Positions 1 through 64,000 of a stretch of 64,000 nucleotides of DNA are shown here, piece by piece. Source of the stretch: Candidatus Poseidoniaceae archaeon (GTDB lineage Archaea > Thermoplasmatota > Poseidoniia > Poseidoniales > Poseidoniaceae); NCBI GenBank assembly GCA_049606035.1, contig JBMYVD010000004.1, forward strand, positions 2,313 to 66,312, written 5' to 3'. The notes under the pieces are model-generated. The model saw nothing but the letters and a program-made list of their open reading frames with translations. It did not search any database and was not told the DNA's origin. The first letter of the stretch is position 1, and every line of letters begins with the position of its first letter. Both the position numbers and the translations under genes were made by a program.

Positions 1-458
1 GTAGTAGTTAATTCAGGCGAGTTACTACTTGTTTCCTCGACAACGTGTGTTGGCTCATTTATTTCAACAACTTCACCCAGGCCTGTTTGTTCTACAACAA
101 CAGGTTCAGTTTCTACAGAATCGATTTGAATTTCCTCTTCAGATGTTTCTGAATCAAGGTCGGAATGTGAATAAGGAATTGCAACTTCATTTACTTCGGA
201 TGTAAACGAACCTACTCCGAACGGGAGAGATGATTCAATCACCTCCGCTTTTGCACCCATACCAAAAGGTAGGACCTCAGATTTATCGACATCAAGTGTG
301 GCATCACCAATTGCATCTGCGATTTCTTCCAAGCCTGGAATTGTCTCGTCATCCATCACTATGTCGTCAACAGTGATGTCCATCGCGACCTGAGAACCGC
401 AGGATGGGCAAGCACCTCCGCCAAGGAAGAGTAAACCGCAAACTCTGCACTCCTGCAT
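1..458 (-). CDS. Partial CDS (3' end runs off the window start): N-terminal zinc-ribbon protein with an acidic tail
   Basis: ATG at 458-456 on the minus strand. I checked the frame by hand and it stays open to position 1; it is absent from the ORF track, probably because no stop lies in the window. Translation begins MQECRVCGLLFLGGGACPSCGSQV (CxxC..CxxC), followed by D/E-rich sequence with two LPFG(M/V)G motifs. Confidence 0.5.
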   Translation of the reverse strand, partial: MQECRVCGLLFLGGGACPSCGSQVAMDITVDDIVMDDETIPGLEEIADAIGDATLDVDKSEVLPFGMGAKAEVIESSLPFGVGSFTSEVNEVAIPYSHSDLDSETSEEEIQIDSVETEPVVVEQTGLGEVVEINEPTHVVEETSSNSPELTT

Positions 459-520
459 ATGACCGCCAAAGTGTGACAAAGGCGTGCAACCTTTGAACAC
501 ACCGCAACTTTGAGTGCTAA

Positions 521-2194
521 TCACTCTTCTTCGCGACCCTTAGTCGGAAGTGCACCAATTGTGAGATCAATAATCGATTCATCGTCAACCAGTGCCTCTG
601 CCCAATTTTTTCCTTTGCTCTTACCGTTGTAGTACTGCCAAACGATTCCTAGCAGAGCAATTCCAAGGAAAACGAATTTCCAAACTTCTGCTACCCAGTA
701 AACCATAACAACATATCCAGTGATTATCGATACAGTCATTAGCATGACAGGGAAACCTGCCTTGAAGAATTCATTGAATGATATCGGGTATCCTGCCTCT
801 TCGCTCATACCTGCGGTTACGACGTTAGCAGATGCGCCGATCAGAGTACCGTTACCACCAAGACATGCTCCGAAAGCTAAAGCCCAAATTAGTGGACCTA
901 AGTCAAGAGAGAGCGAGTCAGCGATTTGCAGTACGACTGGAATCATCGTAATTGTGTATGGAATGTTATCGATAAATGCAGATGCAATTGCACTGACCCA
1001 CAAAATGATAACAAGGGCTGCGACAAATTGGTAGTCAGGGTCGAAGTAACTGATTGCGGATTCGACCTGGTCACCTATCCAAGAAATAACTCCTAAGTGT
1101 TGCAGTGAGTGAATCAGTACAAACAGACCTGCGAAGAATATGAGAGTTGTCCATTCTACTTTCTCTAATGGTTCTTCAAGGTCATGCCTGTCTGTGACCA
1201 ATAACATCACCACGGCACCAACTAAAGCCACCCAAGACACGGGTATGTGTAATATTGGATTCAAGAAGAATCCTAGAATTACAAGTACCAAGACAGTTCC
1301 TGAGGTCTTCAGCATCTTGGCATCCTTTACTCCATACTTCGATTCTAGTTCTTCCACATCACGGATTCTCTCGCCAGAAAATTCCTCTGCATACATCCAC
1401 TTCAACATCATAAAAGTTGGAACAATGGTCAACATTATCCCTGGAGCTAATTCAACAATGAAGTCGTTGAATGATACACCCTCACTAGCCAGATGAGGAT
1501 AATCTGTGTTTGCAATTGCAGATTCGCTCATCATTGAACCAATGATGATATTTGGTGGGTCACCAATCATGGTTGCTGCTCCACCAATGTTTGAAAACAG
1601 TACTTCAGCAATCAACAGCGGAATTGGATTCAGGTCGAGTACACGGGCGAGTTGAATCGTAACTGGAGTAAGCAGTAGCATTGTAGTTACATTGTCAAGG
1701 AATGCAGACAAAACCGCTGTGACTGCACACAGAATTACGACCAAAGTCCAAACATTGCCATTGCTCTTCTTGTATGCTTGAACCGCAAACCACTCGAAAA
1801 TCCCGGTGTGAGAGATAATCCCAACCATCACCATCATTCCAAGGAGCAGACCGATAGTTTCCCACTCGATGAGAGTCGTTGTTTCTGCTAAGGAAAGTGC
1901 CGAACCAGCCTTGTAATGGTTCAAAGCTACAATTGCTGCAAGTCCACCAACAGCAGCCGCCAAAGTCCTGTGTACAACCTCGGTGATGATTAGTGCGTAA
2001 ACGAACAGTAGTATCCCTAGACCTACCCAAACCGGCTCTTTTCCAAGCCCATCTTTCAGAGAAATACCGATGTCAACAGTTGCCCCTCCACCTGCATTTG
2101 TGCTAGTGATGAATGCCATAAGCCCAGCACCAACTAAAGCGAGTAGAGAAATCCACTGCGAAGGGTGTCGATTTAGGATACGGTTGGTACGCAT
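521..2194 (-). CDS. Polytopic permease of the ArsB/NhaD/CitMHS-like (ion transporter superfamily) type
   Basis: Multiple hydrophobic helices. Motifs LSAFLDNVTTMLLLTPV and IGGAATMIGDPPNIIIG are typical of ArsB/NhaD-type permeases. I moved the start to the ATG at 2194 (MRTNRIL...) because the track start at 2278 overlaps the upstream yhbY-like gene. Confidence 0.7.
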   Translation of the reverse strand: MRTNRILNRHPSQWISLLALVGAGLMAFITSTNAGGGATVDIGISLKDGLGKEPVWVGLGILLFVYALIITEVVHRTLAAAVGGLAAIVALNHYKAGSALSLAETTTLIEWETIGLLLGMMVMVGIISHTGIFEWFAVQAYKKSNGNVWTLVVILCAVTAVLSAFLDNVTTMLLLTPVTIQLARVLDLNPIPLLIAEVLFSNIGGAATMIGDPPNIIIGSMMSESAIANTDYPHLASEGVSFNDFIVELAPGIMLTIVPTFMMLKWMYAEEFSGERIRDVEELESKYGVKDAKMLKTSGTVLVLVILGFFLNPILHIPVSWVALVGAVVMLLVTDRHDLEEPLEKVEWTTLIFFAGLFVLIHSLQHLGVISWIGDQVESAISYFDPDYQFVAALVIILWVSAIASAFIDNIPYTITMIPVVLQIADSLSLDLGPLIWALAFGACLGGNGTLIGASANVVTAGMSEEAGYPISFNEFFKAGFPVMLMTVSIITGYVVMVYWVAEVWKFVFLGIALLGIVWQYYNGKSKGKNWAEALVDDESIIDLTIGALPTKGREEE

Positions 2195-2231
2195 GTTTGT
2201 CGGGAGATACCTCGCCTCTATGAGTGTTAGG

Positions 2232-2555
2232 TCAAGATTGTGACCAAAGAACCCCAACATTTCCCCTAGCAAGAACAATCACTGCGGAAGTTTCCTCCGC
2301 CAAGTAATCCCAAACTTGGGTTCTGGAATCCCTCTCATAGATTCCTTTGTTGATCTTGATTTTTACCAACTTTCGTTTCTTGAGTTGGGCACGAATTTCT
2401 TCGACTATGTTTGGAGTTATTCCTGTTTTACCAATACGAACACTGGGTTGGAAATCTCTATCCATTGCCTGTCGTTTTATTCTTTCAGGGACGTCGCTAA
2501 TTTTTCCACCCCCGATTGTACTTTGGCCCACCGCCGAACCGTTTGATCGTTCCAC
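2232..2555 (-). CDS. YhbY/CRM-domain RNA-binding protein
   Basis: KRQAMDRDFQPSVRIGKTGITPNIVEEIRAQLKKRKLVKIKI aligns with the N-terminal half of E. coli YhbY (KQKQHLKGLAHPLKPVVLLGSNGLTEGVLAEIEQAL). The only canonical start that keeps the first helix is the GTG at 2555. Confidence 0.65.
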   Translation of the reverse strand: MERSNGSAVGQSTIGGGKISDVPERIKRQAMDRDFQPSVRIGKTGITPNIVEEIRAQLKKRKLVKIKINKGIYERDSRTQVWDYLAEETSAVIVLARGNVGVLWSQS

Positions 2556-2838
2556 ACTCTAGGCAAGTGGTGATACGCTGACCTTCTCGAATTCTCACCT
2601 TAGATGTGGCACCAGGAATCAATAGGCTTGTGCATCCTCTACAAATCCAGTGCCTGTGAGAAACTGGTAGAGGAAGGCGATTCCGGGATGAGGTCCTAAC
2701 CAAATGTTTGGCTGCATTAGTTCGTGCAATCATCGGCATTGATACGTCAGAAATGATTGAAGAGAGGTGAGTTTGGGCTTCTAAAGCAGATTCTCTGCGC
2801 TGCTTTTTTGCGCCCGAACGTGATCTTCTGCGGCTCAT
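2497..2838 (-). CDS. rnp4: RNase P protein component 4 (Rpr2/Rpp21 family)
   Basis: Basic N-terminus followed by a zinc ribbon, CRGCTSLLIPG...RITTCLECGTIKRF, in a 113-aa protein. This matches the archaeal Rpp21 layout. Confidence 0.7.
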   Translation of the reverse strand: MSRRRSRSGAKKQRRESALEAQTHLSSIISDVSMPMIARTNAAKHLVRTSSRNRLPLPVSHRHWICRGCTSLLIPGATSKVRIREGQRITTCLECGTIKRFGGGPKYNRGWKN

Positions 2839-2847
2839 GCTTACAAC

Positions 2848-3480
2848 TCACTTCAGTGCATCAAGAATGTCGTTTGTGATTAAATCAATGGCTCTATCAC
2901 CGTTTATCACATGGAAGATTCCTTTAGATTCGTACCAATCTGCTAGAGGAGATGTCTGTTCATGGTATGCTTCTAGTCTACTCATCACTGTTTCTGCATT
3001 ATCGTCAGCACGTCTCTTGAATTCCTCACCACCACACGAATCGCAAATACCGTCTTTGGATGTTGGCTTGAAAGAGTCATGGTAAACTGCACCACAATCA
3101 GCACATGTGTACCTACCGCAAATCCTGTCTACAATTCTCTCATCAGGAACTTCGATTGAAATCACGTGTGAAACTGCTGTGATGTCTGCTAATGCCTCAG
3201 CCTGTGGCACAGTACGGGGAAAACCATCAAACATCACGCCGTTTTTTGCATCAGGTTCCTTGATTCTATCCTTTATGAGGTCGATTATCACTTGGTCTGG
3301 TACCAATTGTCCAGCATCCATGTATTTCTTCGCCTCTATCCCGGTTGGAGTCCCTGCAGAAACTGCAGCTCTAAGCATGTCGCCTGTGCTTACCTGAGGT
3401 AAGCCGGTTGAATCCATGATTCGCTGTGCTTGAGTCCCTTTTCCAGCCCCCGGAGGACCGAACAAAACTATGCTCTCCAT
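2848..3480 (-). CDS. adk: Adenylate kinase (long form with four-Cys zinc lid)
   Basis: P-loop MESIVLFGPPGAGKGTQ and lid CGRYTCADCG...CDSCGG. The start is set to the ATG at 3480; the track start at 3570 would overlap the upstream gene. Confidence 0.9.
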   Translation of the reverse strand: MESIVLFGPPGAGKGTQAQRIMDSTGLPQVSTGDMLRAAVSAGTPTGIEAKKYMDAGQLVPDQVIIDLIKDRIKEPDAKNGVMFDGFPRTVPQAEALADITAVSHVISIEVPDERIVDRICGRYTCADCGAVYHDSFKPTSKDGICDSCGGEEFKRRADDNAETVMSRLEAYHEQTSPLADWYESKGIFHVINGDRAIDLITNDILDALK

Positions 3481-3506
3481 GCCCCGGGCGTAGACTGCTT
3501 CTGTTT

Positions 3507-6500
3507 TCACTGTTGGCCTTGTTGGGCTAACCACTGATGGCCATAATATTGCCATTGCTCCATTGTCCAACCTGGAGGTAAACCACCCGGTGGCAAAGGC
3601 GGTCCAACTTGTGGAGCAGGTGCTTGAGGTACAGGAGGTTGAGGCGTTGGTGCTGGTGGTCTTCCTTGAGGAATAGCCACAGACGGGCGACCAGCGGGTA
3701 CTGCGCTTGGAGGCCTCCCTTGCGGCACCATTGCTGGAGCAGAAGGCGGTGGCAAGCTAGGAATAGATTTAGCCAATGCATCTGCTATCTCTTCCGCAGA
3801 AACACCGCCGCTGGCCAATGATTCCTGTCCTACTACGGAATCCATAACCGCCCTCATTCTAGCGCCGTCATCAGGAATCGAATGGGCATCAGGAGCAACC
3901 AATTCCTCTCCAGATGTGTCTCTTGGAGCAGACTTCTTGATTCTCCTAGCAATAATCGCAACACCTAGAACCAAAGCCCCAATAACTGAATAACCAACTG
4001 TTGGAGAAACAATGCCAAATAATCCACCTTGTGCTTGTGTATTCTTTACGCTTATTTCCAGCGTTGCTGTGGCTGAACCACATGACAAGGTTAGTTCTTC
4101 TATGCCTGCCTTTGTATCATCATTGGGCTCAACTTTAACCTCTGCACCTACAGATTCACCGGGTGCTAAATTTGAGATTTCTCCCATCGATAGTGATACA
4201 TCCCAATATTTGGCATCAATATTTGCAATTAGTTCTGAATCAAGTGGTACATTCCCAACGTTTCTGATTGTGATTTTTTGCATTGAGTCATCGTTTCGAT
4301 CGATACCAAGCAAAGGTCTGGACTCATCATCGTACTCTATCGAGCAAAAGGCCCCTGCTTGGACCTCGACTGCATAACTTTCGGAGATTTGTAGTGTCTC
4401 AAAACCATTATTGATAGTTACATAGATTCCAATATCAAATGTAGTTGATGTTGGCTCATTAACAGGTGCCTTGATTCCAACGATTAGTTCGCTACTTTCC
4501 CTAGGTCCCAAGATTGTTGGAGGAGCAGCAAATCCTACCTCCCATCCATCCAAGGGCAGTGAGTTTGACCATTCCAAACCGATTTGAGAATTTCCGGTAT
4601 TCTCTACCATTAATGTCGTGTAAGTGAATTCACCGTTAGGTGTAACATCGAGTGTTCCATTTGTTGGTGGTGAAATCAAAAGACCAATTTCATCCTTAAC
4701 CACGAGAGTTGTTTCATTGATAATGAAATTAGATACATCCTGACTGGTCTTTATCACCAGACGGTTCTCATCATTCCTTTCGGCGACTGGTGAGACTAGA
4801 ACTTCGAACTTAACCTCGCCCGTTTGTCCGGGAAGAATTTCAATTGTTACCTCTCTGTTATTGGTTTGAGAATCTGTGCGAACTTGAATTGTCCAAGTAG
4901 TGAGTTCTGGATTTACTCTAACGGTCAAATCCAAAGGAGCGTTACCAGTGTTTTCTATGATTAGTGATAGATTCAACCTTTCTGCCGTATCTACATTCAC
5001 ATCTCTAGCGGTGGTAGCAGGACCAACCGGAATTCCCTCATGGTCTATCAAATCAGTCGAAAACGATTCGAGTGTCTTTACCGTCAGCGTTACAGTTTCT
5101 GAAACGTTTAATGAAAGATCTGTCTCACTCGTAACGGTGCAAGTTATCGAATCTGTGGCTCCAGCCGCAGGCAAACCATCGGTTACAGGTGGGACATACA
5201 ATCTTACTTGCATGGGGAGATATTCCAAAATATCCAGTGGCTCAAAAGAGTAGGAAGAGGAATTAGAATCTCCCAACTCAACTACCCATCTGTTTTCACT
5301 AATACAATCCAAATCGTATACGGCAGGGGAATTACCAATATTCCTAACCGATATTGAAAATGCTGTATTTCCACCAGGTATAGCTTCCAAACCTGTTGTA
5401 CCGGCTGGTGCAACCTGAACATCTTTAACTTCTTCAACAACTAACTTGAGCCTAATGGTATGTTTTACAGTTGGATTATTCGAATACTTTGCAGTAACGT
5501 CCATGACATATGTTCCTGCCATAGCAAATCGCTTTGTTTGCCCTGATAGGTCTGCATCATCATCGTTCATTGTTATGTTTAGGTAAATTGAATCTCCTGA
5601 TTGTCCCATTGGTGATAAGGTGAAAGGGCCTGACAAATCTGAGGTCCTTGACCAAGTATCTTCTGGAGGGAGCAGTAAATCATCACGTATTGGATGAGGA
5701 ATTTGGACTTGAGACAACTGTAGTTTCACTGACTGCTGTCCTGTACCTTCGTGTTTGAGAACAACCGGCCAAGTGTAACCTTCAGCTACTGAAGGATTTA
5801 TTGTTTGGTTTACCATATTCACATTTTCTTGGCCGTTTTCATCCAAGGCGACCAGCCTTACACCCAAAGCGGAAACTGAAATGGTCATTTCTTTGATATT
5901 GTTGTTTACTCCGCTTAGTTCATCATTAATCTCATCAATTTGAGAGTCGACATCAACTGTTAATCTCATATCATGATCGCCAGTTGATGCAAACGAATGA
6001 TAAATCGTAATGGAATCAACCTGCCCTGCATCTAGTGATTGACGTGTCCCTTCGAATACTACTGTACCTTCAGTTAGATCTTCGAGTTTGACCTTGAATT
6101 GACCTGCATCAGAAGTTCCTTGGTTTAGCCATGAAAGTCTCAATGTGATTAAATCGTTTTGAAGAGGGGATGCAGATGACGGGAATATCGATCCATCAAA
6201 GACAATCAAATCTGCTTTCTCGTCGAGCGTGGCATCAGCAGTGACAACTAAGCCGTATGCTTGCTCGAGCCCTCCAGCGTGATTCACAGTCAACTGCCAC
6301 TTACCTGAGGGAAGAACTGAATTTGGTGAAATTTTTATCCTCTCAATATTGTTTACAGAATCATGTACGCCATTGGGAGTTGAGAATCCATTGGCGAATA
6401 CGTTTCCTTTGTACACAGTCCCATCTGGTGCTGTCAATTTCAAATCTAGGTCATTTACCAACCTAGATTCACCCTGTGGAGCGTTTGCACTGCCTGCAAC

Positions 6501-8282
6501 ATCGGTCCACGCTAATGTTATCTCAATACCGGATGTCGGATCCAAATCAAATTGGTAAAGTGTTGAAAATCCTGCATTGAGTGTTCGAGAATTGTCATGG
6601 TAAGTTGAAAGCACATTTCCGCCATATTCTGGCATTACGGAACCTGCAACAGAAACTTGCCCCCAACCTTCCTCTGAATTCGGAATATTTGGTGTGCCTA
6701 GGTCAACAGCACCGTTAACCGTGGCTGCTTTCAGAAGTGCTGCAGTAGGATTAGTGATTCCAACATCTTCTCTAATGAATTCACGAATTAGGGAAACTGA
6801 GCCCCCTGCCACGGCGGTAGCCTGACTGGAACCGGATAATGACATGTACATGTCATTGCCATTTGCGTGGGTTCCTGAACCACAACTTGTCCCTACTGGA
6901 ATTGCAGCTTCTTCAGCCCTTCCGGAACAAATAGCAACACCTGGGGCGACGATGTCAGGCTTGACCCTACCATCTAAAGAGGGACCAAGCGATGAAAAAT
7001 TAGCTACGCTTCCACTTGGATTGGTAGTAGAAGCACCTACTGATAGGACGTTTTTGGCAGTAGATGGGGCCATTACACTGGAAGAATTTTGAGAGGGGTC
7101 ATCTCCAGCAGAAAAGATTGGAAGGAATTCAGGATTATCGTTTACGAATACGTCAACAGACCTTGAGTCGGCCGTGTATGCACCGTAGTTTCCATTTAAT
7201 CCCCAAGCATTGACGGCTACTCTAGAACCTTCTTGTTCAGCATGATTTAGCATATCATAAATCGAACCGATTCTTCCGAAAATTCCTGTCGGGTTATGCT
7301 CCAAAGCATAAGCAACGATGTATGCGCCTGGAGCGATTCCTTCAGCACTTGAATCTCCAGTTCCATCCCCTGCCAGTGTTATTGCTACGTGTGTACCATG
7401 ACCACCGTTTGTGTCAGAGGGATTAGGGTCTAGCCCATATTGGGTGTAAACGCCGGCAATCCTGCCAAAAATATCGGGGTGGTCTTGGTCGATTCCAGTA
7501 TCTGTGAATGTGATTTTCTCACCAGAACCATCGAGGCCCAAGGATGAGTTTTTGAGTTCAGAAATTCCTACGATTGCTCCTGCTACGGCATTTGTTAACC
7601 TGATTTCATGTGCTTTTTCTGCCCAAATTATTCGACCATCTCTTGCTAGTGACTCTAGGTTGGGATATCCTTTAACTTCGCACAAATGCAATCCACACCA
7701 TGCTTCATCAGCCCCCATCGAAACTAAGTCTAGCGCTAGAAGTTCAAGTGAAGAAGCCTTCAAATCGGGAGCAGGAATTATTGAGATGAAATCTGTATTT
7801 TTATCCACCGATTCAGAAACTCTCCAACCAGGCATCATAGCCCCCGCCCATCTCACAGATTCATCGCTCTGAAGGTTAGCGAGGTCGTCAGGATGAGAGA
7901 GTCTAACTAGCCAATTTGATGGACCTAGATTGTCGAGTATAAAGAGATTGTACTCATCAACAATATCGTAGAGTAATGTTCCAGTGTGGTGCTTGAGTTG
8001 GATAATAGCCATCCCCGTCGTACGGTAATCATTAGAATCATCAAGGCGTGATTTAGGCAGATCATCTGTCAGTGGATCGAATGATCCAGATTCTAAATGT
8101 ATGTTATAATCAAGAGATTTTAGTGAAGATTGAGAGGTGTCAATCGGTTGTATTGCGTGCCAATTTGCGGCAGCAATCTCACGCTCGCTGACCTCTACAT
8201 CGATTGGATTGTCACTGGCTGTTGACAATGGTGCAAGGAGGAGTATTGCGAGGATGATTACTGTCCTTCGCTGTACCAACAT
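3507..8282 (-). CDS. Giant membrane-tethered subtilisin-like (S8) serine protease with CARDB-like repeats and a cytoplasmic Pro-rich tail
   Basis: Signal peptide MLVQRRTVIILAILLLAPLSTASD. S8 triad motifs FTDTGIDQDHPD, GGHGTHVA and LSGSSQATAVAGG lie at about nt 6753-7520. A P-domain-like stretch LAWTDVAGS..LVNDLDLKL follows, then repeated N(T/Q/V)GN.. beta-sandwich modules. A C-terminal TM (VIGALVLGVAIIARRIKK) precedes a 146-aa tail. Confidence 0.9.
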   Translation of the reverse strand: MLVQRRTVIILAILLLAPLSTASDNPIDVEVSEREIAAANWHAIQPIDTSQSSLKSLDYNIHLESGSFDPLTDDLPKSRLDDSNDYRTTGMAIIQLKHHTGTLLYDIVDEYNLFILDNLGPSNWLVRLSHPDDLANLQSDESVRWAGAMMPGWRVSESVDKNTDFISIIPAPDLKASSLELLALDLVSMGADEAWCGLHLCEVKGYPNLESLARDGRIIWAEKAHEIRLTNAVAGAIVGISELKNSSLGLDGSGEKITFTDTGIDQDHPDIFGRIAGVYTQYGLDPNPSDTNGGHGTHVAITLAGDGTGDSSAEGIAPGAYIVAYALEHNPTGIFGRIGSIYDMLNHAEQEGSRVAVNAWGLNGNYGAYTADSRSVDVFVNDNPEFLPIFSAGDDPSQNSSSVMAPSTAKNVLSVGASTTNPSGSVANFSSLGPSLDGRVKPDIVAPGVAICSGRAEEAAIPVGTSCGSGTHANGNDMYMSLSGSSQATAVAGGSVSLIREFIREDVGITNPTAALLKAATVNGAVDLGTPNIPNSEEGWGQVSVAGSVMPEYGGNVLSTYHDNSRTLNAGFSTLYQFDLDPTSGIEITLAWTDVAGSANAPQGESRLVNDLDLKLTAPDGTVYKGNVFANGFSTPNGVHDSVNNIERIKISPNSVLPSGKWQLTVNHAGGLEQAYGLVVTADATLDEKADLIVFDGSIFPSSASPLQNDLITLRLSWLNQGTSDAGQFKVKLEDLTEGTVVFEGTRQSLDAGQVDSITIYHSFASTGDHDMRLTVDVDSQIDEINDELSGVNNNIKEMTISVSALGVRLVALDENGQENVNMVNQTINPSVAEGYTWPVVLKHEGTGQQSVKLQLSQVQIPHPIRDDLLLPPEDTWSRTSDLSGPFTLSPMGQSGDSIYLNITMNDDDADLSGQTKRFAMAGTYVMDVTAKYSNNPTVKHTIRLKLVVEEVKDVQVAPAGTTGLEAIPGGNTAFSISVRNIGNSPAVYDLDCISENRWVVELGDSNSSSYSFEPLDILEYLPMQVRLYVPPVTDGLPAAGATDSITCTVTSETDLSLNVSETVTLTVKTLESFSTDLIDHEGIPVGPATTARDVNVDTAERLNLSLIIENTGNAPLDLTVRVNPELTTWTIQVRTDSQTNNREVTIEILPGQTGEVKFEVLVSPVAERNDENRLVIKTSQDVSNFIINETTLVVKDEIGLLISPPTNGTLDVTPNGEFTYTTLMVENTGNSQIGLEWSNSLPLDGWEVGFAAPPTILGPRESSELIVGIKAPVNEPTSTTFDIGIYVTINNGFETLQISESYAVEVQAGAFCSIEYDDESRPLLGIDRNDDSMQKITIRNVGNVPLDSELIANIDAKYWDVSLSMGEISNLAPGESVGAEVKVEPNDDTKAGIEELTLSCGSATATLEISVKNTQAQGGLFGIVSPTVGYSVIGALVLGVAIIARRIKKSAPRDTSGEELVAPDAHSIPDDGARMRAVMDSVVGQESLASGGVSAEEIADALAKSIPSLPPPSAPAMVPQGRPPSAVPAGRPSVAIPQGRPPAPTPQPPVPQAPAPQVGPPLPPGGLPPGWTMEQWQYYGHQWLAQQGQQ

Positions 8283-8325
8283 AAGTATCCGGAATGCGCA
8301 TGTGTACTTGAATACAAGCCCCTGC

Positions 8326-8343
8326 TGAGCCCTTCAGGGCTCA
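8326..8343 (-). terminator. GC-rich hairpin whose stem includes the gap stop codon (TGAGCCC-TGAA-GGGCTCA on the minus strand)
   Basis: Perfect 7-bp stem with a 4-nt loop. It sits between the gap stop (8341-8343) and the next gene's start (8282). Confidence 0.4.
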
Positions 8344-9375
8344 TTCAAACATCGATGCAATTGCTGCATCTGTTTTCTGAACAGATACACGCCAATCTGA
8401 TTCTGTACCCATCAGCGCACGTATTGCATCTATGTTCTCTGGAATTACATCGGACTCTTGATGGATTGCCTGGAAATAATACAGGTTGTTCCCAACCAAC
8501 TTGACTCCATCTTCCCATACGAAAATCTCGTGCAGGTCGCCCCATGTTCTACCCATGTCACGAGCGAATTCCATGACTTCTGCTGTTGTTGTAATTCCAG
8601 TCTCGGCGCCGTTCATAATTACAACACGTGGACAACTTGACCACATTTCGAGAACACTTTCGGTTGTCAACCCATGACCCTCTGGTAGAGTTGCAACAAT
8701 TGAGTGGACGTGCATAATTGTTGTAGGAACTGCCACCGCTAGAGAATTAATCTTGATTTCAGGTTTTACTGTCATTACGTCCGGACCGTGATGGCTTGGG
8801 ACCTTCAGAACAGGTTTGATTGCGTTGATAGGTCCTTTCTTTGAATCTCCGGGGTCTGCTGCTCTGCGTATCATTGTACACTCAACAGATAACTCCCCAC
8901 AATGCTCGTACAAAGGAACAAGTGTTCTGGATAAACCAGTCGTATTACATGAAACAACTCTCGTCCCTTCCACATTCATGTTTGCTGCATGGTTGGCACA
9001 CGAGGTGTAGGACATACCTGTCATTGCGTGTTTTTCGCCTCCTTGGAAAATCCACTTTATTCCTGCAGATTGATACTTTGCCTTATTTTCTGCACCAAGT
9101 TTTCCAGGTGAACAGTCGATGACAATATCTGCTACTGAGAGCAAATCTGAAAGACCACCATGACATTCGTATCCAGCACTGGCAAATGCTGCAATTTTTT
9201 CTTCGTCGTCAAAGGTACAATACAACGGGTATCCTTTTCTTACGGCTAAATCACAACCAAAGGCTGGGCGAGTTTTTGTTACTCCAATGATTTCCATGTC
9301 ATCTTGGCAAGCGACTGCATCAGCAACCCGCTTTCCAATTGTGCCGTATCCGTTAATTGCAACCTTGATGGTCAT
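8341..9375 (-). CDS. gap: Glyceraldehyde-3-phosphate dehydrogenase, archaeal type II
   Basis: MTIKVAINGYGTIGKRVADAV Rossmann start and catalytic VSCNTTGL. The 344-aa length is typical of the archaeal class. Confidence 0.9.
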   Translation of the reverse strand: MTIKVAINGYGTIGKRVADAVACQDDMEIIGVTKTRPAFGCDLAVRKGYPLYCTFDDEEKIAAFASAGYECHGGLSDLLSVADIVIDCSPGKLGAENKAKYQSAGIKWIFQGGEKHAMTGMSYTSCANHAANMNVEGTRVVSCNTTGLSRTLVPLYEHCGELSVECTMIRRAADPGDSKKGPINAIKPVLKVPSHHGPDVMTVKPEIKINSLAVAVPTTIMHVHSIVATLPEGHGLTTESVLEMWSSCPRVVIMNGAETGITTTAEVMEFARDMGRTWGDLHEIFVWEDGVKLVGNNLYYFQAIHQESDVIPENIDAIRALMGTESDWRVSVQKTDAAIASMFE

Positions 9376-9458
9376 GTCATTCCCTGTGAGGGGTGCCCTC
9401 GCGGACCTCTCATGAACCTTACTTCGCGAAATTTCTCCCTCCGATAGGCAAACTGTTC

Positions 9459-10997
9459 ATGAAAGAGAACACTACCCGGGGGTTGATGGCAACTATTGAA
9501 GAGGTCGTTGCGAGTTCTATGAGTATTAACTCAAGATTGCCTGCCCAACTTGAAAAAGCACTTGAGAGGAACATTGTTCTTAGAATCGGGTGGACAACAA
9601 ACGGCGACCCTGTTCCAAAAGATGGAGAAATGGGGCTATGTCCAAATCTACCTGCAGGATCAAAGGTACGAAGTCTAGGTTACCTCGGATCGTTCACAGC
9701 AGCATTTGGACAAGGTGGTTCATTCACTCACCAAGGCGATGTAGGCTCTTTCCTCGGTGCGGGAAACAATGGAAACAAAATCACTTGTGAGAGAACAGCA
9801 GGCAATTGTGCCGGTTTTGGCCAAAAAAGTGGTCGAATAACAATTCTTGACGGAACTGGAGATGATGCTGGTGCAAGGATGAGCGGAGGCTTGTTAGTGA
9901 TAAGAGGTGATTCTGGAATCAGAATCGGAGGTGGAATGTCAGGAGGTGACATAGTTGTCCACGGAGATGTTGGAGGTGACCCCGGTGCTGGTATGACTGG
10001 GGGGCGAATTATCATCAATGGACGTTGCCCAACCCCACCCCCAGGAGTCACTTTGAGGACACTGGATAAAGATGAACTCAAGAAGATTAACAAGGAACTT
10101 GGTGATGAGGGGTTACAAGTTCCGGCAGATGCTGTGTGCCTGGTTTCTGATGGTACAATCAGTGAAGGAATTATGGCAGATTGCAGAGACGACCTTTCTG
10201 GAATCTCAATTATTCCTATGACAACAAATCATAATCCTAGTTATTCTACATGTGATACTGTTGTTTTGCTTGGAGAGGAAGATTCACTCGCCCTTCCAAT
10301 TCCCTTGCTTCCCTATGTACCAAAGGGAGTTCAAGATGACTTATTCCACCCTTGTATTGTCAAGGAAAACCCTAGAGATTGCGACATTGTAATCATCGAC
10401 TCTAATAATATTGCAAGCGCTGCTGATTTGATTAAATCATCTGCAGGATTTGCGATTGATTTGGACTCACTTCCAAGGCTAGACGGAGCGGCTTTAGATG
10501 GACTACTTGTTGCACTAAAGTGTACCGCGCCCGCAAATTCGAAAGTAATTCTAGTCAGAGGAGTAGGACAAACTGCATCATTACATACAGACTCACAACA
10601 CCACGATGCAGATTGCGCTGTAAGCGTCCTAAATGATGGAAGTGGAATAAGTGCGGCTGCATCATTACCGATGGTGGGAAGGTCTGCTGCAACTAATTTA
10701 GAAGACGGCACTATAGCATCAATGTGGATTCCATGGTCTGCAACAAGTGAAGATTTGGCAATCCTTTGTGCCTCAAACGTGGCCTTCACAATTTGCCCTG
10801 CACCAGATGAGAATATTGCCGGATGGATTGCACAAGTCACATCCGGACTGTCCGCTCATCTTAACAGACTTGGCTTAGCTTCAATCGATTCACTGACAAG
10901 AGGTAACCTAAGAGCATTTGACCAAGATACAGCCGCTGTTAGTGGCCTAAGATTGGCTGGCTATGATAGGCCATTACCACACTGGTTCGCAAGGTGA
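9459..10997 (+). CDS. GXGXG-repeat (glutamate synthase alpha C-terminal / FwdC-like) domain protein with a C-terminal degenerate FMN-barrel-like region
   Basis: Beta-helix repeats GDVGSFLGAGNNGNKITCERTAGNCAGFGQKSGRITILDGTGDDAGARMSGGLLVIRGDSG..GGDIVVHGDVGGDPGAGMTGGRIIINGRC. The C-terminal 250 aa only loosely resemble glutamate synthase domain 2. The start is uncertain: GTG 9393, ATG 9459 or ATG 9486. Confidence 0.55.
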   Translation: MKENTTRGLMATIEEVVASSMSINSRLPAQLEKALERNIVLRIGWTTNGDPVPKDGEMGLCPNLPAGSKVRSLGYLGSFTAAFGQGGSFTHQGDVGSFLGAGNNGNKITCERTAGNCAGFGQKSGRITILDGTGDDAGARMSGGLLVIRGDSGIRIGGGMSGGDIVVHGDVGGDPGAGMTGGRIIINGRCPTPPPGVTLRTLDKDELKKINKELGDEGLQVPADAVCLVSDGTISEGIMADCRDDLSGISIIPMTTNHNPSYSTCDTVVLLGEEDSLALPIPLLPYVPKGVQDDLFHPCIVKENPRDCDIVIIDSNNIASAADLIKSSAGFAIDLDSLPRLDGAALDGLLVALKCTAPANSKVILVRGVGQTASLHTDSQHHDADCAVSVLNDGSGISAAASLPMVGRSAATNLEDGTIASMWIPWSATSEDLAILCASNVAFTICPAPDENIAGWIAQVTSGLSAHLNRLGLASIDSLTRGNLRAFDQDTAAVSGLRLAGYDRPLPHWFAR

Positions 10998-11001
10998 TAA
11001 T

Positions 11002-12669
11002 ATGCCAACGATTAGTGTAGAGCAATCCCTTCTTCGAAACCTTGTCGAAGCAAAAGGAAGAAAACACGATATCGATGACATTGCATTTCGACTACCCCTA
11101 ATGGGCACGGACATAGACAATTGCGATGAAGAAAAACTCGACATAGAAATCTTCCCTGACAGGCCAGATTTACTTTCTCCAGAAACTCTATTTCATGGTA
11201 TGATGCCATTCTTACATGACTCTCCACCAAACCCACGACTTGCAGTTAACCCGGGTACAATTTCGATGACAGTTTCTCCCGAATTGGCGAAAATAAGGCC
11301 TGTGATACTTGCCGCAGTAGTCAGAGGTGTTGACATTGATGATGATATAATCAAACGATTGATGGACCATCAAGAAAAGTTACACTTTGCACTAGGAAGA
11401 GGACGAAAACGAGCATCGATTGGCGTACATGATCTTTCAACTATTTCTCCACCATTCAGAGTCGAGGCTGCGCCAAGGAGCCTGTCATTCATCCCCCTCG
11501 CAAAGGAAGAAGAAATGACAATTGATGAAATCTTGAAATCACATCCTAAAGGCATAGATTATGCTCACCTTTTGGAAGGTATGGACAAAGTGCCAATAAT
11601 TTACGATTCAAATGATGCAGTATTGTCTTTCCCACCAATCATCAACGGCGACCATACAACAGTCACAACAAAGACACGCGATTTATTCATCGATGTTACA
11701 GGCTTAGATTTCCGGGCATGTGAATCAGCATTGATGTTAGTTTGCTTACAACTATCAGTTTTGGGTGGCAAAATAGAATCGGTGAGAGTCACGACATGTG
11801 AAGGAAAAGAATGGAGCTTAAACGGCTCCCCTGTTGAGCACATAGTTGAGAGGCAGTTGGTAGAAGGAATCCTTGGAAACTCATTCACCGACGATGAAAT
11901 TGACAAAGCCATCCGCAGGATGGGAGGGATTTACAACGGTGATTCTGGAGGAAATCTCTCAATTTCTATGCCAAGGTGGAGATTTGACATACTTCACCCA
12001 ATCGATTTGGTAGAAGAAGTTGCTATAGGACATGGTTATGATGACCTCGCATATGATGTGCCGAAAGCACCGCTAACCGCGATACCTCGCCAGGATGGCC
12101 ATTTACGACGTAGAATTAGAGAAGCGCTTCAAGGTCTTGGCCTAATTCAAATCCAATCTCTAACCCTATCTAACGACAAAGACCAGTTTGAAAACGTGAG
12201 GTGGAAGCCTGATGGGGAAATTACTCGCATGACAAACCCAATTACCATTGAACACACAATACTTCGACAGAACATACTTCCTGGCTTGTTGAGGCTTTTA
12301 GCGGCCAACCGCCATCATGAACTTCCACAGGGAGTCTATGAGTTAGGAAGCGTTGTAGTAAATCATCAAAATCGGGATAAGTTTGCTTTCCTCGTAGCAG
12401 AAAATTCTGGCGGTTTTGCATCACTGCGCAGTCGTATTCAAGCGCTAATGAGAGATCTTGGCTGCACTGACTGGACGCTCGAACCAATAGAAAACGGCCC
12501 TTGGTTAACAGGAAGAGCGGCCAACATTGTCATCAAAGGAACAGTTGTTGGCGAATGCGGAGAAATAGACCCAAATGTCTCGGAGATATTCGAACTGAAT
12601 GTTCCAATGAGCGGCGCACAACTTGACGTATCAATAATGACCAGTGTACTGAGCGACCCTGTTTTTTAG
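11002..12669 (+). CDS. pheT: Phenylalanyl-tRNA synthetase beta subunit (archaeal type)
   Basis: MPTISVEQSLLRNLV... N-terminus, about 555 aa, with an archaeal PheT B3/4-B5 style layout. The ATG at 11002 lies 4 nt after the upstream stop. Confidence 0.8.
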   Translation: MPTISVEQSLLRNLVEAKGRKHDIDDIAFRLPLMGTDIDNCDEEKLDIEIFPDRPDLLSPETLFHGMMPFLHDSPPNPRLAVNPGTISMTVSPELAKIRPVILAAVVRGVDIDDDIIKRLMDHQEKLHFALGRGRKRASIGVHDLSTISPPFRVEAAPRSLSFIPLAKEEEMTIDEILKSHPKGIDYAHLLEGMDKVPIIYDSNDAVLSFPPIINGDHTTVTTKTRDLFIDVTGLDFRACESALMLVCLQLSVLGGKIESVRVTTCEGKEWSLNGSPVEHIVERQLVEGILGNSFTDDEIDKAIRRMGGIYNGDSGGNLSISMPRWRFDILHPIDLVEEVAIGHGYDDLAYDVPKAPLTAIPRQDGHLRRRIREALQGLGLIQIQSLTLSNDKDQFENVRWKPDGEITRMTNPITIEHTILRQNILPGLLRLLAANRHHELPQGVYELGSVVVNHQNRDKFAFLVAENSGGFASLRSRIQALMRDLGCTDWTLEPIENGPWLTGRAANIVIKGTVVGECGEIDPNVSEIFELNVPMSGAQLDVSIMTSVLSDPVF

Positions 12670-13592
12670 GCGATCAGGAGTTCTCTTTCATTGATTTCAA
12701 CTTCGATGGTTTCGTAGTAAACTAAAATCTCGATTGAGCATGGCCCATTACAGAGGTTGATTTGGTTCTCAAACAACTGTATGGTTTCATTGGAATTCCA
12801 ATGATCTTTGTCCATATCATCAGAAACAATCTTGCAAGGCGATGGTACTACTAAATCAGGGTCATTTAGAGCAGGGAAATTGGACTCTCCAATTGCTGCA
12901 ATTTGCATCGTAGGATAGCGATTTTCATCCTGTTCATTGTAATAGGTTAGAAAATTTACTTTGAATGCCAGATCATCCTTAGCAAAGACGTACACTCCAT
13001 CGTTTGGATTAACTCGATGTACTGACATATCGTATGTGTACCATTCCAATCTTTCTGAAGTCTCATTGCTTAGGCCCTCAGGAACCTCGTTAATATCAGA
13101 CAATTCTGCACCTTCAATAAATGTCCAAGAAATTCCATCTGACAGATAGATATCTGTTGTTGAAAACTTCATCCAATAATCTGTGCTATTTGACTCCAAT
13201 TGGCCGGGTAGATTAAAATGGGTATATGATTCAGAGTCTGTTGCATCAATCTCTGTTGTAAATGTGAAACCGTCTGCACTTAACTTCGGAGTAACCTTAC
13301 CGTCCATGCCTTTAGAGTTGGATTGTGCACCGAACGAACATCCATATGATGTTTCATCGATGATCAGATTAATCTCAAGTGATGACCATGAGAGGTCTTC
13401 GGCATCTTCATCAAAACTCAATTTGACCAGTGAATTATCTTCTCTATTATCGCTTACTGAGTTTTCTGAGTCAACCAGTATGACGTTTGAGGTGCCCAAA
13501 TCGGACTCATATGTAGTGACCAAATAGGTCCAAACCGCCGCTGCAACAACAACTGTAACTGCTGCTGCAGCGGCTAGTTTTTTCCAATTCAT
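12666..13592 (-). CDS. Hypothetical N-terminally anchored or secreted acidic protein
   Basis: N-terminal hydrophobic segment MNWKKLAAAAAVTVVVAAAVWTYLV followed by acidic, beta-rich sequence. Its 3' end overlaps the pheT stop by 4 nt (convergent). I recognise no family. Confidence 0.6.
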   Translation of the reverse strand: MNWKKLAAAAAVTVVVAAAVWTYLVTTYESDLGTSNVILVDSENSVSDNREDNSLVKLSFDEDAEDLSWSSLEINLIIDETSYGCSFGAQSNSKGMDGKVTPKLSADGFTFTTEIDATDSESYTHFNLPGQLESNSTDYWMKFSTTDIYLSDGISWTFIEGAELSDINEVPEGLSNETSERLEWYTYDMSVHRVNPNDGVYVFAKDDLAFKVNFLTYYNEQDENRYPTMQIAAIGESNFPALNDPDLVVPSPCKIVSDDMDKDHWNSNETIQLFENQINLCNGPCSIEILVYYETIEVEINERELLIA

Positions 13593-13598
13593 ACGGGA

Positions 13599-15572
13599 TC
13601 ACAGCTCGTTATCTAGACGCTTTCTTGCGAAAAGGACTGCGCCCAATGTTGCAAGAATTGCTGTTAGTCCTAGGAAGCCAGGTGTATTATTGTCTTCCTT
13701 GTCATCCTTGTCCTCATCGACCACTGCTGGTTCTGCTCCACCGTCGCCGACTATTACCTTACCAAACATCTCTACACCGATGTGTGGTTCACATGCGTAG
13801 TAGAATGTGGTGTCTTCGGTAAAGGTGTGGTGGAAATCTACTGTCTTTGCAGCAGCACCGGAATATACACCGTTTTCCACGTATGTGGTTGACTTCAATC
13901 CTGCAACTTCTTTCACGTTGTGTGCCATAGATTCATCTGTCCACTTCCAGCAAACTGTTTCACCAACTGCGATTGTTGTGGATGCTGGAGTGAATCCGTA
14001 TCCATCAGAGGTGATTCCAATTGTTGCGGCGCAGACAACCTCTGGTTCTTCTGGTTCAGTTGGCTCATCTGCTGGTGGCAAGATTACCTTGTCAATAACG
14101 TGGATTACACCATTGCTTGCTGGAACGTCAGCAAGCACTACAGTTGCTCCCTCCGCTCCAACGGTTACCACTCCTTCAGCAACAGTGACGGTGAGTTCAT
14201 CACCGTTTGCTGCTGTGACGGTGTTTGCACCGTCTGCGAGGTCAGTGGATGCGATTTCTCCCGCAACGACGTGGTATAGTAAGATGTCAGCAAGTGCTGC
14301 GATCTCTTCTTCAGTATCGTAATCTGATAGGTTGATACCAGCTGCTGCGAATGCCTCGTCGGTTGGTGCAAAGACGGTGTAGTTGTCGTTCCCAGACAAT
14401 GTGTCAACTAGTCCTGCAACACCTAGAGCTGCTACTAGGGATGTGTGGATTGAAGTAGCAGCCGCAGTTTGTGGAATCTTGACTGCAGCGGTCCATGTGT
14501 AAGCCCCACATACTGCTTCGCTTACTTCAGAAATTTGGTGTGTCACGGTATTGTAACAACCAGTGTAGTTTTGGCCGTTCATCTCAGTGTTGTTTAGGTA
14601 CATGTATCCTTCACAAGTTGCTTGGTCTGCACCAGGAACGATTGTGTGAGTTTCAGTATTGTAACAAATCTCAGGTTCTGCTGGCATCAGTACCTTATCG
14701 ATCACATGTATTACACCGTTGCTAGCAACAACGTCTGCTTGTGTTACTAATGCATCGTTTACAATTACACCACCCGGTGTAACACCAACTCTAACCTGTT
14801 GTCGGTTCAGCATGGTTACAAATTGACCATCACTTAGGTCACCGGACAGCACAGCGCCAATGGTGACGTGATAAGAGAGAATGTTACTTAGAACAGAAAT
14901 GCCATCCTCATCTGTAAAGTCAGAGAGGTTTATTCCTGCGTCGATGAATGCTTGGTCAGTTGGTGCAAATATTGTGTATGGCCCGTCATCAGATAGAGGA
15001 TATAGTAGGCCTGCTTGAATGATTGCGTCAACCAAGACATCGTGCACACCAGTGCTAGATGCAATTGTTGGAATATCACCAGGGCCGTCTTCAGGAGGCA
15101 GTAGAACCTTGTCAATTACGTGGATAACCCCGTTGCTTGATACAACGTCAGCTGTTGTAACTGTAGCGTCGTTGATAGTGACATTGTCACCGACTCCGAT
15201 GGTAACATTGTCACCGTTCAGAGTCTCTACGCTCATACCGTCTGTTAGAGCAGAGGATAGGACCTCGCCGGAAATGACGTGGTAGGTTAGGATATCTACC
15301 AATGTTTGGTTTGCTTCATCTGTGTTGAAGTTTGCCAAATCGATTCCTGCGTCTGTAAACGCTTGGTCAGTTGGCGCAAACACAGTGAACGGGCCATTGC
15401 CAGATAGTGTGTCTACAAGACCAGCGTGGGCCAGTGCAGCGACCAAGGAATTGTGATTCCCTGTTTCAGATGCGTTTGTTGGTATGTCTTTGGTTTCATC
15501 TGCTGTTACTGAAAGCGGTATTGCGGACAATAGCAACAGGGCAATTAGTGCGGTTGAGAGTCTTCTCTGCAT
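13599..15572 (-). CDS. Surface protein: three fasciclin (FAS1) domains, a Cys-pair linker, a type-1 copper cupredoxin domain and a PGF-CTERM anchor signal
   Basis: Three repeats of FT(V/I)FAPTD(Q/E)AF...SNGVIHVIDKV(L/I)(L/M)P. Cupredoxin ligand pattern AHN...YYACEPHIGVEM (C-X2-H-X4-M). C-terminus TPGFLGLTAILATLGAVLFARKRL. Start set to the ATG at 15572 (MQRRLSTALIALLLLSAIPLSVTA); a TATATA box lies about 26 nt upstream of it. Confidence 0.85.
   Translation of the reverse strand: MQRRLSTALIALLLLSAIPLSVTADETKDIPTNASETGNHNSLVAALAHAGLVDTLSGNGPFTVFAPTDQAFTDAGIDLANFNTDEANQTLVDILTYHVISGEVLSSALTDGMSVETLNGDNVTIGVGDNVTINDATVTTADVVSSNGVIHVIDKVLLPPEDGPGDIPTIASSTGVHDVLVDAIIQAGLLYPLSDDGPYTIFAPTDQAFIDAGINLSDFTDEDGISVLSNILSYHVTIGAVLSGDLSDGQFVTMLNRQQVRVGVTPGGVIVNDALVTQADVVASNGVIHVIDKVLMPAEPEICYNTETHTIVPGADQATCEGYMYLNNTEMNGQNYTGCYNTVTHQISEVSEAVCGAYTWTAAVKIPQTAAATSIHTSLVAALGVAGLVDTLSGNDNYTVFAPTDEAFAAAGINLSDYDTEEEIAALADILLYHVVAGEIASTDLADGANTVTAANGDELTVTVAEGVVTVGAEGATVVLADVPASNGVIHVIDKVILPPADEPTEPEEPEVVCAATIGITSDGYGFTPASTTIAVGETVCWKWTDESMAHNVKEVAGLKSTTYVENGVYSGAAAKTVDFHHTFTEDTTFYYACEPHIGVEMFGKVIVGDGGAEPAVVDEDKDDKEDNNTPGFLGLTAILATLGAVLFARKRLDNEL
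13602..13685 (-). other. PGF-CTERM archaeosortase-type sorting signal (coding)
   Basis: An acidic linker (DEDKDDKEDNN) precedes TPGF, a hydrophobic helix and RKRLDNEL at the extreme C-terminus. Confidence 0.75.
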
Positions 15573-15592
15573 TGCTCCGCAACGAATTGCGT

Positions 15593-15603
15593 TAGTATAT
15601 ACC
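15593..15603 (-). promoter_or_regulatory. TATA-box-like element for the FAS1-cupredoxin gene
   Basis: The minus strand reads GGTATATACTA, centred about 26 nt upstream of the ATG at 15572. This would fit a leaderless archaeal transcript. Confidence 0.35.
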
Positions 15604-15656
15604 ATTTTGTTTCGATACGCATTCTAAAACCGTGACACTTAGCATAAATGCGCTCC

Positions 15657-15668
15657 ATTATTATGTAT
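15657..15668 (+). promoter_or_regulatory. TATA-box-like element for the 790-aa surface protein gene
   Basis: ATTATTATGTAT is centred about 25 nt upstream of the ATG at 15686, in an 80-113 nt divergent intergenic region. Confidence 0.3.
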
Positions 15669-15685
15669 GAAGCCTTAGACTGGAT

Positions 15686-18058
15686 ATGCGCCGGTGGTTG
15701 GTTGTAGTTCTCGTGGCACTTATGCTACCTACAATACCAGGTAGCGCAGATCAAGATCCGTTCAACTTCTACATTGAAGATGAGATAGTTGCACATCCAG
15801 GCGAGACTGTTCAACTTCGTATTGCATGGCAGAACATTGTAGGGACTGCAAGACATTTTTCAGTCTCAGTCAATAGCACTGGGGTTAACTTGACCGTGAG
15901 TGACCTACCAACAGATTGGACTAGAGTAGCATCAGGTAGACTCGGAGAGATGCTAATCAATGTAACAGTAGCACCTGACTCAAATTTCGAAACACAATCA
16001 TTCAGTTTGGATTTTCTCTGTCAAGAAGTCGAAAATTGGAGTCTTACACACAACGTAGATGTCCTAATCTCCAAATGGTCGAACATTAGGTTCGGTTCTA
16101 ACGATGGATCGGAGTTCTATGTTTTACAGGATGTAAGAACCGGTTTCGCAATCAATGTAAGCAATCAAGCAGACTACAATGATACCGTAAAATTGAGATT
16201 CAACACTCAAACAAACTGGGAGTATGGGTTTGATGATGATTTGAATAATGACGGCGAATTATTGATCGACTTGCAATCTGGCGACTATGAGTTCATCAAC
16301 TTCTACATACAAACCCCTCCTATCGTTAATGGTGGACCATTAGCAGGAACTGGCCCACAATTTTCACTAGAAGCAGTCTCAAATTTGGATAGGAGGGTAA
16401 GTTCATGGAACTTTAGCCTTAGAATGGAGACCTATCACAATATGACTATAGATGTTGTTGAAGACAACTTAACCATCGAACCTGGGGACAACGAGCGGCT
16501 TGAGGTTATTGTAAGGAATAATGGCAACACTGCCACGTACCTCGATGCAGGTTTACTCTATGGAGATTCCAGAGAAGACCGTTTTGAAATCGACAATTGG
16601 ACAGTTGCAATATTCAATGCCTTTGAATTTCAACCTCTTGAACCAAATGAATCTAGAGCTATAGAAATAGGATTCAACGCTCCTAATATCAATCTTGGTT
16701 CCGTTGATTTGGAACTTGATATTATGCCGCAGTCATTCCCGCAAAGATCGACTTCTGTGGAAATTTCATCATCGATAGATTGGCAAAAAAATGGTAGTTT
16801 AAGCAAAATTGGAGACTCATGTGCAGAGGTTGAATGGAACCAAACCTGTCAACAATTAATTCAAATTGAGAACACAGGGAACTTCTTTCAAGACTACAAG
16901 TTAGAAATTCTTGATTATAGTGGAATGAATTTCGAAATAACACAAGAAACAATTGGACTTTCAAGAAGCCAAAAGAGCATAGAAATCCCGTTGAACATCA
17001 CCCCGTTTGAAAATGCAGAAGCATTCACCACTGGCTCTGCTGAATTAGTCCTAAGATTAACTGATGGTACGTTAGTAGATTCATTGGACATTTCGTCCAA
17101 GACTGCACCAAGAGTGTTTTGGGTATGGGAAGATTCCGCTACATCGGTTAGTAACGGAAGACTAGAAATGGCAATAACAATGAGGAATGATGGCAATACC
17201 GCTGATGGTTTGGTGGTTAGAATGACTTCTTCATACTTCACAGAGATGAGTTTCATCCCTCCCAACAACGCTATCGTTGAGGATGGTTCTAAGAACATAC
17301 GTTCTTTCGAAATCATCGATATTGACAAAGGGGCTAATTTTACATTCAGAGCCTGGGCAAAGATACCTGATAACCAAAATTCAGCCGATGATTTCTACAT
17401 TAACATAACAGCGCATAGTCGCCTTGCTGATGACAAGCCATTCAGATTCACTGCCAATACATCATTCGACGCAGCCATATCAAACAACGATAATCAGGAA
17501 GGCATCGTAGACTCAATTGGTGATATTGTTTCGACGATTTTTGCTGTCATCTGGGCGTGGAAATGGATTGCTATTGCTACTGTAGCGAGTGGGTTGATGA
17601 TAAACAAATCAATCAGAGACCGTAGAGCAAGGCTTGCGGATATGGAATTGATGAATTCACAACAAAATGGAGAGCAAAAACCGGATGATTGGATGGCAGA
17701 ATTCGCTACCAAAAAACAGCCAACCCCAGAAATTGCTCAATCACCTCAAATTCCTTCTGCTGTGTTTACTGGTATGTTCCAAGCGGTTGGAGGTGGACAA
17801 AAGCCAGTTGCAGAACCTGTTGATTCAAGGCTGGTTGGTGCTGCAAGTACGGTATTAGACCATCATGATACAGTTGCTACAAAATCAAAACTAGATGATT
17901 TGGTAGAGAATCTAGCAACAGGAAATGTCAGTACCCCCCACATGGCAAATGTTGCATTACCTAACAACATTATTCCAGTAACAGAAAGAACTGTTCCAAA
18001 GCCTAAGGCAAATGTTTCAGTTCCAACAATGCTCGATTTGGACGACCTCGATTTGTGA
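15686..18058 (+). CDS. Hypothetical surface protein with CARDB-like beta-sandwich repeats, one C-terminal TM and a 170-aa cytoplasmic tail
   Basis: Signal peptide MRRWLVVVLVALMLPTIPGSA. Repeats VIVRNNGNTATYLD, IENTGNFFQDY and MRNDGNTADGLVV. TM segment FAVIWAWKWIAIATVASGLMI. The tail ends in LDLDDLDL. Confidence 0.7.
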   Translation: MRRWLVVVLVALMLPTIPGSADQDPFNFYIEDEIVAHPGETVQLRIAWQNIVGTARHFSVSVNSTGVNLTVSDLPTDWTRVASGRLGEMLINVTVAPDSNFETQSFSLDFLCQEVENWSLTHNVDVLISKWSNIRFGSNDGSEFYVLQDVRTGFAINVSNQADYNDTVKLRFNTQTNWEYGFDDDLNNDGELLIDLQSGDYEFINFYIQTPPIVNGGPLAGTGPQFSLEAVSNLDRRVSSWNFSLRMETYHNMTIDVVEDNLTIEPGDNERLEVIVRNNGNTATYLDAGLLYGDSREDRFEIDNWTVAIFNAFEFQPLEPNESRAIEIGFNAPNINLGSVDLELDIMPQSFPQRSTSVEISSSIDWQKNGSLSKIGDSCAEVEWNQTCQQLIQIENTGNFFQDYKLEILDYSGMNFEITQETIGLSRSQKSIEIPLNITPFENAEAFTTGSAELVLRLTDGTLVDSLDISSKTAPRVFWVWEDSATSVSNGRLEMAITMRNDGNTADGLVVRMTSSYFTEMSFIPPNNAIVEDGSKNIRSFEIIDIDKGANFTFRAWAKIPDNQNSADDFYINITAHSRLADDKPFRFTANTSFDAAISNNDNQEGIVDSIGDIVSTIFAVIWAWKWIAIATVASGLMINKSIRDRRARLADMELMNSQQNGEQKPDDWMAEFATKKQPTPEIAQSPQIPSAVFTGMFQAVGGGQKPVAEPVDSRLVGAASTVLDHHDTVATKSKLDDLVENLATGNVSTPHMANVALPNNIIPVTERTVPKPKANVSVPTMLDLDDLDL

Positions 18059-18066
18059 GTGGTATA

Positions 18067-18702
18067 ATGAAAATTGGAGTTGATGAAGCAGGCAGAGGCT
18101 CGGTCATCGGTCCTTTGGTAGTTTGTTCATTTGCTAGTATTTCTCAAACTGAACTCATTGAATTGGGAGTAAAAGATTCGAAAGACCTCAGTAAAAAGAA
18201 GAGGGAGGAATTGTATCAAATACTGGTCAAAATGCCACACACCGTCATAATTTGCGAACCAAAGCGAATTGACATTTCACCAAATCTCAATCAACTTGAA
18301 GTCGAGTTATTTGCTGAATCGCTCTCGGTCATGCCTGATGGAGAAATTATGCTAGACGCATGCGATGTAGATGCTGCAAGATTTGCTAGAAATGTCTCAG
18401 CCCTGTCAAATCGAGATTGTAAAGCCGAACACAAGGCGGACGAAAACCATCCTGAAGTAAGTGCAGCAAGCATAATTGCAAAGGTGACGCGCGATAATTG
18501 TGTTAAGCAATTGTGTCAAGACTTGAAGATGGATTTGGGTAGTGGTTATCCCTCGGATCCAAAAACCAAATCTGCTGTCAAGATTCTTTCTGCCGGAGAT
18601 TATCCTCATGATTGCCTTCGTTGGTCATGGAAAACGGTAAGTGACGCTAGAGGAAGTCCTGTTCCACCACGTCCGGATGGACCTCAACAGACCTTGTTTT
18701 GA
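18067..18702 (+). CDS. rnhB: Ribonuclease HII
   Basis: MKIGVDEAGRGSVIGPLVV catalytic motif, about 211 aa. An alternative GTG at 18055 overlaps the upstream stop. Confidence 0.9.
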   Translation: MKIGVDEAGRGSVIGPLVVCSFASISQTELIELGVKDSKDLSKKKREELYQILVKMPHTVIICEPKRIDISPNLNQLEVELFAESLSVMPDGEIMLDACDVDAARFARNVSALSNRDCKAEHKADENHPEVSAASIIAKVTRDNCVKQLCQDLKMDLGSGYPSDPKTKSAVKILSAGDYPHDCLRWSWKTVSDARGSPVPPRPDGPQQTLF

Positions 18703-18727
18703 ATAACTAAGAGCCCTACGGATTGAC

Positions 18728-20398
18728 ATGGACTGGCAGCCGGACCAACCAACTTTGGACTTGATTCGTCACCTTGCTTTGCAAAACAGTTACCAATATG
18801 CTGGTAAAGGACAGGCTGGTTCTGTAATAAGTAGGATAATGGGCAGTAGAGAAGATTTACGCCAACATGGCAAGTTCATCGCTCCACTGGTTGGCAAAGA
18901 GGTGGCCAAAGCAAACGCGATGGCCCAAAAGGACGGACTTGATGCTGTAAGAAAGATTCTAGAAAATGAAGCACCTGAATTATTGGAAAAGAAAGTCCAA
19001 ACTCGCAGAGAGGGATTACCAGAACTTCCCAACCTAAACAGCAGAAAACCGGTTCTCAGATTTGCACCTAACCCAAACGGGCCACTTTCATTTGGCCACT
19101 CTCGAGGATTAGTCATCAACGGTCAGTACGCAAAGGAATTAGATGGTGAACTAATTCTAAGGTTTGACGACACAGATACTACAGTTAAGCCTCCAATGCT
19201 TGAAGCATACGATTCAATCCCAGAACAGCAGGAATGGTTGTGTGGCTTTCCTGCCCATAGAATTGTAATTGCTAGTGAGAGGATGGACAAGTACCACGAA
19301 TATGCAGCTAAAATGCTTGAAGGAGGATTTGGTTATGTTTGTACTTGCTCCGCTGAATCCTTTAGAGAATTCAGAGTCTCGATGCAAGAATGTCCTTGCA
19401 GAGGAAATTCTGTTGATGAGAATCTAGAACTATGGCGGAAGATGAATGACTCCATGGGATTTCAACCTGGTGAAGCAGTCCTGAGAGTAAAAACTGACAT
19501 GGCACTAAAGAATCCAGCACTCAGAGATTGGCCCGCAGCTAGAATTCAAACCAATCCACATCCAAGAGTTGGAGATAAATGGCGAGTTTGGCCACTTTTA
19601 GATTTTCAATCTGCTATCGAAGATTATCTTCAGGGAGTAACTCACATTATTCGAGGAAAGGATTTGATGGATTCCACGCGAAAGCAGACGTTGCTCTATG
19701 CGCACTTTGGTTGGGAGTATCCAGAAACGATATACTGGGGCCGTGTAAAAGTACACGAATTTGGAGCATTCTCAACATCACAGATGAAGAGGGATATTAC
19801 AGAAGGAATTTTTGATGGTTGGGACGACCCAAGACTACCAACCCTCTCTGCATTGTCTAGAAGAGGAATAAAGGCTGAGTCGCTTCGTGCATTTTGGATC
19901 GAGTTAGGACTGACTCAAAAAGACATATCTGTACCTCTGTCAACTCTTTATTCACACAATACCAAGGCTATCGATCCGCAAGCACCTCGCCTTGCTTTCG
20001 TTAGAAATGCGTATCCGGTTATGCTAAGTGGAGATTTCCCAAAAACTGGAACTATTTCTTCACACTCAGACACAGAAATGCCTCCCAGGCAATATTCGAT
20101 AGACGAAGGCGTTTGGATTGAAGAAGAGGATTCTGGCAAACCAATAAGATTGAAGGATTTGTGTGACATAGATTCAACGGGCAATGTCGAAAGCATCGAC
20201 AGGAGTGACAAACGCAGTGTTGTCCATTGGGTAGCGGGTGGAATACCATCTAAACTAACGATTGCCGACGGCCAAGACATCATAACCGTTGAAGGAATTC
20301 TGGAAGACCACAATTATCCAGTTGGAACTATTCTACAATTAGAAAGAATTGGATATGCAATCCTTGAGGATGATGGCTTGCTTATGGTCCATGACTAA
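18728..20398 (+). CDS. gltX: Glutamyl-tRNA synthetase (archaeal/eukaryal type)
   Basis: Class I signature RFAPNPNGPLSFGHSRG. The 556-aa length and GWDDPRLPTLSALSRRG are typical of archaeal GluRS. Confidence 0.9.
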   Translation: MDWQPDQPTLDLIRHLALQNSYQYAGKGQAGSVISRIMGSREDLRQHGKFIAPLVGKEVAKANAMAQKDGLDAVRKILENEAPELLEKKVQTRREGLPELPNLNSRKPVLRFAPNPNGPLSFGHSRGLVINGQYAKELDGELILRFDDTDTTVKPPMLEAYDSIPEQQEWLCGFPAHRIVIASERMDKYHEYAAKMLEGGFGYVCTCSAESFREFRVSMQECPCRGNSVDENLELWRKMNDSMGFQPGEAVLRVKTDMALKNPALRDWPAARIQTNPHPRVGDKWRVWPLLDFQSAIEDYLQGVTHIIRGKDLMDSTRKQTLLYAHFGWEYPETIYWGRVKVHEFGAFSTSQMKRDITEGIFDGWDDPRLPTLSALSRRGIKAESLRAFWIELGLTQKDISVPLSTLYSHNTKAIDPQAPRLAFVRNAYPVMLSGDFPKTGTISSHSDTEMPPRQYSIDEGVWIEEEDSGKPIRLKDLCDIDSTGNVESIDRSDKRSVVHWVAGGIPSKLTIADGQDIITVEGILEDHNYPVGTILQLERIGYAILEDDGLLMVHD

Positions 20399-20648
20399 CC
20401 AGTACTGGTTCACCATCTTCTGTAACGATGACATACTTTGGTTTCCATATGGATGCTTTGACAGGGTCTGGATCAACCAATACATCCAATTCACAGACTT
20501 GACCGCAATTGCCTTGTTTTTCCAAGTGCTCTTCTACTATTACGCCAATGATATTTTCTTCACCCCAAACCACCAGCAGGTCGTTACCGTTCAAACGACT
20601 TTTCGCTTCCTCAAGTGAATCCTCTGCGCCTATTGATGAAAATTCCAT
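20382..20648 (-). CDS. Small hypothetical protein (possibly a single CBS-like motif)
   Basis: The 88-aa version starts at MEFSSIGAEDSLEEAKSRL...LLVVWGEENIIGVIVEEHL. The longer track ORF would overlap the divergent gene at 20723. Its acidic composition resembles the rest of the proteome. Confidence 0.35.
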   Translation of the reverse strand: MEFSSIGAEDSLEEAKSRLNGNDLLVVWGEENIIGVIVEEHLEKQGNCGQVCELDVLVDPDPVKASIWKPKYVIVTEDGEPVLVSHGP

Positions 20649-20722
20649 GCCGCGTGTTTCACAACTCAGTCTTTCAACTATCCCATAGGTGGGTTCAAGA
20701 TGGTTGACCCCTAGGGCCCTAC

Positions 20723-21073
20723 ATGGCAATCGAGCGTCTGTTAACAGGGAACATCGGTGCACAAGTCAAAGAATTGATGGCGACAGAAGACATTGTCATT
20801 GAAGCCGTTCGAGATTTGGTCAAAGATGAAATCAAGAGTTACATCAGACAGAAAGTAGACGCAGATGAGGAACTGAAGGACGAACTTAAAGAGGCCATCT
20901 CTTACTATTTCAACGCCAAAGCACGCTCTGTTTATGCAGAAATGAAGGCAAGTAGGGCTGCGGCAAGACTGGGATTAAGGATTCTACCTGACGATCTTCA
21001 AGGAGAAGTTGGGGAAGCTCTTGTCGGCCTTTTTGAAAAGGAACTCGGCAACTTGTTGGAAAAAGCACTTTGA
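20723..21073 (+). CDS. Hypothetical helical protein
   Basis: 116-aa ORF with helical, charged sequence and no recognised motif. A strong hairpin containing its stop codon follows. Confidence 0.45.
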   Translation: MAIERLLTGNIGAQVKELMATEDIVIEAVRDLVKDEIKSYIRQKVDADEELKDELKEAISYYFNAKARSVYAEMKASRAAARLGLRILPDDLQGEVGEALVGLFEKELGNLLEKAL

Positions 21074-21089
21074 GCCCCTAAGGGGCTCA
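21071..21089 (+). terminator. Hairpin TGAGCCCC-TAA-GGGGCTCA whose stem includes the stop codon
   Basis: Perfect 8-bp stem with a 3-nt loop, followed by TTTGG. Its core matches the hairpin at 8326-8343. Confidence 0.45.
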
Positions 21090-21146
21090 TTTGGCCACAG
21101 TCTTGAATAGTGTAATGCTTGCAGACTTGGCTGGTAGGTATTGACC

Positions 21147-23165
21147 ATGGTGAAATTCAAGCCAATCCTACTCGGCATATTGCTGCTATGTTCTTGCATT
21201 CCAATCCCAACTACATCAGCGGATAGTGTGGAAGTCTGTTGTGATTCTGGGCAAGTTGAACTTTATTTGATTGGACCCGCAGGTTCAGGAGAAATGTCAC
21301 CCTTCGATGCGGCTTTATCAGATGAGTCTGAAGAGCTAACGATTTCTGATGCAATTGCCCAACAACAGGAGATTGCAAGTTGGAAAATTGACCCTGCATG
21401 GAGTGGGGCTTATCCTTCATCGACATGGGAGTTTGCAATCGACTATTCTGTGGAAAATGCAGGAGGTGTACAAATTAACGCCTCCGTCAGCGTCATTATC
21501 GGTGGAGAAGAATACGTTGGAGGGACAGATCAGTCGAATTCTTTCCTTCCATCTGGTGAGGGGACACTGAATATTGACGTCGGAGTAGATGCAGGTTCGA
21601 TTTCCTCATCGAGTAAAATCGAAGTAATTCTCTCCGCCCAAACCGTTGTATTCAGCGTGCCAAACACAGACGCAGGATTGACTTTCATTTGGGGGGGCAG
21701 TGGAGATGATTCTTCTATAACTGGAGACATTCCGCTTGTTGATTTGATTATCGAAGACCCTGTCACAGAGGGAATGGATGTCTACATCTCAATGATTGTT
21801 GCATCACCATTTGGTCAAATGACCGCTGCACACGCAGAAAGCCTCAGTGTCAGCGTAAATAGCGGAACGCTATCAGGAGACCCAATTGTAACCAGTAGTG
21901 GTGATTATGTTAGGTTAACATGGACTTGGACATCTACTACTTCAGGCACTCAAGACATTTCTATTGCAGGTAGTATTCAAATTCAATCGGGGACTCCAAT
22001 TCTAACAGGTTCTGCCACCTTCAGTATAGAAACCGCCGACACCGGTTCTAATACCGGTGGAGGTTTCTATCCTACCGAAGAACCACTACGTTCTGATGGG
22101 GGAGGTTCCAAGTTAGTTGCCAGCATAAGCATGGAACTTGAAAGAACTGATGAATATTTGACACTCGAACGTAAAATAGACCTCACGATTGACGGTGAGA
22201 TGTCTTACTGGATGAGGTGGGGAATGGACAACATAGGTTCTGATGACTCATCACTTTCACAGCCGTTGCGAATCTTCAAAGCTGGAACTATCAGTGACGA
22301 AGACAGAAGAAATCGAATGATCGATGATGTTGAAAGAGCAGAATTTGAGAGTCAAATGGTTAATTTGGGTGTCACATACATGAATGACGGCATGGCACTT
22401 GAACTTGAGGAACTAATTGGAAATGATGTTCAAGACCTAGAGAGAATTTCATTCTCAGTGGATTTGCAGGGAAAGAAAAACGTCGTTCCACATCCGCTGA
22501 CGTTGTCAATAACCACCCTTGAGATAGTAGAAGGGAACAAAGAATCTGTGCTATTGAGAAATTTCATTATCGTTCAACCAACACCTATCTGGTCAAGTAT
22601 GGATATGAGTATAAGCATAGACACCGGGATGATGGCAAGCCTAACTGGAGCTAAAATAAAGGGTGAAGATTCTATTGAAATTTCTCAGAGGAGAACGCCT
22701 CTAGGGGAAACCATTGAGATCAGTGTTGAGAATCTAAAACCTAGTGCAACTTTCTCATTCAGTGCTTACCCAACAAGCAACTTGTTGAATGCTCCTCTGA
22801 GCCTATCGCTGATTACTTTGGCATTAGTTGGAGGAGGAATGTGGTTTGCATTTAATCTAACCAAGAACAAGAGACGTGGAGCACTTTGGATTGAAATGAT
22901 TTTGATTCCGGTTGTACTTCTTGCACTATTCTTAGGGTACAATCCATTTACTGTCGGGGCTGTTGCAGGAATTTCAGTAGCGCTATGGACAATCACTGCA
23001 ATTGCCAGCCCTAGAAAGAAGGGAATTAAACCTAAATCGAATCCTATCGCATTCCCTGTCATTGAGTGCCCAGCATGCGGAACACCGAATTCAATAACAA
23101 CTGATGAAAGACCATTCAGACTTCCTTGTGAAGGATGTGGCAGAGTTCTGAAGATTGTAGAATAA
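21147..23165 (+). CDS. Hypothetical surface/membrane protein with C-terminal TM helices and a cytoplasmic zinc ribbon
   Basis: Signal peptide MVKFKPILLGILLLCSCIPIPTTSA, then a large Ser/Thr-rich ectodomain. About three TM helices lie near aa 560-630. The protein ends in CPACGTPNSITTDERPFRLPCEGCGRVL. Confidence 0.7.
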   Translation: MVKFKPILLGILLLCSCIPIPTTSADSVEVCCDSGQVELYLIGPAGSGEMSPFDAALSDESEELTISDAIAQQQEIASWKIDPAWSGAYPSSTWEFAIDYSVENAGGVQINASVSVIIGGEEYVGGTDQSNSFLPSGEGTLNIDVGVDAGSISSSSKIEVILSAQTVVFSVPNTDAGLTFIWGGSGDDSSITGDIPLVDLIIEDPVTEGMDVYISMIVASPFGQMTAAHAESLSVSVNSGTLSGDPIVTSSGDYVRLTWTWTSTTSGTQDISIAGSIQIQSGTPILTGSATFSIETADTGSNTGGGFYPTEEPLRSDGGGSKLVASISMELERTDEYLTLERKIDLTIDGEMSYWMRWGMDNIGSDDSSLSQPLRIFKAGTISDEDRRNRMIDDVERAEFESQMVNLGVTYMNDGMALELEELIGNDVQDLERISFSVDLQGKKNVVPHPLTLSITTLEIVEGNKESVLLRNFIIVQPTPIWSSMDMSISIDTGMMASLTGAKIKGEDSIEISQRRTPLGETIEISVENLKPSATFSFSAYPTSNLLNAPLSLSLITLALVGGGMWFAFNLTKNKRRGALWIEMILIPVVLLALFLGYNPFTVGAVAGISVALWTITAIASPRKKGIKPKSNPIAFPVIECPACGTPNSITTDERPFRLPCEGCGRVLKIVE

Positions 23166-24098
23166 TCAGAAATGACCTTTCGTGATTAGCCCATCAAGGA
23201 TGGTGCTTGCATACACTTTTGCTTCGGTTTCATCCTGTGGCCACTGGCTTTGCGCCTGATGTAATTGACTCGCAATGTCAATATCGTTACCGGGAATCAT
23301 AGCTCTATGCCAAATCAGTTCCTCCAGACGCATGGTTGAAATCCCTTCAACCCTTAATGATGGAAGCACCAATTCGCTAATTGCCGAACTTCTTTGTTCA
23401 ATATCCATCTTTGGCCAACTTCTTTGCAGACGGTTCAGCATCATCTTTGAGAGACCTGGAATCATACTAACCTCAGGGCTAGGAACCTCTGGGATAGGTC
23501 TTATCTCGATTGAACCTTCGTTATCGAGATGGTCTCTAAGTATTGACAACACTGGGTCGTAGTTAGCATCTGCACCACCGCGCAACCAACTACCTGCAAT
23601 GGCCAGTGGTCGCTGTTTGCGGACCCTTGCTCCATCAGGAGAAAGAATGCTTGCTAAGGCAGCACACAATGCAGTGCAATCTACAGCACCATTGTGTTTT
23701 TTTGAAGAGTTTGGAAAGTTTAGACTTACAGAAATTGGGAAAATCTGAATGTAATTTTCTTCAATATGTGTAGCACTCTGTGTCTCTTGGAAAGGACTGA
23801 TGTGTACAACTAAGCCTTCTACCTCTGGTATAGTTTCCTTATTGTCTCGACTAACATGTTTTCTCGGAGGTAGGATTCTTCGAAGGTAGTTCTTTGAATT
23901 ATCAAGTAAGGCCGATTCTAACTGGGACAGCGCAAGAACTCCTTCAACATCGGCAGGGGCCATTAGATGAACGACACTCGCTGATTGTATGCGTTTGGCA
24001 ATATCGAGTAATTGGTTTTCTAGAGTGACAAAAACCGCACATTGTAGTAGGTTTTTCATCAACTCACCGAACTGATTGAAACAGCCGATGGTTATCAA
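23166..24098 (-). CDS. Hypothetical protein, possibly a degenerate DHH/RecJ-like domain
   Basis: SVVHLMAPADVEGVLALSQLESAL resembles DHH motifs I-II (H..pDaDG..S...L) but lacks the acidic residues, and no DHH triplet is present. The gene is immediately adjacent to rps15. Confidence 0.35.
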   Translation of the reverse strand: MITIGCFNQFGELMKNLLQCAVFVTLENQLLDIAKRIQSASVVHLMAPADVEGVLALSQLESALLDNSKNYLRRILPPRKHVSRDNKETIPEVEGLVVHISPFQETQSATHIEENYIQIFPISVSLNFPNSSKKHNGAVDCTALCAALASILSPDGARVRKQRPLAIAGSWLRGGADANYDPVLSILRDHLDNEGSIEIRPIPEVPSPEVSMIPGLSKMMLNRLQRSWPKMDIEQRSSAISELVLPSLRVEGISTMRLEELIWHRAMIPGNDIDIASQLHQAQSQWPQDETEAKVYASTILDGLITKGHF

Positions 24099-24110
24099 GG
24101 TGAGTATACA

Positions 24111-24569
24111 TCACTCTACCATCAGACGAAGTTCATCTCTCTTGTATTTCCAGTCTGCTGAGAGGCGACCTTCGTTGATGTAGTACTTTGCTAGGCGTCG
24201 AATCTTTGCCTCTGTAAGTTCTAGTGATCTCTTGTTATGAATGTCCTTGTGGTTACCGGAACCAAGGTGGTCAATGATCCCTACAGCCTTACGCATTAGG
24301 TTCATCATATCTTCAGGATAGGAACCGCCGATTCCGTTCTCTGCCATTACTGCGGAGATTCTCTTGCCGAGGACCTTTCTTGCGTCTGGTACTGCGTGTT
24401 GGTCTCTAAGAATAGTACCGATTGATGCGGAGGAATGACCAGCCTTGCCTAGTTCTACAACTAGTTCTGTGACTGCCTTAGCATCTGTGTTTGACCACTC
24501 TGGTAGAGTTTCATTGTGTGGCTTTGTGGAACCGGACTTACCTTTCCTCTTAGCGTACATACGTGCCAT
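24111..24569 (-). CDS. rps15: Ribosomal protein uS15 (archaeal S15P / eukaryal S13e type)
   Basis: MARMYAKRKGKSGSTKPH N-terminus, about 152 aa. ATG at 24569. Confidence 0.9.
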   Translation of the reverse strand: MARMYAKRKGKSGSTKPHNETLPEWSNTDAKAVTELVVELGKAGHSSASIGTILRDQHAVPDARKVLGKRISAVMAENGIGGSYPEDMMNLMRKAVGIIDHLGSGNHKDIHNKRSLELTEAKIRRLAKYYINEGRLSADWKYKRDELRLMVE

Positions 24570-24640
24570 ATTCAAGCCTCCGAGCATTCCGCCGACCTAT
24601 CTCCCATTCTTAACCGCTACGCATGGACAAAATGCAAATT

Positions 24641-26377
24641 TCAGAGCCTTTGGTGCATTTTTGCTAGCCTTCCAGGTGTGGATGACCATTCCCATGCGGG
24701 AGCTGAAGCTCTTGCCAAACCAACGCACTGCGAGCCTTGCATCACCAACAAATCCTCACCCGTTCTGATTGATTTGTCATATGATTCTAGGTTGACCAAA
24801 TTCACATCACCTTTCCATTTGATTTCCGGTTTCAAATGAATTCGTTTCAGCGAGTCTGTTGAATCGATTAGCGACACACAGGCTTTGGCGATAGAGAAAC
24901 TGCCCCTTTCCGGTGCCCACATTGCAATTTGTTCTCCATCTTTGAGAATTTTCCACCGGGGGAATCTTCCTCTAACTTGGATGCCATCTAGCCAAGCGTC
25001 GTTTAGGTGGTGGAATCTTGCGACAGAGCGGAAATTTGCAATATTGATCTGTTCTCCACTTCGCTTTTTCACCTCAATTTGTTCAGAAACAGCAACGCTT
25101 AGATTTTCTAAGGCTGCATGACTGGTTGCTGAATTTCCTTTCCTAGTGTCGATTACAGGTAGCGATGATTCATAATTAAACCCAGAATGGTTGATTATCA
25201 CTCTGTAATTGTTCCTTTCAATAAGTGAATCTAGCATGTCTGTAACTCTTTTCATTTCGTCAAGTGTCCAATCTCCAGTAACAGGGATGTCATAATGACC
25301 AGCGGGCCATACTTCCTCCAAATCTCTTGGAACAAGACCAAGAGGAGACGTCACCATAACTTCGTGAGCAGATGAATGGTTTATCGCTCGTCTGAATGCC
25401 TTGTGACTTCTTGATGAGGAGTATGGTTTTCTCGCAGAGCATGGAAGTAAAATTAGGACATCGTCCAATCCGTCAGGTTTCTCGTAACGATTGGAGATGA
25501 AATCAACCCAATCCAAAATCACAGGCTCGTTATGTGATTCAACACTGTGAATTCTGAGTGCAGTGCCTTTGCTAACTACTTGTGAGAGAATTCCTTCTGA
25601 TTCTGCGATAATTTTGTCGTGATTCCTCAAGTGTTCAACTAACCTTGGGCTATTCAAGGATTGAGATTGGGCAAGTTCCCTAAGTCGATTATCGGTAATT
25701 GCAGAGCGTACATCTGCAATCGCACTTTCCCAGTGGGAATTTGCGGATTCATTTTCATGTGCTAATCTTGGACCATTCCATGTAATAACAGCACCATGTG
25801 ATTCCGCTTGCTTTACCCTAGTAGTATCAAACAAATCTACTCCAAACCAAGCAAGGACTGCGCAGTTATCAGGACCACCGATACCCGGAGTCCACAATAG
25901 TGAACCTGGAAATCGGGTTTTGATTACATGTATTGCTTTGACAAGTTGTCCCGGTCTGTTCGCAAGTTGTAATGCGTCGCTAAGAATTACCACGTGTGGG
26001 TTGAGTTGTGGATCGAGCAACTCTTCATCATGATTCAGAGACTGCCAAGATATCGAAATAATTTCACCCTTGGATGCTACCTCACCTGCATCAGCCTCAT
26101 CCAAAGATGGTGGTAACACATGACCGATTGACGCTGAAAGGGTTGGACCGTTATCCTCGGACTCCCAAGGAGCAAACGGGGCCCTTGATTCAAGTTGTAT
26201 TTTTCTTGGAATTCCGCCATCGCTAGAAACACTAAATGGTGCATAATCGACAATAAAATCATCGTCAGAAACTACAAGACCTGGAGTTTTGGATTGAGGG
26301 CTGGACCTATCGCCCAAAGCCCACAATCTTGCCATTCTTTGGCGGGCTATGACTGTCCTACCCAAACCCGCCATCAT
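24641..26377 (-). CDS. arcS: Archaeosine synthase ArcS (TGT-like domain, DUF5591-type domain, PUA)
   Basis: Exact ArcS signature PC-X3-KPY-X2-S-X2-H, read as PCSARKPYSSSRSH at nt 25403-25444. TGT-like stretch LLWTPGIGGPDNCAVLAWFGVDLFD. C-terminal PUA-like region. The 578-aa length is typical. Confidence 0.85.
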   Translation of the reverse strand: MMAGLGRTVIARQRMARLWALGDRSSPQSKTPGLVVSDDDFIVDYAPFSVSSDGGIPRKIQLESRAPFAPWESEDNGPTLSASIGHVLPPSLDEADAGEVASKGEIISISWQSLNHDEELLDPQLNPHVVILSDALQLANRPGQLVKAIHVIKTRFPGSLLWTPGIGGPDNCAVLAWFGVDLFDTTRVKQAESHGAVITWNGPRLAHENESANSHWESAIADVRSAITDNRLRELAQSQSLNSPRLVEHLRNHDKIIAESEGILSQVVSKGTALRIHSVESHNEPVILDWVDFISNRYEKPDGLDDVLILLPCSARKPYSSSRSHKAFRRAINHSSAHEVMVTSPLGLVPRDLEEVWPAGHYDIPVTGDWTLDEMKRVTDMLDSLIERNNYRVIINHSGFNYESSLPVIDTRKGNSATSHAALENLSVAVSEQIEVKKRSGEQINIANFRSVARFHHLNDAWLDGIQVRGRFPRWKILKDGEQIAMWAPERGSFSIAKACVSLIDSTDSLKRIHLKPEIKWKGDVNLVNLESYDKSIRTGEDLLVMQGSQCVGLARASAPAWEWSSTPGRLAKMHQRL

Positions 26378-26439
26378 GACTTTCCACTAGTATGCTATTC
26401 TTGAATGATTTGAAGGATGATGAGGTTACCGCCCCAATC

Positions 26440-28479
26440 ATGGGAAGAGTCACGTTTTGGCTGGTCAGCATGATTCTAGTCATCCCGGTAGTGGCTAGTG
26501 GCCAATCCTATGTGTACAATACCAGCGATGGTGATGTTTGGTTCGATTGTGAAAACTCTTGGGCTAATGTCACAACAGAAGACGGCAATTTAGTCGGGAA
26601 CGGCAGTGAATTTACAGCGACAATCGAAGATGGTAACCACACTGTTTCATTTGAAGACTACAACAAATGCCAATTCGTAATTCCTGTGAATGGGGACTTG
26701 CCGAACGTTAGGCCTGCCCCTACGGATTCTTTCGAGGTACTCAATACACAGGTCTGCAGCCAATTAGAATACCAAAGTGATTCATGCGACAAGTACCTCG
26801 TATCAGGTAATGTAAGCTATGGCGACGATGATATCTTTGCAGTTGATGTGTCTAAGGGTCAATTAGTATCTGTGATGCTTAATGCAGCATCCTCTGCAAT
26901 CGATGTTGAAGTTCATTTCCAAAACGAAATTGGTGAAACTAGATTGAATAGTGACATATCGATTGCGCTAAACACATCCATTGAAGAAACCCATCAAATG
27001 TTAATTCCAGTTACAGAGGATGGAAGAATCCTTTTCACCGTATCTAGCCCACATCAGGGTACGCTATGGATGACAAGTCTAGAGATTTTCACTACAGGAG
27101 GACATGAACTCTTGACCGGTCTAGGGGACATATCAGGAGTAGGAAATGTATCTTACCAATTTGGATTGGGTGAAGATGAATCGATTCTAGTTACTTCATC
27201 TGAAGACATTACCAACGATGTAAATTTAGGAATCAAATACCGCTATGCATTCACAGAGACAATATTTTCTGAGTGGAATAACATATCTTCAACCGGTGTA
27301 ATTGCTGGAGTGGACAGTATCATCGGAATCGAACTATGGTGGGATTGTAACTGTGAATGGCAATCCACTCTTACCCATAGGACACACTTTGATGCAGGCT
27401 CGCAAGGAGATGCACCAGGATTTAAGCCACTTTCAGCAACAAGTGACAACTCATCCTATCCATTGATTCCAATGGATGGCACTCCATTTGATGGAGAAAT
27501 AACACTCTTTATGGATGATTATCAAGACGTGCTAAGGGTAGAAACAACCGGTTGGAATGAGTCAGTACATCTAGTCGATGTAACTGTTGAAGGGGATGTT
27601 TACGAACTGCAAGTTTTGATATTGAACATGGACCAAAACACATGGGATGTTTTGGACCAAGTATCTGCAACATATTCAATGGACAAGATTAGGATCACCC
27701 TCGATGTCGGATTGGGCACTCATTTCGTGAAAATTCAACACCAAAACGGTAGTTCTGCACTAGATGAAAATGCAGATTCATTGGATTGGAAAATACGCAT
27801 TAACACCGCAGTTCTCGAAGAAGGAGAAGAGCCATGGTTCCCAGCATCAAATGCTGTGAAAGAAGCTGCAGACGTGTTCTACTGGTTGATTGGTTTACTT
27901 CTGATTTTACCATTCATAATTTTCTACATAAATGTAAACAATAACAAAAAGTTCGCTGAAGAATTTGCAAGAAAGAAAAATAGATTGCAATGGTTAAGCG
28001 AAAAATTGGATGAAGGAGAATTCTCTCCTACAGACCTATCTAGAGCACTGAAGTCTGTATCCACCCTAGAATGGGAAGAGGCATTAGAAGTCTGGGGAGA
28101 GCCTGAGACTAGACATTACACCAATGGCATAGACATGGCAGTTTGGACGCTAGATGAAAGGATCTCAGATTCGGGTTCATGGCCAATTCTAATTGGACTT
28201 ACACCTCAAGATTACGAATGGAGTGTTGCTGCTCTAAAATTCGAGGCTAATGAGGGAACAGACTGGACTGTTAGCAGTGTTGAGCCAAAATTACTTTCAA
28301 GAGCGAATGAGGTTTTCTTGGACACCATTTACACCAATGCTCGTGTATTCATCCGCGTCGATTTATCTGGCAATGCAAAGTCCCTAGACGTCTATCTCTC
28401 CGGAATGGTCAACGGTGAACCAATCGCTGCTAAGCCAGCAAATACGATATATCGTAACTCTTCAGAATCGGAAGAATGA
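26440..28479 (+). CDS. Hypothetical bitopic membrane protein with pre-peptidase-C-terminal-like ectodomains and a 190-aa cytoplasmic domain
   Basis: N-terminal anchor or signal MGRVTFWLVSMILVIPVVASG. PPC-like segments GDDDIFAVDVSKGQLVSVMLNA..DVEVHF. TM segment FYWLIGLLLILPFIIFYI. The start could also be the ATG at 26392, which is only 14 nt from the arcS start. Confidence 0.65.
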   Translation: MGRVTFWLVSMILVIPVVASGQSYVYNTSDGDVWFDCENSWANVTTEDGNLVGNGSEFTATIEDGNHTVSFEDYNKCQFVIPVNGDLPNVRPAPTDSFEVLNTQVCSQLEYQSDSCDKYLVSGNVSYGDDDIFAVDVSKGQLVSVMLNAASSAIDVEVHFQNEIGETRLNSDISIALNTSIEETHQMLIPVTEDGRILFTVSSPHQGTLWMTSLEIFTTGGHELLTGLGDISGVGNVSYQFGLGEDESILVTSSEDITNDVNLGIKYRYAFTETIFSEWNNISSTGVIAGVDSIIGIELWWDCNCEWQSTLTHRTHFDAGSQGDAPGFKPLSATSDNSSYPLIPMDGTPFDGEITLFMDDYQDVLRVETTGWNESVHLVDVTVEGDVYELQVLILNMDQNTWDVLDQVSATYSMDKIRITLDVGLGTHFVKIQHQNGSSALDENADSLDWKIRINTAVLEEGEEPWFPASNAVKEAADVFYWLIGLLLILPFIIFYINVNNNKKFAEEFARKKNRLQWLSEKLDEGEFSPTDLSRALKSVSTLEWEEALEVWGEPETRHYTNGIDMAVWTLDERISDSGSWPILIGLTPQDYEWSVAALKFEANEGTDWTVSSVEPKLLSRANEVFLDTIYTNARVFIRVDLSGNAKSLDVYLSGMVNGEPIAAKPANTIYRNSSESEE

Positions 28480-29604
28480 CTATCCTCTTCTTTCAGAAGC
28501 ATCGTCCATTATTCTGTCAACTACGTCTTTTGTTCCTGACAAACTAGCACGTAGTTGTTCGAGAGATTTTCTTGTTGCTTTATCGAATTTTTTCGGCATG
28601 TGGAGTTTGCACAATACAACAACATCTCCTCTTCCAATACCACGACTTGACGGCACCCCTCTAGAATTAATTGTAATCGTATCTCCAGAATTTGTTCCTG
28701 CAGGGACTTTGATTAGCAAATCCTTGCCATCGATATGTGGAAGTTTCACAGTCGTACCCAAGGCAAGGTCACTGAATCCAAGAGGTAGCGACATTATCAA
28801 GTCCATACCATTCCTTTCAAACCATGGATGTTCCTCAACAATCAGTTCTATGAATAAATCACCTGGAATACCCCGTCCAAAGGGAGCAGGCTGTCCTTTT
28901 CCACGCATTCGTAAGCGAGTTCCATCTTGAGCACCAGGTGGAATATTGAATCGTAGAACCTGAGATTCACTTTGAGTTCCACCACCTGAACAGGGCTTAC
29001 ACCTATCTTTGAATGTTCTACCTGAACCATTACAATTTGGACAACTACGGACTGAATCTTGAACGAATGGCCCAATCTGTTGCCGAATTCTAACCTGTCC
29101 CGAACCATTACATTCTGAACACTGAGATGTTACTCCTCCCTTTGCTCCTGTACCCTCACAGTCCGAGCAAATTGTAGGCAAATCGATTTCTATCTCGTCC
29201 TTGCCACCTTCGAGAACAGATTCCAATGAAATCTCGTGCCGAACCAATATATCGTTGCCTTGGCTTTGTGCAGACCTCCTGCGGCCACCGCCAAAAATAT
29301 TGGAAAAGAAATCTCCACCCAATATGTCATCAAGATTGATATTGAATCCTTGGAATCCTCCGGGACCAAACGGAGAGCCACCGGGTGAATTATGGCCAAA
29401 TCTGTCGTAATTTGTACGCTTTTCAGAATCTGACAGAACAGCATATGCCTCTTGAATTTCTTTGAATTTTTCATCAGCATCTGGTGCATCGTTTTTGTCA
29501 GGATGATACTTTCTAGCCAGTGACCTAAATGCGTTTTTTAGCTCCTTATCGTCTGCATCCTTGGCGACTCCGAGAACCTCGTAGTAGTCTCGCTTCTCTG
29601 ACAT
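28480..29604 (-). CDS. dnaJ: Chaperone DnaJ (type I)
   Basis: J domain DYYEVLGV...KYHPDKN, a G/F-rich region, and four CxxCxGxG repeats ([32 protein letters not shown]). ATG at 29604. Confidence 0.9.
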
Positions 29605-29656
29605 GATATCACCTCGTACAATATATCTGGTAGGGCAGGGGTTCTTCAGTCCAACG

Positions 29657-30574
29657 CTACAATTCACTTCCACAATTCATGCAAAATCGCTCTCCTACAG
29701 AGTTTGGAGCATTGCAAACTCTGCATGTTGGTTTTGGAGCGAACCCAGAGTTTAGGTCATTGGGTTTTGTTGAAGAAACACCAAATGCCATCTCCTCTAT
29801 TGAAACACCTCTTTGAACAGGTGTACTAACCTGATTCGTTTCCTCATCGATAGTTACAGATTCTGCACCATATTCTGTCATAGAAATCATTTCCATTGGC
29901 ACTGGCTTCTTCTCCTCGGACTCTATTGGCTGGATTGGAGCAATAGGCCGTTGGGCTATCACAGGTGATTGATCACTCCTTGCCTGTAACTTTGCTCGCT
30001 TTGTTGAATCCCTTTCCGCTTTTCGATCTCTGCCTCTGAGTGATGCAATCCAATCCAAGAATGAATCCATGGGTGAAGGTTTTCTGACTGAACCAACCGT
30101 AGAATTTACTCCACTCTCTCCAAATTGTTCATCCCCCGAGACGCGTGCCTGAGCTCGCCTAACGTGTTCAGCGTCTACCAGCATTTCAACATGGACTTCG
30201 GTGTCGATTTCTGTCTCTGTTTTAGTAGAATAAGAAGCGACTGCTGAACCAACTTTACCTTTGAGGTTAGCCTCTGCTTCCATTGAAAGGTTGGTATCCA
30301 TAACTACGTCTTTTTCCCAAACACCACTTTCTTCTGCTTTGAAGTGGCCTCCCACAGATTTGACAGCACGACTCCTCTGCCATTCATGGTCTCGAACAAC
30401 TCTAGTCCTTCTGTATAGAAGATAACCTACTCCAAACGCCCCTATGTGTAACCCGATATCTAGGTTGGTGGATACTGCCATCATTTCTCCAAGTGGATCT
30501 ACGATAAACCTCAATGCGTTAAGTACGATTACAGGTGTGAATAACATCACTACGGAAGTAACCTGTCTCGCCAT
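29657..30574 (-). CDS. Hypothetical membrane protein with a C-terminal zinc ribbon
   Basis: Two N-terminal TM helices, a charged middle region, and a C-terminal [22 protein letters not shown]. Confidence 0.55.
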
Positions 30575-30615
30575 CTAATCTCTCCTTATCCGTTTCATCA
30601 ATGAAAGTTTGTGTA

Positions 30616-31623
30616 TCATGTACGGTCAGTTGGTGCCTTACCGCTTCTAATCAAACCATCAAACATACCAATTGTAAATGCAGTGTGGAGCATTACCAAA
30701 CAGATTGGTATACCAATAAAGCATGAAAGGCGAGACTTAGAGTATACTAATCCTGAAATTAGCAGTGCGATTAGGTAAGCAACTGGAGCATACCACCACT
30801 CAGGTAAAGCGAATATAAGGACGAGGCCAAAAAGTGGTAATAATTCTCTCAGGTCCATTCTTTTTGGGTGTTTTAGTACGACCTTTGTTCGCCAGAAACC
30901 ATACCTGTGGCACATTTTCCACCAATTTTTGAGAGAAGAACGTTTGTGCATGTAAACACAGGAAACATCCGAGCGCCATAGTTGCCATCCCGATGAAATT
31001 AGCCTCATCGACAAATCACTATCTTGACTAGTAATGAATCTCTCATCCCATCCATCTACCGATTTCAGCGCTTCGACATTGTGCAAACAGAATGCTGGTA
31101 CCTTTGTCTTATGACGGCCTTCGAATCTTTGGAATTGGCCACCACCAGAACCGATTGGAGACCTAAGAGCACCTTCAATCCATGAAGAAACGTGACCTTC
31201 AGAATCTGCAGGTTCAGTTAAACAGCCAATCGCTCCAACCTTTATCCCCAAGGTTGACTCAAGGTCAATTAGGTCATTCACTCTCTTCTCGACATGGTCC
31301 CTATCTATCCAAGAATGACCAATGATTTCAAGGCAATGTGTAATGTCGTCATCTAAGTTTTCTAACGCTAGATTTCTTGCGTTGGGAACACGCTTTCCGG
31401 GATTATCGATTACACTAATAGAGTCGCCATAACTACCAAGAATATCAAGTGTTGAATCTGTTGAACCACCATCGAGCACAATTATCTTGACTGGGAAAGT
31501 TTGTGCTAGGAGACTATCGATACATCGCTTGATGAACTTCTCTTCATTTAGAACGGGTATAACTGCGCATACCCGAATCTGCATGGACATTCCTGTTTGA
31601 CTTCTAGTTGTCAATGTTAGCAT
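30616..31623 (-). CDS. Family 2 glycosyltransferase with C-terminal TM helices
   Basis: VCAVIPVLNEEKFIKRCIDSLLAQTFPVKIIVLDGGSTDST is the GT-A fold N-terminus with a D.D motif. The start may instead be an internal ATG at 31590 or 31584. Confidence 0.8.
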   Translation of the reverse strand: MLTLTTRSQTGMSMQIRVCAVIPVLNEEKFIKRCIDSLLAQTFPVKIIVLDGGSTDSTLDILGSYGDSISVIDNPGKRVPNARNLALENLDDDITHCLEIIGHSWIDRDHVEKRVNDLIDLESTLGIKVGAIGCLTEPADSEGHVSSWIEGALRSPIGSGGGQFQRFEGRHKTKVPAFCLHNVEALKSVDGWDERFITSQDSDLSMRLISSGWQLWRSDVSCVYMHKRSSLKNWWKMCHRYGFWRTKVVLKHPKRMDLRELLPLFGLVLIFALPEWWYAPVAYLIALLISGLVYSKSRLSCFIGIPICLVMLHTAFTIGMFDGLIRSGKAPTDRT

Positions 31624-31659
31624 AATAAATTCATTGAGTAAGTAGTTCTGGGGGGTTAC

Positions 31660-32166
31660 ATGCCGAGGCTGAAACTAACCGCTATCGACGAAGGTTACAC
31701 TGTAGTGGTATCAACCAGGCTACTTGGAGCAGATGACCCGAGTATAGTTTTCGATGCAATATTGAAATTGTTTCCTGATTTCACGTGCGGTCTGCCAGAA
31801 AACCCAAAATTCCCTAGCGAACAAGATGACATATTGGCATCGGATAATGTTAGCATGCAAACATTCCTTGAGGTAATTCACAATCAGTTTATTCTTGACA
31901 CAGCCCTAGACTACATGTCTGCAAACCTAGACGAGAATGGAACCGTATTTCACATTTCGAGGCAGGCTGCAATGGCTGGGAAAGTCGCTTTTCCACTTCC
32001 CGGAGAAAACCCACTAGGAGGCCTAATTACAATAGAAATCGAAGGAGATAATTTGGGTGATTGGCTAGAAGCTGCTACTTGGCATAGCGGCCGTGAAAAC
32101 ATACCCAGAAGAATTGGTGATGAATTTTCTATGCAAAGTGATGGTGATGCTTCAACCTGGCACTGA
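31660..32166 (+). CDS. Possible UPF0201/DUF54-type RNA-binding protein
   Basis: VVVSTRLLGADDPSIVFDAILKLFPDF and FHISRQAAMAGKVAFPLPGENPLGGLITIEIEG resemble my recollection of that family (..PTED..KV..AI.NLFP.. and ..KQAA..G.V.F....PLG.I.V.I). This is not verified. Confidence 0.4.
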   Translation: MPRLKLTAIDEGYTVVVSTRLLGADDPSIVFDAILKLFPDFTCGLPENPKFPSEQDDILASDNVSMQTFLEVIHNQFILDTALDYMSANLDENGTVFHISRQAAMAGKVAFPLPGENPLGGLITIEIEGDNLGDWLEAATWHSGRENIPRRIGDEFSMQSDGDASTWH

Positions 32167-33076
32167 TGGCTTCGGCAATATCCCTGTCAGGTCCAAGCCA
32201 ATCTACTTCATCAGGGCCATCACACCACTGTGTTTTGTCGTGAACGTGTAGTTTCATTACTCCACTGGAGATGAAGCACTCCATAACGTGAAGTCGTACA
32301 ACAACATCACCGTGGTCAAAAATCCATTTGCCAATCATTTCACCTGTTGTAACATCGAGTTCTAACTCTTCTTTGATTTCTCTAATCAAACACATTGAAG
32401 TATTTTCACCATCCTCAAATTTGCCGCCAGGAAATTCCCACCAACCCGCATGCTTCTCTGATTGGGCCCTTCTTGCCGCCAAGAACTTGCCATCCTGAAT
32501 AATTGCTCCCGCACCAACATCGAGACAAGGTGGTCTGAGCATGCGATCTAAGCACTGTAATGCAAGGCCTTTTGCATCGCTTTGCGTTAACGGCAAGTGA
32601 AGGAAAAAACAAGGCGTTCCATCAGAAATTTTCATCAAAGTTCTGTAAAGAGTCTCGTTGCAGATATATTCACCTGCGTCCTCACTTATCACTGGTGAAT
32701 CAATCATCGAAGATATGTCCCAATCATGGTGGTTAATGGTTGAAAATAAGTCCCCCTGCCCCCTTATTTTCGAATTACTAGCCTGTCTTCCTGAATTATC
32801 AGGGATTCTAAAATCCAGTATATCTCTTGCCTTGATTTCAATTCGAGGGTGTGCGGAATTAGCAGCCAAACCAATGTGAAGAATTGCAGCAAATTCCTCC
32901 TCCTCCAGCATGCAAGCAACTCTATTGCTACCCTCAAAGTCTACTGAAAGAACTAGTGAGCGTATTTTGTGCCCACGTACATCCATGCCTTCAAGAGATT
33001 TAGCAACACTCTCGGACACGTTTATTTCATGTTCGCCGAATGCTTCGAAGCCGGTAACGAGAATCGGCTTCGCCAT
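32129..33076 (-). CDS. Fusion protein: pyroglutamyl peptidase I (C15) domain plus Nudix (MutT-like) hydrolase domain
   Basis: N-terminal MAKPILVTGFEAFG with triad contexts HPRIEIKA (Glu), DAGEYICNETLY (Cys) and FFLHLP (His). The C-terminal domain carries the Nudix box GGKFEDGENTSMCLIREIKEELEL, preceded by GWWEFPGG. Confidence 0.8.
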   Translation of the reverse strand: MAKPILVTGFEAFGEHEINVSESVAKSLEGMDVRGHKIRSLVLSVDFEGSNRVACMLEEEEFAAILHIGLAANSAHPRIEIKARDILDFRIPDNSGRQASNSKIRGQGDLFSTINHHDWDISSMIDSPVISEDAGEYICNETLYRTLMKISDGTPCFFLHLPLTQSDAKGLALQCLDRMLRPPCLDVGAGAIIQDGKFLAARRAQSEKHAGWWEFPGGKFEDGENTSMCLIREIKEELELDVTTGEMIGKWIFDHGDVVVRLHVMECFISSGVMKLHVHDKTQWCDGPDEVDWLGPDRDIAEAISARLKHHHHFA

Positions 33077-33152
33077 GTGTCATCTCAGTAATAGCACTGC
33101 AATGAGTATTTGCGTCGCCACATTGACAAGTGACACCACTTTGGACAATACG

Positions 33153-33491
33153 ATGCAGGACGATGATATGGCTCTAGAAGTAGTCGTCCCAGTAGAGGAA
33201 AAAGACGTCGATTCTATTGCATTAGGAAAGACAATTTGGAATGAGATTACGGCTGGAGTTGGAATATGGGGGGCATTTAGACCAGTCTTTGCAGTAGCAT
33301 TATCCCTTGTTCCATTTTTGTTCCTAGGCCAACATTTCAATCGAAAACATCGAAGAGGGTTTGATTGGTTTTTGCTTCAGATACCGCTAGCATTCACGCT
33401 AGTACTTTGGGTACTGCTTTACGTCTGGTCGGTGTTTGATGCTTGGAGAGATGCTAGCGTCAACGTCGCAAACAGTCATGACCAAAGTTGA
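33153..33491 (+). CDS. Small hypothetical membrane protein
   Basis: 112-aa version starting MQDDDMALE.. with two hydrophobic helices. The upstream part of the track ORF overlaps the pcp-nudix gene on the other strand. Confidence 0.4.
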   Translation: MQDDDMALEVVVPVEEKDVDSIALGKTIWNEITAGVGIWGAFRPVFAVALSLVPFLFLGQHFNRKHRRGFDWFLLQIPLAFTLVLWVLLYVWSVFDAWRDASVNVANSHDQS

Positions 33492-34234
33492 TCACTGCAC
33501 TTTAGATCACCACTAGCCATACCCTCGAGGTCAGCTTTGTCATCATCATCGAACTCATCAGGGATGCTTCCCGAAAAGATATTCCCGATACTAGTGCTTT
33601 CAATAGCCCAGTACATCACAGAGTCATCATTACTTGAGTGACCTGGATGGTCGGGGTCTTCGTGGTCGATTGGAGAAGTGTATACCAAATTGACCAAACC
33701 CAGCAAGTGACCCGCCTCATGAACAGTGACTGCTCTTTCTATTTCCTCTGCAGATGGACGTCCCAAGAAATTTTCAGAATCTTCAATTGAATCCTTGAAC
33801 ACTGCAACAGTAGATGCATCTACTGCAACACCTAACACAGAATCATCATTGTAGGTACCCTTAGGGAATAAGAAATACCAGTTTAGGGTATCAGAGCCCA
33901 TTGCATCATCGCCATGTTTCCATCTGGCATCGCGCACGTCGTTTGCGCTCCATGAGTTGTCTTCCTTGAAATCAACCTCTCTAGCGACGATTTGAATTCC
34001 GTTTGGTTTGTCACAAACCTGATTTAATCTTGTTTTGAGCAGGTCCATCGCCACTGGGTCATATCCGTTTTCAAACAGGAAATGGATTTTCATCCCCTCA
34101 AATCGATCATCTTGAAGGCAAGCCAATGCTAGTCCACCTGGGATTCCACGCTTTTCTTCAAACAATTCTTCTGTTCCGAAACAACCTGTGAGGCTGCTAG
34201 AAAATAGTACAAAGATAACAAAGACTACTCGCAT
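33476..34234 (-). CDS. Secreted zinc metalloprotease (HExxH, metzincin-like) with a lipobox
   Basis: MRVVFVIFVLFSSSLTGC carries an L-T-G-C lipobox. HEAGHLLGL...HEDPDHPGHSSNDDSVMYW gives the zinc site and a possible Met-turn. Confidence 0.7.
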   Translation of the reverse strand: MRVVFVIFVLFSSSLTGCFGTEELFEEKRGIPGGLALACLQDDRFEGMKIHFLFENGYDPVAMDLLKTRLNQVCDKPNGIQIVAREVDFKEDNSWSANDVRDARWKHGDDAMGSDTLNWYFLFPKGTYNDDSVLGVAVDASTVAVFKDSIEDSENFLGRPSAEEIERAVTVHEAGHLLGLVNLVYTSPIDHEDPDHPGHSSNDDSVMYWAIESTSIGNIFSGSIPDEFDDDDKADLEGMASGDLKCSDQLWS

Positions 34235-34242
34235 TTTCTCAC

Positions 34243-34665
34243 CTAAAAATCATCTGGAATTTCTGTTGGGCTAAACAATTGTCCAGGACCTGCTGCCTGA
34301 GATAATTGGTTCCTTGCAAGGTGTTCCCATGAGCGCATTACTCCCAAAGCATCACTTACCAACATTTGTTCTTCTTCCAAAGTTACCCTTATCAATGTAT
34401 CAAGAATATCCATTCTATCCCTATCAACCAATGAAAGTGCCTTCTCTAAGTCAAAACTTGCACTACTCTCTACTGGCTGAGAGTCAAGTGGCCAAGGCTC
34501 AGCCAAGTTGTCAGGCAGTTCATTCGTGTGCTCTTTTAGTTGTGATAACAAACGATTTGTCCACCTTGAAATCACCAAACTTGTCTCCAAAATTGGCATG
34601 TTTAGTTGGTTGATTAGATTCACCAACCTCTCTTGCAATGTGACCATTGAATCTGCGCCACTCAT
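34243..34665 (-). CDS. Hypothetical small acidic cytoplasmic protein
   Basis: 140-aa ORF packed 17 nt after the giant gene's stop and 8 nt before the metalloprotease start. It has no signal peptide and no recognised motif. Confidence 0.55.
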   Translation of the reverse strand: MSGADSMVTLQERLVNLINQLNMPILETSLVISRWTNRLLSQLKEHTNELPDNLAEPWPLDSQPVESSASFDLEKALSLVDRDRMDILDTLIRVTLEEEQMLVSDALGVMRSWEHLARNQLSQAAGPGQLFSPTEIPDDF

Positions 34666-34682
34666 CTGAATACCTCAAATGT

Positions 34683-37600
34683 TCACTTACTATTTTGTAA
34701 ATATTGGTGACCATAATGGTTCCATTGTTCCATAGTCCATCCCTCGGGCAAGCCAGTTGGAGGCAATGGAGGTGGTGCAGCGCCTGCACCTTGTGCCGGA
34801 AGCGGAGCGTTCTGCACAGGAGATACAGGGGCAGCTTGCTGGATTTCAGGAACCAACTTTGTATCCATGTTCTCAATGACTTCAGCAGTCTGGTCAGATT
34901 CGTCAACTTCCTCGCCACGGCGAATCCTGCGCATCTGTACCATTGTCCAAACAGCGAACGACATTGAGACCAATGCAATCAGATACATGATTACTGATAA
35001 CTGTGAATCTGCAACCTGATTCGCAAGTGCAGTTCCATCTCTCTCAATTTCTTCTTTTACAAGGAGTGGTGAGATTGAGATTCTTTCTTTCTCAACTCCT
35101 GAGTCTAGAAGTAGTATCCTGTGTTCTAGTGTCTCACCTACTGCTCCGTCTGCTGTGGCGTCTAACTTAACTTGGGCCTTCTTCCCACTAGAAATTTCTA
35201 TTGACGAGGAGGAGATAGTTGCCCAGTCATCACCCGAAACAAGTCTTTGTAGAACAAATGTTACAGTTCCTGATGCTCCAGTGTTTCTAGCTTCGATGGT
35301 AAGTGATACTGCTTCATCTGGATTTGGAGTTGGGTTAGACCATTCCCATGTAGTATCCGCCGCTCTCAGACTAACTTCAGGACCTGTCAATGCTAGTGGC
35401 CAGGATGCCAATGGGTCAGAGACAGTGTTTCCTTCACTGTCGTAAGGATTTCCTGACTCATCTGAACCTGTAACCCAAATGTCGATTGTGTACGATGGAA
35501 GGAGCATGGTAGCACCTCCATCTGTCAAGTCGAGATATCCTGTCCAGAAGAATTGGTCTTCGAATGGTGTGGTATCGGGTAGAGGAGACGAACCTCTGCT
35601 GATTTCCGCCTCGCCTGCCCTAACAAGGTAATGCAATACTGCAGGATCTTCAAGAGAGAATCCTTGGTCATCTCGTGTTTCAAGCATGACTTGCAGGTTG
35701 TTTGCAAGGGAAATCGGAATTTCCTGATTAGGTTCTATTCCGCCTAAGGTTACGGCGTGAATTGTTGGCCTCTCACTGTCGACTGCCAACCTTAGCCTTG
35801 GTTTGAATTCGGATTCATCTTCAGCAAGTCCGGGCAGGTCAGTCAATTTAGCACGTAGATCGAGGTGACCACTCCTAACATCTGGCACAAGCATGTCAAT
35901 GCTGAAATATCCCCCTTCCCTGCTCGTAGTTGTCCATTCATTTTCAAAATCTCCAAGCGAGATTGTGAAGGACCCCGCTGGAGCGGGTGTCTCATCTTCG
36001 GAGAAAATTACTCTTCCACTGAAGCGAAGAGCTTGTCCAGCACCGATTAGGGTCTCATCAAATTCAGGATTGTAATGGTTAGTCCCATCTCGCAACTCAA
36101 TAGCAAGAATGTGACCTGGCTGGGTATCAAAGCGTAGGTCATTATCCAAACTCCATAAATCATTGCCCAGACCTGCTTTGTGTATGTTACATGGAAGGTC
36201 TGTGTCAATTCCACACGACTTATCCTCAATCCAGACTTTCGGAATGAAGTGCTCATTACCGTTCGTGTCCCATACCTCTGGGAAGTTCCAAGTGAGTTGG
36301 AATTTAATCGATACAATCATTCTGGATTGGCTCTCAGGGTCCAAAATAATGGAAGAGTATAGGTTGGAAACAGCCAATCCCGTACCTCCACTCTCAAGGT
36401 GCATCTGTGGCATTCCCTCCGAGTTTTGTGAAATGTAAGCAAAAATTGAGGTTTCATCGTCATCGAAGTCTCCGGCTAGAGCTAATTGCACAAATTCTAC
36501 GTCCCACCAGCCATTGATATCCGAAACCATGAAAGTTGCAGTATATGGAATTCCAGGATGTAATGGGGCCATATCATCGTGTCCTGTTATTGTTGAGTTA
36601 TCTACATCCATAATCGGTTCGAACTCCTCGCGAATTGTGTACCATGAGAGAGAGTTATCCCAATCGGGTTTGACTTCACCTGGCTTGTCACCACAGAATC
36701 CACCAGGTTCTATGTCACAAACTGGGGAACCACCCATGGCAATGGTATTATTTTGACCATCTTTCCCTGTAACATAGAAGGCTACTTTATCGCCATGAAC
36801 AAGCATCGAATCATCTATCAATCCGTTGAAAACGTTCAAACCACCCGGTAATATTTCAGGAGTGGTTAGAGTCTTTGAGCGATATTCAATCGGCTCTGGT
36901 AATCCATTGAAATTAGAATCATCACATCTTTCATTGACTCCTGCCTCACAACCAATCCAGTAGTGAAGGTCTACAGTTTGAGGAGGAGCAACCGAATCCT
37001 GGATGATTATTTCAATCGCTTGTCCGCCGGGAGAGGGAGGACCTTTGTGCATCTCTGATGATATTTCAGGACTTGCGAAGAGTACCAATGGTGCATTGCC
37101 GTCAAAAATTAACTTGATTGTATTGTAGCCCGGGTTGACATATGTTGAACCATTTTCAAGGTCGATTGCTTCTACGTATAATACCATGCCACCTGGTTCA
37201 GATTCTATTGGGGATGCAAAGGTCATATTATACTGGCCAAATCCAGGATTTCCTTCAGTATGAAGTACAGTAGGTTCTCCAATAGGGTCACCGTCGTAAG
37301 TTACATTTTGACCAATAACTCTGAGTGTAAATTCACCCGCCCTTGGTGAGAATGCTGAATTTTCAAAGTTGATTCCTCCAGTAATCGAGATATTCAATCC
37401 TCCTCGAACCCAATCGCCGGAAAACAATCCCCTTCCTGTTTCTTCCCAGACCCTCATACCGTCTAGTTGGATATCGTTCTCAATGTTCAGAGCGAGCGTA
37501 TCTGTTGTCCAACCACTCACTTGTGGACCTAGGTCATCGTTCAAGGAAACTATTGCTTCCATCTTCCTCTCATCATCCCATGTCCAATTGACACGGAGTG

Positions 37601-40055
37601 GCATTTTCACCGATACTATTCCCTCGCTGTCCATTGTTGAGGTACAATTTCCAACGTCGAACTCGACGATACCTCCGCCATCACTCTCAACAGAGCATGA
37701 ATCACCACGCATCCATCTAAATGCTGGGTTATCACCGTATGAATTATTCAAACCAATTGTAGCCTCAGTGACTCGGTCAACCAAGTCTCCGTGCGCTAAT
37801 CTGACGACTAAATTTCTGTATACACCATCAGGGGCGATCAAGCCACCCTCTAGGCTTGCATCCATCACTCTAGTGTTGAGTCTGTATTTGATGTCAAGAT
37901 CTGTAAGTTTGACTCTTCCTGGCGTATTTGCTTTGACTGCGATGGGTATTTCGACTGTTCCAACACCATTCTCCGGAATGTGGTCGTTAAATGCATCTAC
38001 GAGGCTTGGAGTTTCTGAAACAACTGTTCCAACCGGTGAATCATCAGATGCAACAACCGAACTTTCGTTCAAGAACAGTATTGATTTCCAGTCCCAGTCA
38101 CCATCGTCTCCAACATCTAACTGCGGAGCGTCAGGATACCCCTCTTCATACCATAGGATGAAGGAATCTACAGAAGGAGTGACTGTATTGTCAGTAGTGG
38201 CCAAGATGACGGAATAGAGGAGTTCATTTCCAGCACCAGCGGTGGAGAATGAAACTTCTTGATTGTTTGTTGCAGACTCCCACGTTGAACCGTTATCGTT
38301 GGAAACCATAACGCTAATGCTCGAACTTGATGGTTCGTCTGCAGTCCATACAGCTCTAACTTTTCCGACATTAGTTCCTGTTGACACCTTTTGGCTTGTC
38401 CAGTCTCCAGAAGTTTGGTATGAAGTAGCGTATTCAAGAGAAACCCACCAAGATACGGCAGATGAACCAATTAGTTGCATTTTCCAAACTAACTGATTTC
38501 CTGGGTGTGTGAAATGAATGGTTTGGTTCTTCTCGACTGCCTCCCAGTGAGTACCGTTATCCGCACTCACCCAGTAGTCAACTCTGTCGCCTTGCGATGG
38601 CGCAGACCAGTGGTTCATGAAATTAACAGCAAGAACTTCATCTTCAGTCTCGATTGTCTCTCCAATCCAAGTAGTGGTACCAGGAGCAGGGGTTGTAGGG
38701 TAAGATATACCAATTCCAAATTCACGGTAATAGAGAGTTTTTGAACTCCATGTCGAATACCCAGTATCGACAGTGATGATTCTTTCACCGTTGTAGAAGA
38801 GACCAAGACCTTTGGCAGAAATATCTTGAGTGCCGGTTTGTGGCACTAGTGAAGTAGAGCTGCCTGAAATCGCCCAAGCGCTCAGTTGGTCTGTGTCTTG
38901 GTAATAGCTACCTTTCATGCATCGCATGTAGAAGAAGCCAGCATGAACCACAAGACCGTGAACGTTACTGGAGGTTTTGCCACACTCGGTGCTAGAGGAT
39001 GAGCTTGAAGTGAATGAATACTGTTCTTCCCCTCGTGTGAATTGGCCATTATCTCCAAAGTCGTATGACACTATTCTCCTTTGTTGTCCATGAACAACCC
39101 AGATTTTGTCACTATCTCTGTCGTATGAGATTGCACTGTATTCGCCATATTGCGGTGAAATGTCGTAAGAGTCAACACAGCGCCAAATCCAATCATCTGA
39201 GACATCTATTGCCAAAACTCTACTGTGTTGGGTTGGATTGGAATTACTATACATGTACTTGTATGTTGTAAAAATCCCATACAGCATTTCTTCATCATTG
39301 ATTGTCCAATCTTTGAAACCGTATGATTTGTAATAGGTCGAACTAGGATCCTGTGGTAAAGTGCAACCCGCTTCTTGTTGTAAATCTACGACGATATCCC
39401 TAGAAACGTTATTCGGGTACATCCTTGTTACAACCTTGTCGAATTGAGTGCCAGTAAATGTTGACATGAATAGCCAATCATGGTTTTCAAGAATGGCGCC
39501 TTGACCTTGAGCCATCAAGTTTGAACTGGTCATTTTAACTTGGTTGCTGAACCTCGATTCGGTAGAGTTAGAGGTGTGTGGTTGGCGTATTGCAAAACTA
39601 CCATTATCTAGCCAAGCGTCTGAACCGGGTAGGGTTTCCTCACTCATGCCATGGGGTGCGAACTCAAAATCACCTGCATCAAATCCAAGTGTTAGGTCTC
39701 CACTTCGGGCGTCACTTTGACTAGAAACACCTTCCATCCATTCTTCGTATGTATCGGTTGATACTTGGGACCAACCTGTTGATGACGCACCTGATAGGGT
39801 GACCTGCACATCTAGTACTTCAGCCCCCTTCGGCATTGAAACTACAGTTGTCTTGTCTGCGCCACCTTGGTACAGTGCAATATTTTCAACACTCCCGTCA
39901 GAAAATGTGTAAATGTGACGAGATGAACTATTTGCTTCTACTTCGGTAATGAACATCTCTGAAAAAGGACTCATTGGTGTAAGTACGAGAATGAACACAA
40001 TCATTGACAGCGCGGCACGAGATGAAAATTTCTGCGACATATAACAACGACCCAT
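34683..40055 (-). CDS. Giant (about 1,790 aa) surface protein with Asp-box motifs, a C-terminal TM and a cytoplasmic Pro-rich tail
   Basis: Signal or anchor segment SRAALSMIVFILVLTPMSPFSE, with the start at ATG 40055 or 40040. Asp-boxes SADNGTHW and SNDNGSTW. TM segment IMYLIALVSMSFAVWTMVQMRRIRR. The tail ends LPEGWTMEQWNHYGHQYLQNSK. Confidence 0.85.
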   Translation of the reverse strand: MGRCYMSQKFSSRAALSMIVFILVLTPMSPFSEMFITEVEANSSSRHIYTFSDGSVENIALYQGGADKTTVVSMPKGAEVLDVQVTLSGASSTGWSQVSTDTYEEWMEGVSSQSDARSGDLTLGFDAGDFEFAPHGMSEETLPGSDAWLDNGSFAIRQPHTSNSTESRFSNQVKMTSSNLMAQGQGAILENHDWLFMSTFTGTQFDKVVTRMYPNNVSRDIVVDLQQEAGCTLPQDPSSTYYKSYGFKDWTINDEEMLYGIFTTYKYMYSNSNPTQHSRVLAIDVSDDWIWRCVDSYDISPQYGEYSAISYDRDSDKIWVVHGQQRRIVSYDFGDNGQFTRGEEQYSFTSSSSSSTECGKTSSNVHGLVVHAGFFYMRCMKGSYYQDTDQLSAWAISGSSTSLVPQTGTQDISAKGLGLFYNGERIITVDTGYSTWSSKTLYYREFGIGISYPTTPAPGTTTWIGETIETEDEVLAVNFMNHWSAPSQGDRVDYWVSADNGTHWEAVEKNQTIHFTHPGNQLVWKMQLIGSSAVSWWVSLEYATSYQTSGDWTSQKVSTGTNVGKVRAVWTADEPSSSSISVMVSNDNGSTWESATNNQEVSFSTAGAGNELLYSVILATTDNTVTPSVDSFILWYEEGYPDAPQLDVGDDGDWDWKSILFLNESSVVASDDSPVGTVVSETPSLVDAFNDHIPENGVGTVEIPIAVKANTPGRVKLTDLDIKYRLNTRVMDASLEGGLIAPDGVYRNLVVRLAHGDLVDRVTEATIGLNNSYGDNPAFRWMRGDSCSVESDGGGIVEFDVGNCTSTMDSEGIVSVKMPLRVNWTWDDERKMEAIVSLNDDLGPQVSGWTTDTLALNIENDIQLDGMRVWEETGRGLFSGDWVRGGLNISITGGINFENSAFSPRAGEFTLRVIGQNVTYDGDPIGEPTVLHTEGNPGFGQYNMTFASPIESEPGGMVLYVEAIDLENGSTYVNPGYNTIKLIFDGNAPLVLFASPEISSEMHKGPPSPGGQAIEIIIQDSVAPPQTVDLHYWIGCEAGVNERCDDSNFNGLPEPIEYRSKTLTTPEILPGGLNVFNGLIDDSMLVHGDKVAFYVTGKDGQNNTIAMGGSPVCDIEPGGFCGDKPGEVKPDWDNSLSWYTIREEFEPIMDVDNSTITGHDDMAPLHPGIPYTATFMVSDINGWWDVEFVQLALAGDFDDDETSIFAYISQNSEGMPQMHLESGGTGLAVSNLYSSIILDPESQSRMIVSIKFQLTWNFPEVWDTNGNEHFIPKVWIEDKSCGIDTDLPCNIHKAGLGNDLWSLDNDLRFDTQPGHILAIELRDGTNHYNPEFDETLIGAGQALRFSGRVIFSEDETPAPAGSFTISLGDFENEWTTTSREGGYFSIDMLVPDVRSGHLDLRAKLTDLPGLAEDESEFKPRLRLAVDSERPTIHAVTLGGIEPNQEIPISLANNLQVMLETRDDQGFSLEDPAVLHYLVRAGEAEISRGSSPLPDTTPFEDQFFWTGYLDLTDGGATMLLPSYTIDIWVTGSDESGNPYDSEGNTVSDPLASWPLALTGPEVSLRAADTTWEWSNPTPNPDEAVSLTIEARNTGASGTVTFVLQRLVSGDDWATISSSSIEISSGKKAQVKLDATADGAVGETLEHRILLLDSGVEKERISISPLLVKEEIERDGTALANQVADSQLSVIMYLIALVSMSFAVWTMVQMRRIRRGEEVDESDQTAEVIENMDTKLVPEIQQAAPVSPVQNAPLPAQGAGAAPPPLPPTGLPEGWTMEQWNHYGHQYLQNSK

Positions 40056-40104
40056 GTGTCGGTGTTATCCATAGGACTTGAATTAACCGGCGAAAGGTCA
40101 CAAT

Positions 40105-40134
40105 CAGAAATCCCCCCTTAAGGGGGGAATTCTG
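40105..40134 (-). terminator. Long GC-core hairpin 3 nt downstream of the TSP3 giant gene's stop
   Basis: CAGAAATCCCCCC-TTAA-GGGGGGAATTCTG: a 13-position stem with one mismatch, 3 nt downstream of the TAA stop (40138-40140, minus strand). Confidence 0.5.
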
Positions 40135-40137
40135 TAA

Positions 40138-43100
40138 TTATGATGTATTTCGACTATCGTACCTTATTGGTGAAGAATCACCACGCATTCCATCTTCTTC
40201 GTCGTCCTTTACTTCGAACCAATCTACTAACCAATCGCCATCGGTGTCCCAATTGAGTGGATCACTGCCCTCTGCGATATGGTCATCGTCAAGATCTAGC
40301 AAATACCAACCGAACTCATGCTCTCCAAGGTCAACCGCAGGCGCACGGTTTGTGCTTCCAGTGTAATACAAATCCCAGTTATCGGTGACATCTCCTGAAC
40401 ATAACAAAACATCATTTCCTGTATCCAAAACTAGGAAGTCTGTGTCCATGTCATCGATGATTAATGCATAACTCAAATCATCGATATTTTTCTTATTCAT
40501 ACCAAGATAATTCGTTTGATCTTCTGTGTTTTCACCCAATCCTAGTGTGAAAGCTCTGAAATGCCACCATTCGGTAATCGGTGACCCATTCCATGTTTCT
40601 CCGGACAGTCTTACAGAGTCGGGAGAGTCTAGATTTGGATTAGCAACCGCAAAGAATTCCATGAAATTGGTGTATGCAGTGTATTCACAAGACGCACCAG
40701 AACAGTCCCAATTACCATCTTGGTCCGGGTCCTCATTAGCATCTAGAGGGTCTCTTGGGTCAAATGTAGCCCAAGTCCAACCCAAATCAGGGCGGGATAG
40801 TGTTCCAGCATCCTGCGACAGAGGCCTGCAAGAAACTGTTGAAGAGTTACAAGCACCACCAGTACCTGGATCTATCCATTGAACTTCAATCTTCAATCTT
40901 GACGAGAAATTGTCGTTTGATTCGTTCCAGCCTTTTTCATATTCATACCAATCTGGCAACATATCGCCATCAGTATCGTTATCCATTGGATTCGTACCAT
41001 ACTTGAAGACCTCTCTACCATCTGATAAATTCCAATCACGGTCGTGGGAAACTACCTGGCCCGAACTGAGTAATGTGTTGAATGTGACCGCATCATTATC
41101 AGAATCGTTTGTGTCAGGCCTAGTACCGTTTAGGTACTCCATCAAATTGGTAAACGGTAGGTCTCCTATTCCATTTTGTATTACTTCCCCGGATGGTGTG
41201 AATTCTCTATTTTCCCAGTTACCTTGAGGAGCCGGGGTATCGAATGAAGTACGTCCATACCAGCCATCACTGTCGGGGTCGTAGTCTACGTCAAATGGAT
41301 TAACTGGATTTGTTGCCCAATGATTTTGTGTTGTGGGGTCTGGCAAACCGTAAACAGCGTAGCAGAACTCCCAACCGTCATTGATACCATCCTGGTCTGA
41401 GTCTGAATTAGTTGGGTCTGTTATACCAAACAAGGTTCTGTTGAAGGTGTTAGAATCTGCAGAATTGATCATCATCATTCTTGCAGCAGAAATTGAGTCT
41501 TTACCACTAAACGTATTGAAGATCGCTCGTCTTGCTTCCGCCTCTGTATAACCCTCCTCAACATATGCATCGATAGTATCGTCCCCAAATCCAATCAATC
41601 CGGAGCCGGTTGTGAGACGCTGCGAAAACTTACCGTAAACTCGAGATTCATATTCACGCTTGTTAGTAAACTGTTCCTCAAGCGAAATATTACCATCTCT
41701 ATCGCAATCAACCGAGTCCATATCGCTGTCCAACCATTGGTCTGAATCAATCAATGGGTTCATCGACCAGCGATTGTTTTCCAAGTCCCAACTTGTGAAC
41801 CAATATTCGTAACCATCAATCATTCCATCGTCGTCTGTGTCAGCGATTGTAGGGTCAGTTATTCCCATCAAAGTTGAGATGAAATTATTGGCAACACCGG
41901 TCGATTGCCACTCGGTGAACTGGTCTAAATGCCTCTTTCCTCTTTGTCCTTTGTCGAGAATAATTGTATATACTCTCTGTGCCTTTTGTGTCGGGTCATT
42001 CAAGTCGCCATCAATATGCAATAATGGCGCATCGATTGGGTGGTTTTCTCCATTTTCAGGATTGGTTGTAACAAGAGAAAACTCTTGAGCATCTGTGAGA
42101 GCGTCATCATCTGCGTCGAATGAACCATCTCCTGGAACTAGAGGATTTAGAGTCCAAGTCTGAGCTGTATCATTCCATGCTGTGAACATTAGTTCCAAGC
42201 CATCAAGGAACCCATCACCATCGGTGTCAGGATTCGTTGGATCTGTAGTCCAGCCAGAGATATTGATTATGTCCTGTCCAACAAATGAGCCAAATGATTC
42301 AGTATTTGTTATTCCTGCCCATTGTTGAATTGTATATCCGGCTCCGATTGTCGTTACATACCACTGAGGACTCGTTCGATTAGCATTGGTTTCGGAAAGT
42401 TCTGGAGAGATGCTGTTGTACTCTTCCCAATTACTCATCCCGTCATCATCTGAATCATCCCAGCGGTCTTCTGAGTTAAGTGGGTCTAGGCTCCATTTAG
42501 AGTCCAGTAATTCCCATCTAGCGTACCAAATTTCCCAACCATCTGGCATTCCATCAGAATCACTGTCTGCATCTGTAGGGTCGCCTGTAAGAATACCATC
42601 TCCAAAGTTTTCCTCCGGTGAACCCCAATCTGAGATATTCCTGAACAAATCTGTGGAGAAATTGTTTGGTAGTTCTTCGCCGTCTAATGTCATGTTTCCA
42701 TCAAACAAATCATCACGAATATTGTATTCCAACCAATTAACGAATGCCTCGTTTTCTTCTATAACGCCATTGTGATTGATGTCATAACCATCCCCGTCAG
42801 GGTTTTCAAATGCATCACTTCCATTTAGTGGGTTTATTCCAACCCTTGAAACATCCCAGGTACAAGCACCTCTGGCCTCCCAACCATCTGGCAAGCCATC
42901 GCCGTCAGAGTCTCTATTGTTGGGGTCGGGCTCTACCCAGAGGCCGACTGAAGCTTCTGTTTCAAAGTGACTTTCAAGTAAGTCTCCAATAAGTCCGGCA
43001 TCCTTAACTAGCGACCACTGGTATTCACAAAGATTCGTCAATCCATCACCGTCTGCGTCCCACTCCGCATCGTTGGGGTCGCTTGGATCCATCGTCCAAT

Positions 43101-45822
43101 TATTTGAGCCTGTGAATGACGAGCCAATCCATCTCCTGTGTTCTAATTCCCAGCCATCCGGCATTCCATCACCATCTGAATCAGGATTGGTTGCGTCGGT
43201 ACCAGAATCGATTCCTAAAGATTGCAGATATGTATTATTTGCAGCTAGTCCTGCAGCATCATCACACACGTGCTCGAAATCATACTGGTTAGTGTAGTGG
43301 CAATTTAGAGGAGTTACTTCATGGAATATACCGAAGTATTCCGCTCCGTCACCAACTCCGTCACCATCTGTATCAACAACTCGAGGGTCAGTTGCATTGT
43401 ATCCATTTGCTGTTGTGGCTGTATATCTGAACTCATCCAAATTCCTCCACAATCTTTCATTGATTGGGTCGCTATCGAGATTGACACCATCTGCATCAGC
43501 GTCCAGAAGTGCATCCCATGGGTCAGTTGGGTCTAGACCATACCTGACTTCCCAACCATCCAGCATTCCATCTGCATCTGAGTCATTTGCCATTGGGTCC
43601 ATCAGTTCTAGATTAGAGAACTTCCCTGGTCCAATACCAACAAAAATCTTGTCAACCCCTTCAACTTGATGTACTATTGCTGCTGAAATATATCCAGGAA
43701 TCCACTCTTGGTTTGTCATTCCATAAACAGCAGCATATCCGCCATTTATGGACCACATACCCCAGCCTGAGCCAACTATGAGTTCGTTTCCAGTAGAATA
43801 AATCGAGGAAATATCGTTCGCAAAGTCAACTGTTTCTCCATCTACACCTTGGTGTTCTAAATCGCCACCAAAAGTGATTAGTCCAGAAAGAAGGTCATAT
43901 CGATGTAGTCCCGAAGGAGTCCCAATCCATACGACTTGCTCTTGGCCACCGTCTGGCCCATCACCGAGTAGAGCATTTACGTATGCTGGGTTTTTGTCAA
44001 CTTCGGCACCTATAGTTCTGAGCTCATCAATATCTGTAGCGATTAGAGTAGGTTCAGGGGAGAAGTAAAATCTCCAATTAGGTGTGGCTGCATCTCTAGC
44101 TGTGGTTGTCTCAACAGTCATCAACCCTACATCTGTTCCAACGAACAGAGTCAGAGAACCACCTGTCGCATCTACATGTACAATAGAGGTCGCTGTAGCA
44201 TTCCCGGTATTCAATGCATTAGTGATACCGGTTCCAACATCCAGTTGGGACACAGAAATCTCGTTAATTTGGAAAACAGACCCGAATCCAGAATACCCTA
44301 GCGCCAGTACGTAATCATCCCCACCGTCTGCAATCAACTCCGCACCAGCTGTGTACCTTCCGGGATAGAATTCCCATTGGCTGATTGGCTCGATTTCATC
44401 ATTGTATTCTGCAATCCAAACTCCGGCTTCTGTTACCATAACTACGTGATTCTCTAAGACAATCATGTCGTGTAGATCATGCCCTTGGGGCAATTCATAA
44501 TCGGTTGAAACATCGTTTCCGAAGTCGATAATTGAGATTCCTAACTTAGTACCAACCCACAACCTTTCACCATCATCATGGAATCCTCTTATGTCGTGGT
44601 GCATTACAGAGACTTCGTCTTCATCCGCTTCTTGGGATAGGATGTATTCTGTGTAAGTTCCCTCTGTCGCACTAAGATCTGCCGATCTCATTCCCGATTT
44701 CACCATGTTTCCATCGTCTAAATGAACGAAGTATTCCTCAAGCGTGGACAATTGTTCACCGAGGGCTAATGCTTCTTTCGAGCGTTGTAAATCAAGACTG
44801 ATAATTCCATCTCTGTTGGCATCCCAACCATCGTTATCTAAGTCAACTAATGCGTTAGAGCGGTTTAGAGGGTCAAGGCCAAAGTGAATTTCCCAGCCAT
44901 CCGTAATACCATCTCCGCTAGAGGGGAATAAACGACGGTGCTTTACACCGTCATAGTTGAATCTGTCACTATCATCTTCAATTGGGTTGGTACCCAGCCA
45001 AACATACTCATCGATAACGCCATCAGTTCCGTTTCTAGCACAAGCGTCAAGAATGTTAGTTAGTCTGGTAGAGTTGATGTTTTCTGAAATAAATGGCCAT
45101 TCACTCAATGGCGATGACTCTGGATTTGGGGCATGACATCTAAGACCATCCAGTTCATTTGTCCAATTTGTAGGTGCACCATAGAGGTATTCTTCAGGAG
45201 AGGTGAGTAACTCATTCACACTCATAAACCCATCGCGGTTCACGTCGAATCCATCATTATCAGGATCCAAATCAGCATCACTAGCGTTTAATGGGTCAAA
45301 CATTTCACAGACGTATCTCTTTTCTTCGGTATCAAATCCACCAAGTTTTTCGCACATGTGTACTTCATAGCCATCCGGCATTCCGTCTCCATCGGTATCT
45401 GCAACCCTAGGGTCGAGATACCAACGTTCACCAGACTCGTTAATCACTCCTGTAAGGCCTCTAGTAAATCCTGGGTCAACACATTCTGCTGGGTATGGCC
45501 AACAATACTCCTCTGTAGCATTTAGGCCATCGAGATCGATGTCAATGTAAGCATCTGAAGCATCGTCTTTATCCAACCCTTTCATCGCCACAGCTCTATT
45601 ATCTGGAGAAGAGAAATTTATCCACTCGCTGAATAAATTCTCATGCACATCTGGAATGTTGTCACCATCTGAATCAGTAGCAGGAGGCCTTTCACCTTCC
45701 GTCAAATTAGGATTGGTTGTACCCACGTTGGATATGGCGGGTAATTGGGAAACGAAGAACAAACCTAGCACTACGAGAACAGTCATGAGAAGCGTTGATT
45801 GGGAGCGTCGCATTGTCATCAC
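40138..45822 (-). CDS. Giant (1,894 aa) secreted protein with many thrombospondin type-3-like calcium-binding repeats and a beta-propeller insert
   Basis: Signal peptide MRRSQSTLLMTVLVVLGLFFVSQLPA. Nine D-x-D-x-D-G-x-x-D-x-x-E repeats are listed here (DTDGDGMPDGYE, DSDGDGMPDGWE, DSDGDGLPDGWE, DSDSDGMPDGWE, DTDGDGFLDGLE, DTDDDGMIDGYE, DSDQDGINDGWE, DTDGDMLPDWYE, DTDGDWLVDWFE), and related variants occur elsewhere in the protein. Reg_prop-like blades LWVGTKLGISIIDF, LFVGTDVGLMTVE and VWIGTPSGLHRYD. No C-terminal TM. Confidence 0.9.
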   Translation of the reverse strand: MMTMRRSQSTLLMTVLVVLGLFFVSQLPAISNVGTTNPNLTEGERPPATDSDGDNIPDVHENLFSEWINFSSPDNRAVAMKGLDKDDASDAYIDIDLDGLNATEEYCWPYPAECVDPGFTRGLTGVINESGERWYLDPRVADTDGDGMPDGYEVHMCEKLGGFDTEEKRYVCEMFDPLNASDADLDPDNDGFDVNRDGFMSVNELLTSPEEYLYGAPTNWTNELDGLRCHAPNPESSPLSEWPFISENINSTRLTNILDACARNGTDGVIDEYVWLGTNPIEDDSDRFNYDGVKHRRLFPSSGDGITDGWEIHFGLDPLNRSNALVDLDNDGWDANRDGIISLDLQRSKEALALGEQLSTLEEYFVHLDDGNMVKSGMRSADLSATEGTYTEYILSQEADEDEVSVMHHDIRGFHDDGERLWVGTKLGISIIDFGNDVSTDYELPQGHDLHDMIVLENHVVMVTEAGVWIAEYNDEIEPISQWEFYPGRYTAGAELIADGGDDYVLALGYSGFGSVFQINEISVSQLDVGTGITNALNTGNATATSIVHVDATGGSLTLFVGTDVGLMTVETTTARDAATPNWRFYFSPEPTLIATDIDELRTIGAEVDKNPAYVNALLGDGPDGGQEQVVWIGTPSGLHRYDLLSGLITFGGDLEHQGVDGETVDFANDISSIYSTGNELIVGSGWGMWSINGGYAAVYGMTNQEWIPGYISAAIVHQVEGVDKIFVGIGPGKFSNLELMDPMANDSDADGMLDGWEVRYGLDPTDPWDALLDADADGVNLDSDPINERLWRNLDEFRYTATTANGYNATDPRVVDTDGDGVGDGAEYFGIFHEVTPLNCHYTNQYDFEHVCDDAAGLAANNTYLQSLGIDSGTDATNPDSDGDGMPDGWELEHRRWIGSSFTGSNNWTMDPSDPNDAEWDADGDGLTNLCEYQWSLVKDAGLIGDLLESHFETEASVGLWVEPDPNNRDSDGDGLPDGWEARGACTWDVSRVGINPLNGSDAFENPDGDGYDINHNGVIEENEAFVNWLEYNIRDDLFDGNMTLDGEELPNNFSTDLFRNISDWGSPEENFGDGILTGDPTDADSDSDGMPDGWEIWYARWELLDSKWSLDPLNSEDRWDDSDDDGMSNWEEYNSISPELSETNANRTSPQWYVTTIGAGYTIQQWAGITNTESFGSFVGQDIINISGWTTDPTNPDTDGDGFLDGLELMFTAWNDTAQTWTLNPLVPGDGSFDADDDALTDAQEFSLVTTNPENGENHPIDAPLLHIDGDLNDPTQKAQRVYTIILDKGQRGKRHLDQFTEWQSTGVANNFISTLMGITDPTIADTDDDGMIDGYEYWFTSWDLENNRWSMNPLIDSDQWLDSDMDSVDCDRDGNISLEEQFTNKREYESRVYGKFSQRLTTGSGLIGFGDDTIDAYVEEGYTEAEARRAIFNTFSGKDSISAARMMMINSADSNTFNRTLFGITDPTNSDSDQDGINDGWEFCYAVYGLPDPTTQNHWATNPVNPFDVDYDPDSDGWYGRTSFDTPAPQGNWENREFTPSGEVIQNGIGDLPFTNLMEYLNGTRPDTNDSDNDAVTFNTLLSSGQVVSHDRDWNLSDGREVFKYGTNPMDNDTDGDMLPDWYEYEKGWNESNDNFSSRLKIEVQWIDPGTGGACNSSTVSCRPLSQDAGTLSRPDLGWTWATFDPRDPLDANEDPDQDGNWDCSGASCEYTAYTNFMEFFAVANPNLDSPDSVRLSGETWNGSPITEWWHFRAFTLGLGENTEDQTNYLGMNKKNIDDLSYALIIDDMDTDFLVLDTGNDVLLCSGDVTDNWDLYYTGSTNRAPAVDLGEHEFGWYLLDLDDDHIAEGSDPLNWDTDGDWLVDWFEVKDDEEDGMRGDSSPIRYDSRNTS

Positions 45823-45900
45823 CTACGGGCGCGGCAGCACCCATACAGGTTCTTACTACTGAATCAGCCTTAATAGAGTGATGGAGCATTGTTCAGACTC

Positions 45901-45919
45901 AGATTACCTTTGGTAATCT
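45901..45919. promoter_or_regulatory. Perfect inverted repeat AGATTACC-TTT-GGTAATCT in a divergent intergenic region
   Basis: 8-bp arms with a 3-nt spacer inside the 181-nt spacer between the TSP3 giant gene (-) and the MBL hydrolase gene (+). Confidence 0.3.
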
Positions 45920-46003
45920 AGAACAATCAATCAAATCACCATAAAATAAGAAATTCAAGGGGTGAGTTCAAGGGCCCAACGCGTTGCCGTCCATTAGTTC
46001 GAG

Positions 46004-46822
46004 ATGTCTCTAACATTCACGCACCTTGGAACTGGTAGTCGCGGCAATGCGACTCTAGTGGAGAGTGGTGATGCAAAAGTACTCATCGACCAAGGTTTCT
46101 CTGGCAAACAACTCGAGACTAGACTTGCGAGGATGGAAATCAAGCCAATAGAAATTGATGCGATAGTTCTCACTCACCATCATGGTGATCACGGAGGAGG
46201 CGCATCAATCGCACAAAGGAGATGGGACATACCAATATTTTGCAATGACAGAACCGCAACTGCACTGAATCTAGACTTGAAAGGAGTTCAGCTTTTTGAG
46301 AGCCTCGAAGCACTAAATTTCGCAGACGATTTAGCACTTTTACCAGTCCCAGTACCCCATAGTGGTGCAGACAATGTCGCATTCATTGCTAGCCACAGAG
46401 GCGAGAGAGGAGCCGTAATCACAGATTTAGGGTCATGGACTGATGAATTGGTAAATCATGTTGCTGGTTGCCAACACATCTCAATAGAAGCGAACTATGA
46501 CCACAACAGGTTATGGAACGGCCCTTATCCAAGACGACTAAAAGACCGCATTGCTGGAAGGGGAGGCCACCTTTCCAACGACCAAACAGGACAATTTCTC
46601 TCTCAGGTAGTTGACAAAAATACTCGTTCGCTCGTTCTAACTCACTTGTCAGAGAAGAATAACGCTCCCCACATTGCTGAATCCACAGTCCTATACCACA
46701 TCGACGAACTTTTCGAAGGCGATATTCAGATTTCACTACAAGATGGACCTGAATTCTCACACCACATCGGGCAAACTGAAAGTGAGAGAGTTGCTCGGCG
46801 AGGATTAACACTCCGGGGATAA
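46004..46822 (+). CDS. Metallo-beta-lactamase fold hydrolase
   Basis: HxHxDH motif in VLTHHHGDHGGG. Fold start LGTGSRGNATLVESGDAKVLIDQG. 272 aa. Confidence 0.85.
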   Translation: MSLTFTHLGTGSRGNATLVESGDAKVLIDQGFSGKQLETRLARMEIKPIEIDAIVLTHHHGDHGGGASIAQRRWDIPIFCNDRTATALNLDLKGVQLFESLEALNFADDLALLPVPVPHSGADNVAFIASHRGERGAVITDLGSWTDELVNHVAGCQHISIEANYDHNRLWNGPYPRRLKDRIAGRGGHLSNDQTGQFLSQVVDKNTRSLVLTHLSEKNNAPHIAESTVLYHIDELFEGDIQISLQDGPEFSHHIGQTESERVARRGLTLRG

Positions 46823-46843
46823 GCCCTGTAAGGGCTTGTTTTT
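46820..46843 (+). terminator. Hairpin plus T-run terminator after the MBL gene
   Basis: AAGCCCT-GTA-AGGGCTT overlaps the TAA stop and is followed by GTTTTTGG. Confidence 0.55.
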
Positions 46844-46882
46844 GGTGAAACCCTAAGAGGGTGGTTCACTCTCTCTCGCACA

Positions 46883-47920
46883 ATGAGGTCACAGCGCAAG
46901 TCCAATAGTGACCTCGCAGTCAGTGAAGTCATCGGTGTCGTGATGCTTCTGGCGATGGTTATCACAATGATGGGAGGGGTGTTTGTATTCCTCACACCAT
47001 ACGTCAATGATTTTCAAGACAATACCGCATGGTCAAACGCAAATGGAATTGCTGAAAGGCTAGATGGTAGGATTGATGTCGTTGCAGGAGCAAGTGCTGA
47101 CACCGGACTTAGAACTACAATTCCCCTAACTATGAGCTCAATTTCTCCTATCATTAGTGCAGAAGTGTGGACTGTATCAGCAGATTTGACTGCAGGAGAA
47201 ATTGTAACAGTCGAGTACATTAATCAAACTACATTCGGTATTACCTCGGAAAATGAAACAGCCGACCGTGCAATAATTTGGACTGAAGGTGGGGAAGTCG
47301 AAATAACATTCAATGAAACTTACGAAGAGGTTTTGATAACCCATAATTTGAGTCTTGCAGACATTTATATCGTAACCATATTCGATGGAGAAAACGAGAT
47401 TCACAAGCATGCAAAGATACCAATTTCAGGATTAATGGTAAAGACCAAAGTTCAGACAGGTGAACATTCAATTGGACTACTGAACGATGCTCGATACGAC
47501 AAATTCTCTGATGAAACCTGGAGTATAACTTCAGCCCCTGACATGAATATAGAAGAATTATTCGACGGCACAATGAGGGCTAGTTTGTCTCTGAGAGACG
47601 TAGATACTGCAGGAGCGATTCCAGACGGCAGAAACGCTGTATTTGATATCCGTTCAGAAGGGCCAATTACTCTCTTTAGTGGTGATGCATGGAACTTCAG
47701 ATTTACATTTGAATCATCATTAGGACCAACAGTCGCCCCACAGATGACTGAAGGTTGGTTAACCGACTACAACCTCCACAGAGCGTCTAACACTCTAGAC
47801 CAGCATAGAGGTATCAGCCCGTGGTTAAGGGCAAGCGGAATCGATGGTCTGACAATAGACCACGGCAATTCTGTAATAGATCTTGAAATCGAATTGCAAT
47901 TGGTGGAGGTTAGCAGATGA
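46883..47920 (+). CDS. Archaeal type IV pilin-like protein (class III signal peptide, DUF1628/Pilin_N-like N-terminus) with a large globular domain
   Basis: MRSQRKSNSDLAVSEVIGVVMLLAMVITMMGGVFVFL matches the archaeal pilin N-terminal pattern (..R(A/G)VSPVIGVVLLVAIT..). Its stop overlaps the next start as ATGA. Confidence 0.7.
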   Translation: MRSQRKSNSDLAVSEVIGVVMLLAMVITMMGGVFVFLTPYVNDFQDNTAWSNANGIAERLDGRIDVVAGASADTGLRTTIPLTMSSISPIISAEVWTVSADLTAGEIVTVEYINQTTFGITSENETADRAIIWTEGGEVEITFNETYEEVLITHNLSLADIYIVTIFDGENEIHKHAKIPISGLMVKTKVQTGEHSIGLLNDARYDKFSDETWSITSAPDMNIEELFDGTMRASLSLRDVDTAGAIPDGRNAVFDIRSEGPITLFSGDAWNFRFTFESSLGPTVAPQMTEGWLTDYNLHRASNTLDQHRGISPWLRASGIDGLTIDHGNSVIDLEIELQLVEVSR

Positions 47921-49965
47921 TTCGCAACAACCTCCGCAGAGACGAGGAAGCAGTAAGCGCGGCTGTAGCCACGGTCCTACTCTTTGGTGGAGTAGTTTCA
48001 ATTATTGGAATTATGTTACTTTCATTGATGCCGGTTATACAAGAATTGGAGGGTTCGCTCAAAAGAAATGATATGCAAGCCCAAATGGAAATAATGGCAC
48101 ACGAGGTCACATTACTTTCTGAATCAGGATTACCCGGTGACTCAAGTCAAGTCGAACTCATTCCGGTCGATGGAGAACTCAGATGGGATAGATTCAGAGG
48201 AGGGATGTGGTATTCTGCATCTTGGTATGAGGGTGATACTTTCAGAATCCAAGGAGCTTTAGACTTGGATAGAGATATCGATGTGAGGCATGCTGAAAGC
48301 AACGTACAAGCGATTTGCTATGAGGACATGAGACTGGGGCCGGATAGGCCATTCATCTTTACACCGAATAATCAAACCGATACAGTACTAGTAACTCCCA
48401 AACACGGTTTGACAATACCGCTTGGCCCTGTACAAATTGAACACGCTGGGATAGGCCACTCCCTTTCAATAGGAGAAGTCATGCAACTAGATTCAGACTA
48501 CGAAATAAAATCCAGTCATGATTTAGTTGGCTTACAAATAAAAGGTGATTCAGGAGTTGCACTGATACCACCTTCCAAGGCAAATCCCGCAACTGGCAAG
48601 GGGCAACATTGGGCAATTCCTCTACCATCGGGAGAAACTACCATCGAAGTCTTCGCTGACGATGACATCCTTGTTCAATGGCATACTCTCACCAATTCTG
48701 GACAAGAAGCGGTGCCTCAAACCAATGCGGTAAGGATAGCAAATTCATGGACAAAAACATTCAATCTGTCCGAGATTAGTTTAGTGGAGATAGTTACTGA
48801 CGTAGATGCGCATCTGATGATTTACCATGGCGATTCTGGCAAAACATCTCTGCTGGGAGAAGAGGGAAATTATCTCTCTAAGCACTTCATAGCACCTTAT
48901 CAATCTGGAAATTTGTCATTCTCTAATCCTAGCCAAAATGCTGCAACTATTACATGGAAAAATGGCGGTATATCAGTACCTGCCAATCAAACTATCGAAG
49001 TCGAGTGGCCTCCTTCGAACATCGACAGCGCTGCAATCTTAGAAAGTAGCGAGAATGTTCTTGTCCAGTTGAAACTAAATGGCAAAGGAATGACATTCTT
49101 GCCAGCTATTGACACAGGTCAAATCACTGGTCTAGAATTCATTGAAGATAATTCACAGACGATAATCAACTATTCCTCTGAGTATGATGACTATCAATCA
49201 AAATTAGCAAAAGATGGAAATTCAGGGGTTCTAGCATTAGAGGATGATGGAGCCATGCGTTGTATTGCAATAGACCAGACTGCATCAGGATGGATCTCAA
49301 CAACTCTGCCGTGGAAATCAATGAATGGTATACCAGAAGGGCAAATCATTACTTCTTGGAGAGACGGCGACCACCCGGCAAGTATTGAGATTACTTTGAT
49401 CGGAACAGAAGGAGATGCCACCCACGCTAACCTAGCCACTGCATGGGCATTCCATATCTCGAGACTAACTTACGAATTTGACACCTCGATTACTGGACTA
49501 GAAGTTGCATGGTCTGCTGGTGCAGTTGTTACAAATCATCCCGAGTTAGACCCGACGATACTAGTTGGGCCAACAGATAGACAAGGTCCCGGACCAAGGT
49601 TTAGCGCAACGATTCCTTCTATGCACCCTACTAAAACATCAGTTACTGGTAGCGGGATAATGGATCTTGACATTGAATTATCCATGAGAGAAAGTTTAGC
49701 ATCAACTACAGCATTTGACGTTAGGAGAGGATGGGTAGGACCTTACGGAGATGCGGTTGCTTCTTGGGCAAGCACGAGCCTAGAAACCTCTGAAGACTGG
49801 ATAGTTAATCCAGGTAGAATTGACTTACTTACTGACTATGTTGGCTGGGTACCTGTTCCTACAGTTGGACCTAGCGAAGCCGTATGGCACACAGCAGGGC
49901 AACCAATTCAGTTCAATCTACAAATAAGTAGCCTGAATGTTGAAATTTCGGAGGCAGGGTCATGA
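47917..49965 (+). CDS. Large (682 aa) type IV pilin-like protein
   Basis: MIRNNLRRDEEAVSAAVATVLLFGGVVSIIGIMLLSL has a charged head, an AVS motif and a hydrophobic helix. ATGA overlaps occur at both ends (47917-47920 and 49962-49965). Confidence 0.6.
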   Translation: MIRNNLRRDEEAVSAAVATVLLFGGVVSIIGIMLLSLMPVIQELEGSLKRNDMQAQMEIMAHEVTLLSESGLPGDSSQVELIPVDGELRWDRFRGGMWYSASWYEGDTFRIQGALDLDRDIDVRHAESNVQAICYEDMRLGPDRPFIFTPNNQTDTVLVTPKHGLTIPLGPVQIEHAGIGHSLSIGEVMQLDSDYEIKSSHDLVGLQIKGDSGVALIPPSKANPATGKGQHWAIPLPSGETTIEVFADDDILVQWHTLTNSGQEAVPQTNAVRIANSWTKTFNLSEISLVEIVTDVDAHLMIYHGDSGKTSLLGEEGNYLSKHFIAPYQSGNLSFSNPSQNAATITWKNGGISVPANQTIEVEWPPSNIDSAAILESSENVLVQLKLNGKGMTFLPAIDTGQITGLEFIEDNSQTIINYSSEYDDYQSKLAKDGNSGVLALEDDGAMRCIAIDQTASGWISTTLPWKSMNGIPEGQIITSWRDGDHPASIEITLIGTEGDATHANLATAWAFHISRLTYEFDTSITGLEVAWSAGAVVTNHPELDPTILVGPTDRQGPGPRFSATIPSMHPTKTSVTGSGIMDLDIELSMRESLASTTAFDVRRGWVGPYGDAVASWASTSLETSEDWIVNPGRIDLLTDYVGWVPVPTVGPSEAVWHTAGQPIQFNLQISSLNVEISEAGS

Positions 49966-50432
49966 CGAGTAGATTAGTCGAGGACGAGGCAGGGGCAAGT
50001 ACTGAACTTGGCTATATTTTCACTTTCATGCTCGGTGTATTGTTCCTCTCAATGTTTAGCGTCTGGGCGTTTGGTCTAGAAACCTCAACAAGAGAAAACT
50101 GGAATACAACCGCCGTTGATGTAAACATGGCAGATATTGCTGCTGCTGTCGAAAGGGCCGATACGGCAAGCAGACAAGACTCCAGTGTGAGTTACGCAGA
50201 AGTTGTGACATGGAGATTAACGGAAGCCGATGAAACAGAATTTGTTCTCACCCTAGATGACACGGGCCTATCACTTGACCATAGTGAGAATGAACTGGAC
50301 AGAGAGGTTTCGATATCAGGAACAGGATATGGCACGTATGATGGAAGAATCAACCTTTCAGGAACCGCAGAAATTTGGGTCGTCTACCACGAAGGTGTGA
50401 CCTATCTATCAACAACTAGACCAGATTTCTGA
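49962..50432 (+). CDS. Small type IV pilin-like protein
   Basis: MTSRLVEDEAGASTELGYIFTFMLGVLFLSMFSVWAF resembles the ..GVST.LGYVLTLGI.. N-termini of minor pilin-like proteins in haloarchaeal pilus loci. That comparison is from memory and unverified. Confidence 0.55.
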   Translation: MTSRLVEDEAGASTELGYIFTFMLGVLFLSMFSVWAFGLETSTRENWNTTAVDVNMADIAAAVERADTASRQDSSVSYAEVVTWRLTEADETEFVLTLDDTGLSLDHSENELDREVSISGTGYGTYDGRINLSGTAEIWVVYHEGVTYLSTTRPDF

Positions 50433-52958
50433 TCATCTGCCCATCACAGCGGTATGTACCATCATCTGTACTTCCCGCATTCTAGTCTGAGCACCTAATT
50501 CTCTGAAGACCGATAGTGCTCTTTGAAGGTATTCCATCCTTCGTTGTCTATCGGGGGCGACTCCACCTAATCTTGCTAATAGTTCACCGATTTGCATTCT
50601 CAAATCGTTTGCTTCAGAGATAACCAGTGCTTCTCGATATCTTTCCAATGCTTCTTCGATTCTACCGCTGTCTTGTAGAACCTCGCCCAACAAAATTGAA
50701 ACTTCAACCAAGGCAAGCGGGTCTCCTGCTTCCCCCATTGTTGATAGTGCATCTGTATAGTGATGTAAAGCCAAATCTGAATCGCCAGACTTTGCGTAAT
50801 ATCTTCCAAGTACAGCTCTTGCTCTAGCATGCAATATTGCATCACCGCTAGATTCAGACCTCTCATAGGAGGACAACGCGTGGTCTCTTGCTCTATCACT
50901 CTCACCCAAATCGAGTAACGCTCTTGCCAATACAATCTGAGCAGGAATCAATTCTGGAGAATCATCTCCATTTAGAATACTCTCGACTTCACCATAGGCC
51001 TCCAATGCCTTCGTTTTATCTCCGTTTCTTCGAAGGATATATCCCATATTGTTGTAGGAGCGAGCAGCACCTACCGCATCACCCATAGAGATGAATAATT
51101 CTAGGGACTTCCTGTGCATTCCAAGGCTTCCTTCTGAATCTCCACGCTTCAGAGCAATGTCTGCTAAATTAGAAACAATGTCTGCGATAACATCGTCCAA
51201 ACCTGCTGCCTCGGCTGGTGGTTTTGCTTGGTTGAATGCTTCTTCAGCTTCATCGAAGCGGCCGAGAAGGGCCAGTACTTCTCCCCTGAGTCTATCAACT
51301 CTGCATGCGCTGTCTGCACCTACTGATTTTGTATCAATAGATTCCAATAAACCTAACAGCTCAATGTGTCCTTCTTTAATCAAGTCTCTACCTTGCTCTA
51401 CTACCAATTTTGTAGCATCTTCGTGCCTTGAAGAAGAAATTAAGTGGTAGATTAACTCAAGAGCAATTTGGCTTGATTTAGTTTGTTTATTGTACCAGGC
51501 AACTGCTTTGTTGTGAAGATCTTCTTTAGACTGTTTGTCCAGACTTTGTAGAAGGAATTCTCTGATTAAGTCGTGAACATCATAAGTGCCTGAATCAGCA
51601 TTGCGGGCTAGACCGGATTCGACTAGCGAATCTAGTTCGTCAGTGTTCAGACCTTGTTCCGTTAGGGCCTCTAATTCGATAGGTTCACGAAATACGGATA
51701 GAGCTCCGAGTAAGCGCTTTTGCTCGCCAGACAGTTTAGAGAAAATCTCGATATTAACATAATTTTCCAGTGATTCGTGGAACGCACCTGCTGATGCTCC
51801 ACGATTAATCAATTCCAATACAAGAGGATGACCACGACTTAAGGAGTGTATGTACAGTAATTTTTCTTGGTCCAAGTCGTCAAAGGCAGAGAGAAGGGAC
51901 CTAGTTGATTCTTGGTCCAAGCCTTCTAGGGGGAGAACCAATGAAACAATTCTACCATCAGCGTCTTTGAGTGGGACGACCTCCTTGAAGGAGCGAGAAA
52001 AGATTACCAGTCCAACGTCACCTTCACACTCGACAAGGCCTCTGGATAGTGCTTGAATTGTTTGGTGTAGGGTCTTATCACTTACCTTGTGGTAATCATC
52101 GATAACGATTAGAGCTGGAGAACTAGCAAGAGAATCAACGATTATTCTTGCTGCATCAGCAGACTTTGGAACCGGAGTAGCAGAAATGTAATCAGCTAAC
52201 ATTGAATCTCCAATATTCGATAACCAATCAGCAATGCTCTCCAAGAATGCTCGACTTCCCTCCCAATCTTGACATCTATGATACATCAAATTCCTTCGAT
52301 GCATGAATGATTCAATCACTTTTGCTGCCATAGAAGTTTTTCCAATACCTGCTATCCCAGGAACCATCAAAGTCGTTGACCTAGCCTCAAGAAGGTTGAC
52401 CATGTTTTCTAATTCCGTTGACCGGCCATAGAAATGCCTCAATCTTGGCAAATCGCCAAGGCTAGTGACAAGTTGTTTCTCAACATGCTTCGAGAGGTCT
52501 CTTTCTACCAGGTCCGCTGAAAGGGAGCGGACATCCAGGACCCCGTTGTCATCTAGATACCTTATGACATCGACAGGCCTCATAGTAAACGGCAACTTAT
52601 CTTGGATTTCTCCAAGCGAAGATGCTATAGTGTTCCCACCAGGTAGGATTGCTCTGAGTTGGAATTCTCTAAGGTTCTTCCATGTCTCATCAGCCAATTT
52701 CATCCCAGATTCTGTCAAAAAGTAGGCTTTACGCTTTCTGCTAACACCTTGAACGTGGGCCTGCCTCTCGATTAGAAGTCCTTGGTCCTTCAATCCTGCA
52801 ATAGCCCTTGGAACGTTAGAGCGAGCAATCGCAACCGCATTTGCAATCCCCATTTGTGATAGAGCAAATGGAACTTCGACTGAATTCATAAAGTCGGAAA
52901 AATCAGAGAGGTGTAGCAAAATTCTCTCTTGAACACCCGGCTTTGGTCTGGTCGCCAT
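50433..52958 (-). CDS. wHTH - STAND/AAA ATPase - TPR signal-transduction protein
   Basis: The N-terminal winged-helix-like region (LSQMGIANAVAIARSNVPRAIAGLKDQGLLIERQ) is an inferred assignment. Walker A LMVPGIAGIGKTSMA and Walker B ALIVIDDYHKV. The C-terminal third consists of TPR-like repeats (ARSYNNMGYILRRNGDKTKALEAY etc.). Confidence 0.8.
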   Translation of the reverse strand: MATRPKPGVQERILLHLSDFSDFMNSVEVPFALSQMGIANAVAIARSNVPRAIAGLKDQGLLIERQAHVQGVSRKRKAYFLTESGMKLADETWKNLREFQLRAILPGGNTIASSLGEIQDKLPFTMRPVDVIRYLDDNGVLDVRSLSADLVERDLSKHVEKQLVTSLGDLPRLRHFYGRSTELENMVNLLEARSTTLMVPGIAGIGKTSMAAKVIESFMHRRNLMYHRCQDWEGSRAFLESIADWLSNIGDSMLADYISATPVPKSADAARIIVDSLASSPALIVIDDYHKVSDKTLHQTIQALSRGLVECEGDVGLVIFSRSFKEVVPLKDADGRIVSLVLPLEGLDQESTRSLLSAFDDLDQEKLLYIHSLSRGHPLVLELINRGASAGAFHESLENYVNIEIFSKLSGEQKRLLGALSVFREPIELEALTEQGLNTDELDSLVESGLARNADSGTYDVHDLIREFLLQSLDKQSKEDLHNKAVAWYNKQTKSSQIALELIYHLISSSRHEDATKLVVEQGRDLIKEGHIELLGLLESIDTKSVGADSACRVDRLRGEVLALLGRFDEAEEAFNQAKPPAEAAGLDDVIADIVSNLADIALKRGDSEGSLGMHRKSLELFISMGDAVGAARSYNNMGYILRRNGDKTKALEAYGEVESILNGDDSPELIPAQIVLARALLDLGESDRARDHALSSYERSESSGDAILHARARAVLGRYYAKSGDSDLALHHYTDALSTMGEAGDPLALVEVSILLGEVLQDSGRIEEALERYREALVISEANDLRMQIGELLARLGGVAPDRQRRMEYLQRALSVFRELGAQTRMREVQMMVHTAVMGR

Positions 52959-53011
52959 AGCAAATCATTCTCCTAGTACTCTTAGAGTGTTGTGTATTTC
53001 CGTGCTGGAAA

Positions 53012-56000
53012 TCACTGCTGAGGTGGCCTGTAGTTTGGATCTGCAACCCATTGATTGGTCTGAGCATCCCAAATCCATCCCGGATGCTGAGGCTGAGCAG
53101 CAGGAACAGGAGCAGGAGCAGGTGTTAGTTCACCTGCAGAAGCCGCTGCTTGTTCTGCAGCCCTTGCTTTCGCCCAAGCATACGGGTCTTCCTCTTTTTG
53201 CATCTCAGCCAGTGCGGCTTCATCATCTTCAAATTCTTCCTCAAACTCAAGGAAGAAGAATGCTCCAACAGCAAGAAGTATCGCGATGACTACCACCGCA
53301 ATAACAATCCAAACCCAAGAAGAAACACCCTCAGTTACAGATTCTCCCTTCTTCAGAGTAATTGAGTTACCATCATCCTTTCCAATAAATTGCCCATCTT
53401 GCTCGAAGTATATCTCGAAACTTCCGTCTCTATCGAGAGCTGAGGATGTGATATCCATATTCCAAAGGCCGTCTTCACCAACAACGGTATCATTCAGTTT
53501 GATGTCTCCCTTGACAAGTCTTGCTGTGACTACAGAATTAGGCAAACCAGTACCTTGGAACTCAGCAGAGTCACCGAACTTTACTGCACCTTCATCTGTT
53601 CTCTCAGCCGTGAACTCGACACCTCTGACAATGAAATTAACCTGGTATGAGTACTCTACAGAATCGAAGGCATCTCTTGCTTCGAACATCACACCCTGCA
53701 TGGACCAGTCAGAGATTTCACTTGATGTTTGATACATCGAATCCATCGGGTTGTAAACCGCTTTACCCTCTGGAGTGATTCTGATGTGATATGCATAATC
53801 GTCATCCAAAGCAGATGATGGGTCATCGTAGATATCGAAGACCATGTGGCTAGACTGTGGACCGACCCCATCAGAATCGTTGAAGAAGTCTAGTAGATTG
53901 ATTTCTGCTCCAGCCCCACACTTGTCAAAAGCACTGGATTTCTCATCACAGAAGATTGTGATAGTATCAACCCAGCCAGTTGGATTGAATGTTGGCTTGA
54001 CATTGTCTGCATCTGCTGGGTTATCGATTACGATGCGTACCGTTTCCATCAACGAGTAGTCTACACCATCATAAGCCCTAACTTGAACTTCATATTGCTG
54101 GTCGTGAATCAAATTGCTGGTATCCCAATATGTGTACCATGCACCGTTGGGTTGGAACGAGGTAATTGGATTTGGACCGTTGTTTAATTCGATTCCGCTT
54201 GCAAGGTCAATGATTGTAATTTCGACGCGCGTAACCTGTCCATCATTATCCCTTGCCACACCACTGATAATTGTATCATCTGATGCCCTTACACTCTCCA
54301 TTGGCAGTGGTTCGCTGACCTGGACAATCGGAATACGGTTGTCGTTATCGATTGTGATAGTGATTACTTCTGGATCACATACGTCCACAACTTCATGGCA
54401 ATAGTTTGAGTCACTTGCCCAAACTGTGAATGTGTAGTCACCGCTGGGGAGTGAAGAGAAGTTCCATGTGTCTGACCAAACAGCCGCCCCACCTGCGTTT
54501 GCAGGATAGTTTGCGGAGTAATTGTTAGGTCCTTGAACGCTGAACCAAATGTCTCTGATATCGCTTCCCTGGACACCCTGATAATCATCAGAGGCTGTTC
54601 CTGTAAAGAGAACTTCCTGGCCATCGTGAGTAGAACCATCCAATGGAGAATCAAGGTTGATTGTTGGTGGATTTATATTAAGTTTGAATACTCGAGTGCT
54701 TACGATTGATTCTTCTAATCCATCGTAGGACCTGACTCTGAATGTAACATCCTCTTCGAAGTGATTCGCCATATCCCAATCGAAACTCCATGTCTTGAAA
54801 GGCCAGTTTGTCATTGTAACTTCACCGTTAGCACCGGATGTATCTGTTGCAAGATACCAATCTTGGCTTCCGTGAGGTTGGATTTCCACCCTCTTGATAT
54901 CACCAAATTGTTTCAGCCATGAATCATAATCGTTGAAGTACGGACCGGATTGACCATCATGTGCAGACCCGGTTAGAGAAATAGTTCTTGCAAATGAGGT
55001 ACCGTCGTTTTGGTCTACACTTACAGATGGTGCAATATTAACCAAGTTGATGACTTCATCAACCATTCCGGTTAGAGTAAAATCGTGTGTTGATGTTCCC
55101 TTACTGAACTTCTTTGCCTCGACTGAATATGTTGGCAATTCTCGGTTACCTGATTGACAGTCTGGGTCTTGGTTGTCAGCTAATGTGTCACCATCATTGT
55201 CTATGCCGTCGCTACAGGAATCTTCACCTTGGTCAGTTGCTTGATGATTCCAGTTTCTATCGATGTGGAAGTTTGATGGAAGTGTAACCCACGGCGTGTA
55301 TCCATACGGGTCGGTTGTCATGTTGTACAACGGCTTTCCATTTGCATCCTTGATTGTTACAAGGGCGTCTGAAACTTGAGAATTGTCAGCTTTGACTTGA
55401 TACCTTACGAGTTCTCCTTGCTCGACTTGGACACCCCATGCAGTGTTTTGATTTTGGATGTGGATCTTCGACCTATCGAAGTTCTGCACATCAGAGTAAG
55501 TGAATGTTGTAGCATTCTGATTTAGTTCCATAGCCAGAGGCATGAACTTAGGAGGCCACACACCAGTAAGTGGAACTTGTAAGCACACTGAAGAGTCCCA
55601 TGGGCACTCTCTATCATCCCAAGTTAGCATTACAGGATACATCTGATTGCCACCTGGGTCTGGCATGAACTCGCTCTGTACTGCAACTCTAGATTCTGTA
55701 ACGTTGTAAATCTGGGAGGCGTTCGAGTAAGTGTTACCGGAGAAGTAAGCGATTGAACCATACTTGTTTCCATAATTGTCATCGTACAGCGAGATATTTG
55801 CAGCAAAACCACCCACCTCTATGTCGTTATTTTGGGCGTTTACAATTCCGCCCTTAATTCTGAATCCATCTCCTACGTTATTTGTTACAGTGTTGTCCAT
55901 GAATGTAGCTGAAGCCATGTAAACGTGGAATGCAGGACACGGGAAATCTCCTCCATACATCTCAACAGAATTACATGTTCCAGTGTTGTTTGAGATTATG

Positions 56001-57307
56001 TTGTTTGCAAAATACAGACGTGCTTTGCTAGGAGAAGGAACGTTCCATCCCTGGTCCTTGTGGTGATATTCACCAATCAAAACTGGTTCCTTTCCTGTAT
56101 TGAGAATCGTATTGTTTTCTGCACTTACATCAGATTCACCATAAATCCACAGACCGTTCCATCCACCAATCGGGCCAATTGTGTTTCCATTTGCGGTTAC
56201 AAACGAAGATCGAATACCAAATCCGGAACCTTCTGCCGCTCCTGAAATTGTATTTCTTTCTGCAAGCACAATCGCACCATCGTATGCAGTAATTCCTGCC
56301 CCATCAGTAGGAGTGATTACGTTGTCTGAAATTACGAATGTGTAATTTTGGCCATTCGCAGATAAATGCGAGTTTGTATCGATAGCGTTACATTTGGTGG
56401 TGACTGTAGAGTTTGTCAGATAACCACTGCTTGAGCGCAAGAAGGCTCCGTAAGAGTTCTGTGTGATTGAAATAGTATCCATTCTCACGAAAGAATTCTC
56501 CAGATAAATTGCTGAGCGACCTCCACCTTGGGCGCCGCAATCGGTCTCTTCACCGGTGAAAGCGGAGTTCAGTACCTGCATAACCACGAGACCTGCTCCA
56601 GCACCATATGCCTGTATTGCAGCACCGTGGTAACCCTCTTCGTCGATTCCAACCTCAAAGGTTCCTCCGTCTAATGTAGGCGATGCACCGTTGATTGCCA
56701 ACACGTTTGTTGTATTGATATTCCTGAAAGTTGGATTGTTCACATTCAAACTTGCACCGTCGAAGACCATTGCTCCGTACTTGATCGACCCTTGACCGTC
56801 GATATCGACAGGGATTCCGTATGCACCGTCTAGTGTCACATGGTTTAAGCGAGTCAGTGACTGGTCGATTGTAGAGTCTAGGTATATTCCAGAACCGCAA
56901 GACATGTCTGGATTGAATATGCCTGTTACGTAACATCTGCCAGTTTGGTTAGGTGCTGGTGCTGCCGGCGCACCCCAGATGAAACGGATTGGAGAACCTG
57001 TACTTGCTTGTGATGCCCCACAAGAACTGTCACCTGCACAAATCGAACCTTGGATGTTAATGTTCTTGTCAGCAGGTATGTTGATTGTAGTGCCAGCGTT
57101 TATGATTAATTTCGCACCACCTGCGACCAATAAGTCACCGTCCATGTTCATGACTCCAGTCCAAGTTTCTGTACCGGTAATTGTTCCAGATGATGTCTCG
57201 TTCACAGCCATTGCTGACGGAGCGGTTGATACCATGGTTACAAACAGGGAAACTAGGAATAAACTCACTAAACCTACACTCTTACTTTTTTGGACGTTTA
57301 CAGACAT
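53012..57307 (-). CDS. Giant (about 1,431 aa) surface protein: right-handed parallel beta-helix (PbH1/NosD-like) plus Ig-like domains, a TM and a cytoplasmic acidic/Pro-rich tail
   Basis: Signal peptide MSVNVQKSKSVGLVSLFLVSLFVTMVSTAPSAMA (ATG 57307; an alternative GTG lies at 57352). Beta-helix repeats NTISGAAEGSGFGIRSS..NGNTIGP..NNTILNTG. Cys-bounded motif CSDGIDNDGDTLADNQDPDC. Ig-like modules VRSYDGLEES and VRAYDGVDYS. TM segment WIVIAVVVIAILLAVGAFFFL. Confidence 0.85.
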   Translation of the reverse strand: MSVNVQKSKSVGLVSLFLVSLFVTMVSTAPSAMAVNETSSGTITGTETWTGVMNMDGDLLVAGGAKLIINAGTTINIPADKNINIQGSICAGDSSCGASQASTGSPIRFIWGAPAAPAPNQTGRCYVTGIFNPDMSCGSGIYLDSTIDQSLTRLNHVTLDGAYGIPVDIDGQGSIKYGAMVFDGASLNVNNPTFRNINTTNVLAINGASPTLDGGTFEVGIDEEGYHGAAIQAYGAGAGLVVMQVLNSAFTGEETDCGAQGGGRSAIYLENSFVRMDTISITQNSYGAFLRSSSGYLTNSTVTTKCNAIDTNSHLSANGQNYTFVISDNVITPTDGAGITAYDGAIVLAERNTISGAAEGSGFGIRSSFVTANGNTIGPIGGWNGLWIYGESDVSAENNTILNTGKEPVLIGEYHHKDQGWNVPSPSKARLYFANNIISNNTGTCNSVEMYGGDFPCPAFHVYMASATFMDNTVTNNVGDGFRIKGGIVNAQNNDIEVGGFAANISLYDDNYGNKYGSIAYFSGNTYSNASQIYNVTESRVAVQSEFMPDPGGNQMYPVMLTWDDRECPWDSSVCLQVPLTGVWPPKFMPLAMELNQNATTFTYSDVQNFDRSKIHIQNQNTAWGVQVEQGELVRYQVKADNSQVSDALVTIKDANGKPLYNMTTDPYGYTPWVTLPSNFHIDRNWNHQATDQGEDSCSDGIDNDGDTLADNQDPDCQSGNRELPTYSVEAKKFSKGTSTHDFTLTGMVDEVINLVNIAPSVSVDQNDGTSFARTISLTGSAHDGQSGPYFNDYDSWLKQFGDIKRVEIQPHGSQDWYLATDTSGANGEVTMTNWPFKTWSFDWDMANHFEEDVTFRVRSYDGLEESIVSTRVFKLNINPPTINLDSPLDGSTHDGQEVLFTGTASDDYQGVQGSDIRDIWFSVQGPNNYSANYPANAGGAAVWSDTWNFSSLPSGDYTFTVWASDSNYCHEVVDVCDPEVITITIDNDNRIPIVQVSEPLPMESVRASDDTIISGVARDNDGQVTRVEITIIDLASGIELNNGPNPITSFQPNGAWYTYWDTSNLIHDQQYEVQVRAYDGVDYSLMETVRIVIDNPADADNVKPTFNPTGWVDTITIFCDEKSSAFDKCGAGAEINLLDFFNDSDGVGPQSSHMVFDIYDDPSSALDDDYAYHIRITPEGKAVYNPMDSMYQTSSEISDWSMQGVMFEARDAFDSVEYSYQVNFIVRGVEFTAERTDEGAVKFGDSAEFQGTGLPNSVVTARLVKGDIKLNDTVVGEDGLWNMDITSSALDRDGSFEIYFEQDGQFIGKDDGNSITLKKGESVTEGVSSWVWIVIAVVVIAILLAVGAFFFLEFEEEFEDDEAALAEMQKEEDPYAWAKARAAEQAAASAGELTPAPAPVPAAQPQHPGWIWDAQTNQWVADPNYRPPQQ

Positions 57308-57372
57308 AATACACCCTCGGCATGTTGTCCAAATACTGGACCGCCTTAACACATTGGGATAGATTTCAATTG

Positions 57373-57453
57373 AAAAGTATCAATTATCAAGGAAAATATC
57401 ATCTTTTTTGACCATAAAAAGTTACAAAATATCAATTTGTAGAAAAAATATCA
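57373..57453 (-). promoter_or_regulatory. Four direct copies of AAAATATCA (TGATATTTT in gene sense) in the AT-rich region upstream of the beta-helix giant gene
   Basis: Copies at 57373-57382 (with one inserted G), 57393-57401, 57426-57434 and 57445-57453. They form two pairs spaced 19 bp apart, with the pairs offset by 52 bp. Confidence 0.45.
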
Positions 57454-57502
57454 TATCTCGAGAGAGGACACATTACCTTCTCAGTGCACCTTTCAGAACA
57501 TA

Positions 57503-58720
57503 TTAGCAGGCAACTGAGGTACGTATTTGATTCAACCATGCTTTCCCATCAATCGCTCCATAACCCCACCGAGAATCATGTTCTATTCCATCCTCGAGTG
57601 GAACTGCCGAGTTCATCAATGCTGTTTTTACTTGAGTGAGACACCCCTCATCTGGACTTATCAAATCGGGTTCTGCTTCTAGAATTAAAGCTAGAATTCC
57701 CGAAACGAAAACAGTAGCATCACTAGTACCGGTTGAAGAATAGTATTCATCATCGAATGCAGTAGATACGATTGATACGCCTGGAGCGGACACCTCTGGT
57801 TTCTTGTTTGGATTTTGGTAAAGTCCTGAATTCTCAACACTAGTATATCCGACAGAAGAGCCTTCCCAAATATCTCCATTAACGTCCAAAGCGCCAACTG
57901 AAATTACTCCGGGCACATCCGAAGGAGTTGCAACCCTACCATCGTCATCTGGCCCACCGTCATTTCCAGCGGCTGCGACAACGTAAACGCCATTTGCAAG
58001 CGATTGTTTGACAGCATTGGAGGTAGGGCCATCAGTGTTTGCATTGGGGTCGCTTTCCCCACCCAAAGATAGAGAAATAATGTCGGCTTGGAATGTTTTC
58101 CAGCACCACTCAATCGCACTAGCCACTACGTTCTGGTCCCCGCTATTTCCACCATCACCATCATCACCAAGGGCTGCTGCCATACCAAGGGTAACACCTG
58201 GAGCAACACCTTTGAGATATCCATCAGAAACCAAAATGCCTGCCATCATGGTACCGTGAGCGAGAGAACCCTGGTCAGAGATTTGATTGGAACCCGTGAT
58301 AAAATCCTTGAATACCAAATCGATTGATTCCAAGTCGGAGTGACTGGGATCGATACCAGTGTCAACCATACAAACTCGAATTCCATCTCCAGTATAACCC
58401 AGTGATTGTAATTCTCTTGCACCAGATTCCTCAAAAGCCCACTCAGAGTTTGGTGGAGGTATTTCGATAAAAAGCAGTTGACTTCGCCAAACTGCCCACA
58501 TAATCAAAATCAAAACTAGGAAGAATCCCGCGCTAATCATTCGTTGTCGTAGCCGCTTCGGTCTAGAAACAACAGGTACAGGAGTTGGTGCCCAACCCAA
58601 TACTTCGCTTCTCCATCCCTCTTGGTGACCAATGGTTGCTGAGTCAGCTGCGGATAAGATCCGATAGTCGGAGGGTTCAGGAATAAACTCAACATTGCCG
58701 AGTTCCTTTTCCTCCCACAT
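57503..58720 (-). CDS. Membrane-anchored subtilisin-like (S8) serine protease
   Basis: About 60 N-terminal cytoplasmic residues, then the TM segment ISAGFFLVLILIMWAVW. Triad motifs VCMVDTGIDPSH, SLAHGTMMAG and STGTSDATVFVSG. Confidence 0.9.
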   Translation of the reverse strand: MWEEKELGNVEFIPEPSDYRILSAADSATIGHQEGWRSEVLGWAPTPVPVVSRPKRLRQRMISAGFFLVLILIMWAVWRSQLLFIEIPPPNSEWAFEESGARELQSLGYTGDGIRVCMVDTGIDPSHSDLESIDLVFKDFITGSNQISDQGSLAHGTMMAGILVSDGYLKGVAPGVTLGMAAALGDDGDGGNSGDQNVVASAIEWCWKTFQADIISLSLGGESDPNANTDGPTSNAVKQSLANGVYVVAAAGNDGGPDDDGRVATPSDVPGVISVGALDVNGDIWEGSSVGYTSVENSGLYQNPNKKPEVSAPGVSIVSTAFDDEYYSSTGTSDATVFVSGILALILEAEPDLISPDEGCLTQVKTALMNSAVPLEDGIEHDSRWGYGAIDGKAWLNQIRTSVAC

Positions 58721-58748
58721 AGAGCACCACTACCACTTCAATGGCTTC

Positions 58749-58758
58749 AATATATGTC
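58749..58758 (-). promoter_or_regulatory. TATA-box-like element upstream of the anchored subtilase gene
   Basis: The minus strand reads ACATATATTG, about 30-35 nt upstream of the ATG at 58720. Confidence 0.3.
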
Positions 58759-58810
58759 TGAAACCAATAAGATCTACCCCTATGAAGGAAGCAGAATCTC
58801 TATTGGGAAA

Positions 58811-61800
58811 TCAGAAGCGTCCAGAGGAGCCTCTTCTTGCGGTCTTGTATCCACCGTACATTACCAGTCCGGTAAGTAGAACAATAACTACAACCAACCA
58901 ATCGGAGTCGCCATCTTCATCTGCTATGTTCGAGAAGGTGATGGTAATGATTTCCGATTCTGCACTATCAACGTGTGTAGGCGTTCCAATTACATCCAAA
59001 GTGACCTTCAATCTGGCCTTACCTGGAGGTAGGTCAGAGTAATCGAATGTTGCATATGCGGTACCATTGGCTGGAACTGTGATAGTTACTTGCTGTTGTG
59101 GATAGACAGTGTCACCGAGTTCGTCTGCTTCTAAGTAGACAATGACATCACTTGCTGTTAGGAATCCTTCGTTTGTGATTGGAATGATGAATTGACCATC
59201 AGCGTTTGCCTTTGCGTCAGCATTTCTTGGCTCTACTCCACCTTCATCGATTACTAATTTAGCAACTGATATGATCGCTGTTGTCGATTGAGACTGCTCA
59301 GCGAAGTCACCCTCGCTATTTGCAGTGAAGGAGACCGGGCACTCATCTTCAGCAGCTGCATCAGCAGGTGCATAAATTGTGAATGATTGACTTCTCTCAC
59401 TATTTGCCGCCACAGTTACATTAGAAATCGGTGGTGCGACAGTCCATCCTTCACAAGATAGCTGAGATTCGACTGTTACAGTGTCGTCACCGTTTCCGTT
59501 GTTTACAATTCTCAGAGTTACAATTGTCTCATCACCGACTCCGACTCCGATCTTTTCTGGAGCATCGACGAATGAGATGTTATACTGCTGTGGAATGAAT
59601 ACTCTCGCACTTGCTTCGCTTGCTCCAGCGTCTGCGGTAAATCTCATGTTTACAGCATGACCATCATCATAGGTTTGTGATTGATTCTTTAGAGGCAGAG
59701 TTACCCTAACATCAACTTCAGTGTACAATAGTTGATTTGCATCAGAGTTGTTCATTCCAATACCCATTGCTACGTCCATTGCTTCGGTCCAATCACCAGT
59801 TGAGTTCTTGTATTCAATAATCCAGAACTCAGCGTCTTGTGTTACTCCTGTTGAACCAGATGCAGTAAAAGTGTCAGAAATTTCTGTTCCTTCGTATGTT
59901 AGGCCCAACTTCATTGTGATTATCTTGTAACCGTTACCGTCTTCCTTAGCAGTTAAGTCTGTTAAGTCAGATGGGTCAAAGTCTGCTGTTTCTGAATCAA
60001 CCGAGATAATCTCAACCACAAGGTCCGAGTTAACACGGCGAGTGAACTCTAACAAGCGGTCCTCAGCAGTGTCTTGGATTACATCTACAGTCAATCCAGC
60101 ATTGTATTCCATTACTAGGTTTAAATCGTGCTGGATTGATTCGAATTCGCTATCGAAAGAAACGCTACCAGCTGGTAGAATCATTTCGATTTCACCATTA
60201 GCATCGAACGGTACTTCCCATTCAATGCCATCTCCTAGGTCAATTTCAACGTCAACTCCATCAGCAACATCACCGGCATGGAATTCATCGCTATCTATAG
60301 TTAGCCATGTTGTAGAGATTGAAATCAATCCACCCTTCTCCATTACAAGGTCAAGAGTTGCACCTTCTTGAACAGAGGCCTCAAGCAATCCAATTGCAAT
60401 TCCACCACCGTTCTCATCGACATCGGTTCCTTCAACCACAACAATCCAGTTACCTGGTTCGATGTTTGCATTCCATGAAAGTACGTCATTTTCAAACACT
60501 ACGTCCTGAATTACGATAGCGTCACGTACAATTCCGCTAGCAGGATAGAGGGTGACTGTGGCACCATCTAATCTTGTGCTAGCACCCAAAATATCGGTTA
60601 CGTTTCCTGAAACTTCAACAAGTCCTGCGCTCATCTCGAAATCACGGCTTTCGTGCGTGTCGTTTACAATGTAGAAGGATGAGTTTCCATCTTCGTAATT
60701 CACTGTATCGAATCCAGACTTCTCGGCCACTACTGTGTAGTTTTCACGGATTGGCACGAATAGTTTCCAAGTTCCCTCCTCATCGGTTGTTACATTTTCA
60801 GAGAATCCACTCTCGGAGCTAATTGAAACATTAACAGATTCGATTCCTTCACCAGAGTTTGGAGTATCATCCTCATTTAGGTCCCAGAAGATTTTTCCAC
60901 CAACCAATACATGCTTGTCCACGTAAACAGTACCTGCATCCCATGTGTTACCGACTACTGTGTCAGCTGAGTTGTAGATGCCAACATCTAGAGACCACAT
61001 CTCAAGAGTGTCTGTTCTGTTTAGCATCAGTGTCCAGTTACCTGGCATTAGAACTTCATTGATCATTCCTTCATTGTCAGAAGGACCTAGGCTTACATTA
61101 CCCAAGCCATCAAGGCTTACAGCGGTAATTCTTGTTGCTGTGATGTTTGATTCTGTTAGTGATTCTTTCAACTGCATTGTTACGTTCAATGCAGTCTTAG
61201 TCTTCCAGTTCAAATCGGTAACTGCACCATCTAATACTAGGAAATCTCTGAAGATTTCAGTTTCATTGCTGTCAGCAATGTAATCTGAAACTTCAACAAA
61301 CCATTCGCCTGCAGAAATGTATTCAGCAAACGTACCGTTTTCATCGGTTGCTAGTGGATAGAAGTCATCACCTGCTTCGTTTCTCAACCATACTGTTGAG
61401 TTCTCGAGTGGGAATCCACTTTCCATCAGTACGGTACCTGTAACGAGGTATTCAGGTGTTATCGCTATGTCAATAGGGTCGTCTATTGTATCTAAACCGA
61501 TGTCAATTGAAGGAAGACCAGGTGCAAACTTCCTGAAGTCGCTTGCGTTCTCATCCCTAGGGTCATCTTCAATCATAGTGATGATGTAACTGCCAACGGA
61601 TAGTTCGACTGTTAACTCACCTGTATTAATATCGTACATGTCTTCAGTAACTTCAACATCAATACCGAAATCGTTGATTGAAGTAATATTGAATGTAGGT
61701 GATACGGCAGTACCATTCTCCCATGAAAGGTCGTCGTTGGTATCTAAGAAGAGTCTTAGAGTAAGTGAAACATTAGCTGGTGATGCAACAACATCTACTC

Positions 61801-64000
61801 TGTTAGTTTCGTTCTCAGTTGAGACAGATACAGGCTGAACGTTCATGTCAGAGTTTGATGCGGAAATTGTGTAAGTTCCATTTGCTAGGTACATGAAGAA
61901 GTTACCAGCATCGTCTATTTCATCTCTCCACTCGAGTCCGTTTTCGTCAGTAGCAATGATTTCTGAACCGCTTGCTCCTGAAATACCACTTCCCCAAGTA
62001 ATTCCACTTCCATTGACAGGAGATTCTCTCAACCAAACAGTTCCTTGTAGTGCATTGGAATCTTGGAGAATCAAGTCTCTATCGACATCTTCCAATGCAT
62101 CTGTAACGAGCATACCCGCTGTCAAGACATTGCTTGTTAATCCAGCAAAGCTTTCGACGTTGATGTGGAATTCAACACCTGCTGGCATTCTTATAGAGTA
62201 TGTTCCGTTTTCTCCATCAGTAGTAGTCTTCAATATGATATTACCAGAGCGTGCTTCAACATTCACGTTGGTCGCAGGTTCTCTCATCTCCACCGGGATG
62301 TCGGAAGGAGTGTTGTATTGAGGATCCTGCATTAGGTCGGCTAGACCAGGAATAGCCCAAACAGTTCCATTTACCCATGCGCTTACTGCATAAGTCAAAT
62401 CCAATTCAACATCATCTTCCGCAACTTCCAATTCATGCCACAACACGACATTCTCATCTGTTTCATCTGAAATAATCCAGTCGCCCATGAATATCTCTGC
62501 ATGCACAAGACCGGTATCGTCTGATTGTGCAGTAATTGTGATGTCGTTGAGGTCTGTTCCTAAGGAACTAGAGAAGGTCAGTGTTCTGTTAGAAAGGTCG
62601 ATTCCAGAGCCACCGTCATTCAACTGAATAATTACGTCACGCATTGTTGGCACAGGCACTACTAGGGTGATATTCTGTGAATCAAGACCTACACTGAAGT
62701 TGTGTTCGACCTCATACCATCCGTCTTCATCAATGTCCACTCTCCACTGATAGTCACCAGTTGCTAGCGGCCCATAGGTGAAGTTACCGTTTTCATCTGT
62801 TTCAATCAGTACTGGTTCTGAACCATCTTCAATTCCAAAGTCGAGTAATTCGATAGTCTCGTTCGGAAGTGGTGTTGGGTCACCATTTGTGAAGTAATCA
62901 GCAAACAATGTGTCTTGGAATATCGAACCTGGCATCTTCATCTCCAAATCAGTAGTAGGTTCAATGCCTACCTCGACAGGATCTGGTAGCAGTATTTCTC
63001 TACCGTTTTCCATCATTGCGATCATGTTGTAGGTTCCTGGCATTAATCCGGTTTTGTAGAATGAACCAGGTGCTACCATAGGTCCAGAGAATGTTCCCTC
63101 ACCAATGAATAGACCTGTACCGTTGGCAGTTCCAATTCCTTCGTAAACGCCAGTACCCTCGAATGTCTCTCCATCAAGGAACTTAACGACAATCACTTCT
63201 CCATCAGCGGTCATTCTACCGTTTGCATCAACCGTGCCCTCGAAGAGGTAGGTGTCTGCTTCTGAGGTTAAACAAGCAGTATGTGTTGAGTTAACAGTTT
63301 CGTCATCCACTATTTCTTCAAAGGTAGGTAGCGATTCTATTGTTTCGTTACCCACTGTCTCCTCAATACATGTTGGAGCGTCATAATCAATCCATTCCGC
63401 AACGATTGAACCTGCACCGGTGAATGTTGCGTTAGCAGTGTATGAGCGGCCATCTAGGACGTTACGAGTGTAGTTACCAGTAAATCCGTAAACGATTCCT
63501 GTGTTACCTTGAGTATCGAAAGTTCCGTTCTCAGTGAAAGTAACTTCACCAGTTCCTTGAATAATTCTTGAATCACCAGCTTCGGTGGTGAAAGAACCGC
63601 TTGTTGTTGAGACAGAGTAATTAGTGGACATACCCCATACGTTGCGTAGGATAAAGTCCATTCCGTCTAAGGCGTCTCCTTCGAAAGACTCGTGTCCTGT
63701 CCAAGTAACCGTACCTGATACGCCACTTGAATCGACTGCAATGTCAAAGTCTGTGTCGATAGAAGTACCTTCCTCTTGGTCAGCTTGTGCTCCTGTGATG
63801 TTTTGTGTCACTTCACCCATCCAAGACATGTTTGCAACCTTACCTAGCAGAGCAGTAATCAAGTTAGTTTCACGGTTATCGTTCGTGTTAACAGTCAAGT
63901 CGCCCAAACCAGCAGCGTATTCGCCAGTCTGAATTGTGTCCTTTGCTTCTGCATCATCGAATACACCTGCATATGCTGAAACTCTAATCTTTCCAGCAGG
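58811..64000 (-). CDS. Giant surface protein (more than 1,729 aa, 5' end beyond the window) with Cna-B/SdrD-B and carboxypeptidase-regulatory-like repeats, CARDB-like modules and a C-terminal TM
   Basis: The track start at 63907 is a TTG. I checked that the frame stays open to 64000, and the reported N-terminus has no signal peptide, so the gene is truncated by the window. Repeats include GGKIFWDLNEDDTPNSGEGIESVNVSISSESGFSENVTTDEEGTWKLFVP and GTVLMESGFPLENSTVWLRNEAGDDFYPLATDENGTF. The C-terminus reads WLVVVIVLLTGLVMYGGYKTARRGSSGRF. Confidence 0.85.
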   Translation of the reverse strand, partial: PAGKIRVSAYAGVFDDAEAKDTIQTGEYAAGLGDLTVNTNDNRETNLITALLGKVANMSWMGEVTQNITGAQADQEEGTSIDTDFDIAVDSSGVSGTVTWTGHESFEGDALDGMDFILRNVWGMSTNYSVSTTSGSFTTEAGDSRIIQGTGEVTFTENGTFDTQGNTGIVYGFTGNYTRNVLDGRSYTANATFTGAGSIVAEWIDYDAPTCIEETVGNETIESLPTFEEIVDDETVNSTHTACLTSEADTYLFEGTVDANGRMTADGEVIVVKFLDGETFEGTGVYEGIGTANGTGLFIGEGTFSGPMVAPGSFYKTGLMPGTYNMIAMMENGREILLPDPVEVGIEPTTDLEMKMPGSIFQDTLFADYFTNGDPTPLPNETIELLDFGIEDGSEPVLIETDENGNFTYGPLATGDYQWRVDIDEDGWYEVEHNFSVGLDSQNITLVVPVPTMRDVIIQLNDGGSGIDLSNRTLTFSSSLGTDLNDITITAQSDDTGLVHAEIFMGDWIISDETDENVVLWHELEVAEDDVELDLTYAVSAWVNGTVWAIPGLADLMQDPQYNTPSDIPVEMREPATNVNVEARSGNIILKTTTDGENGTYSIRMPAGVEFHINVESFAGLTSNVLTAGMLVTDALEDVDRDLILQDSNALQGTVWLRESPVNGSGITWGSGISGASGSEIIATDENGLEWRDEIDDAGNFFMYLANGTYTISASNSDMNVQPVSVSTENETNRVDVVASPANVSLTLRLFLDTNDDLSWENGTAVSPTFNITSINDFGIDVEVTEDMYDINTGELTVELSVGSYIITMIEDDPRDENASDFRKFAPGLPSIDIGLDTIDDPIDIAITPEYLVTGTVLMESGFPLENSTVWLRNEAGDDFYPLATDENGTFAEYISAGEWFVEVSDYIADSNETEIFRDFLVLDGAVTDLNWKTKTALNVTMQLKESLTESNITATRITAVSLDGLGNVSLGPSDNEGMINEVLMPGNWTLMLNRTDTLEMWSLDVGIYNSADTVVGNTWDAGTVYVDKHVLVGGKIFWDLNEDDTPNSGEGIESVNVSISSESGFSENVTTDEEGTWKLFVPIRENYTVVAEKSGFDTVNYEDGNSSFYIVNDTHESRDFEMSAGLVEVSGNVTDILGASTRLDGATVTLYPASGIVRDAIVIQDVVFENDVLSWNANIEPGNWIVVVEGTDVDENGGGIAIGLLEASVQEGATLDLVMEKGGLISISTTWLTIDSDEFHAGDVADGVDVEIDLGDGIEWEVPFDANGEIEMILPAGSVSFDSEFESIQHDLNLVMEYNAGLTVDVIQDTAEDRLLEFTRRVNSDLVVEIISVDSETADFDPSDLTDLTAKEDGNGYKIITMKLGLTYEGTEISDTFTASGSTGVTQDAEFWIIEYKNSTGDWTEAMDVAMGIGMNNSDANQLLYTEVDVRVTLPLKNQSQTYDDGHAVNMRFTADAGASEASARVFIPQQYNISFVDAPEKIGVGVGDETIVTLRIVNNGNGDDTVTVESQLSCEGWTVAPPISNVTVAANSERSQSFTIYAPADAAAEDECPVSFTANSEGDFAEQSQSTTAIISVAKLVIDEGGVEPRNADAKANADGQFIIPITNEGFLTASDVIVYLEADELGDTVYPQQQVTITVPANGTAYATFDYSDLPPGKARLKVTLDVIGTPTHVDSAESEIITITFSNIADEDGDSDWLVVVIVLLTGLVMYGGYKTARRGSSGRF

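What the first reader, a model, noticed from the sequence alone, without database searches (positions are those of the whole stretch)
3510..3947. Cytoplasmic Pro-rich tail ending in LPPGWTMEQWQYYGHQWL, shared with an unrelated giant protein
After the TM helix and a basic stop-transfer (ARRIKK), this subtilase has an acidic stretch. Three tandem 9-mers follow (VPQGRPPSA, VPAGRPSVA, IPQGRPPAP), and the last 24 residues read LPPGWTMEQWQYYGHQWLAQQGQQ. The 1,790-aa giant at 34683-40055 has a different ectodomain but the same layout and ends LPEGWTMEQWNHYGHQYLQNSK. This is not a sortase- or archaeosortase-type signal, because those place the TM at the extreme C-terminus with only a few basic residues after it. 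It looks instead like a docking peptide for an unknown cytoplasmic partner involved in sorting, clustering, anchoring or signalling. I know of no described family with this motif.
Basis: partly seen in the sequence, partly recalled or inferred. Interest (0 to 1): 0.7.

Follow-up and report, generated by a model that had tools for sequence, protein, structure and literature searches.

The report
Shared cytoplasmic tail tag, MGII archaea
Many unrelated large surface proteins of the abundant marine archaea Poseidoniales (Marine Group II) end inside the cell with the same roughly 25-residue peptide; no database or paper searched describes it, and it probably links these proteins to one unknown internal partner.

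Summary
The 1,591-aa subtilase (3507-8282, minus strand) and the 1,790-aa giant (34683-40055, minus strand) are both type I membrane proteins. Their cytoplasmic tails end in the same module, PP[LVI]PxxGLPxGW[TS]MEQWx[HYW]YGx[QE][WY]L.

- **Frequency:** an exhaustive HMMER scan of 1.84 billion representative proteins found 633 clusters, and about 92% of the 150 listed carry the module at the extreme C-terminus.
- **Position:** it lies 34-147 residues beyond a single C-terminal TM helix, on at least 9-10 unrelated ectodomain families (S8 subtilases, PKD/CARDB, TSP3, arylsulfotransferase-like, and families with no Pfam match).
- **Level of selection:** synonymous sites vary freely, so selection acts on the peptide.
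- **Structure:** AlphaFold2 predicts a confident terminal helix after a disordered, acidic, Pro-rich linker.
- **Prior description:** Pfam, NCBIfam, PDB and the literature held here contain nothing like it.
- **Class:** it is not a PGF-CTERM or sortase-type signal.

My best reading is a lineage-specific docking mini-domain for an unidentified cytoplasmic partner. That function is inferred, not shown. No linked partner gene was found.

The parts
3507..8282 (-). Gene for a 1,591-aa type I membrane S8 subtilase that carries the tail (stop codon 3507-3509)
   Evidence: ORF list. Pfam Peptidase_S8 E = 5e-40, CARDB and Ig-like domains. The gapdh-subtilase-adk gene order is conserved in Poseidoniales loci.
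8214..8282 (-). N-terminal signal-peptide-like segment (MLVQRRTVIILAILLLAPLSTAS)
   Evidence: Hydropathy scan. This is a heuristic; no dedicated signal-peptide predictor was available.
6660..7529 (-). Peptidase_S8 catalytic domain (aa 252-541)
   Evidence: Pfam match.
3948..4004 (-). Single C-terminal transmembrane anchor (aa 1427-1445)
   Evidence: Kyte-Doolittle 19-mer average of 1.98. AlphaFold2 predicts a helix over residues 6-23 of the tail model.
3933..3947 (-). Basic stop-transfer cluster RRIKK on the cytoplasmic side
   Evidence: Sequence. Of 118 related tails, 94 have at least 2 Lys/Arg within 12 residues after the TM.
3750..3812 (-). Motif specific to the subtilase family, SGGVSAEEIADALAKSIPSLP, predicted as a short helix at moderate confidence
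   Evidence: Conserved in orthologous tails. Present in 9 of 19 members of ectodomain class 2. AlphaFold2 predicts a helix over tail residues 70-80 with pLDDT about 69.
3648..3728 (-). Three degenerate 9-residue Pro-rich repeats ([VI]PxGRPxxx)
   Evidence: Sequence. The repeat number varies among orthologues. There is no DNA-level tandem repeat. AlphaFold2 pLDDT is about 50, consistent with disorder.
3528..3602 (-). Core conserved module PPLPPGGLPPGWTMEQWQYYGHQWL
   Evidence: Position-specific conservation in 212 proteins and 123-125 genomic instances. HMMER scan gives 633 clusters. AlphaFold2 predicts a helix over MEQW...WLAQQ with pLDDT about 90.
3510..3527 (-). Short variable polar C-terminal end (AQQGQQ)
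   Evidence: The number of residues between the conserved YG and the stop codon is 5-8 in 105 of 125 instances.
34683..40055 (-). Gene for the 1,790-aa type I membrane giant with no recognisable ectodomain family but the same tail
   Evidence: ORF list. No Pfam or NCBIfam family. An orthologue in L077 has the same tail.
34932..35000 (-). C-terminal transmembrane anchor of the giant (aa 1686-1708)
   Evidence: Hydropathy scan.
34917..34931 (-). Basic stop-transfer cluster RRIRR
   Evidence: Sequence.
34698..34772 (-). Core conserved module PPLPPTGLPEGWTMEQWNHYGHQYL
   Evidence: It is 20/25 residues identical to the subtilase copy but only 52/75 nucleotides identical.
34686..34697 (-). Short variable C-terminal end (QNSK)
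   Evidence: Sequence.

Best explanation
The tail is a modular cytoplasmic appendage specific to Poseidoniales (Marine Group II archaea).

**Shown.**
- Each carrier is a Sec-type, type I membrane protein. It has an N-terminal signal peptide, an extracellular ectodomain and one C-terminal TM helix.
- After the TM comes a disordered, acidic linker rich in Pro, Ala and Ser, 34-147 residues long.
- Next comes a module of about 25 residues, PP[LVI]PxxGLPxGW[TS]MEQWx[HYW]YGx[QE][WY]L. It usually ends 1-4 residues before the C-terminus.
- The module is kept nearly invariant at the amino-acid level. This holds on at least 9-10 unrelated ectodomain families and in both Poseidoniales families.

**Inferred.**
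- The module forms a small autonomous knob: a Pro-rich lead-in followed by an aromatic-faced helix.
- The flexible linker lets the knob reach one conserved cytoplasmic or membrane-face partner and dock to it.
- A defined subset of surface proteases and adhesins would thereby be tied to a common internal machine, for anchoring, clustering, positioning or turnover.
- The partner is unknown and is not encoded next to the carrier genes.
For: **Recurrence and position.**
- The profile search of 5.8 billion proteins gave 71 hits, all carrying the module.
- The exhaustive HMMER scan of 1.84 billion representatives gave 633 clusters at E <= 1e-3 and 427 at E <= 1e-10. In about 138 of the 150 listed, the match ends within 10 residues of the C-terminus.
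- The inspected exceptions carry a further extension ending LLDDLD[LF] or are frameshift fragments.

**Taxonomic restriction.**
- The single locus labelled 'Yoonia' is a mis-binned Poseidoniales contig.
- Loci named MGIIa and MGIIb both carry the module.

**Architecture.**
- Of 126 instances, 118 have a TM 34-147 residues upstream (median 77). The other 8 are truncated or fragmentary.
- Of 58 complete ORFs, 56 have a signal-peptide-like N-terminus.

**Modularity.** There are 9-10 unrelated ectodomain clusters: S8+CARDB, PKD/CARDB, TSP3, arylsulfotransferase (ASST)+TSP3, VWA7-Ig/CARDB and several with no Pfam match.

**Peptide-level selection.**
- Positions not fixed by the search pattern are nearly invariant: P-7, G-4 and P-2 in 123/123, L-3 in 120/123, and [WY]+13 in 120/123.
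- All synonymous codons are used at the invariant Pro, Gly, Thr and Leu positions.
- Tails group by orthologous family, not by genome, so concerted evolution does not explain the similarity.
- The gapdh-subtilase-adk gene order is conserved in both families.

**Structure.** AlphaFold2 on the 45-aa tail end gives a helix over residues 28-43 with pLDDT about 90. The non-regular Pro-rich lead-in scores 76-89. In the whole-tail model only the TM and this helix stand out, and the rest scores about 50-60.

**Linker.** Composition is P 14%, A 12%, S 9%, E 9%, with a median net charge of -5.
Against: - No partner was identified.
- No neighbouring gene family is shared across ectodomain classes.
- I could not run complex prediction.
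- Nearly every residue of the module is conserved, so there is no clear binding face separate from a folding core. The conservation moment is only 0.18.
- Topology rests on hydropathy and charge heuristics, not a dedicated predictor. Ten of 118 tails have no Lys/Arg right after the TM.
- Poseidoniales are uncultured, so there is no experimental information at all.
Confidence: 0.5

Rival explanations
1. Homotypic clustering module. The aromatic helix, with or without the Pro-rich lead-in, self-associates. This would resemble the dimerising polyproline-helix/alpha-helix mini-proteins of the pancreatic-polypeptide type. Different surface proteins bearing it would then be pulled into common patches or a sub-membrane lattice without a separate partner.
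For: - One identical module sits on at least 9-10 different surface protein families in the same cell.
- The helix has a conserved aromatic face of W, Y and W/Y.
- No partner gene is linked to the carriers.
- Flexible linkers of variable length would allow lateral contacts.
Against: - No oligomer prediction or experiment was possible.
- The invariant polar residues T, E and Q, and the invariant GLPxG turn, are more than a simple zipper would need.
- The similarity to the PP-fold comes from memory and was not tested with coordinates. Foldseek found nothing.
Confidence: 0.15
2. Interfacial membrane anchor. The Trp/Tyr-rich amphipathic helix lies in the cytoplasmic membrane interface and pins the end of the tail back to the bilayer, for example to sense or shape the membrane.
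For: - Trp and Tyr are typical interfacial residues.
- The predicted helix has W6, Y9, [WY]13, M3 and L14 within one 140-degree arc.
- The module is always on membrane proteins.
Against: - The helix and its flanks are neutral to acidic (ends such as LDSQKEE, LAQQGQQ, LEQNGP) and lack the basic residues usual in membrane-targeting helices.
- Lipid binding does not explain the absolute invariance of E, Q, T and the preceding PP[LVI]PxxGLPxG.
- A membrane-return anchor would not need a linker of 34-147 residues.
Confidence: 0.1
3. A new kind of C-terminal sorting or processing signal. The module would be recognised once, during or after membrane insertion, by a dedicated enzyme or targeting factor and might then be removed. 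This resembles the logic of PGF-CTERM/archaeosortase but acts from the cytoplasmic side.
For: - Only a subset of surface proteins carries it. Others in the same window have short basic tails, a PGF-CTERM-like end, or other tails. That is the 'choice of anchor' pattern typical of sorting tags.
- Its position is extremely C-terminal.
Against: - It fails the tripartite architecture of all known sortase, exosortase and archaeosortase signals.
- No candidate processing enzyme is linked to the carriers.
- One family carries 33-69 further residues after the module.
Confidence: 0.1
4. Nascent-chain element. The conserved Pro/Gly/Trp-rich peptide would act inside the ribosome exit tunnel to pause translation near the end of these very long secretory ORFs. 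This would be like the SecM, MifM or TnaC arrest peptides and would couple termination to translocation or insertion.
For: - Conservation is at the amino-acid level, within the last 30 or so residues. The distance to the stop codon is tight: 5-8 residues after YG in 105 of 125 instances.
- The module contains PPxP and PxG, which are slow to translate (established knowledge of polyproline stalling).
- The shortest TM-to-motif distance is 34 residues, so the TM would already have left the tunnel.
Against: - There is no conserved downstream gene to regulate.
- The TM-to-motif distance varies fourfold.
- One family has 33-69 residues after the motif.
- AlphaFold2 predicts a well-formed helix typical of a folded element.
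- Arrest peptides are not documented in archaea (my own knowledge).
Confidence: 0.07
5. Artefact or trivial cause: a chance low-complexity match, recent gene conversion between paralogues, or a conserved DNA or RNA element at the 3' ends of genes.
For: The flanking region is Pro-rich and of low complexity.
Against: - Zero matches are expected by chance in the window, and 2 are observed.
- The exhaustive scan found 633 clusters.
- The two window copies are 20/25 identical as protein but only 52/75 as DNA. All synonymous codons are used across 125 instances.
- Tails group with their orthologous family across genomes.
Confidence: 0.01

Closest known systems
PGF-CTERM / archaeosortase signals, and bacterial LPXTG-sortase and PEP-CTERM-exosortase signals
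   Same: A short tag at the C-terminus is shared by otherwise unrelated secreted surface proteins of one lineage. It is present on only a subset of them, the 'choice of anchor' logic. The same window also encodes a protein with a PGF-CTERM-like end (13599..15605).
   Different: Those signals are tripartite: signature motif, then TM helix, then a few basic residues at the very end. The motif is processed at the membrane (my own knowledge of the Haft et al. description). Here the order is TM, basic cluster, a linker of 34-147 residues, then the motif, all on the cytoplasmic side. There is no NCBIfam or Pfam match.
Cytoplasmic tails of apicomplexan TRAP/MIC2-family adhesins
   Same: Both are type I membrane adhesins with diverse ectodomains, including thrombospondin-type repeats. 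They share an acidic cytoplasmic tail with a critical tryptophan near the C-terminus. In TRAP this tail links the adhesin to an intracellular machine; aldolase binding needs the Trp and the acidic residues (PMC3448169 abstract). The tails here are acidic, with median net charge -5, and end in a Trp-rich module.
   Different: They are not homologous and belong to a different domain of life. The module here is much longer and nearly invariant, and is preceded by a Pro-rich segment. The partner is unknown, and there is no evidence of any motor or of motility.
[quoted passage not shown]
   Same: An acidic, Pro-rich region is combined with a short Gly-containing aromatic motif in proteins that organise adhesins at the cytoplasmic face of a wall-less cell. 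The EAGR box has a specific role in motility (PMC12395765).
   Different: EAGR boxes sit in cytoskeletal proteins, not at the ends of type I surface proteins. No Pfam family of any kind matched the tails at E <= 10. This is a resemblance in composition only.
WW domain (its N-terminal 'LPxGW' signature)
   Same: The stretch GLP[PE]GW is identical to the start of many WW domains. The only PDB sequence hit was to the Salvador WW domains.
   Different: That hit is not significant (E = 7.3, 10 bits). The Trp spacing is 5 and 12 residues instead of 20-22. AlphaFold2 predicts a helix, not a three-stranded sheet. There is no Pfam WW match.
PP-fold and Trp-cage mini-proteins (polyproline-II segment packed on an aromatic alpha-helix)
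   Same: The size is about 25-35 residues. A conserved Pro-rich segment is followed by a turn and a helix with aromatic residues on one face.
   Different: This is purely a structural analogy from memory. The conserved residues of the lead-in do not fall on a single polyproline-II face.

Membership tests
PGF-CTERM / archaeosortase-type (also LPXTG, PEP-CTERM) C-terminal sorting signal | The signature motif lies immediately N-terminal to the TM helix | tested here: not met
   The conserved module lies 34-147 residues C-terminal to the TM in 118 of 118 instances that have a TM.
PGF-CTERM / archaeosortase-type (also LPXTG, PEP-CTERM) C-terminal sorting signal | The TM helix is at the extreme C-terminus, followed by only a short basic cluster | tested here: not met
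   The window tails run 146 residues (subtilase) and 82 residues (giant) beyond the TM.
PGF-CTERM / archaeosortase-type (also LPXTG, PEP-CTERM) C-terminal sorting signal | Match to the curated HMMs for these signals | tested here: not met
   NCBIfam gives 0 families on either tail at E <= 1. Pfam gives 0 families on the subtilase tail and only one non-significant, unrelated match (Jiraiya, E = 0.079) on the giant's tail at E <= 1. It gives none on the short tail ends at E <= 10.
WW domain | Two tryptophans 20-22 residues apart in a domain of about 35-40 residues | tested here: not met
   The Trp residues are at module positions +1 and +6, with a W/Y at +13.
WW domain | Three-stranded antiparallel beta-sheet | tested here: not met
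   AlphaFold2 predicts an alpha-helix over residues 28-43 and no strands.
WW domain | Significant profile match | tested here: not met
   No Pfam hit. The PDB profile hit to the Salvador WW domains has E = 7.3 and covers only GLPPGW.
GYF domain / GYF_2 | Significant Pfam profile match | tested here: not met
   No Pfam family on the short tail ends at E <= 10.
PP-fold (pancreatic hormone) mini-protein | Polyproline-II helix packed against an amphipathic alpha-helix | tested here: inconclusive
   The helix is predicted with pLDDT about 90 and the Pro-rich lead-in scores 76-89 without regular structure.
PP-fold (pancreatic hormone) mini-protein | Sequence-family membership (Pfam Hormone_3) | tested here: not met
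   No Pfam hit.
Mycoplasma EAGR box | Profile match to the EAGR box family | tested here: not met
   No Pfam family of any kind on the three short tail ends at E <= 10. That Pfam holds an EAGR_box model is from memory.
TRAP/MIC2-type adhesin tail (functional class, not a homology family) | Type I membrane adhesin with an acidic cytoplasmic tail and a Trp near the C-terminus | tested here: met
   Signal peptide plus a single TM. Linker net charge has a median of -5. Invariant Trp residues lie near the C-terminus.
TRAP/MIC2-type adhesin tail (functional class, not a homology family) | The tail binds a cytoplasmic bridging protein that connects to a motor or cytoskeleton | not testable with these tools
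   No complex prediction or experiment was available. No linked partner gene was found.

The most novel reading that the evidence does not exclude
Poseidoniales have an adhesion-receptor-style system, like those of eukaryotes or Mycoplasma, that has not been described in archaea. A dozen or so families of large surface proteases and adhesins would be physically coupled, through one invariant cytoplasmic knob on a flexible acidic, Pro-rich tether, to a single sub-membrane scaffold, cytoskeletal element or motor. Further tail motifs (ANSMYGG..FQQP, the C-terminal LLDDLD[LF], and family-specific helices) would act as additional docking sites. The system would organise the whole cell surface of one of the ocean's most abundant archaeal groups.
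Probability: 0.3. Interest if true: 0.85.

Novelty: new variant of a known kind. Interest (0 to 1): 0.65.

Why it matters
**The organisms.** Poseidoniales are the most abundant planktonic archaea in surface oceans and remain uncultured (PMC6461757). Almost nothing is known about their cell envelope or cell biology.

**What the module implies.** A near-invariant cytoplasmic module sits on at least 9-10 families of large surface proteases and adhesins. It points to an unknown intracellular component that handles or holds these proteins.

**Practical uses.**
- It gives a sequence tag, PP[LVI]PxxGLPxGW[TS]MEQWxxYGxx[WY]L, that marks a defined surface-protein set in any MGII genome.
- It gives a 30-residue bait for partner discovery by complex prediction or pull-down.
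- It serves as a clade marker, and it already exposed one mis-binned contig.

**Wider significance.** If a partner exists, this would be a rare prokaryotic case of diverse type I surface proteins sharing a cytoplasmic-tail docking motif. That arrangement is otherwise familiar from eukaryotic adhesion receptors.

Tried and rejected
1. **First profile query.** It was too short for the search for homologous proteins and was repeated with 65 columns. That tool returned only short proteins (34-113 aa). These turned out to be mostly C-terminal fragments or mis-called pieces of large genes. So 'free small proteins with the motif' is rejected. For example, P0040 lies in a 151-aa stop-to-stop span with TSP3-like sequence upstream.
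2. **Linked partner gene.** ORFs from all 118 loci were clustered. Every recurrent neighbour family is specific to one ectodomain class, which is ordinary synteny. The 140-aa and 252-aa ORFs downstream of the giant are conserved only in its one orthologous locus.
3. **Viral carriers or mimicry.** There were 0 matches in IMG/VR.
4. **Known-family searches.** Searches of Pfam (E up to 10), NCBIfam, PDB by sequence profile, and Foldseek against PDB were all negative or non-significant.
5. **Literature.** The exact string GWTMEQW and several keyword combinations found nothing on this motif. Rinke et al. discuss adhesion, thrombospondin and flotillin genes but not protein C-termini.
6. **DNA-level tandem repeat under the 9-mers.** None was found.
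7. **A third shared class.** I tested whether the third giant's tail (HPGWIWDAQTNQWVADPNY) is another shared class. It is conserved only among orthologues of that one family.
8. **PP-fold idea.** I could not verify it because model coordinates are not exposed.
Full report
**1. The observation**

ORF 3507..8282 (minus strand) encodes a 1,591-aa protein.
- It has a signal-peptide-like N-terminus, a Peptidase_S8 domain (E = 5e-40) and CARDB/Ig-like domains.
- It has one hydrophobic anchor (aa 1427-1445), then RRIKK and an acidic stretch.
- Next come three degenerate 9-mers ([VI]PxGRPxxx).
- The end reads ...PPLPPGGLPPGWTMEQWQYYGHQWLAQQGQQ.

ORF 34683..40055 (minus strand) encodes a 1,790-aa protein with no recognisable domain.
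- It has the same plan: TM aa 1686-1708, then RRIRR.
- It ends ...PPLPPTGLPEGWTMEQWNHYGHQYLQNSK.

The back-translated core matches twice in the window, against 0.00 expected from shuffles. The finding's coordinates are exactly the post-TM tail. The 9-mers are peptide-level repeats only, since Tandem Repeats Finder finds nothing in the DNA. The adenylate kinase ORF that seems to overlap the tail is over-extended. Its likely start is the ATG at 3480.

**2. How widespread, and where**

*Protein searches*
- A profile of the two tails searched against 5.8 billion proteins returned 71 hits. Every one carried the module.
- An exhaustive HMMER scan of 1.84 billion 50%-identity representatives found 633 clusters at E <= 1e-3 and 427 at E <= 1e-10.
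- In about 138 of the 150 listed, the match ends within 10 residues of the C-terminus.
- The inspected exceptions are of two kinds. Some belong to one family with a further extension ending LLDDLD[LF]. The rest are frameshifted fragments.

*Genome scan*
- All are Poseidoniales or unnamed marine euryarchaeote MAGs, including the original MG-II chromosome CM001443.1.
- The one locus labelled 'Yoonia sp.' shares syntenic neighbours with Poseidoniales loci, so it is a mis-binned contig.
- Loci named Poseidoniaceae (MGIIa) and Thalassarchaeaceae (MGIIb) both carry the module. They share at least three ectodomain classes, so the module predates the split of the two families.
- IMG/VR viral contigs gave no match.

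**3. Anatomy across 126 genomic instances**

- 118 instances have a hydrophobic 19-mer 34-147 residues upstream (median 77). The other 8 are 5'-truncated or fragmentary.
- The stop codon follows the conserved YG by 5-8 residues in 105 of 125 instances. Thirteen instances carry 33-69 further residues.
- Of 58 complete ORFs (about 359-1,793 aa), 56 begin with a signal-peptide-like segment, and 50 have no other hydrophobic 19-mer. These are therefore type I (N-out, C-in) proteins.
- 94 of 118 tails have at least 2 Lys/Arg within 12 residues after the TM.
- Positions that the search pattern did not fix are nevertheless almost invariant: P-10 in 116/123, P-9 in 108, [LVI]-8 in 122, P-7 in 123, G-4 in 123, L-3 in 120, P-2 in 123, [WY]+13 in 120 and L+14 in 106.
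- A less biased set of 212 HMMER hits gives the same picture, with rare variants such as GWSMEQW, GW-T-[LIVE]-EQW and GWTM[DQ]QW.
- The consensus is PP[LVI]PxxGLPxGW[TS]MEQWx[HYW]YGx[QE][WY][LIV].

**4. The module is separable from the protein it sits on**

- Clustering the ectodomains gives 9 unrelated clusters. Clustering the membrane-proximal 300 residues gives 10.
- Pfam identifies several:
  - S8 subtilase with CARDB;
  - PKD with CARDB;
  - TSP3 repeats;
  - arylsulfotransferase-like with TSP3;
  - VWA7-Ig with CARDB.
- Three cluster representatives have no Pfam domain, and neither does the window's own giant.
- Not every anchored surface protein has the module. In this window, 58811..63907 has a TM followed by an 11-residue basic tail, 13599..15605 ends PGF-CTERM-like, and 53012..57352 and 15686..18058 have other long tails.
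- The module therefore labels a subset of surface proteins.

**5. What is under selection**

- All four codons are used at each invariant Pro, Gly and Thr position, and all six at each Leu. The two window copies are 20/25 identical as protein but 52/75 as DNA. This excludes a DNA or RNA element and recent gene conversion.
- Tail ends group with their orthologous family across genomes. Examples are AWYGEDYLKNQ in the TSP3 family and VAYGHIWWEQNGP in one subtilase subfamily. This argues against concerted evolution within a genome.
- The tailed subtilase sits in a conserved gapdh-subtilase-adk arrangement in both families.
- The module is therefore old, vertically inherited, and held by purifying selection on the peptide in each paralogue.

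**6. Structure**

- AlphaFold2 on the last 45 residues with 71 aligned tails gives mean pLDDT 78.6. A helix covers residues 28-43 (MEQW..YG..WLAQQ) at about 90. The preceding Pro-rich segment is non-regular but scores 76-89.
- On the whole 165-residue tail, only the TM helix and this terminal helix stand out. The family-specific VSAEEIADALAKS segment is a weaker helix, and the rest scores about 50-60, consistent with disorder.
- The linker is 14% Pro, 12% Ala, 9% Ser and 9% Glu, with a median net charge of -5.
- On a helical wheel, T2, M3, W6, Y9, G10, [WY]13 and L14 fall within one 140-degree arc. The variable positions lie opposite.
- I suspect a small polyproline-plus-helix knob, like a PP-fold or Trp-cage. 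I could not check packing, because coordinates are not exposed and Foldseek found no PDB match.

**7. Most likely mechanism**

*Shown*
- The tail is a cytoplasmic, C-terminal, clade-specific module of about 25 residues.
- It sits on a flexible acidic tether.
- It is carried by many unrelated type I surface proteins.

*Inferred*
- It docks these proteins to one conserved cytoplasmic or membrane-face component. My confidence is about 0.5.
- The reasoning is that near-absolute invariance of polar and aromatic residues, across paralogues that share nothing else, is the signature of a single common binding partner.
- The long variable linker fits a 'reach and dock' arrangement.

*Partner*
- It is not encoded nearby.
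- Flotillin, noted as widespread in the order (PMC6461757), is one speculative candidate among several.

**8. Rivals**

- Homotypic clustering: confidence 0.15.
- Interfacial membrane helix: 0.10. It is weakened by the acidic or neutral charge and the invariant polar residues.
- A new kind of sorting or processing signal: 0.10.
- A nascent-chain pausing element: 0.07. The tight spacing to the stop codon and the PPxP content favour it. The lack of any conserved downstream gene, the fourfold range in TM distance, and the family with 33-69 trailing residues count against it.
- Chance or gene conversion: refuted.

**9. Comparison with known systems**

- It is not a PGF-CTERM, LPXTG or PEP-CTERM signal. 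The defining order of motif, TM and basic tail is reversed and stretched, and no curated HMM matches.
- It is not a WW domain. Only GLPPGW resembles one (E = 7.3), the Trp spacing is wrong, and a helix is predicted rather than a sheet.
- In function it most resembles two systems, by analogy and not by homology:
  - The acidic, Trp-bearing cytoplasmic tails of apicomplexan TRAP-family adhesins link adhesins to an internal machine (PMC3448169).
  - The acidic Pro-rich regions and EAGR-box motifs of Mycoplasma terminal-organelle proteins have a similar composition (PMC12395765).

**10. Novelty and verdict**

- Pfam, NCBIfam (June 2026), PDB and the searchable literature contain nothing like it.
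- I rate it a new variant of a known kind. The known kind is a shared C-terminal tag or cytoplasmic-tail docking motif on surface proteins. What is new is the sequence family, a topology not seen in prokaryotic sorting tags, and the lineage.
- Interest is 0.65. This is a robust, order-wide and undescribed feature of a very abundant uncultured archaeal group, and it offers a concrete bait for finding an unknown cellular partner. Its function is not yet established.

Noticed in passing
window 53012..57352 (minus strand); tail motifs at 53150-53191 and 53030-53086: A third giant (1,446 aa, Big_7 domain) has the same plan of TM, acidic stretch and Pro-rich tail. It ends with different conserved motifs, EDPYAWAKARAAEQ and HPGWIWDAQTNQWVADPNY. 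The second looks like a natural tryptophan-zipper hairpin. The 15 database hits all look like orthologues of this one family, so this tail is family-specific and not a shared tag.
   Followed up: partly
window 15686..18058 (plus strand), C-terminus at 18029-18055; also L043, L047, L059, L072, L079, L081, L108, L109, L114, L115, L120: A second terminal motif, an acidic LLDDLD[LF] at the very C-terminus, follows the GWTMEQW module after about 33-69 residues in the PKD/CARDB family of roughly 1,250 aa. It also ends the window's 790-aa TM protein, which lacks the GWTMEQW module. It looks like an independent tail module.
   Followed up: partly
related loci such as L005, L006, L016, L017, L035, L038; protein P0074: Another conserved linear motif, [AT]NSMYGG..[ED][IL]F[QE]QP, lies between the TM and the GWTMEQW module in two different ectodomain classes (17 of 24 and 7 of 22 members). 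A motif GYEDxLxATYGAVAxAP is present in 12 of 22 members of one of those classes. The tails look like mosaics of short motifs.
   Followed up: partly
L117 (CAXRJJ010000022.1): A contig deposited in a 'Yoonia sp.' (alphaproteobacterial) MAG carries the motif. It also shares two syntenic neighbour genes with Poseidoniales loci, so it is almost certainly a mis-binned archaeal contig.
   Followed up: yes
window 2848..9375; loci L010, L033, L040, L086, L087, L106, L110 and others: The tailed subtilase sits between GAPDH and adenylate kinase genes, and this gene order is conserved across both Poseidoniales families. The mechanical adk ORF (TTG at 3570) overlaps the subtilase tail, but the real start is probably the ATG at 3480 (MESIVLFGPPGAGKG).
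   Followed up: partly
window 13599..15605 (minus strand): This protein has three fasciclin domains and a halocyanin/plastocyanin-like copper domain. It ends NTPGFLGLTAILATLGAVLFARKRLDNEL, which looks like a PGF-CTERM archaeosortase signal by eye. NCBIfam gave no match to a CTERM model at E <= 0.01.
   Followed up: partly
window 46883..52958: A cluster of three archaeal type IV pilin-like genes (Pilin_N, DUF7289, DUF7266) lies next to an 841-aa STAND NTPase with TPR repeats. These sit between the giant surface-protein genes.
   Followed up: no
window 33476..34665 (minus strand); L077 3060-4246: Directly downstream of the 1,790-aa giant are a 140-aa ORF with no family match and a 252-aa lipoprotein-like ORF with an HEAGH metalloprotease-like motif. 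Both are conserved (89% and 81% identity) in the single orthologous locus available.
   Followed up: partly
L001 (ENA contig, coverage 0.2) and L002: Many of the short motif-bearing 'proteins' in the public protein collections are artefacts of frameshifts or of internal start calls inside large genes. For example, P0040 and P0037 overlap or directly follow larger upstream ORFs.
   Followed up: yes

Follow-up and report, generated by a model that had tools for sequence, protein, structure and literature searches.

Euryarchaeal type IV pilus modules composed of an ATPase and TadC platform proteins use pilins encoded in trans (Makarova 2016, PMC4858521; PMC13705601), and minor pilins of 250-550 aa (arCOG02911) have been described in euryarchaea (Makarova 2016, PMC4858521). 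In Haloferax volcanii, PilA1-6, which belong with PilB3-PilC3, carry class III signal peptides, are assembled in trans from genes lying away from those of the motor, and function in adhesion. The clade 2 or System 2 pilin set, represented by the PilB3/PilB4-type loci of H. volcanii, comprises several distinct pilin-like genes per system, and its minor pilins are long, all-beta proteins. In bacteria, minor-pilin complexes (PilVWX-FimU with PilY1; GspHIJK) are operon-encoded, stoichiometric sets of pilin-like proteins, and in modular pilins, for example PilB of Streptococcus sanguinis, bulky extra domains are carried on the pilin helix. In the literature searched, we found no experimental characterisation in any archaeon of the cassette proteins treated below, and nothing under their DUF names.

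The window analysed in this study is a stretch of 64,000 nucleotides on contig C4 of a Candidatus Poseidoniaceae MAG (Marine Group II). It contains three consecutive genes, here P1, P2, and P3, which the original prediction regarded as pilin-like genes with unusually large globular domains and no assembly machinery in the window, suggestive of either tip adhesins or a non-filament surface complex. Among the described systems, the clade 2 or System 2 set resembles the trio in that the same Pfam families (DUF7289 and DUF7266) match it, the ATPase type linked to such genes gives weak, sub-cutoff matches to PilB3_N and PilB3_C, and several distinct pilin-like genes, including long, all-beta ones, occur together. 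It differs in that the cassette is split here, with three genes at a fixed site between a gene for an MBL hydrolase and one for a STAND regulator and two genes with the motor, and in that P2 is longer than the range quoted above for arCOG02911. PilA1-6 are major pilins, small in size and headed by a canonical Pilin_N segment, whereas P1-P3 have large ectodomains, make up a set that is coupled and heterotrimer-like, and are more similar to minor pilins. The trio is operon-encoded like the bacterial minor-pilin complexes; however, no sequence or fold homology to them was found and P3 has no DUF2341 domain. The likeness is one of functional analogy only.

Results

Arrangement of the three genes

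The ORF list bore out the three plus-strand ORFs and their pilin-type N-termini as originally reported, and both ATGA overlaps were read directly from the sequence, each internal start being preceded by GGAGG (Table 1). The spacer between the MBL gene and P1 is 60 nt long and contains a hairpin with a T-run; this element may separate the trio transcript from the MBL gene. No promoter for the trio was identified. A scan with bacterial-type promoter and terminator models was uninformative for an archaeal host. BLAST and phmmer detected no paralogs of P1-P3 elsewhere in the genome. Examination of synteny in other MAGs, as the original prediction had proposed, indicated that 30 genus-level loci keep the order and the coupling of the three genes, as do 6 genomes belonging to other genera of the order Poseidoniales, so that the trio is more than a chance arrangement.

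Table 1 Positions of the trio, its junctions, and related features. Positions are those of the window unless a contig is given.
Feature	Position	Strand	Description
P1	46883..47920	+	345 aa; DUF7289-type pilin-like protein
P2	47917..49965	+	682 aa; large pilin-like protein
P3	49962..50432	+	156 aa; DUF7266 family pilin-like protein
P1/P2 junction	47905..47920	+	GGAGG (47905-47909), 7-nt spacer, ATGA overlap 47917-47920; read from sequence
P2/P3 junction	49950..49965	+	GGAGG (49950-49954), 7-nt spacer, ATGA overlap 49962-49965; read from sequence
Hairpin AGCCCT-GTA-AGGGCT + T-run	46823..46845	+	directly 3' of the MBL stop; read from sequence
Anchored giant surface protein	34683..40055	-	1,790 aa; context; presence matches that of the trio
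Class III signal peptidase (PibD/FlaK family)	C54:4522-5502		326 aa; Arc_PepC_II 31.7 bits (cutoff 29.9)

Pilin character of P1, P2, and P3

Each protein has exactly one hydrophobic segment, which is N-terminal and forms a pilin-type helix. In P1, the predicted cut lies between the leader MRSQRKSNSDLA and VSEVIGVV; in P2, the leader ends in RRDEEA and the cut is followed by VSAAVATVLLFGG; in P3, DEAGA precedes the predicted cut, STELGYIFTFMLGV follows it, and the cleavage motif is atypical.

P1 matched Pfam DUF7289 with 30.9 bits (cutoff 27) and Pilin_N with 23.9 bits, below the cutoff of 25.2; at the family level, many P1 homologs match Pilin_N. P2 gave a sub-cutoff score of 22.8 bits against DUF7289 (cutoff 27), and its N-terminal 66 residues are homologous to P1 (hhalign E=2.3e-5). 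P3 matched DUF7266 over residues 8-142 with 29.0 bits (cutoff 27.6), and its homologs bear the NCBI name "DUF7266 family protein". The Pfam scores of P1 and P3 are near the cutoffs. No match to NCBIfam was obtained for P1-P3, and profile searches against PDB sequences gave no meaningful match. The matches from three word-indexed homolog searches, which did not reach other lineages, were all Poseidoniales proteins.

P2 fits the FlaFind-type pattern, that is, a short charged leader, Gly or Ala at position -1, and about 20 hydrophobic residues. In P1, the residue at -1 is a conserved A/G, and position -2 is Leu in the window's copy and R/E/G/S/H in orthologs. P3 falls outside the strict pattern; its Ala is invariant and Glu at +3 is conserved. 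Of the three proteins, P2 matches the strict pattern, while P3 and, with its Leu, the window's P1 depart from it. A loose FlaFind-type regular expression applied to all ORFs of the genome caught mainly Sec signal peptides and was used as evidence for P2 only. Throughout the order, the heads are conserved as [AG]|VSE.. (P1), EA|VSAA.. (P2), and [GA]A|[SA][TI]E.. (P3); the motif and its small residue at -1 are retained at about 30% overall identity, and the N-terminal helix is more strongly conserved than the ectodomain. Furthermore, the ectodomains are acidic, and the sequon density of the proteins is 0.7-1.3 per 100 aa versus 0.31 in the cytoplasmic proteins of the window. These results support P1-P3 as putative type IV pilin-like proteins with class III signal peptides, leader cleavage being uncertain for P1 and P3.

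Predicted folds

AlphaFold2 predicted for P1 a helix at residues 8-62 followed by beta strands, with a confident beta region at about 85-190 (pLDDT 80-90), and for P2 a helix at 10-59, with a beta region at 150-440 that is likewise confident. Confidence is low for the helices and the remaining regions of both models; in P2 these amount to two thirds of the model, and the C-terminal third lies outside the modelled part. P1 is accordingly predicted to consist of a long N-terminal helix and an all-beta ectodomain, and P2 of tandem beta-sandwich domains behind an N-terminal helix. The Foldseek comparison with the PDB that the original prediction had recommended yielded no specific adhesin or pilin match: P1 gave generic Ig/FN3 matches only, and the jelly-roll, collagen-binding, and CBM-like matches of P2 (E about 3e-4, TM about 0.1) were too weak to name a ligand or a specific adhesin fold.

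DUF2341 is a PilY1-associated domain (Makarova 2016, PMC4858521), and a Pfam scan detected none of this type in P1-P3. In a relative (L070), the DUF7266 protein is fused to DUF2341; we take this fusion as a functional lead and a hint of an adhesin, not as membership for the window's P3. A role of the trio as a tip adhesin is plausible by analogy.

Pilus machinery in the same genome

Whole-genome T2SSE and T2SSF searches gave matches on contigs C5, C10, and C31 only, with no ATPase or platform gene on C4, and Pfam scans of the other window ORFs detected no assembly machinery. The original prediction was right about the window, and the genome search for pilB and pilC genes that it had suggested led to machinery on other contigs. 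The C10 locus has the order ATPase, TadC-b, TadC-a, and two small pilin-like ORFs. Its ATPase (510 aa) scored 92 bits against T2SSE and 21 bits, below the cutoff, against PilB3_C; the small ORFs gave only faint scores with DUF7261/7287/7288 (14.5 bits on DUF7261 or nothing). The C5 module consists of two short TadC genes and a 411-aa ATPase, and a canonical Pilin_N gene with an N-terminus resembling that of P2 lies 6 kb from this ATPase. Major-pilin (PilA-like) candidates were found at C5:53403 and on C22, whereas C31 carries an archaellum operon with its own pair of ArlF/G-like genes. A prepilin peptidase, whose absence would have spoken against pilins, was found on C54 (Table 1); it scored 25.1 bits against Peptidase_A24, below the cutoff of 26.5, and contains the candidate catalytic motifs WLD and GGAD.

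Relatives in other families of Thermoplasmatota

In 16 of 20 DUF7266 loci from other families, the DUF7266 gene has an ortholog of the C10 ATPase and both TadC genes of the C10 type at a distance of at most about 5 kb, and a PibD-like gene is also present in 3 of these 16. The ATPases concerned are 46-58% identical to the C10 ATPase and 30-34% identical to that of C5, and their matches to PilB3_N and PilB3_C are weak and below the cutoffs. The clearest locus, L076, has the order DUF7289-like, DUF7289-like, DUF7266, ATPase, TadC-b, TadC-a, small "AQ..ILE", and small "GQLLL". P1 aligned with the first gene product of this operon over 205 columns (hhalign probability 90%, E=1.9e-6), extending into the beta domain. 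The direct hhalign match between P3 and the DUF7266 protein of L076 is weak, and the link between them is the shared Pfam model. The two small ORFs on C10 match the small pair of L076 by position and N-terminal motif. Since the C10 locus retains the ATPase and all that follows it, the trio would be the detached front of that operon, and we file it, by sequence comparison, as a putative detached part of a clade 2 or System 2 pilin cassette. None of the 36 Poseidoniales trio loci, including that of the window, is operonic with a PilB3-like ATPase and TadC.

These relatives bear on the two anomalies that had been raised. The missing PilB/PilC neighbours are normal because H. volcanii pilins are also encoded away from their motor; in-trans pilins are an established phenomenon, the machinery of this genome lies on other contigs, and the relatives mostly adjoin theirs. 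As for size, minor pilins of several hundred residues had already been described, relatives of the trio in Thermoplasmatota reach 1000-1950 aa, and a large size is usual for this pilin cassette.

Neighbourhood and distribution in Poseidoniales

Genes for giant surface proteins form a conserved block here, in which the trio lies between the MBL and STAND genes. Five trio-negative genomes have MBL immediately next to STAND and the rest of the block intact: MBL, STAND, and the giants of 1,894, 1,446, and 1,698 aa are unchanged, and only the 1,790-aa giant is missing. The STAND gene is universal. MBL hydrolase and STAND regulator were therefore rejected as dedicated partners of the trio, because both persist where it is absent. 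Of 16 non-genus genomes, 7 have the 1,790-aa giant, namely those that also have the trio, and it is missing from the empty-site loci; it is a possible partner. C5-type TadC occurs in exactly the same 7 genomes. In a tree of the STAND gene, however, all trio-negative genomes form one clade, so the shared distribution of the trio, the C10 and C5 modules, and the giant amounts to a single gain or loss event. It is consequently weak in statistical terms, cannot tell C10 from C5, and is not taken here as strong evidence. One streamlined Poseidoniales clade has no motor, platform, peptidase, major-pilin candidates, or five accessory pilin-like genes.

Discussion

We consider, with a probability of about 0.7, that the trio encodes accessory or adhesive pilus parts relocated from the motor genes and assembled in trans by the C10 module, and not a new machine. 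P1-P3 would be the counterparts of three pilin-like genes found directly ahead of a PilB3-like ATPase and two TadC genes in one related family, the system being a euryarchaeal one of the clade 2 or System 2 type, which has a multi-pilin set of its own. The front of the operon would have moved, in Poseidoniales, to the MBL/STAND site, leaving the ATPase, both TadC genes, and the two small pilin-like genes on C10.

The GGAGG motifs and ATGA coupling read from the sequence point to translation of the three genes in fixed proportion. Each protein is predicted to insert into the membrane through its N-terminal helix, after which the C54 PibD/FlaK-type peptidase would cut the leader behind the conserved Ala/Gly, a step that is uncertain for P3. 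The C10 ATPase and platform would then act in trans, assembling the trio along with the two small pilin-like proteins and with a major pilin of the PilA kind. P1-P2-P3 may form a low-abundance priming or tip complex that attaches through its large beta-sandwich ectodomains, above all that of P2; this priming or tip-adhesion role is proposed by analogy with bacterial minor pilins and with modular pilins (bioRxiv 10.1101/2021.01.27.428410).

Although not favoured here, the reading as a short, non-filament, membrane-anchored complex (a pseudopilus, a bindosome-like stalk, or an envelope-organising anchor) retains some weight as a minority view. The pilin-type helix would then serve anchoring or the assembly of a few subunits only, and the complex would perhaps hold the 1,790-aa giant. 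The location of the trio among giant surface-protein genes and the matching presence and absence of this giant are consistent with such a complex, as is the imperfect fit of P3, and of P1 in the window, to the strict cleavage motif. Pilin-like proteins without a SPIII motif are recorded in System 2 loci (2026 census, PMC13705601), which also speaks for this reading. Against this reading, most of the surface-gene block stays unchanged without the trio, only the one giant disappearing with it in what is a single event, and in other families the relatives are operonic with pilus ATPase and platform genes.

Assembly by the C5 module instead of C10 is unlikely. It would account for the identical distribution of C5-type TadC and for the Pilin_N gene with a P2-like N-terminus close to the C5 ATPase; however, the former is again one event, and the ATPases adjacent to DUF7266 genes are of the C10 and not the C5 kind by the identities given above. 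We regard it as very unlikely that P1-P3 are ordinary membrane proteins of the signal-anchored (type II) kind with a superficial likeness to pilins, as the near-cutoff Pfam scores and the lack of any pilin among the PDB matches, by sequence or by fold, might suggest: the head motif is conserved across the order despite low overall identity, many P1 homologs match Pilin_N, and relatives share operons with genes for ATPase, TadC, and peptidase. ArlF and ArlG combine an N-terminal helix with a beta-sandwich domain and are encoded by tandem genes as in the trio, and the JGI annotation of one P1 homolog reads "FlaG/FlaF family flagellin"; nevertheless, archaellum accessory proteins of this kind, already disfavoured, are hardly credible here, as the phyletic pattern and genomic linkage differ (no ArlJ match in trio-positive G026, G028, and G034, at 93-98% completeness, and G025, at 83%; ArlJ present in trio-negative G035), the C31 operon has its own ArlF/G-like genes, and the relatives are linked to a C10-type ATPase with a weak PilB3_C match, not to ArlI.

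Returning to the relocated pilus parts assembled by C10, the split itself could be functional. The trio would then be an independently regulated module that adds the P2 ectodomain conditionally to pili or to a short stalk, together with the 1,790-aa giant, as a switchable attachment device. We hold this extension to be doubtful; if true, such a device would separate particle-associated Marine Group II lineages from free-living ones, which are trio-less and streamlined.

Marine Group II, still uncultured, ranks among the most abundant archaeal groups of the surface ocean. Published comparisons credit archaella, along with proteins resembling thrombospondin, for its attachment potential (Rinke 2018, PMC6461757), and in the literature searched no non-archaellar pilus was described for this group. 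The present gene survey shows what appears to be a complete yet dispersed type IV pilus system in many Poseidoniales, comprising motor, platform, peptidase, major-pilin candidates, and five accessory pilin-like genes. The archaeal pilus type concerned is catalogued but still uncharacterised, and its arrangement here is specific to the lineage. The finding gives three widespread "hypothetical proteins" a probable context and provides a concrete gene set for questions of particle attachment versus a free-living lifestyle.

Gene structure and protein families

The three pilin-like ORFs, P1, P2, and P3, had exactly the coordinates, sizes, and ATGA overlaps given in the original prediction. At both the P1/P2 and the P2/P3 junctions, the sequence read contained the ATGA overlap and a GGAGG 7 nt 5' of the ATG, which together have the look of translational coupling. 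A hairpin and T-run follow the stop codon of the MBL-fold hydrolase gene (MBL) upstream of the trio, and the P3 stop (50432) abuts the stop (50433) of the convergent HTH-STAND-TPR gene (STAND). In three distant genomes (loci L050, L052, and L054), the open frame of the P2 ortholog lacks an ATG, GTG, or TTG 5' of the conserved EAVS motif, which suggests a possible non-canonical start in coupled reinitiation, or else assembly errors.

Coordinates and composition of the trio, pilus machinery, and related features (G000, the genome of the window; T4F, as in the module label; L070, L079, and L086, compared loci)
Feature	Location	Strand	Description
P1	window 46883-47920	+	ORF, 345 aa
P2	window 47917-49965	+	ORF, 682 aa
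P3	window 49962-50432	+	ORF, 156 aa
STAND	window 50433-52958	-	HTH-STAND(AAA_16/nSTAND)-TPR
1,790-aa giant	window 34683-40055	-	anchored
Paralog of giant	G000:C18:15713-20083		
Paralog of giant	G000:C40:4178-6454		
Archaellum operon	G000:C31		complete
C10 module	G000:C10		ATPase, TadC-b, TadC-a, two overlapping small pilin-like ORFs
C5 module (third T4F module)	G000:C5:44983-47541		compact 411-aa ATPase and two very short TadC-like genes (194 and 243 aa), located 3' of RPA-like genes; 6 kb off, a canonical Pilin_N gene
Further canonical Pilin_N gene	G000:C22		
Peptidase candidate	G000:C54		326 aa; Arc_PepC_II 31.7 bits (cutoff 29.9), Peptidase_A24 25.1 bits (cutoff 26.5)
L070 pilin-like genes	L070 (G141:C33) 100-10984	-	1003, 508, 360, 660 aa
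L070 ATPase pair	L070 12953-16490		tandem, C10-type
L079 ATPase pair	L079 72-4120		tandem, C10-type
L086 open frame head	L086 (G059:C7) ~9995-10270		DUF7266-like N-terminus (39 bits)

Each protein has a single, N-terminal hydrophobic segment and is otherwise acidic, with 0.7-1.3 N-glycosylation sequons per 100 aa, whereas the cytoplasmic proteins of the same window have 0.31. P1 matched DUF7289 (30.9 bits; Pfam cutoff 27) and scored just short of the Pfam cutoff for Pilin_N; P3 matched DUF7266 over nearly its full length (29.0 bits; Pfam cutoff 27.6). P2 scored under the Pfam cutoff for DUF7289, and its residues 1-66 are homologous to the P1 N-terminus (hhalign E=2.3e-5). P3 homologs are already labelled 'DUF7266 family protein' by NCBI, and Pilin_N and DUF7289 matches are precomputed for many P1 homologs.

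The heads are almost invariant over 36 orthologous loci, even in genomes where the proteins are at 30-46% identity: D-x-[AG]/VSE[VI][IL]GV in P1, [DE][DE]A/VSAA[VI]ATVLLF in P2, and [DE]x[GA]A/[SA][TI]E[LM]GY in P3. P2 matches the FlaFind-type pattern. The window copy of P1 has Leu at position -2, a site occupied by R, E, G, S, or H in its orthologs, and the strict pattern did not fit P3. Leader cleavage therefore appears likely for P2, probable for P1, and possible for P3. AlphaFold2 models of P1 and of the first two thirds of P2 placed beta-rich domains after a long N-terminal helix; confidence was good for P1 85-190 and P2 150-440 and low for the helices. Fold searches returned generic hits to Ig/FN3 or weak ones to jelly-roll, collagen-binding, and CBM-like folds and nothing more specific, and profile searches found no PDB sequence relatives of P1-P3.

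Pilus machinery in the genome

Pfam searches found no ATPase or platform gene in the window, whose other ORFs are housekeeping genes, giant surface proteins, and proteases. Indeed, T2SSE (ATPase) and T2SSF (platform) matches in whole-genome family searches were confined to contigs C5, C10, and C31, the window being on C4; the predicted lack of assembly machinery around the trio was thus borne out. The prediction had also been staked on a prepilin peptidase in the genome, and since the 326-aa protein on C54 is a candidate class III signal peptidase, it was not overturned on this point.

Relatives in other families

DUF7266 turned up in 43 of 301 scanned genomes of the phylum, from 30 genera, and 20 loci from other families were fetched for comparison. 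At 16 of these loci, DUF7266 is encoded ~5 kb or less from the gene for an ATPase sharing 46-58% identity with the C10 ATPase but only 30-34% with the C5 ATPase, and orthologs of both C10 TadC genes are likewise present. Three loci contain a PibD-like gene. The genes of locus L076, which is low in GC, run as follows: DUF7289-like (397 aa), DUF7289-like with Pilin_N (361 aa), DUF7266 (155 aa), a T2SSE ATPase with weak PilB3_N and PilB3_C matches, TadC-b, TadC-a, small proteins starting ..AQMFILE.. and ..GQLLLTSG.., and a 928-aa protein. Its first three genes have the order and type of P1-P2-P3, and P1 aligned with the first over 205 columns (probability 90%, E=1.9e-6), a stretch that extends into the beta domain. 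The two small proteins of the C10 locus, which follow its TadC-a, carry ..AQIHILE.. and ..GQMLLATG.., respectively.

In another family (L070, L071, L073, and L079), every pilin-like gene is 3' of the TadC genes, and sizes reach 1000-1950 aa. The DUF7266 protein of L070 contains DUF2341, a domain tied to PilY1-type tip adhesins by Makarova et al. Each of the four pilin-like proteins of this single pilus operon carries a Hint/intein-like domain, and the 660-aa one also has Big_9/cadherin-like domains; Hint modules throughout such a set are unusual. Tandem C10-type ATPase genes head the pilus operons of L070 and L079, from one Thermoplasmatota family, one ATPase having an N-terminal zinc-ribbon-like CxxC...CxxC motif. 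Separately, the DUF7266-like N-terminus of L086 is on an 8,370-aa open frame with ArlI/ArlJ orthologs ~7 kb off; the frame would encode a giant with a pilin-like N-terminus beside an archaellum motor.

Distribution in Poseidoniales

Thirty genus-level loci share the fixed order giant, giant, MBL, P1, P2, P3, STAND, giant (giants being giant surface-protein genes). Divergence has been faster in the trio (65-80% identity) than in MBL and STAND (80-94%). The trio-containing block also occurs in six genomes from other genera of the order, and the trio is absent from nine others, which have small genomes (1.3-1.6 Mb). In the five inspected trio-less genomes (L063-L067; G037, G039, G029, G035, and G030), MBL directly adjoins STAND, the genes being convergent with hardly any spacer, just as P3 and STAND meet in the window, and the remaining block is intact except for the missing 1,790-aa giant. 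The trio thus comes and goes cleanly as a cassette of 3.5 kb, and MBL and STAND are each independent of it. In every Poseidoniales genome examined, the STAND protein is present at 48-58% identity, its gene invariably flanked by MBL or the trio on one side and the 1,446-aa giant on the other. A second STAND paralog (~26% identical) occurs in trio-negative genomes.

Among 16 non-genus genomes, presence or absence agreed with that of the trio in 16/16 for both the C5-type TadC and the 1,790-aa giant (the latter and the trio in the same 7/16) and in 15/16 for the C10-type TadC; ArlJ did not co-occur with it. The distribution of the C5 module equals that of the trio. However, all nine trio-negatives form one clade (support 100/100) in a tree built on the universally present STAND ortholog. 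A single gain or loss is therefore enough for the whole pattern, which is statistically weak. The 1,790-aa giant yielded no Pfam domain; its paralog family (~25% identity) occurs in the same 7/16 genomes and is absent from the streamlined trio-negative clade.

Interpretation

Judging by operonic linkage in its relatives, the trio is most likely the front, now detached, of a type IV pilus operon of euryarchaeal clade 2 ('System 2', PilB3/PilB4-type). For the ATPase/TadC modules of this type, pilins encoded in trans are already established, and the pili include several distinct pilin-like proteins, among them long all-beta 'minor pilins' and large adhesin-like proteins (PMC4858521; PMC13705601). 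Non-adjacent motor genes and large sizes are therefore normal for this type. The original prediction, which regarded both as anomalous, was not supported in that respect; its reading of the proteins as pilin-like was supported, and the genome has a peptidase candidate. The trio proteins would have their leaders cleaved and be assembled by the C10 module, not by the one on C5. They may serve as a priming or tip-adhesin set, an analogy drawn from minor-pilin complexes of bacteria and from modular pilins.

On this reading, the trio belongs to a pilus type already known but experimentally uncharacterised, here split up in a lineage-specific way, and it matters chiefly for the ecology of Marine Group II.

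Follow-up and report, generated by a model that had tools for sequence, protein, structure and literature searches.

Typical AglB oligosaccharyltransferases are about 600–1,000 residues long; the reference used here is Archaeoglobus fulgidus AglB-L (3waj/3wak, 5gmy/7e9s; GT66). Euryarchaeal type IV pilus-like systems include some in which the pilins are encoded away from the motor, with haloarchaeal Pilin_N, DUF7289 or DUF7266 pilins and PilB/PilC- or TadA/TadC-type motors. The right-handed parallel beta-helix proteins include the S. pneumoniae adhesin PfbA (4mr0), pertactin, PL6/GH28 enzymes and phage tailspikes. STAND NTPase switches of the MalT and PH0952 type (6mfv) have a NOD with Walker motifs, a repeat sensor and an effector domain; AfsR/SARP proteins are also compared below.

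Genes related to all of these lie together in 17 kb of a 64,000-nt stretch of DNA (the window) from a Marine Group II archaeon. Its order, the Poseidoniales, is uncultured and among the most abundant archaea of the surface ocean, and its cell envelope is known from genomes alone. The reading preferred here, with a probability of roughly 0.6, is that the 17 kb are a slice of a core-genome block of at least 66 kb, with gene order frozen across Poseidoniales, and that they contain functionally separate units: a core envelope run and an accessory pilin cassette.

Gene content of the locus

All seven genes have envelope or regulatory products (Table 1), in keeping with the surface and regulatory theme of the original prediction, and they are present where it had placed them, although one key label (the “Cna-B giant”) was wrong. 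GC content is 0.43–0.47 throughout and tRNA genes are absent from the region scanned; the region is therefore not a mobile island. The genome has 65 ORFs of at least 1,000 residues, making up 16.8% of its length, so the occurrence of two giants within 17 kb is not unusual (Poisson P about 0.13).

Table 1. Features of the locus, in window coordinates.
Feature	Coordinates	Strand	Remarks
Candidate locus	46883-64000		Marine Group II archaeon (Poseidoniaceae); three plus-strand and four minus-strand genes
Pilin-like gene 1	46883..47920	+	345 aa; first of translationally coupled triad
Pilin-like gene 2	47917..49965	+	682 aa; large globular part
Pilin-like gene 3	49962..50432	+	156 aa
wHTH-STAND NTPase-TPR regulator	50433..52958	-	841 aa
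Beta-helix/Ig-domain type I membrane glycoprotein	53012..57307	-	1,431 aa from conserved ATG; conserved W-rich cytoplasmic tail
(A/T)TGATAYTTT repeat array	57374..57454	-	Beta-helix gene's own AT-rich promoter spacer
S8 subtilase, N-terminally membrane-anchored	57503..58720	-	405 aa
AglB oligosaccharyltransferase fusion	58811..64000	-	C-terminal 1,729 of 3,179 residues; ORF runs to about window coordinate 68350

Within the triad, genes 1 and 2 overlap by 4 nt, as do genes 2 and 3, and the end of gene 3 abuts the convergent STAND gene with 0 nt between them. The N-termini resemble class III signal peptides (a short charged leader, a small residue ahead of the cleavage site and a hydrophobic helix of about 20 residues); read directly, gene 1 has ...SDLA followed by VSEVIGVVMLLAMVITMM, and gene 2 has DEEA followed by VSAAVATVLLFGGVV. 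In Pfam, gene 1 matches DUF7289 above the cut-off (30.9 bits; cut-off 27) and Pilin_N under it (23.9 bits; cut-off 25.2), gene 2 matches DUF7289 under the cut-off (22.8 bits), and gene 3 matches DUF7266 above it (29.0 bits; cut-off 27.6). The combination of class III signal peptide and profile match that marks archaeal type IV pilins is thus found through DUF7289 in gene 1 and DUF7266 in gene 3, and the coordinates agree with the predicted pilin-like triad converging on a STAND gene. The triad products would be subunits of a type IV pilus-like filament, with the 682-residue gene 2 product as a candidate tip or adhesin subunit.

The beta-helix and STAND genes are both read from the minus strand, with 53 nt between the end of the former and the start of the latter, and probably share a transcript. 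The STAND product matches TPR_12 (87 bits, Pfam) and, below the respective cut-offs, AAA_16 (32.1 bits), nSTAND6 and, weakly, HTH_Crp_2 (19.4 bits). It has Walker A (GIAGIGKTS) and Walker B (VIDDYH) motifs, and its closest solved relative is the TPR-sensor STAND protein PH0952 (9e-25, residues 170–484), which together identify it as a switch of the MalT/PH0952 type, the HTH match being weak. The S8 protein likewise has the expected features (Peptidase_S8, 144 bits; subtilisin BPN', 3.5e-27), with the Asp/His/Ser triad motifs and oxyanion Asn present in VDTGID, HGTMMAG, AAAGNDG and GTSDAT, and a cytoplasmic N-terminal motif (xPEPxDxRxLxAxD) that is conserved across families. Both the wHTH-STAND-TPR gene and the membrane-anchored S8 protease were correctly recognised in the original prediction. 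The anchored subtilase would probably process surface proteins.

For the beta-helix protein, structure prediction had been proposed as a check on a “polysaccharide-lyase-like” giant. The AlphaFold2 model (pLDDT 78.6, pTM 0.80) has a right-handed beta-helix over residues 40–560; PF13229 is matched in orthologues, whose public annotation in Poseidoniaceae is “right-handed parallel beta-helix repeat-containing protein.” The fold therefore stands, but the lyase likeness does not, since the structural matches are generic: in Foldseek, TM-scores are at most 0.34, the best being to PfbA, with hydrolases, epimerases, lyases, and tailspikes intermixed below it. No polysaccharide lyase family was matched in Pfam or NCBIfam, and with lyases not ranked over the adhesin or hydrolases, assignment as a lyase is unjustified. 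Other features are a Big_7 match (34.7 bits, Pfam), 16 N-x-S/T sequons, and a tail in which DPYAWAK and PGWxWD..N.W..DPN hardly vary among 20 orthologues. W-rich tails of a similar kind are found on many other giants in this genome.

The spacer between the S8 and beta-helix genes (GC 0.33) has five sense-strand copies of TGATA, where 0.48 are expected (P = 0.001), forming the only intergenic co-oriented TGATA cluster in the genome. The repeat-bearing AT-rich promoter of the original prediction is thus confirmed, and is confined to the beta-helix gene: none of the other spacers in the locus has the array, and comparison of these spacers revealed no regulatory motif common to its units. Within the genus, all of the 4 other genomes compared have arrays, as do genera g3 and g4 of family f3, but none was found in family f2 or in genera g7 and g9. 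The beta-helix/Ig glycoprotein would have its own repeat-controlled promoter.

The remaining ORF is cut by the window, with its N-terminal AglB/STT3 part lying just beyond the end. For the part within the window, which ends in a C-terminal TM helix, the matches are to beta-sandwich families (CarboxypepD_reg, 74 bits; CarbopepD_reg_2; NOMO1-like; DUF1416; and DUF4198). These are presumably of the same broad beta-sandwich class as Cna_B and SdrD_B (Pfam clans), although neither Cna_B (PF05738) nor SdrD_B matched the giant at E <= 0.01. With an STT3 domain at its start (PF02516, 60.9 bits, cut-off 24.5, residues 403–800), the protein is not the Cna-B/SdrD-like giant that had been proposed, and the collagen-adhesin label does not hold. 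It matches A. fulgidus AglB-L (3waj, 1.3e-8), with SWWDYGF aligned to the AfAglB WWDYG, tGGsDPWY to GGNDPWY, and a D-H-D stretch to DHH. No other ORF of the genome has STT3/WWDYG, and one such AglB locus is found in each of 70 genomes of the order (70/70), with an open frame of ~3,100–3,400 aa where the contig allows.

Judged by these matches, the giant is the genome's sole AglB oligosaccharyltransferase, fused to a long surface rod, and it is the notable part of the locus. It would transfer N-glycans to surface proteins, and would itself carry a sequon-rich extracellular rod of ~2,100 residues and a second membrane anchor. Each genome checked would depend for N-glycosylation on one ~3,200-residue enzyme with a surface rod fused to it. 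A full-text literature search found no paper naming both “Poseidoniales” and “AglB”; an oligosaccharyltransferase is reported among the genes highly transcribed in situ for an MGIIb genome (PMC9723583).

Gene order and pilin loss in Poseidoniales

The order giantB-MBL-pilin triad-STAND-beta-helix-S8-AglB-PurD is kept in all three Poseidoniales families, and is identical in 10 genomes, with protein identities of 31–58% between families. Orthologues of pilin-like gene 1 are at the same place in families f1, f2, and part of f3. The STAND orthologue is single-copy in 41 of 41 relatives (49–99% identity), with its wHTH region conserved in all three families; outside Poseidoniales no orthologue was found, only paralogues of at most 33% identity.

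The original prediction was to fail if its genes were not syntenic in relatives, and they are. The rest of the ~70-kb contig is collinear too, however: the order of the GAPDH, PheT, GltX, RNase HII, and DnaJ genes is unchanged, and 26–31 of the 38 contig ORFs are in the same order in other families (8 genomes, three families). Because the entire contig is collinear, housekeeping genes included, the synteny of the locus is not specific evidence for a module; its conservation is no stronger than that of neighbouring housekeeping genes, and no co-localisation beyond the background gene order was seen along the contig in the three families. Conservation of a further cluster, with over 10 unrelated genes, has been reported in Poseidoniales (PMC10877094). 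Conserved gene order in these archaea needs a background control before function is read from it.

The triad is the separable part. Of 151 genomes of the order, 103 have gene 2, and the remaining 48 lack the triad but keep STAND, beta-helix, S8, and AglB; the parts of the locus are thus not gained or lost jointly. In genus g7, which lacks the triad, STAND is directly adjoined by the MBL gene, with no change from beta-helix through S8 and AglB to PurD. The triad-less genomes that were placed on the AglB tree, to which the clade test applies, form one clade (SH-aLRT 100%), and the absence reflects one loss event.

Motors and platform proteins for the triad would come from other contigs. Direct reading of gene neighbourhoods identified three T2SSE ATPases with platform genes in the genome. 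One motor locus (C5:44983-47541) has a split TadC pair and a 411-aa ATPase with no adjoining pilin gene; another (C10:27817-32803) has a 510-aa ATPase, a platform gene, and small pilin-like genes. The 411-aa ATPase is missing from the same 48 genomes as the triad, and of the 103 genomes with the triad, 102 have the 510-aa ATPase. As a link between triad and motors this co-occurrence is statistically weak, because one event, in a genome-reducing clade, accounts for the loss of the triad and both motor loci: this streamlined clade shed its pilus-type equipment in one step. A genome profile search for the prepilin peptidase gave a Peptidase_A24 match of 23.6 bits, below the cut-off of 26.5.

One module or separate units

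In the preferred reading, the triad would be an accessory pilin-like operon, and the minus-strand genes a core cell-envelope run. The domain identities, the single-copy presence throughout the order, the separability of the triad and the promoter array are direct results; the substrates, the part played by the protease, the signal and targets of the STAND protein and the limits of the operons are inferred. The four minus-strand genes are co-directional, with gaps of 90, 150, and 53 nt, which makes a degree of functional coupling between them plausible. The original prediction went further, joining the triad, STAND, beta-helix, S8, and giant in one regulated module for attachment to particles or prey and their degradation, in which pilins would serve as anchors, the giant as an adhesin and the beta-helix as a lyase-like component, together with a protease of its own and a ligand-gated switch. 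All products are indeed surface or regulatory proteins, genomes with all the parts invariably share the arrangement, and in fold the beta-helix best matches a bacterial adhesin. Such a module is nevertheless very unlikely, given that the synteny is that of the background, the triad was lost with the rest kept, the supposed adhesin is the sole AglB, the beta-helix has generic fold matches and no lyase family, and the TGATA element is at a single promoter only. A narrower possibility is that the minus-strand four alone build and sense the envelope: AglB would glycosylate and S8 mature a beta-helix receptor, the STAND TPR would read its tail, and the wHTH would feed back on the TGATA promoter. 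Every genome examined has these genes side by side, with just 53 nt from beta-helix to STAND; the tail motifs hardly vary, and the S8 N-terminal motif, the wHTH (in all three families), and the promoter array (in two) are conserved. This too seems unlikely: the adjacency is inseparable from background collinearity, absence of the STAND orthologue beyond the order leaves no independent synteny test, f2, g7, and g9 have no array though their wHTH is unchanged, so that the two do not covary, and similar W-rich tails occur on many giants elsewhere in the genome. A fuller form of it, a self-contained, Poseidoniales-specific AglB-S8-beta-helix-STAND module in which AglB and the protease mature a receptor, the TPR reads its tail (DPYAWAK ... 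HPGWxWD..NxW), and the wHTH acts on the TGATA promoter, is quite unlikely; if true, it would be a case of one-step transmembrane signalling from surface glycoprotein to transcription.

At the other extreme, the genes might be neighbours by descent only, without interaction, as a chance outcome of frozen gene order in a genome with 17% giant surface genes. The number of long ORFs, the collinearity of the whole contig, and the other conserved cluster of unrelated genes (PMC10877094) are all consistent with this, but an enzyme-substrate relation, at least, is likely in view of the short co-directional gaps and of the envelope theme that the sequon-bearing beta-helix protein shares with AglB and S8. 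AglB, as the only OST, must serve the glycoproteins encoded beside it; a complete lack of interaction is highly improbable. It is barely conceivable that the MBL hydrolase and STAND-TPR protein are an Avs1-like antiviral defence pair: they are direct neighbours in triad-less genomes, and the former has weak Avs1a matches (NCBIfam 17.1 bits, PADLOC 13.8 bits), but these are far under the Avs1a cut-off of 420 bits, the STAND protein has no Avs match, and both are universal single-copy core genes in convergent orientation, unlike variable defence islands. The adhesion and degradation module should not be adopted as such; the need for a background control on gene order, the one-step loss of pilus-type equipment, and the single AglB fusion sharpen the targets for metatranscriptomes, glycoproteomes, and cryo-tomograms.

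Comparison with described systems

The triad shares with the euryarchaeal pilus-like systems its class III-like N-termini, DUF7289 and DUF7266 matches above cut-off, translational coupling, and T2SSE ATPases and T2SSF-like platform genes elsewhere in the genome. It differs in having two very large subunits (345 and 682 aa), no motor gene on its ~70-kb contig, and a prepilin peptidase below threshold. The STAND protein resembles PH0952, MalT, and AfsR/SARP in its P-loop NOD with Walker A/B, the ~300-residue TPR array that follows, and an N-terminal DNA-binding-type domain; it is encoded by a single-copy core gene confined to the order, in contrast to the several paralogues of other Thermoplasmatota. 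With PfbA, pertactin, PL6/GH28, and the tailspikes, the beta-helix protein has a fold class in common, at identities of 8–13%, TM-scores no higher than 0.34, and no catalytic family matched; unlike in those proteins, the beta-helix here heads a type I membrane protein with Ig domains and a conserved cytoplasmic tail.

The AglB fusion has the multi-pass STT3 domain, the GGxDPWY aspartate (the catalytic Asp position of the first external loop), and the external-domain WWDYG of A. fulgidus AglB-L. At 3,179 residues it is unlike typical AglBs both in the ~390 extra membrane-spanning residues before the STT3 domain and in what follows it, ~2,100 residues of CarboxypepD_reg-type beta-sandwich domains with nearly all of the protein's 48 sequons, ending in a C-terminal TM anchor.

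Gene order and its background

Open reading frame listing and profile searches place seven genes between position 46883 and the end of the window (see table). The original prediction had read them as an integrated module for adhesion to, and degradation of, particles or prey surfaces. This is only partly confirmed: most of the components stand, while their union into a single module is not supported. The preferred reading is a core run of envelope genes (a sole giant AglB, an S8 subtilase, a beta-helix glycoprotein and a STAND gene) beside an accessory pilin cassette, in a frozen gene order.

Features of the stretch and related loci in the 109-contig genome (window coordinates unless a contig is named; the window is C4:2313-66312)
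Feature	Coordinates	Strand	Length	Remarks
Pilin-like gene 1	46883-47920	+	345 aa	4-nt overlap with gene 2
Pilin-like gene 2	47917-49965	+	682 aa	4-nt overlap with gene 3
Pilin-like gene 3	49962-50432	+	156 aa
STAND gene	50433-52958	-	841 aa	P-loop NTPase (GIAGIGKTS, VIDDYH); ~300 residues of TPR; weak wHTH match
Beta-helix gene	53012-57307	-	1,431 aa	type I membrane protein; upstream of STAND on same strand
S8 subtilase	57503-58720	-	405 aa	N-terminal membrane anchor; 144 bits
AglB giant	58811-64000 onward	-
Second S8 subtilase, giant with shared tail	3507-8282 (C4:5822-10645)		1,591 aa	CARDB and Ig-like domains
Giant A, with shared tail	34683-40055 (C4:36998-42376)		1,790 aa
Giant with shared tail	C9:21997-25470
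Giant with shared tail	C12:19034-22510
Giant with variant tail	C18:4033-9162
Archaellum operon, complete	C31:4620-12070			two archaellins, FlaH, FlaI, FlaJ
411-aa ATPase locus	C5:44983-47541			behind split TadC-like pair; no adjoining pilin gene
510-aa ATPase locus	C10:27817-32803			with platform and small pilin-like genes

Co-localisation in relatives, which had been proposed as a check on the module, is found but is uninformative. In ~32 kb taken around the STAND gene from ten genomes, the order giantB-MBL-triad-STAND-beta-helix-S8-AglB-PurD (giantB, MBL and PurD being flanking genes) is identical, except that two genomes of genus g7 lack the triad; it is conserved in three families, between which the locus proteins share 31-58% identity. 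As a control, the flanks were extended and all 38 ORFs of the contig used as queries: 26-31 of them lie in the same order in other families (including GAPDH, PheT, RNase HII, GltX, DnaJ, and PurD), and on the same strand, one ORF in genome G028 excepted. Such conservation is thus the background in Poseidoniales and says nothing specific about linkage; synteny as a linkage test was passed, yet is worthless because the whole background is collinear. Another conserved cluster in Poseidoniales, of more than 10 unrelated genes (PMC10877094), agrees with this.

Two giants lying this close together is not unusual for this genome: 65 ORFs of at least 1,000 residues cover 16.8% of the genome, and the Poisson probability of two giants within 17 kb is ~0.13. 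A mobile island was rejected on the even GC content, the lack of tRNA genes, and the strict collinearity. In passages of Rinke et al. (PMC6461757), archaellum, thrombospondin, and flotillin are discussed as adhesion traits; this locus is not described in those passages.

The collinear block does contain indels, at 12666-15605 and at giant A. The former encodes a protein of 668 aa that combines a plastocyanin-like domain with three fasciclin domains; together with its neighbor, it occurs only in G015 (of the same genus) among genomes with flanks covering the stretch. Genus g7 lacks giant A. The cytoplasmic tail of at least four of the genome's giant surface proteins is nearly the same, P(E/P/D)GWTMEQWxxYG(H/Q)Q, and the C18 giant has a variant of it, with other giants having different W-rich tails; the likeness suggests that surface giants share a partner in the cytoplasm or a signal for sorting. 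The place of the second S8 subtilase is kept across families.

The pilin-like triad and its candidate motors

The predicted pilin-like triad is present, as overlapping genes whose products have N-termini resembling class III signal peptides, and it does converge on the STAND gene, gene 3 ending where that minus-strand gene ends. DUF7289 scores above its Pfam cut-off in gene 1, as does DUF7266 in gene 3; gene 2 stays below cut-off, and so does gene 1 for Pilin_N. The spacer between MBL and gene 1 (46823-46882) opens with a GC hairpin and then a T-run (GCCCTGTAAGGGCTTGTTTTT), which looks like a terminator and suggests that the triad has its own transcript start.

Three T2SSE ATPase loci are found in this genome: the archaellum operon and the loci on contigs C5 and C10. 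The only prepilin peptidase match is sub-threshold. Gene 2 is found in 103 of the 151 genomes of the order with at least 85% completeness; the C5 ATPase occurs in the same genomes (103/103), and the C10 ATPase in 102 of the 103. All placed triad-lacking genomes form one clade in a tree of the AglB domain (SH-aLRT 100), indicating a single loss, so that the co-occurrence of triad and motor is statistically weak: their co-loss counts once, in a lineage undergoing genome reduction (1.3-1.6 Mb). This pattern fits the triad being part of a type IV pilus-like system, without proving membership. Phyletic co-occurrence does not discriminate between the C5 and C10 motors; the former is the more likely partner, because no pilin gene adjoins it. 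The triad is dispensable: where it has been lost, the STAND, beta-helix, S8, and AglB genes remain in place.

The minus-strand run from STAND to S8

The wHTH-STAND-TPR assignment holds for the NTPase motifs and TPR region, with the wHTH match weak; among solved structures the closest relative is PH0952, a TPR sensor of the STAND class (9e-25). The gene is a single-copy orthologue in 41/41 relatives from three families. Outside the order, where scrambled gene order would let linkage be probed, there is no orthologue: only multi-copy paralogues occur, at no more than 33% identity, and the sister family has no match. Pairing with MBL as an Avs1-like defence system fails on scores, and both genes are core and single-copy.

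A beta-helix was correctly foreseen for the next gene: modelling with AlphaFold2 from 20 orthologues (pLDDT 78.6, pTM 0.80) gives a right-handed beta-helix over residues 40-560, and orthologues in public records of Candidatus Poseidoniaceae carry beta-helix protein names. Its likening to polysaccharide lyases finds no such support. Foldseek against the PDB returned a generic mix (adhesin PfbA, a GH28 hydrolase, AlgE4 epimerase, PL6 lyases, tailspikes, and pertactin) with TM-scores up to 0.34 and 8-13% identity, and no lyase profile matched the protein. The cytoplasmic tail, with its conserved motifs DPYAWAK and PGWxWD..N.W and peptide segments including HPGWIWDAQTNQWVADPNY, suggests that the protein acts like a receptor or as an anchored structural element.

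The S8 gene encodes a membrane-anchored protease, as proposed. Its cytoplasmic N-terminus (~45 residues) carries a motif, (F/L)xPEPxDxR(I/L/M)L(S/T)A(A/V/I)D, kept in three families (orthologues L001-L019), which hints at a cytoplasmic interaction.

The repeat-bearing promoter was placed correctly in the AT-rich spacer between S8 and the beta-helix gene, which has five sense-strand TGATA copies at 57374-57454 against 0.48 expected (P=0.001). Comparable arrays occur in four other checked genomes of the genus, as well as in two genera from another family; none were found in family f2 or genera g7 and g9. The array is the genome's only intergenic, co-oriented TGATA cluster. Others lie within coding regions, and no other spacer of the locus has the motif, which disposes of a shared regulon signal; nothing points to a regulon common to the locus. 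Since the array is confined to this spacer, the beta-helix gene would have its own regulated promoter, and the minus-strand run would comprise at least two transcription units. The array does not covary with the STAND wHTH segment, which is the same with or without it, so nothing so far ties the two together. The operon boundaries are putative, as are any substrates and a ligand for the STAND protein.

A giant AglB fusion

The last ORF runs past the end of the window to a length of 3,179 residues on the contig. It had been labeled Cna-B; its in-window part has no Cna_B match, and instead matches CarboxypepD_reg-type beta-sandwich families, so the label is rejected. The out-of-window part has an STT3 domain (60.9 bits; cut-off 24.5), spanning roughly residues 390-1010. 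In an alignment with AglB-L of Archaeoglobus, both the first-loop GGxDPWY and the WWDYG motif are matched, and the protein is the only STT3/WWDYG ORF in the genome (83% complete). Exactly one such locus was found in 70/70 genomes of the order with at least 90% completeness, with an open frame of ~3,100-3,400 residues in all cases where the contig is long enough. From the STT3 domain, the AglB-L alignment, and the single locus per genome, the giant is predicted to be the cell's sole N-glycosylation enzyme rather than an adhesin, joined to a sequon-rich extracellular rod of ~2,100 residues and a second membrane anchor.

Two irregular frames were seen in relatives: the AglB frame of G041, a single-contig genome, spans just 1,603 aa (G041:C1:1447460-1449316), and the beta-helix gene of G015 is split across two frames (L007:10638-14966). 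Each is either a genuine truncation or an error of assembly.

A full-text literature search found no paper naming both Poseidoniales and AglB; an oligosaccharyltransferase is among the highly transcribed genes of MGIIb (Damashek et al., PMC9723583). The order-wide giant AglB fusion is the notable element of the stretch: a new form of a known enzyme.
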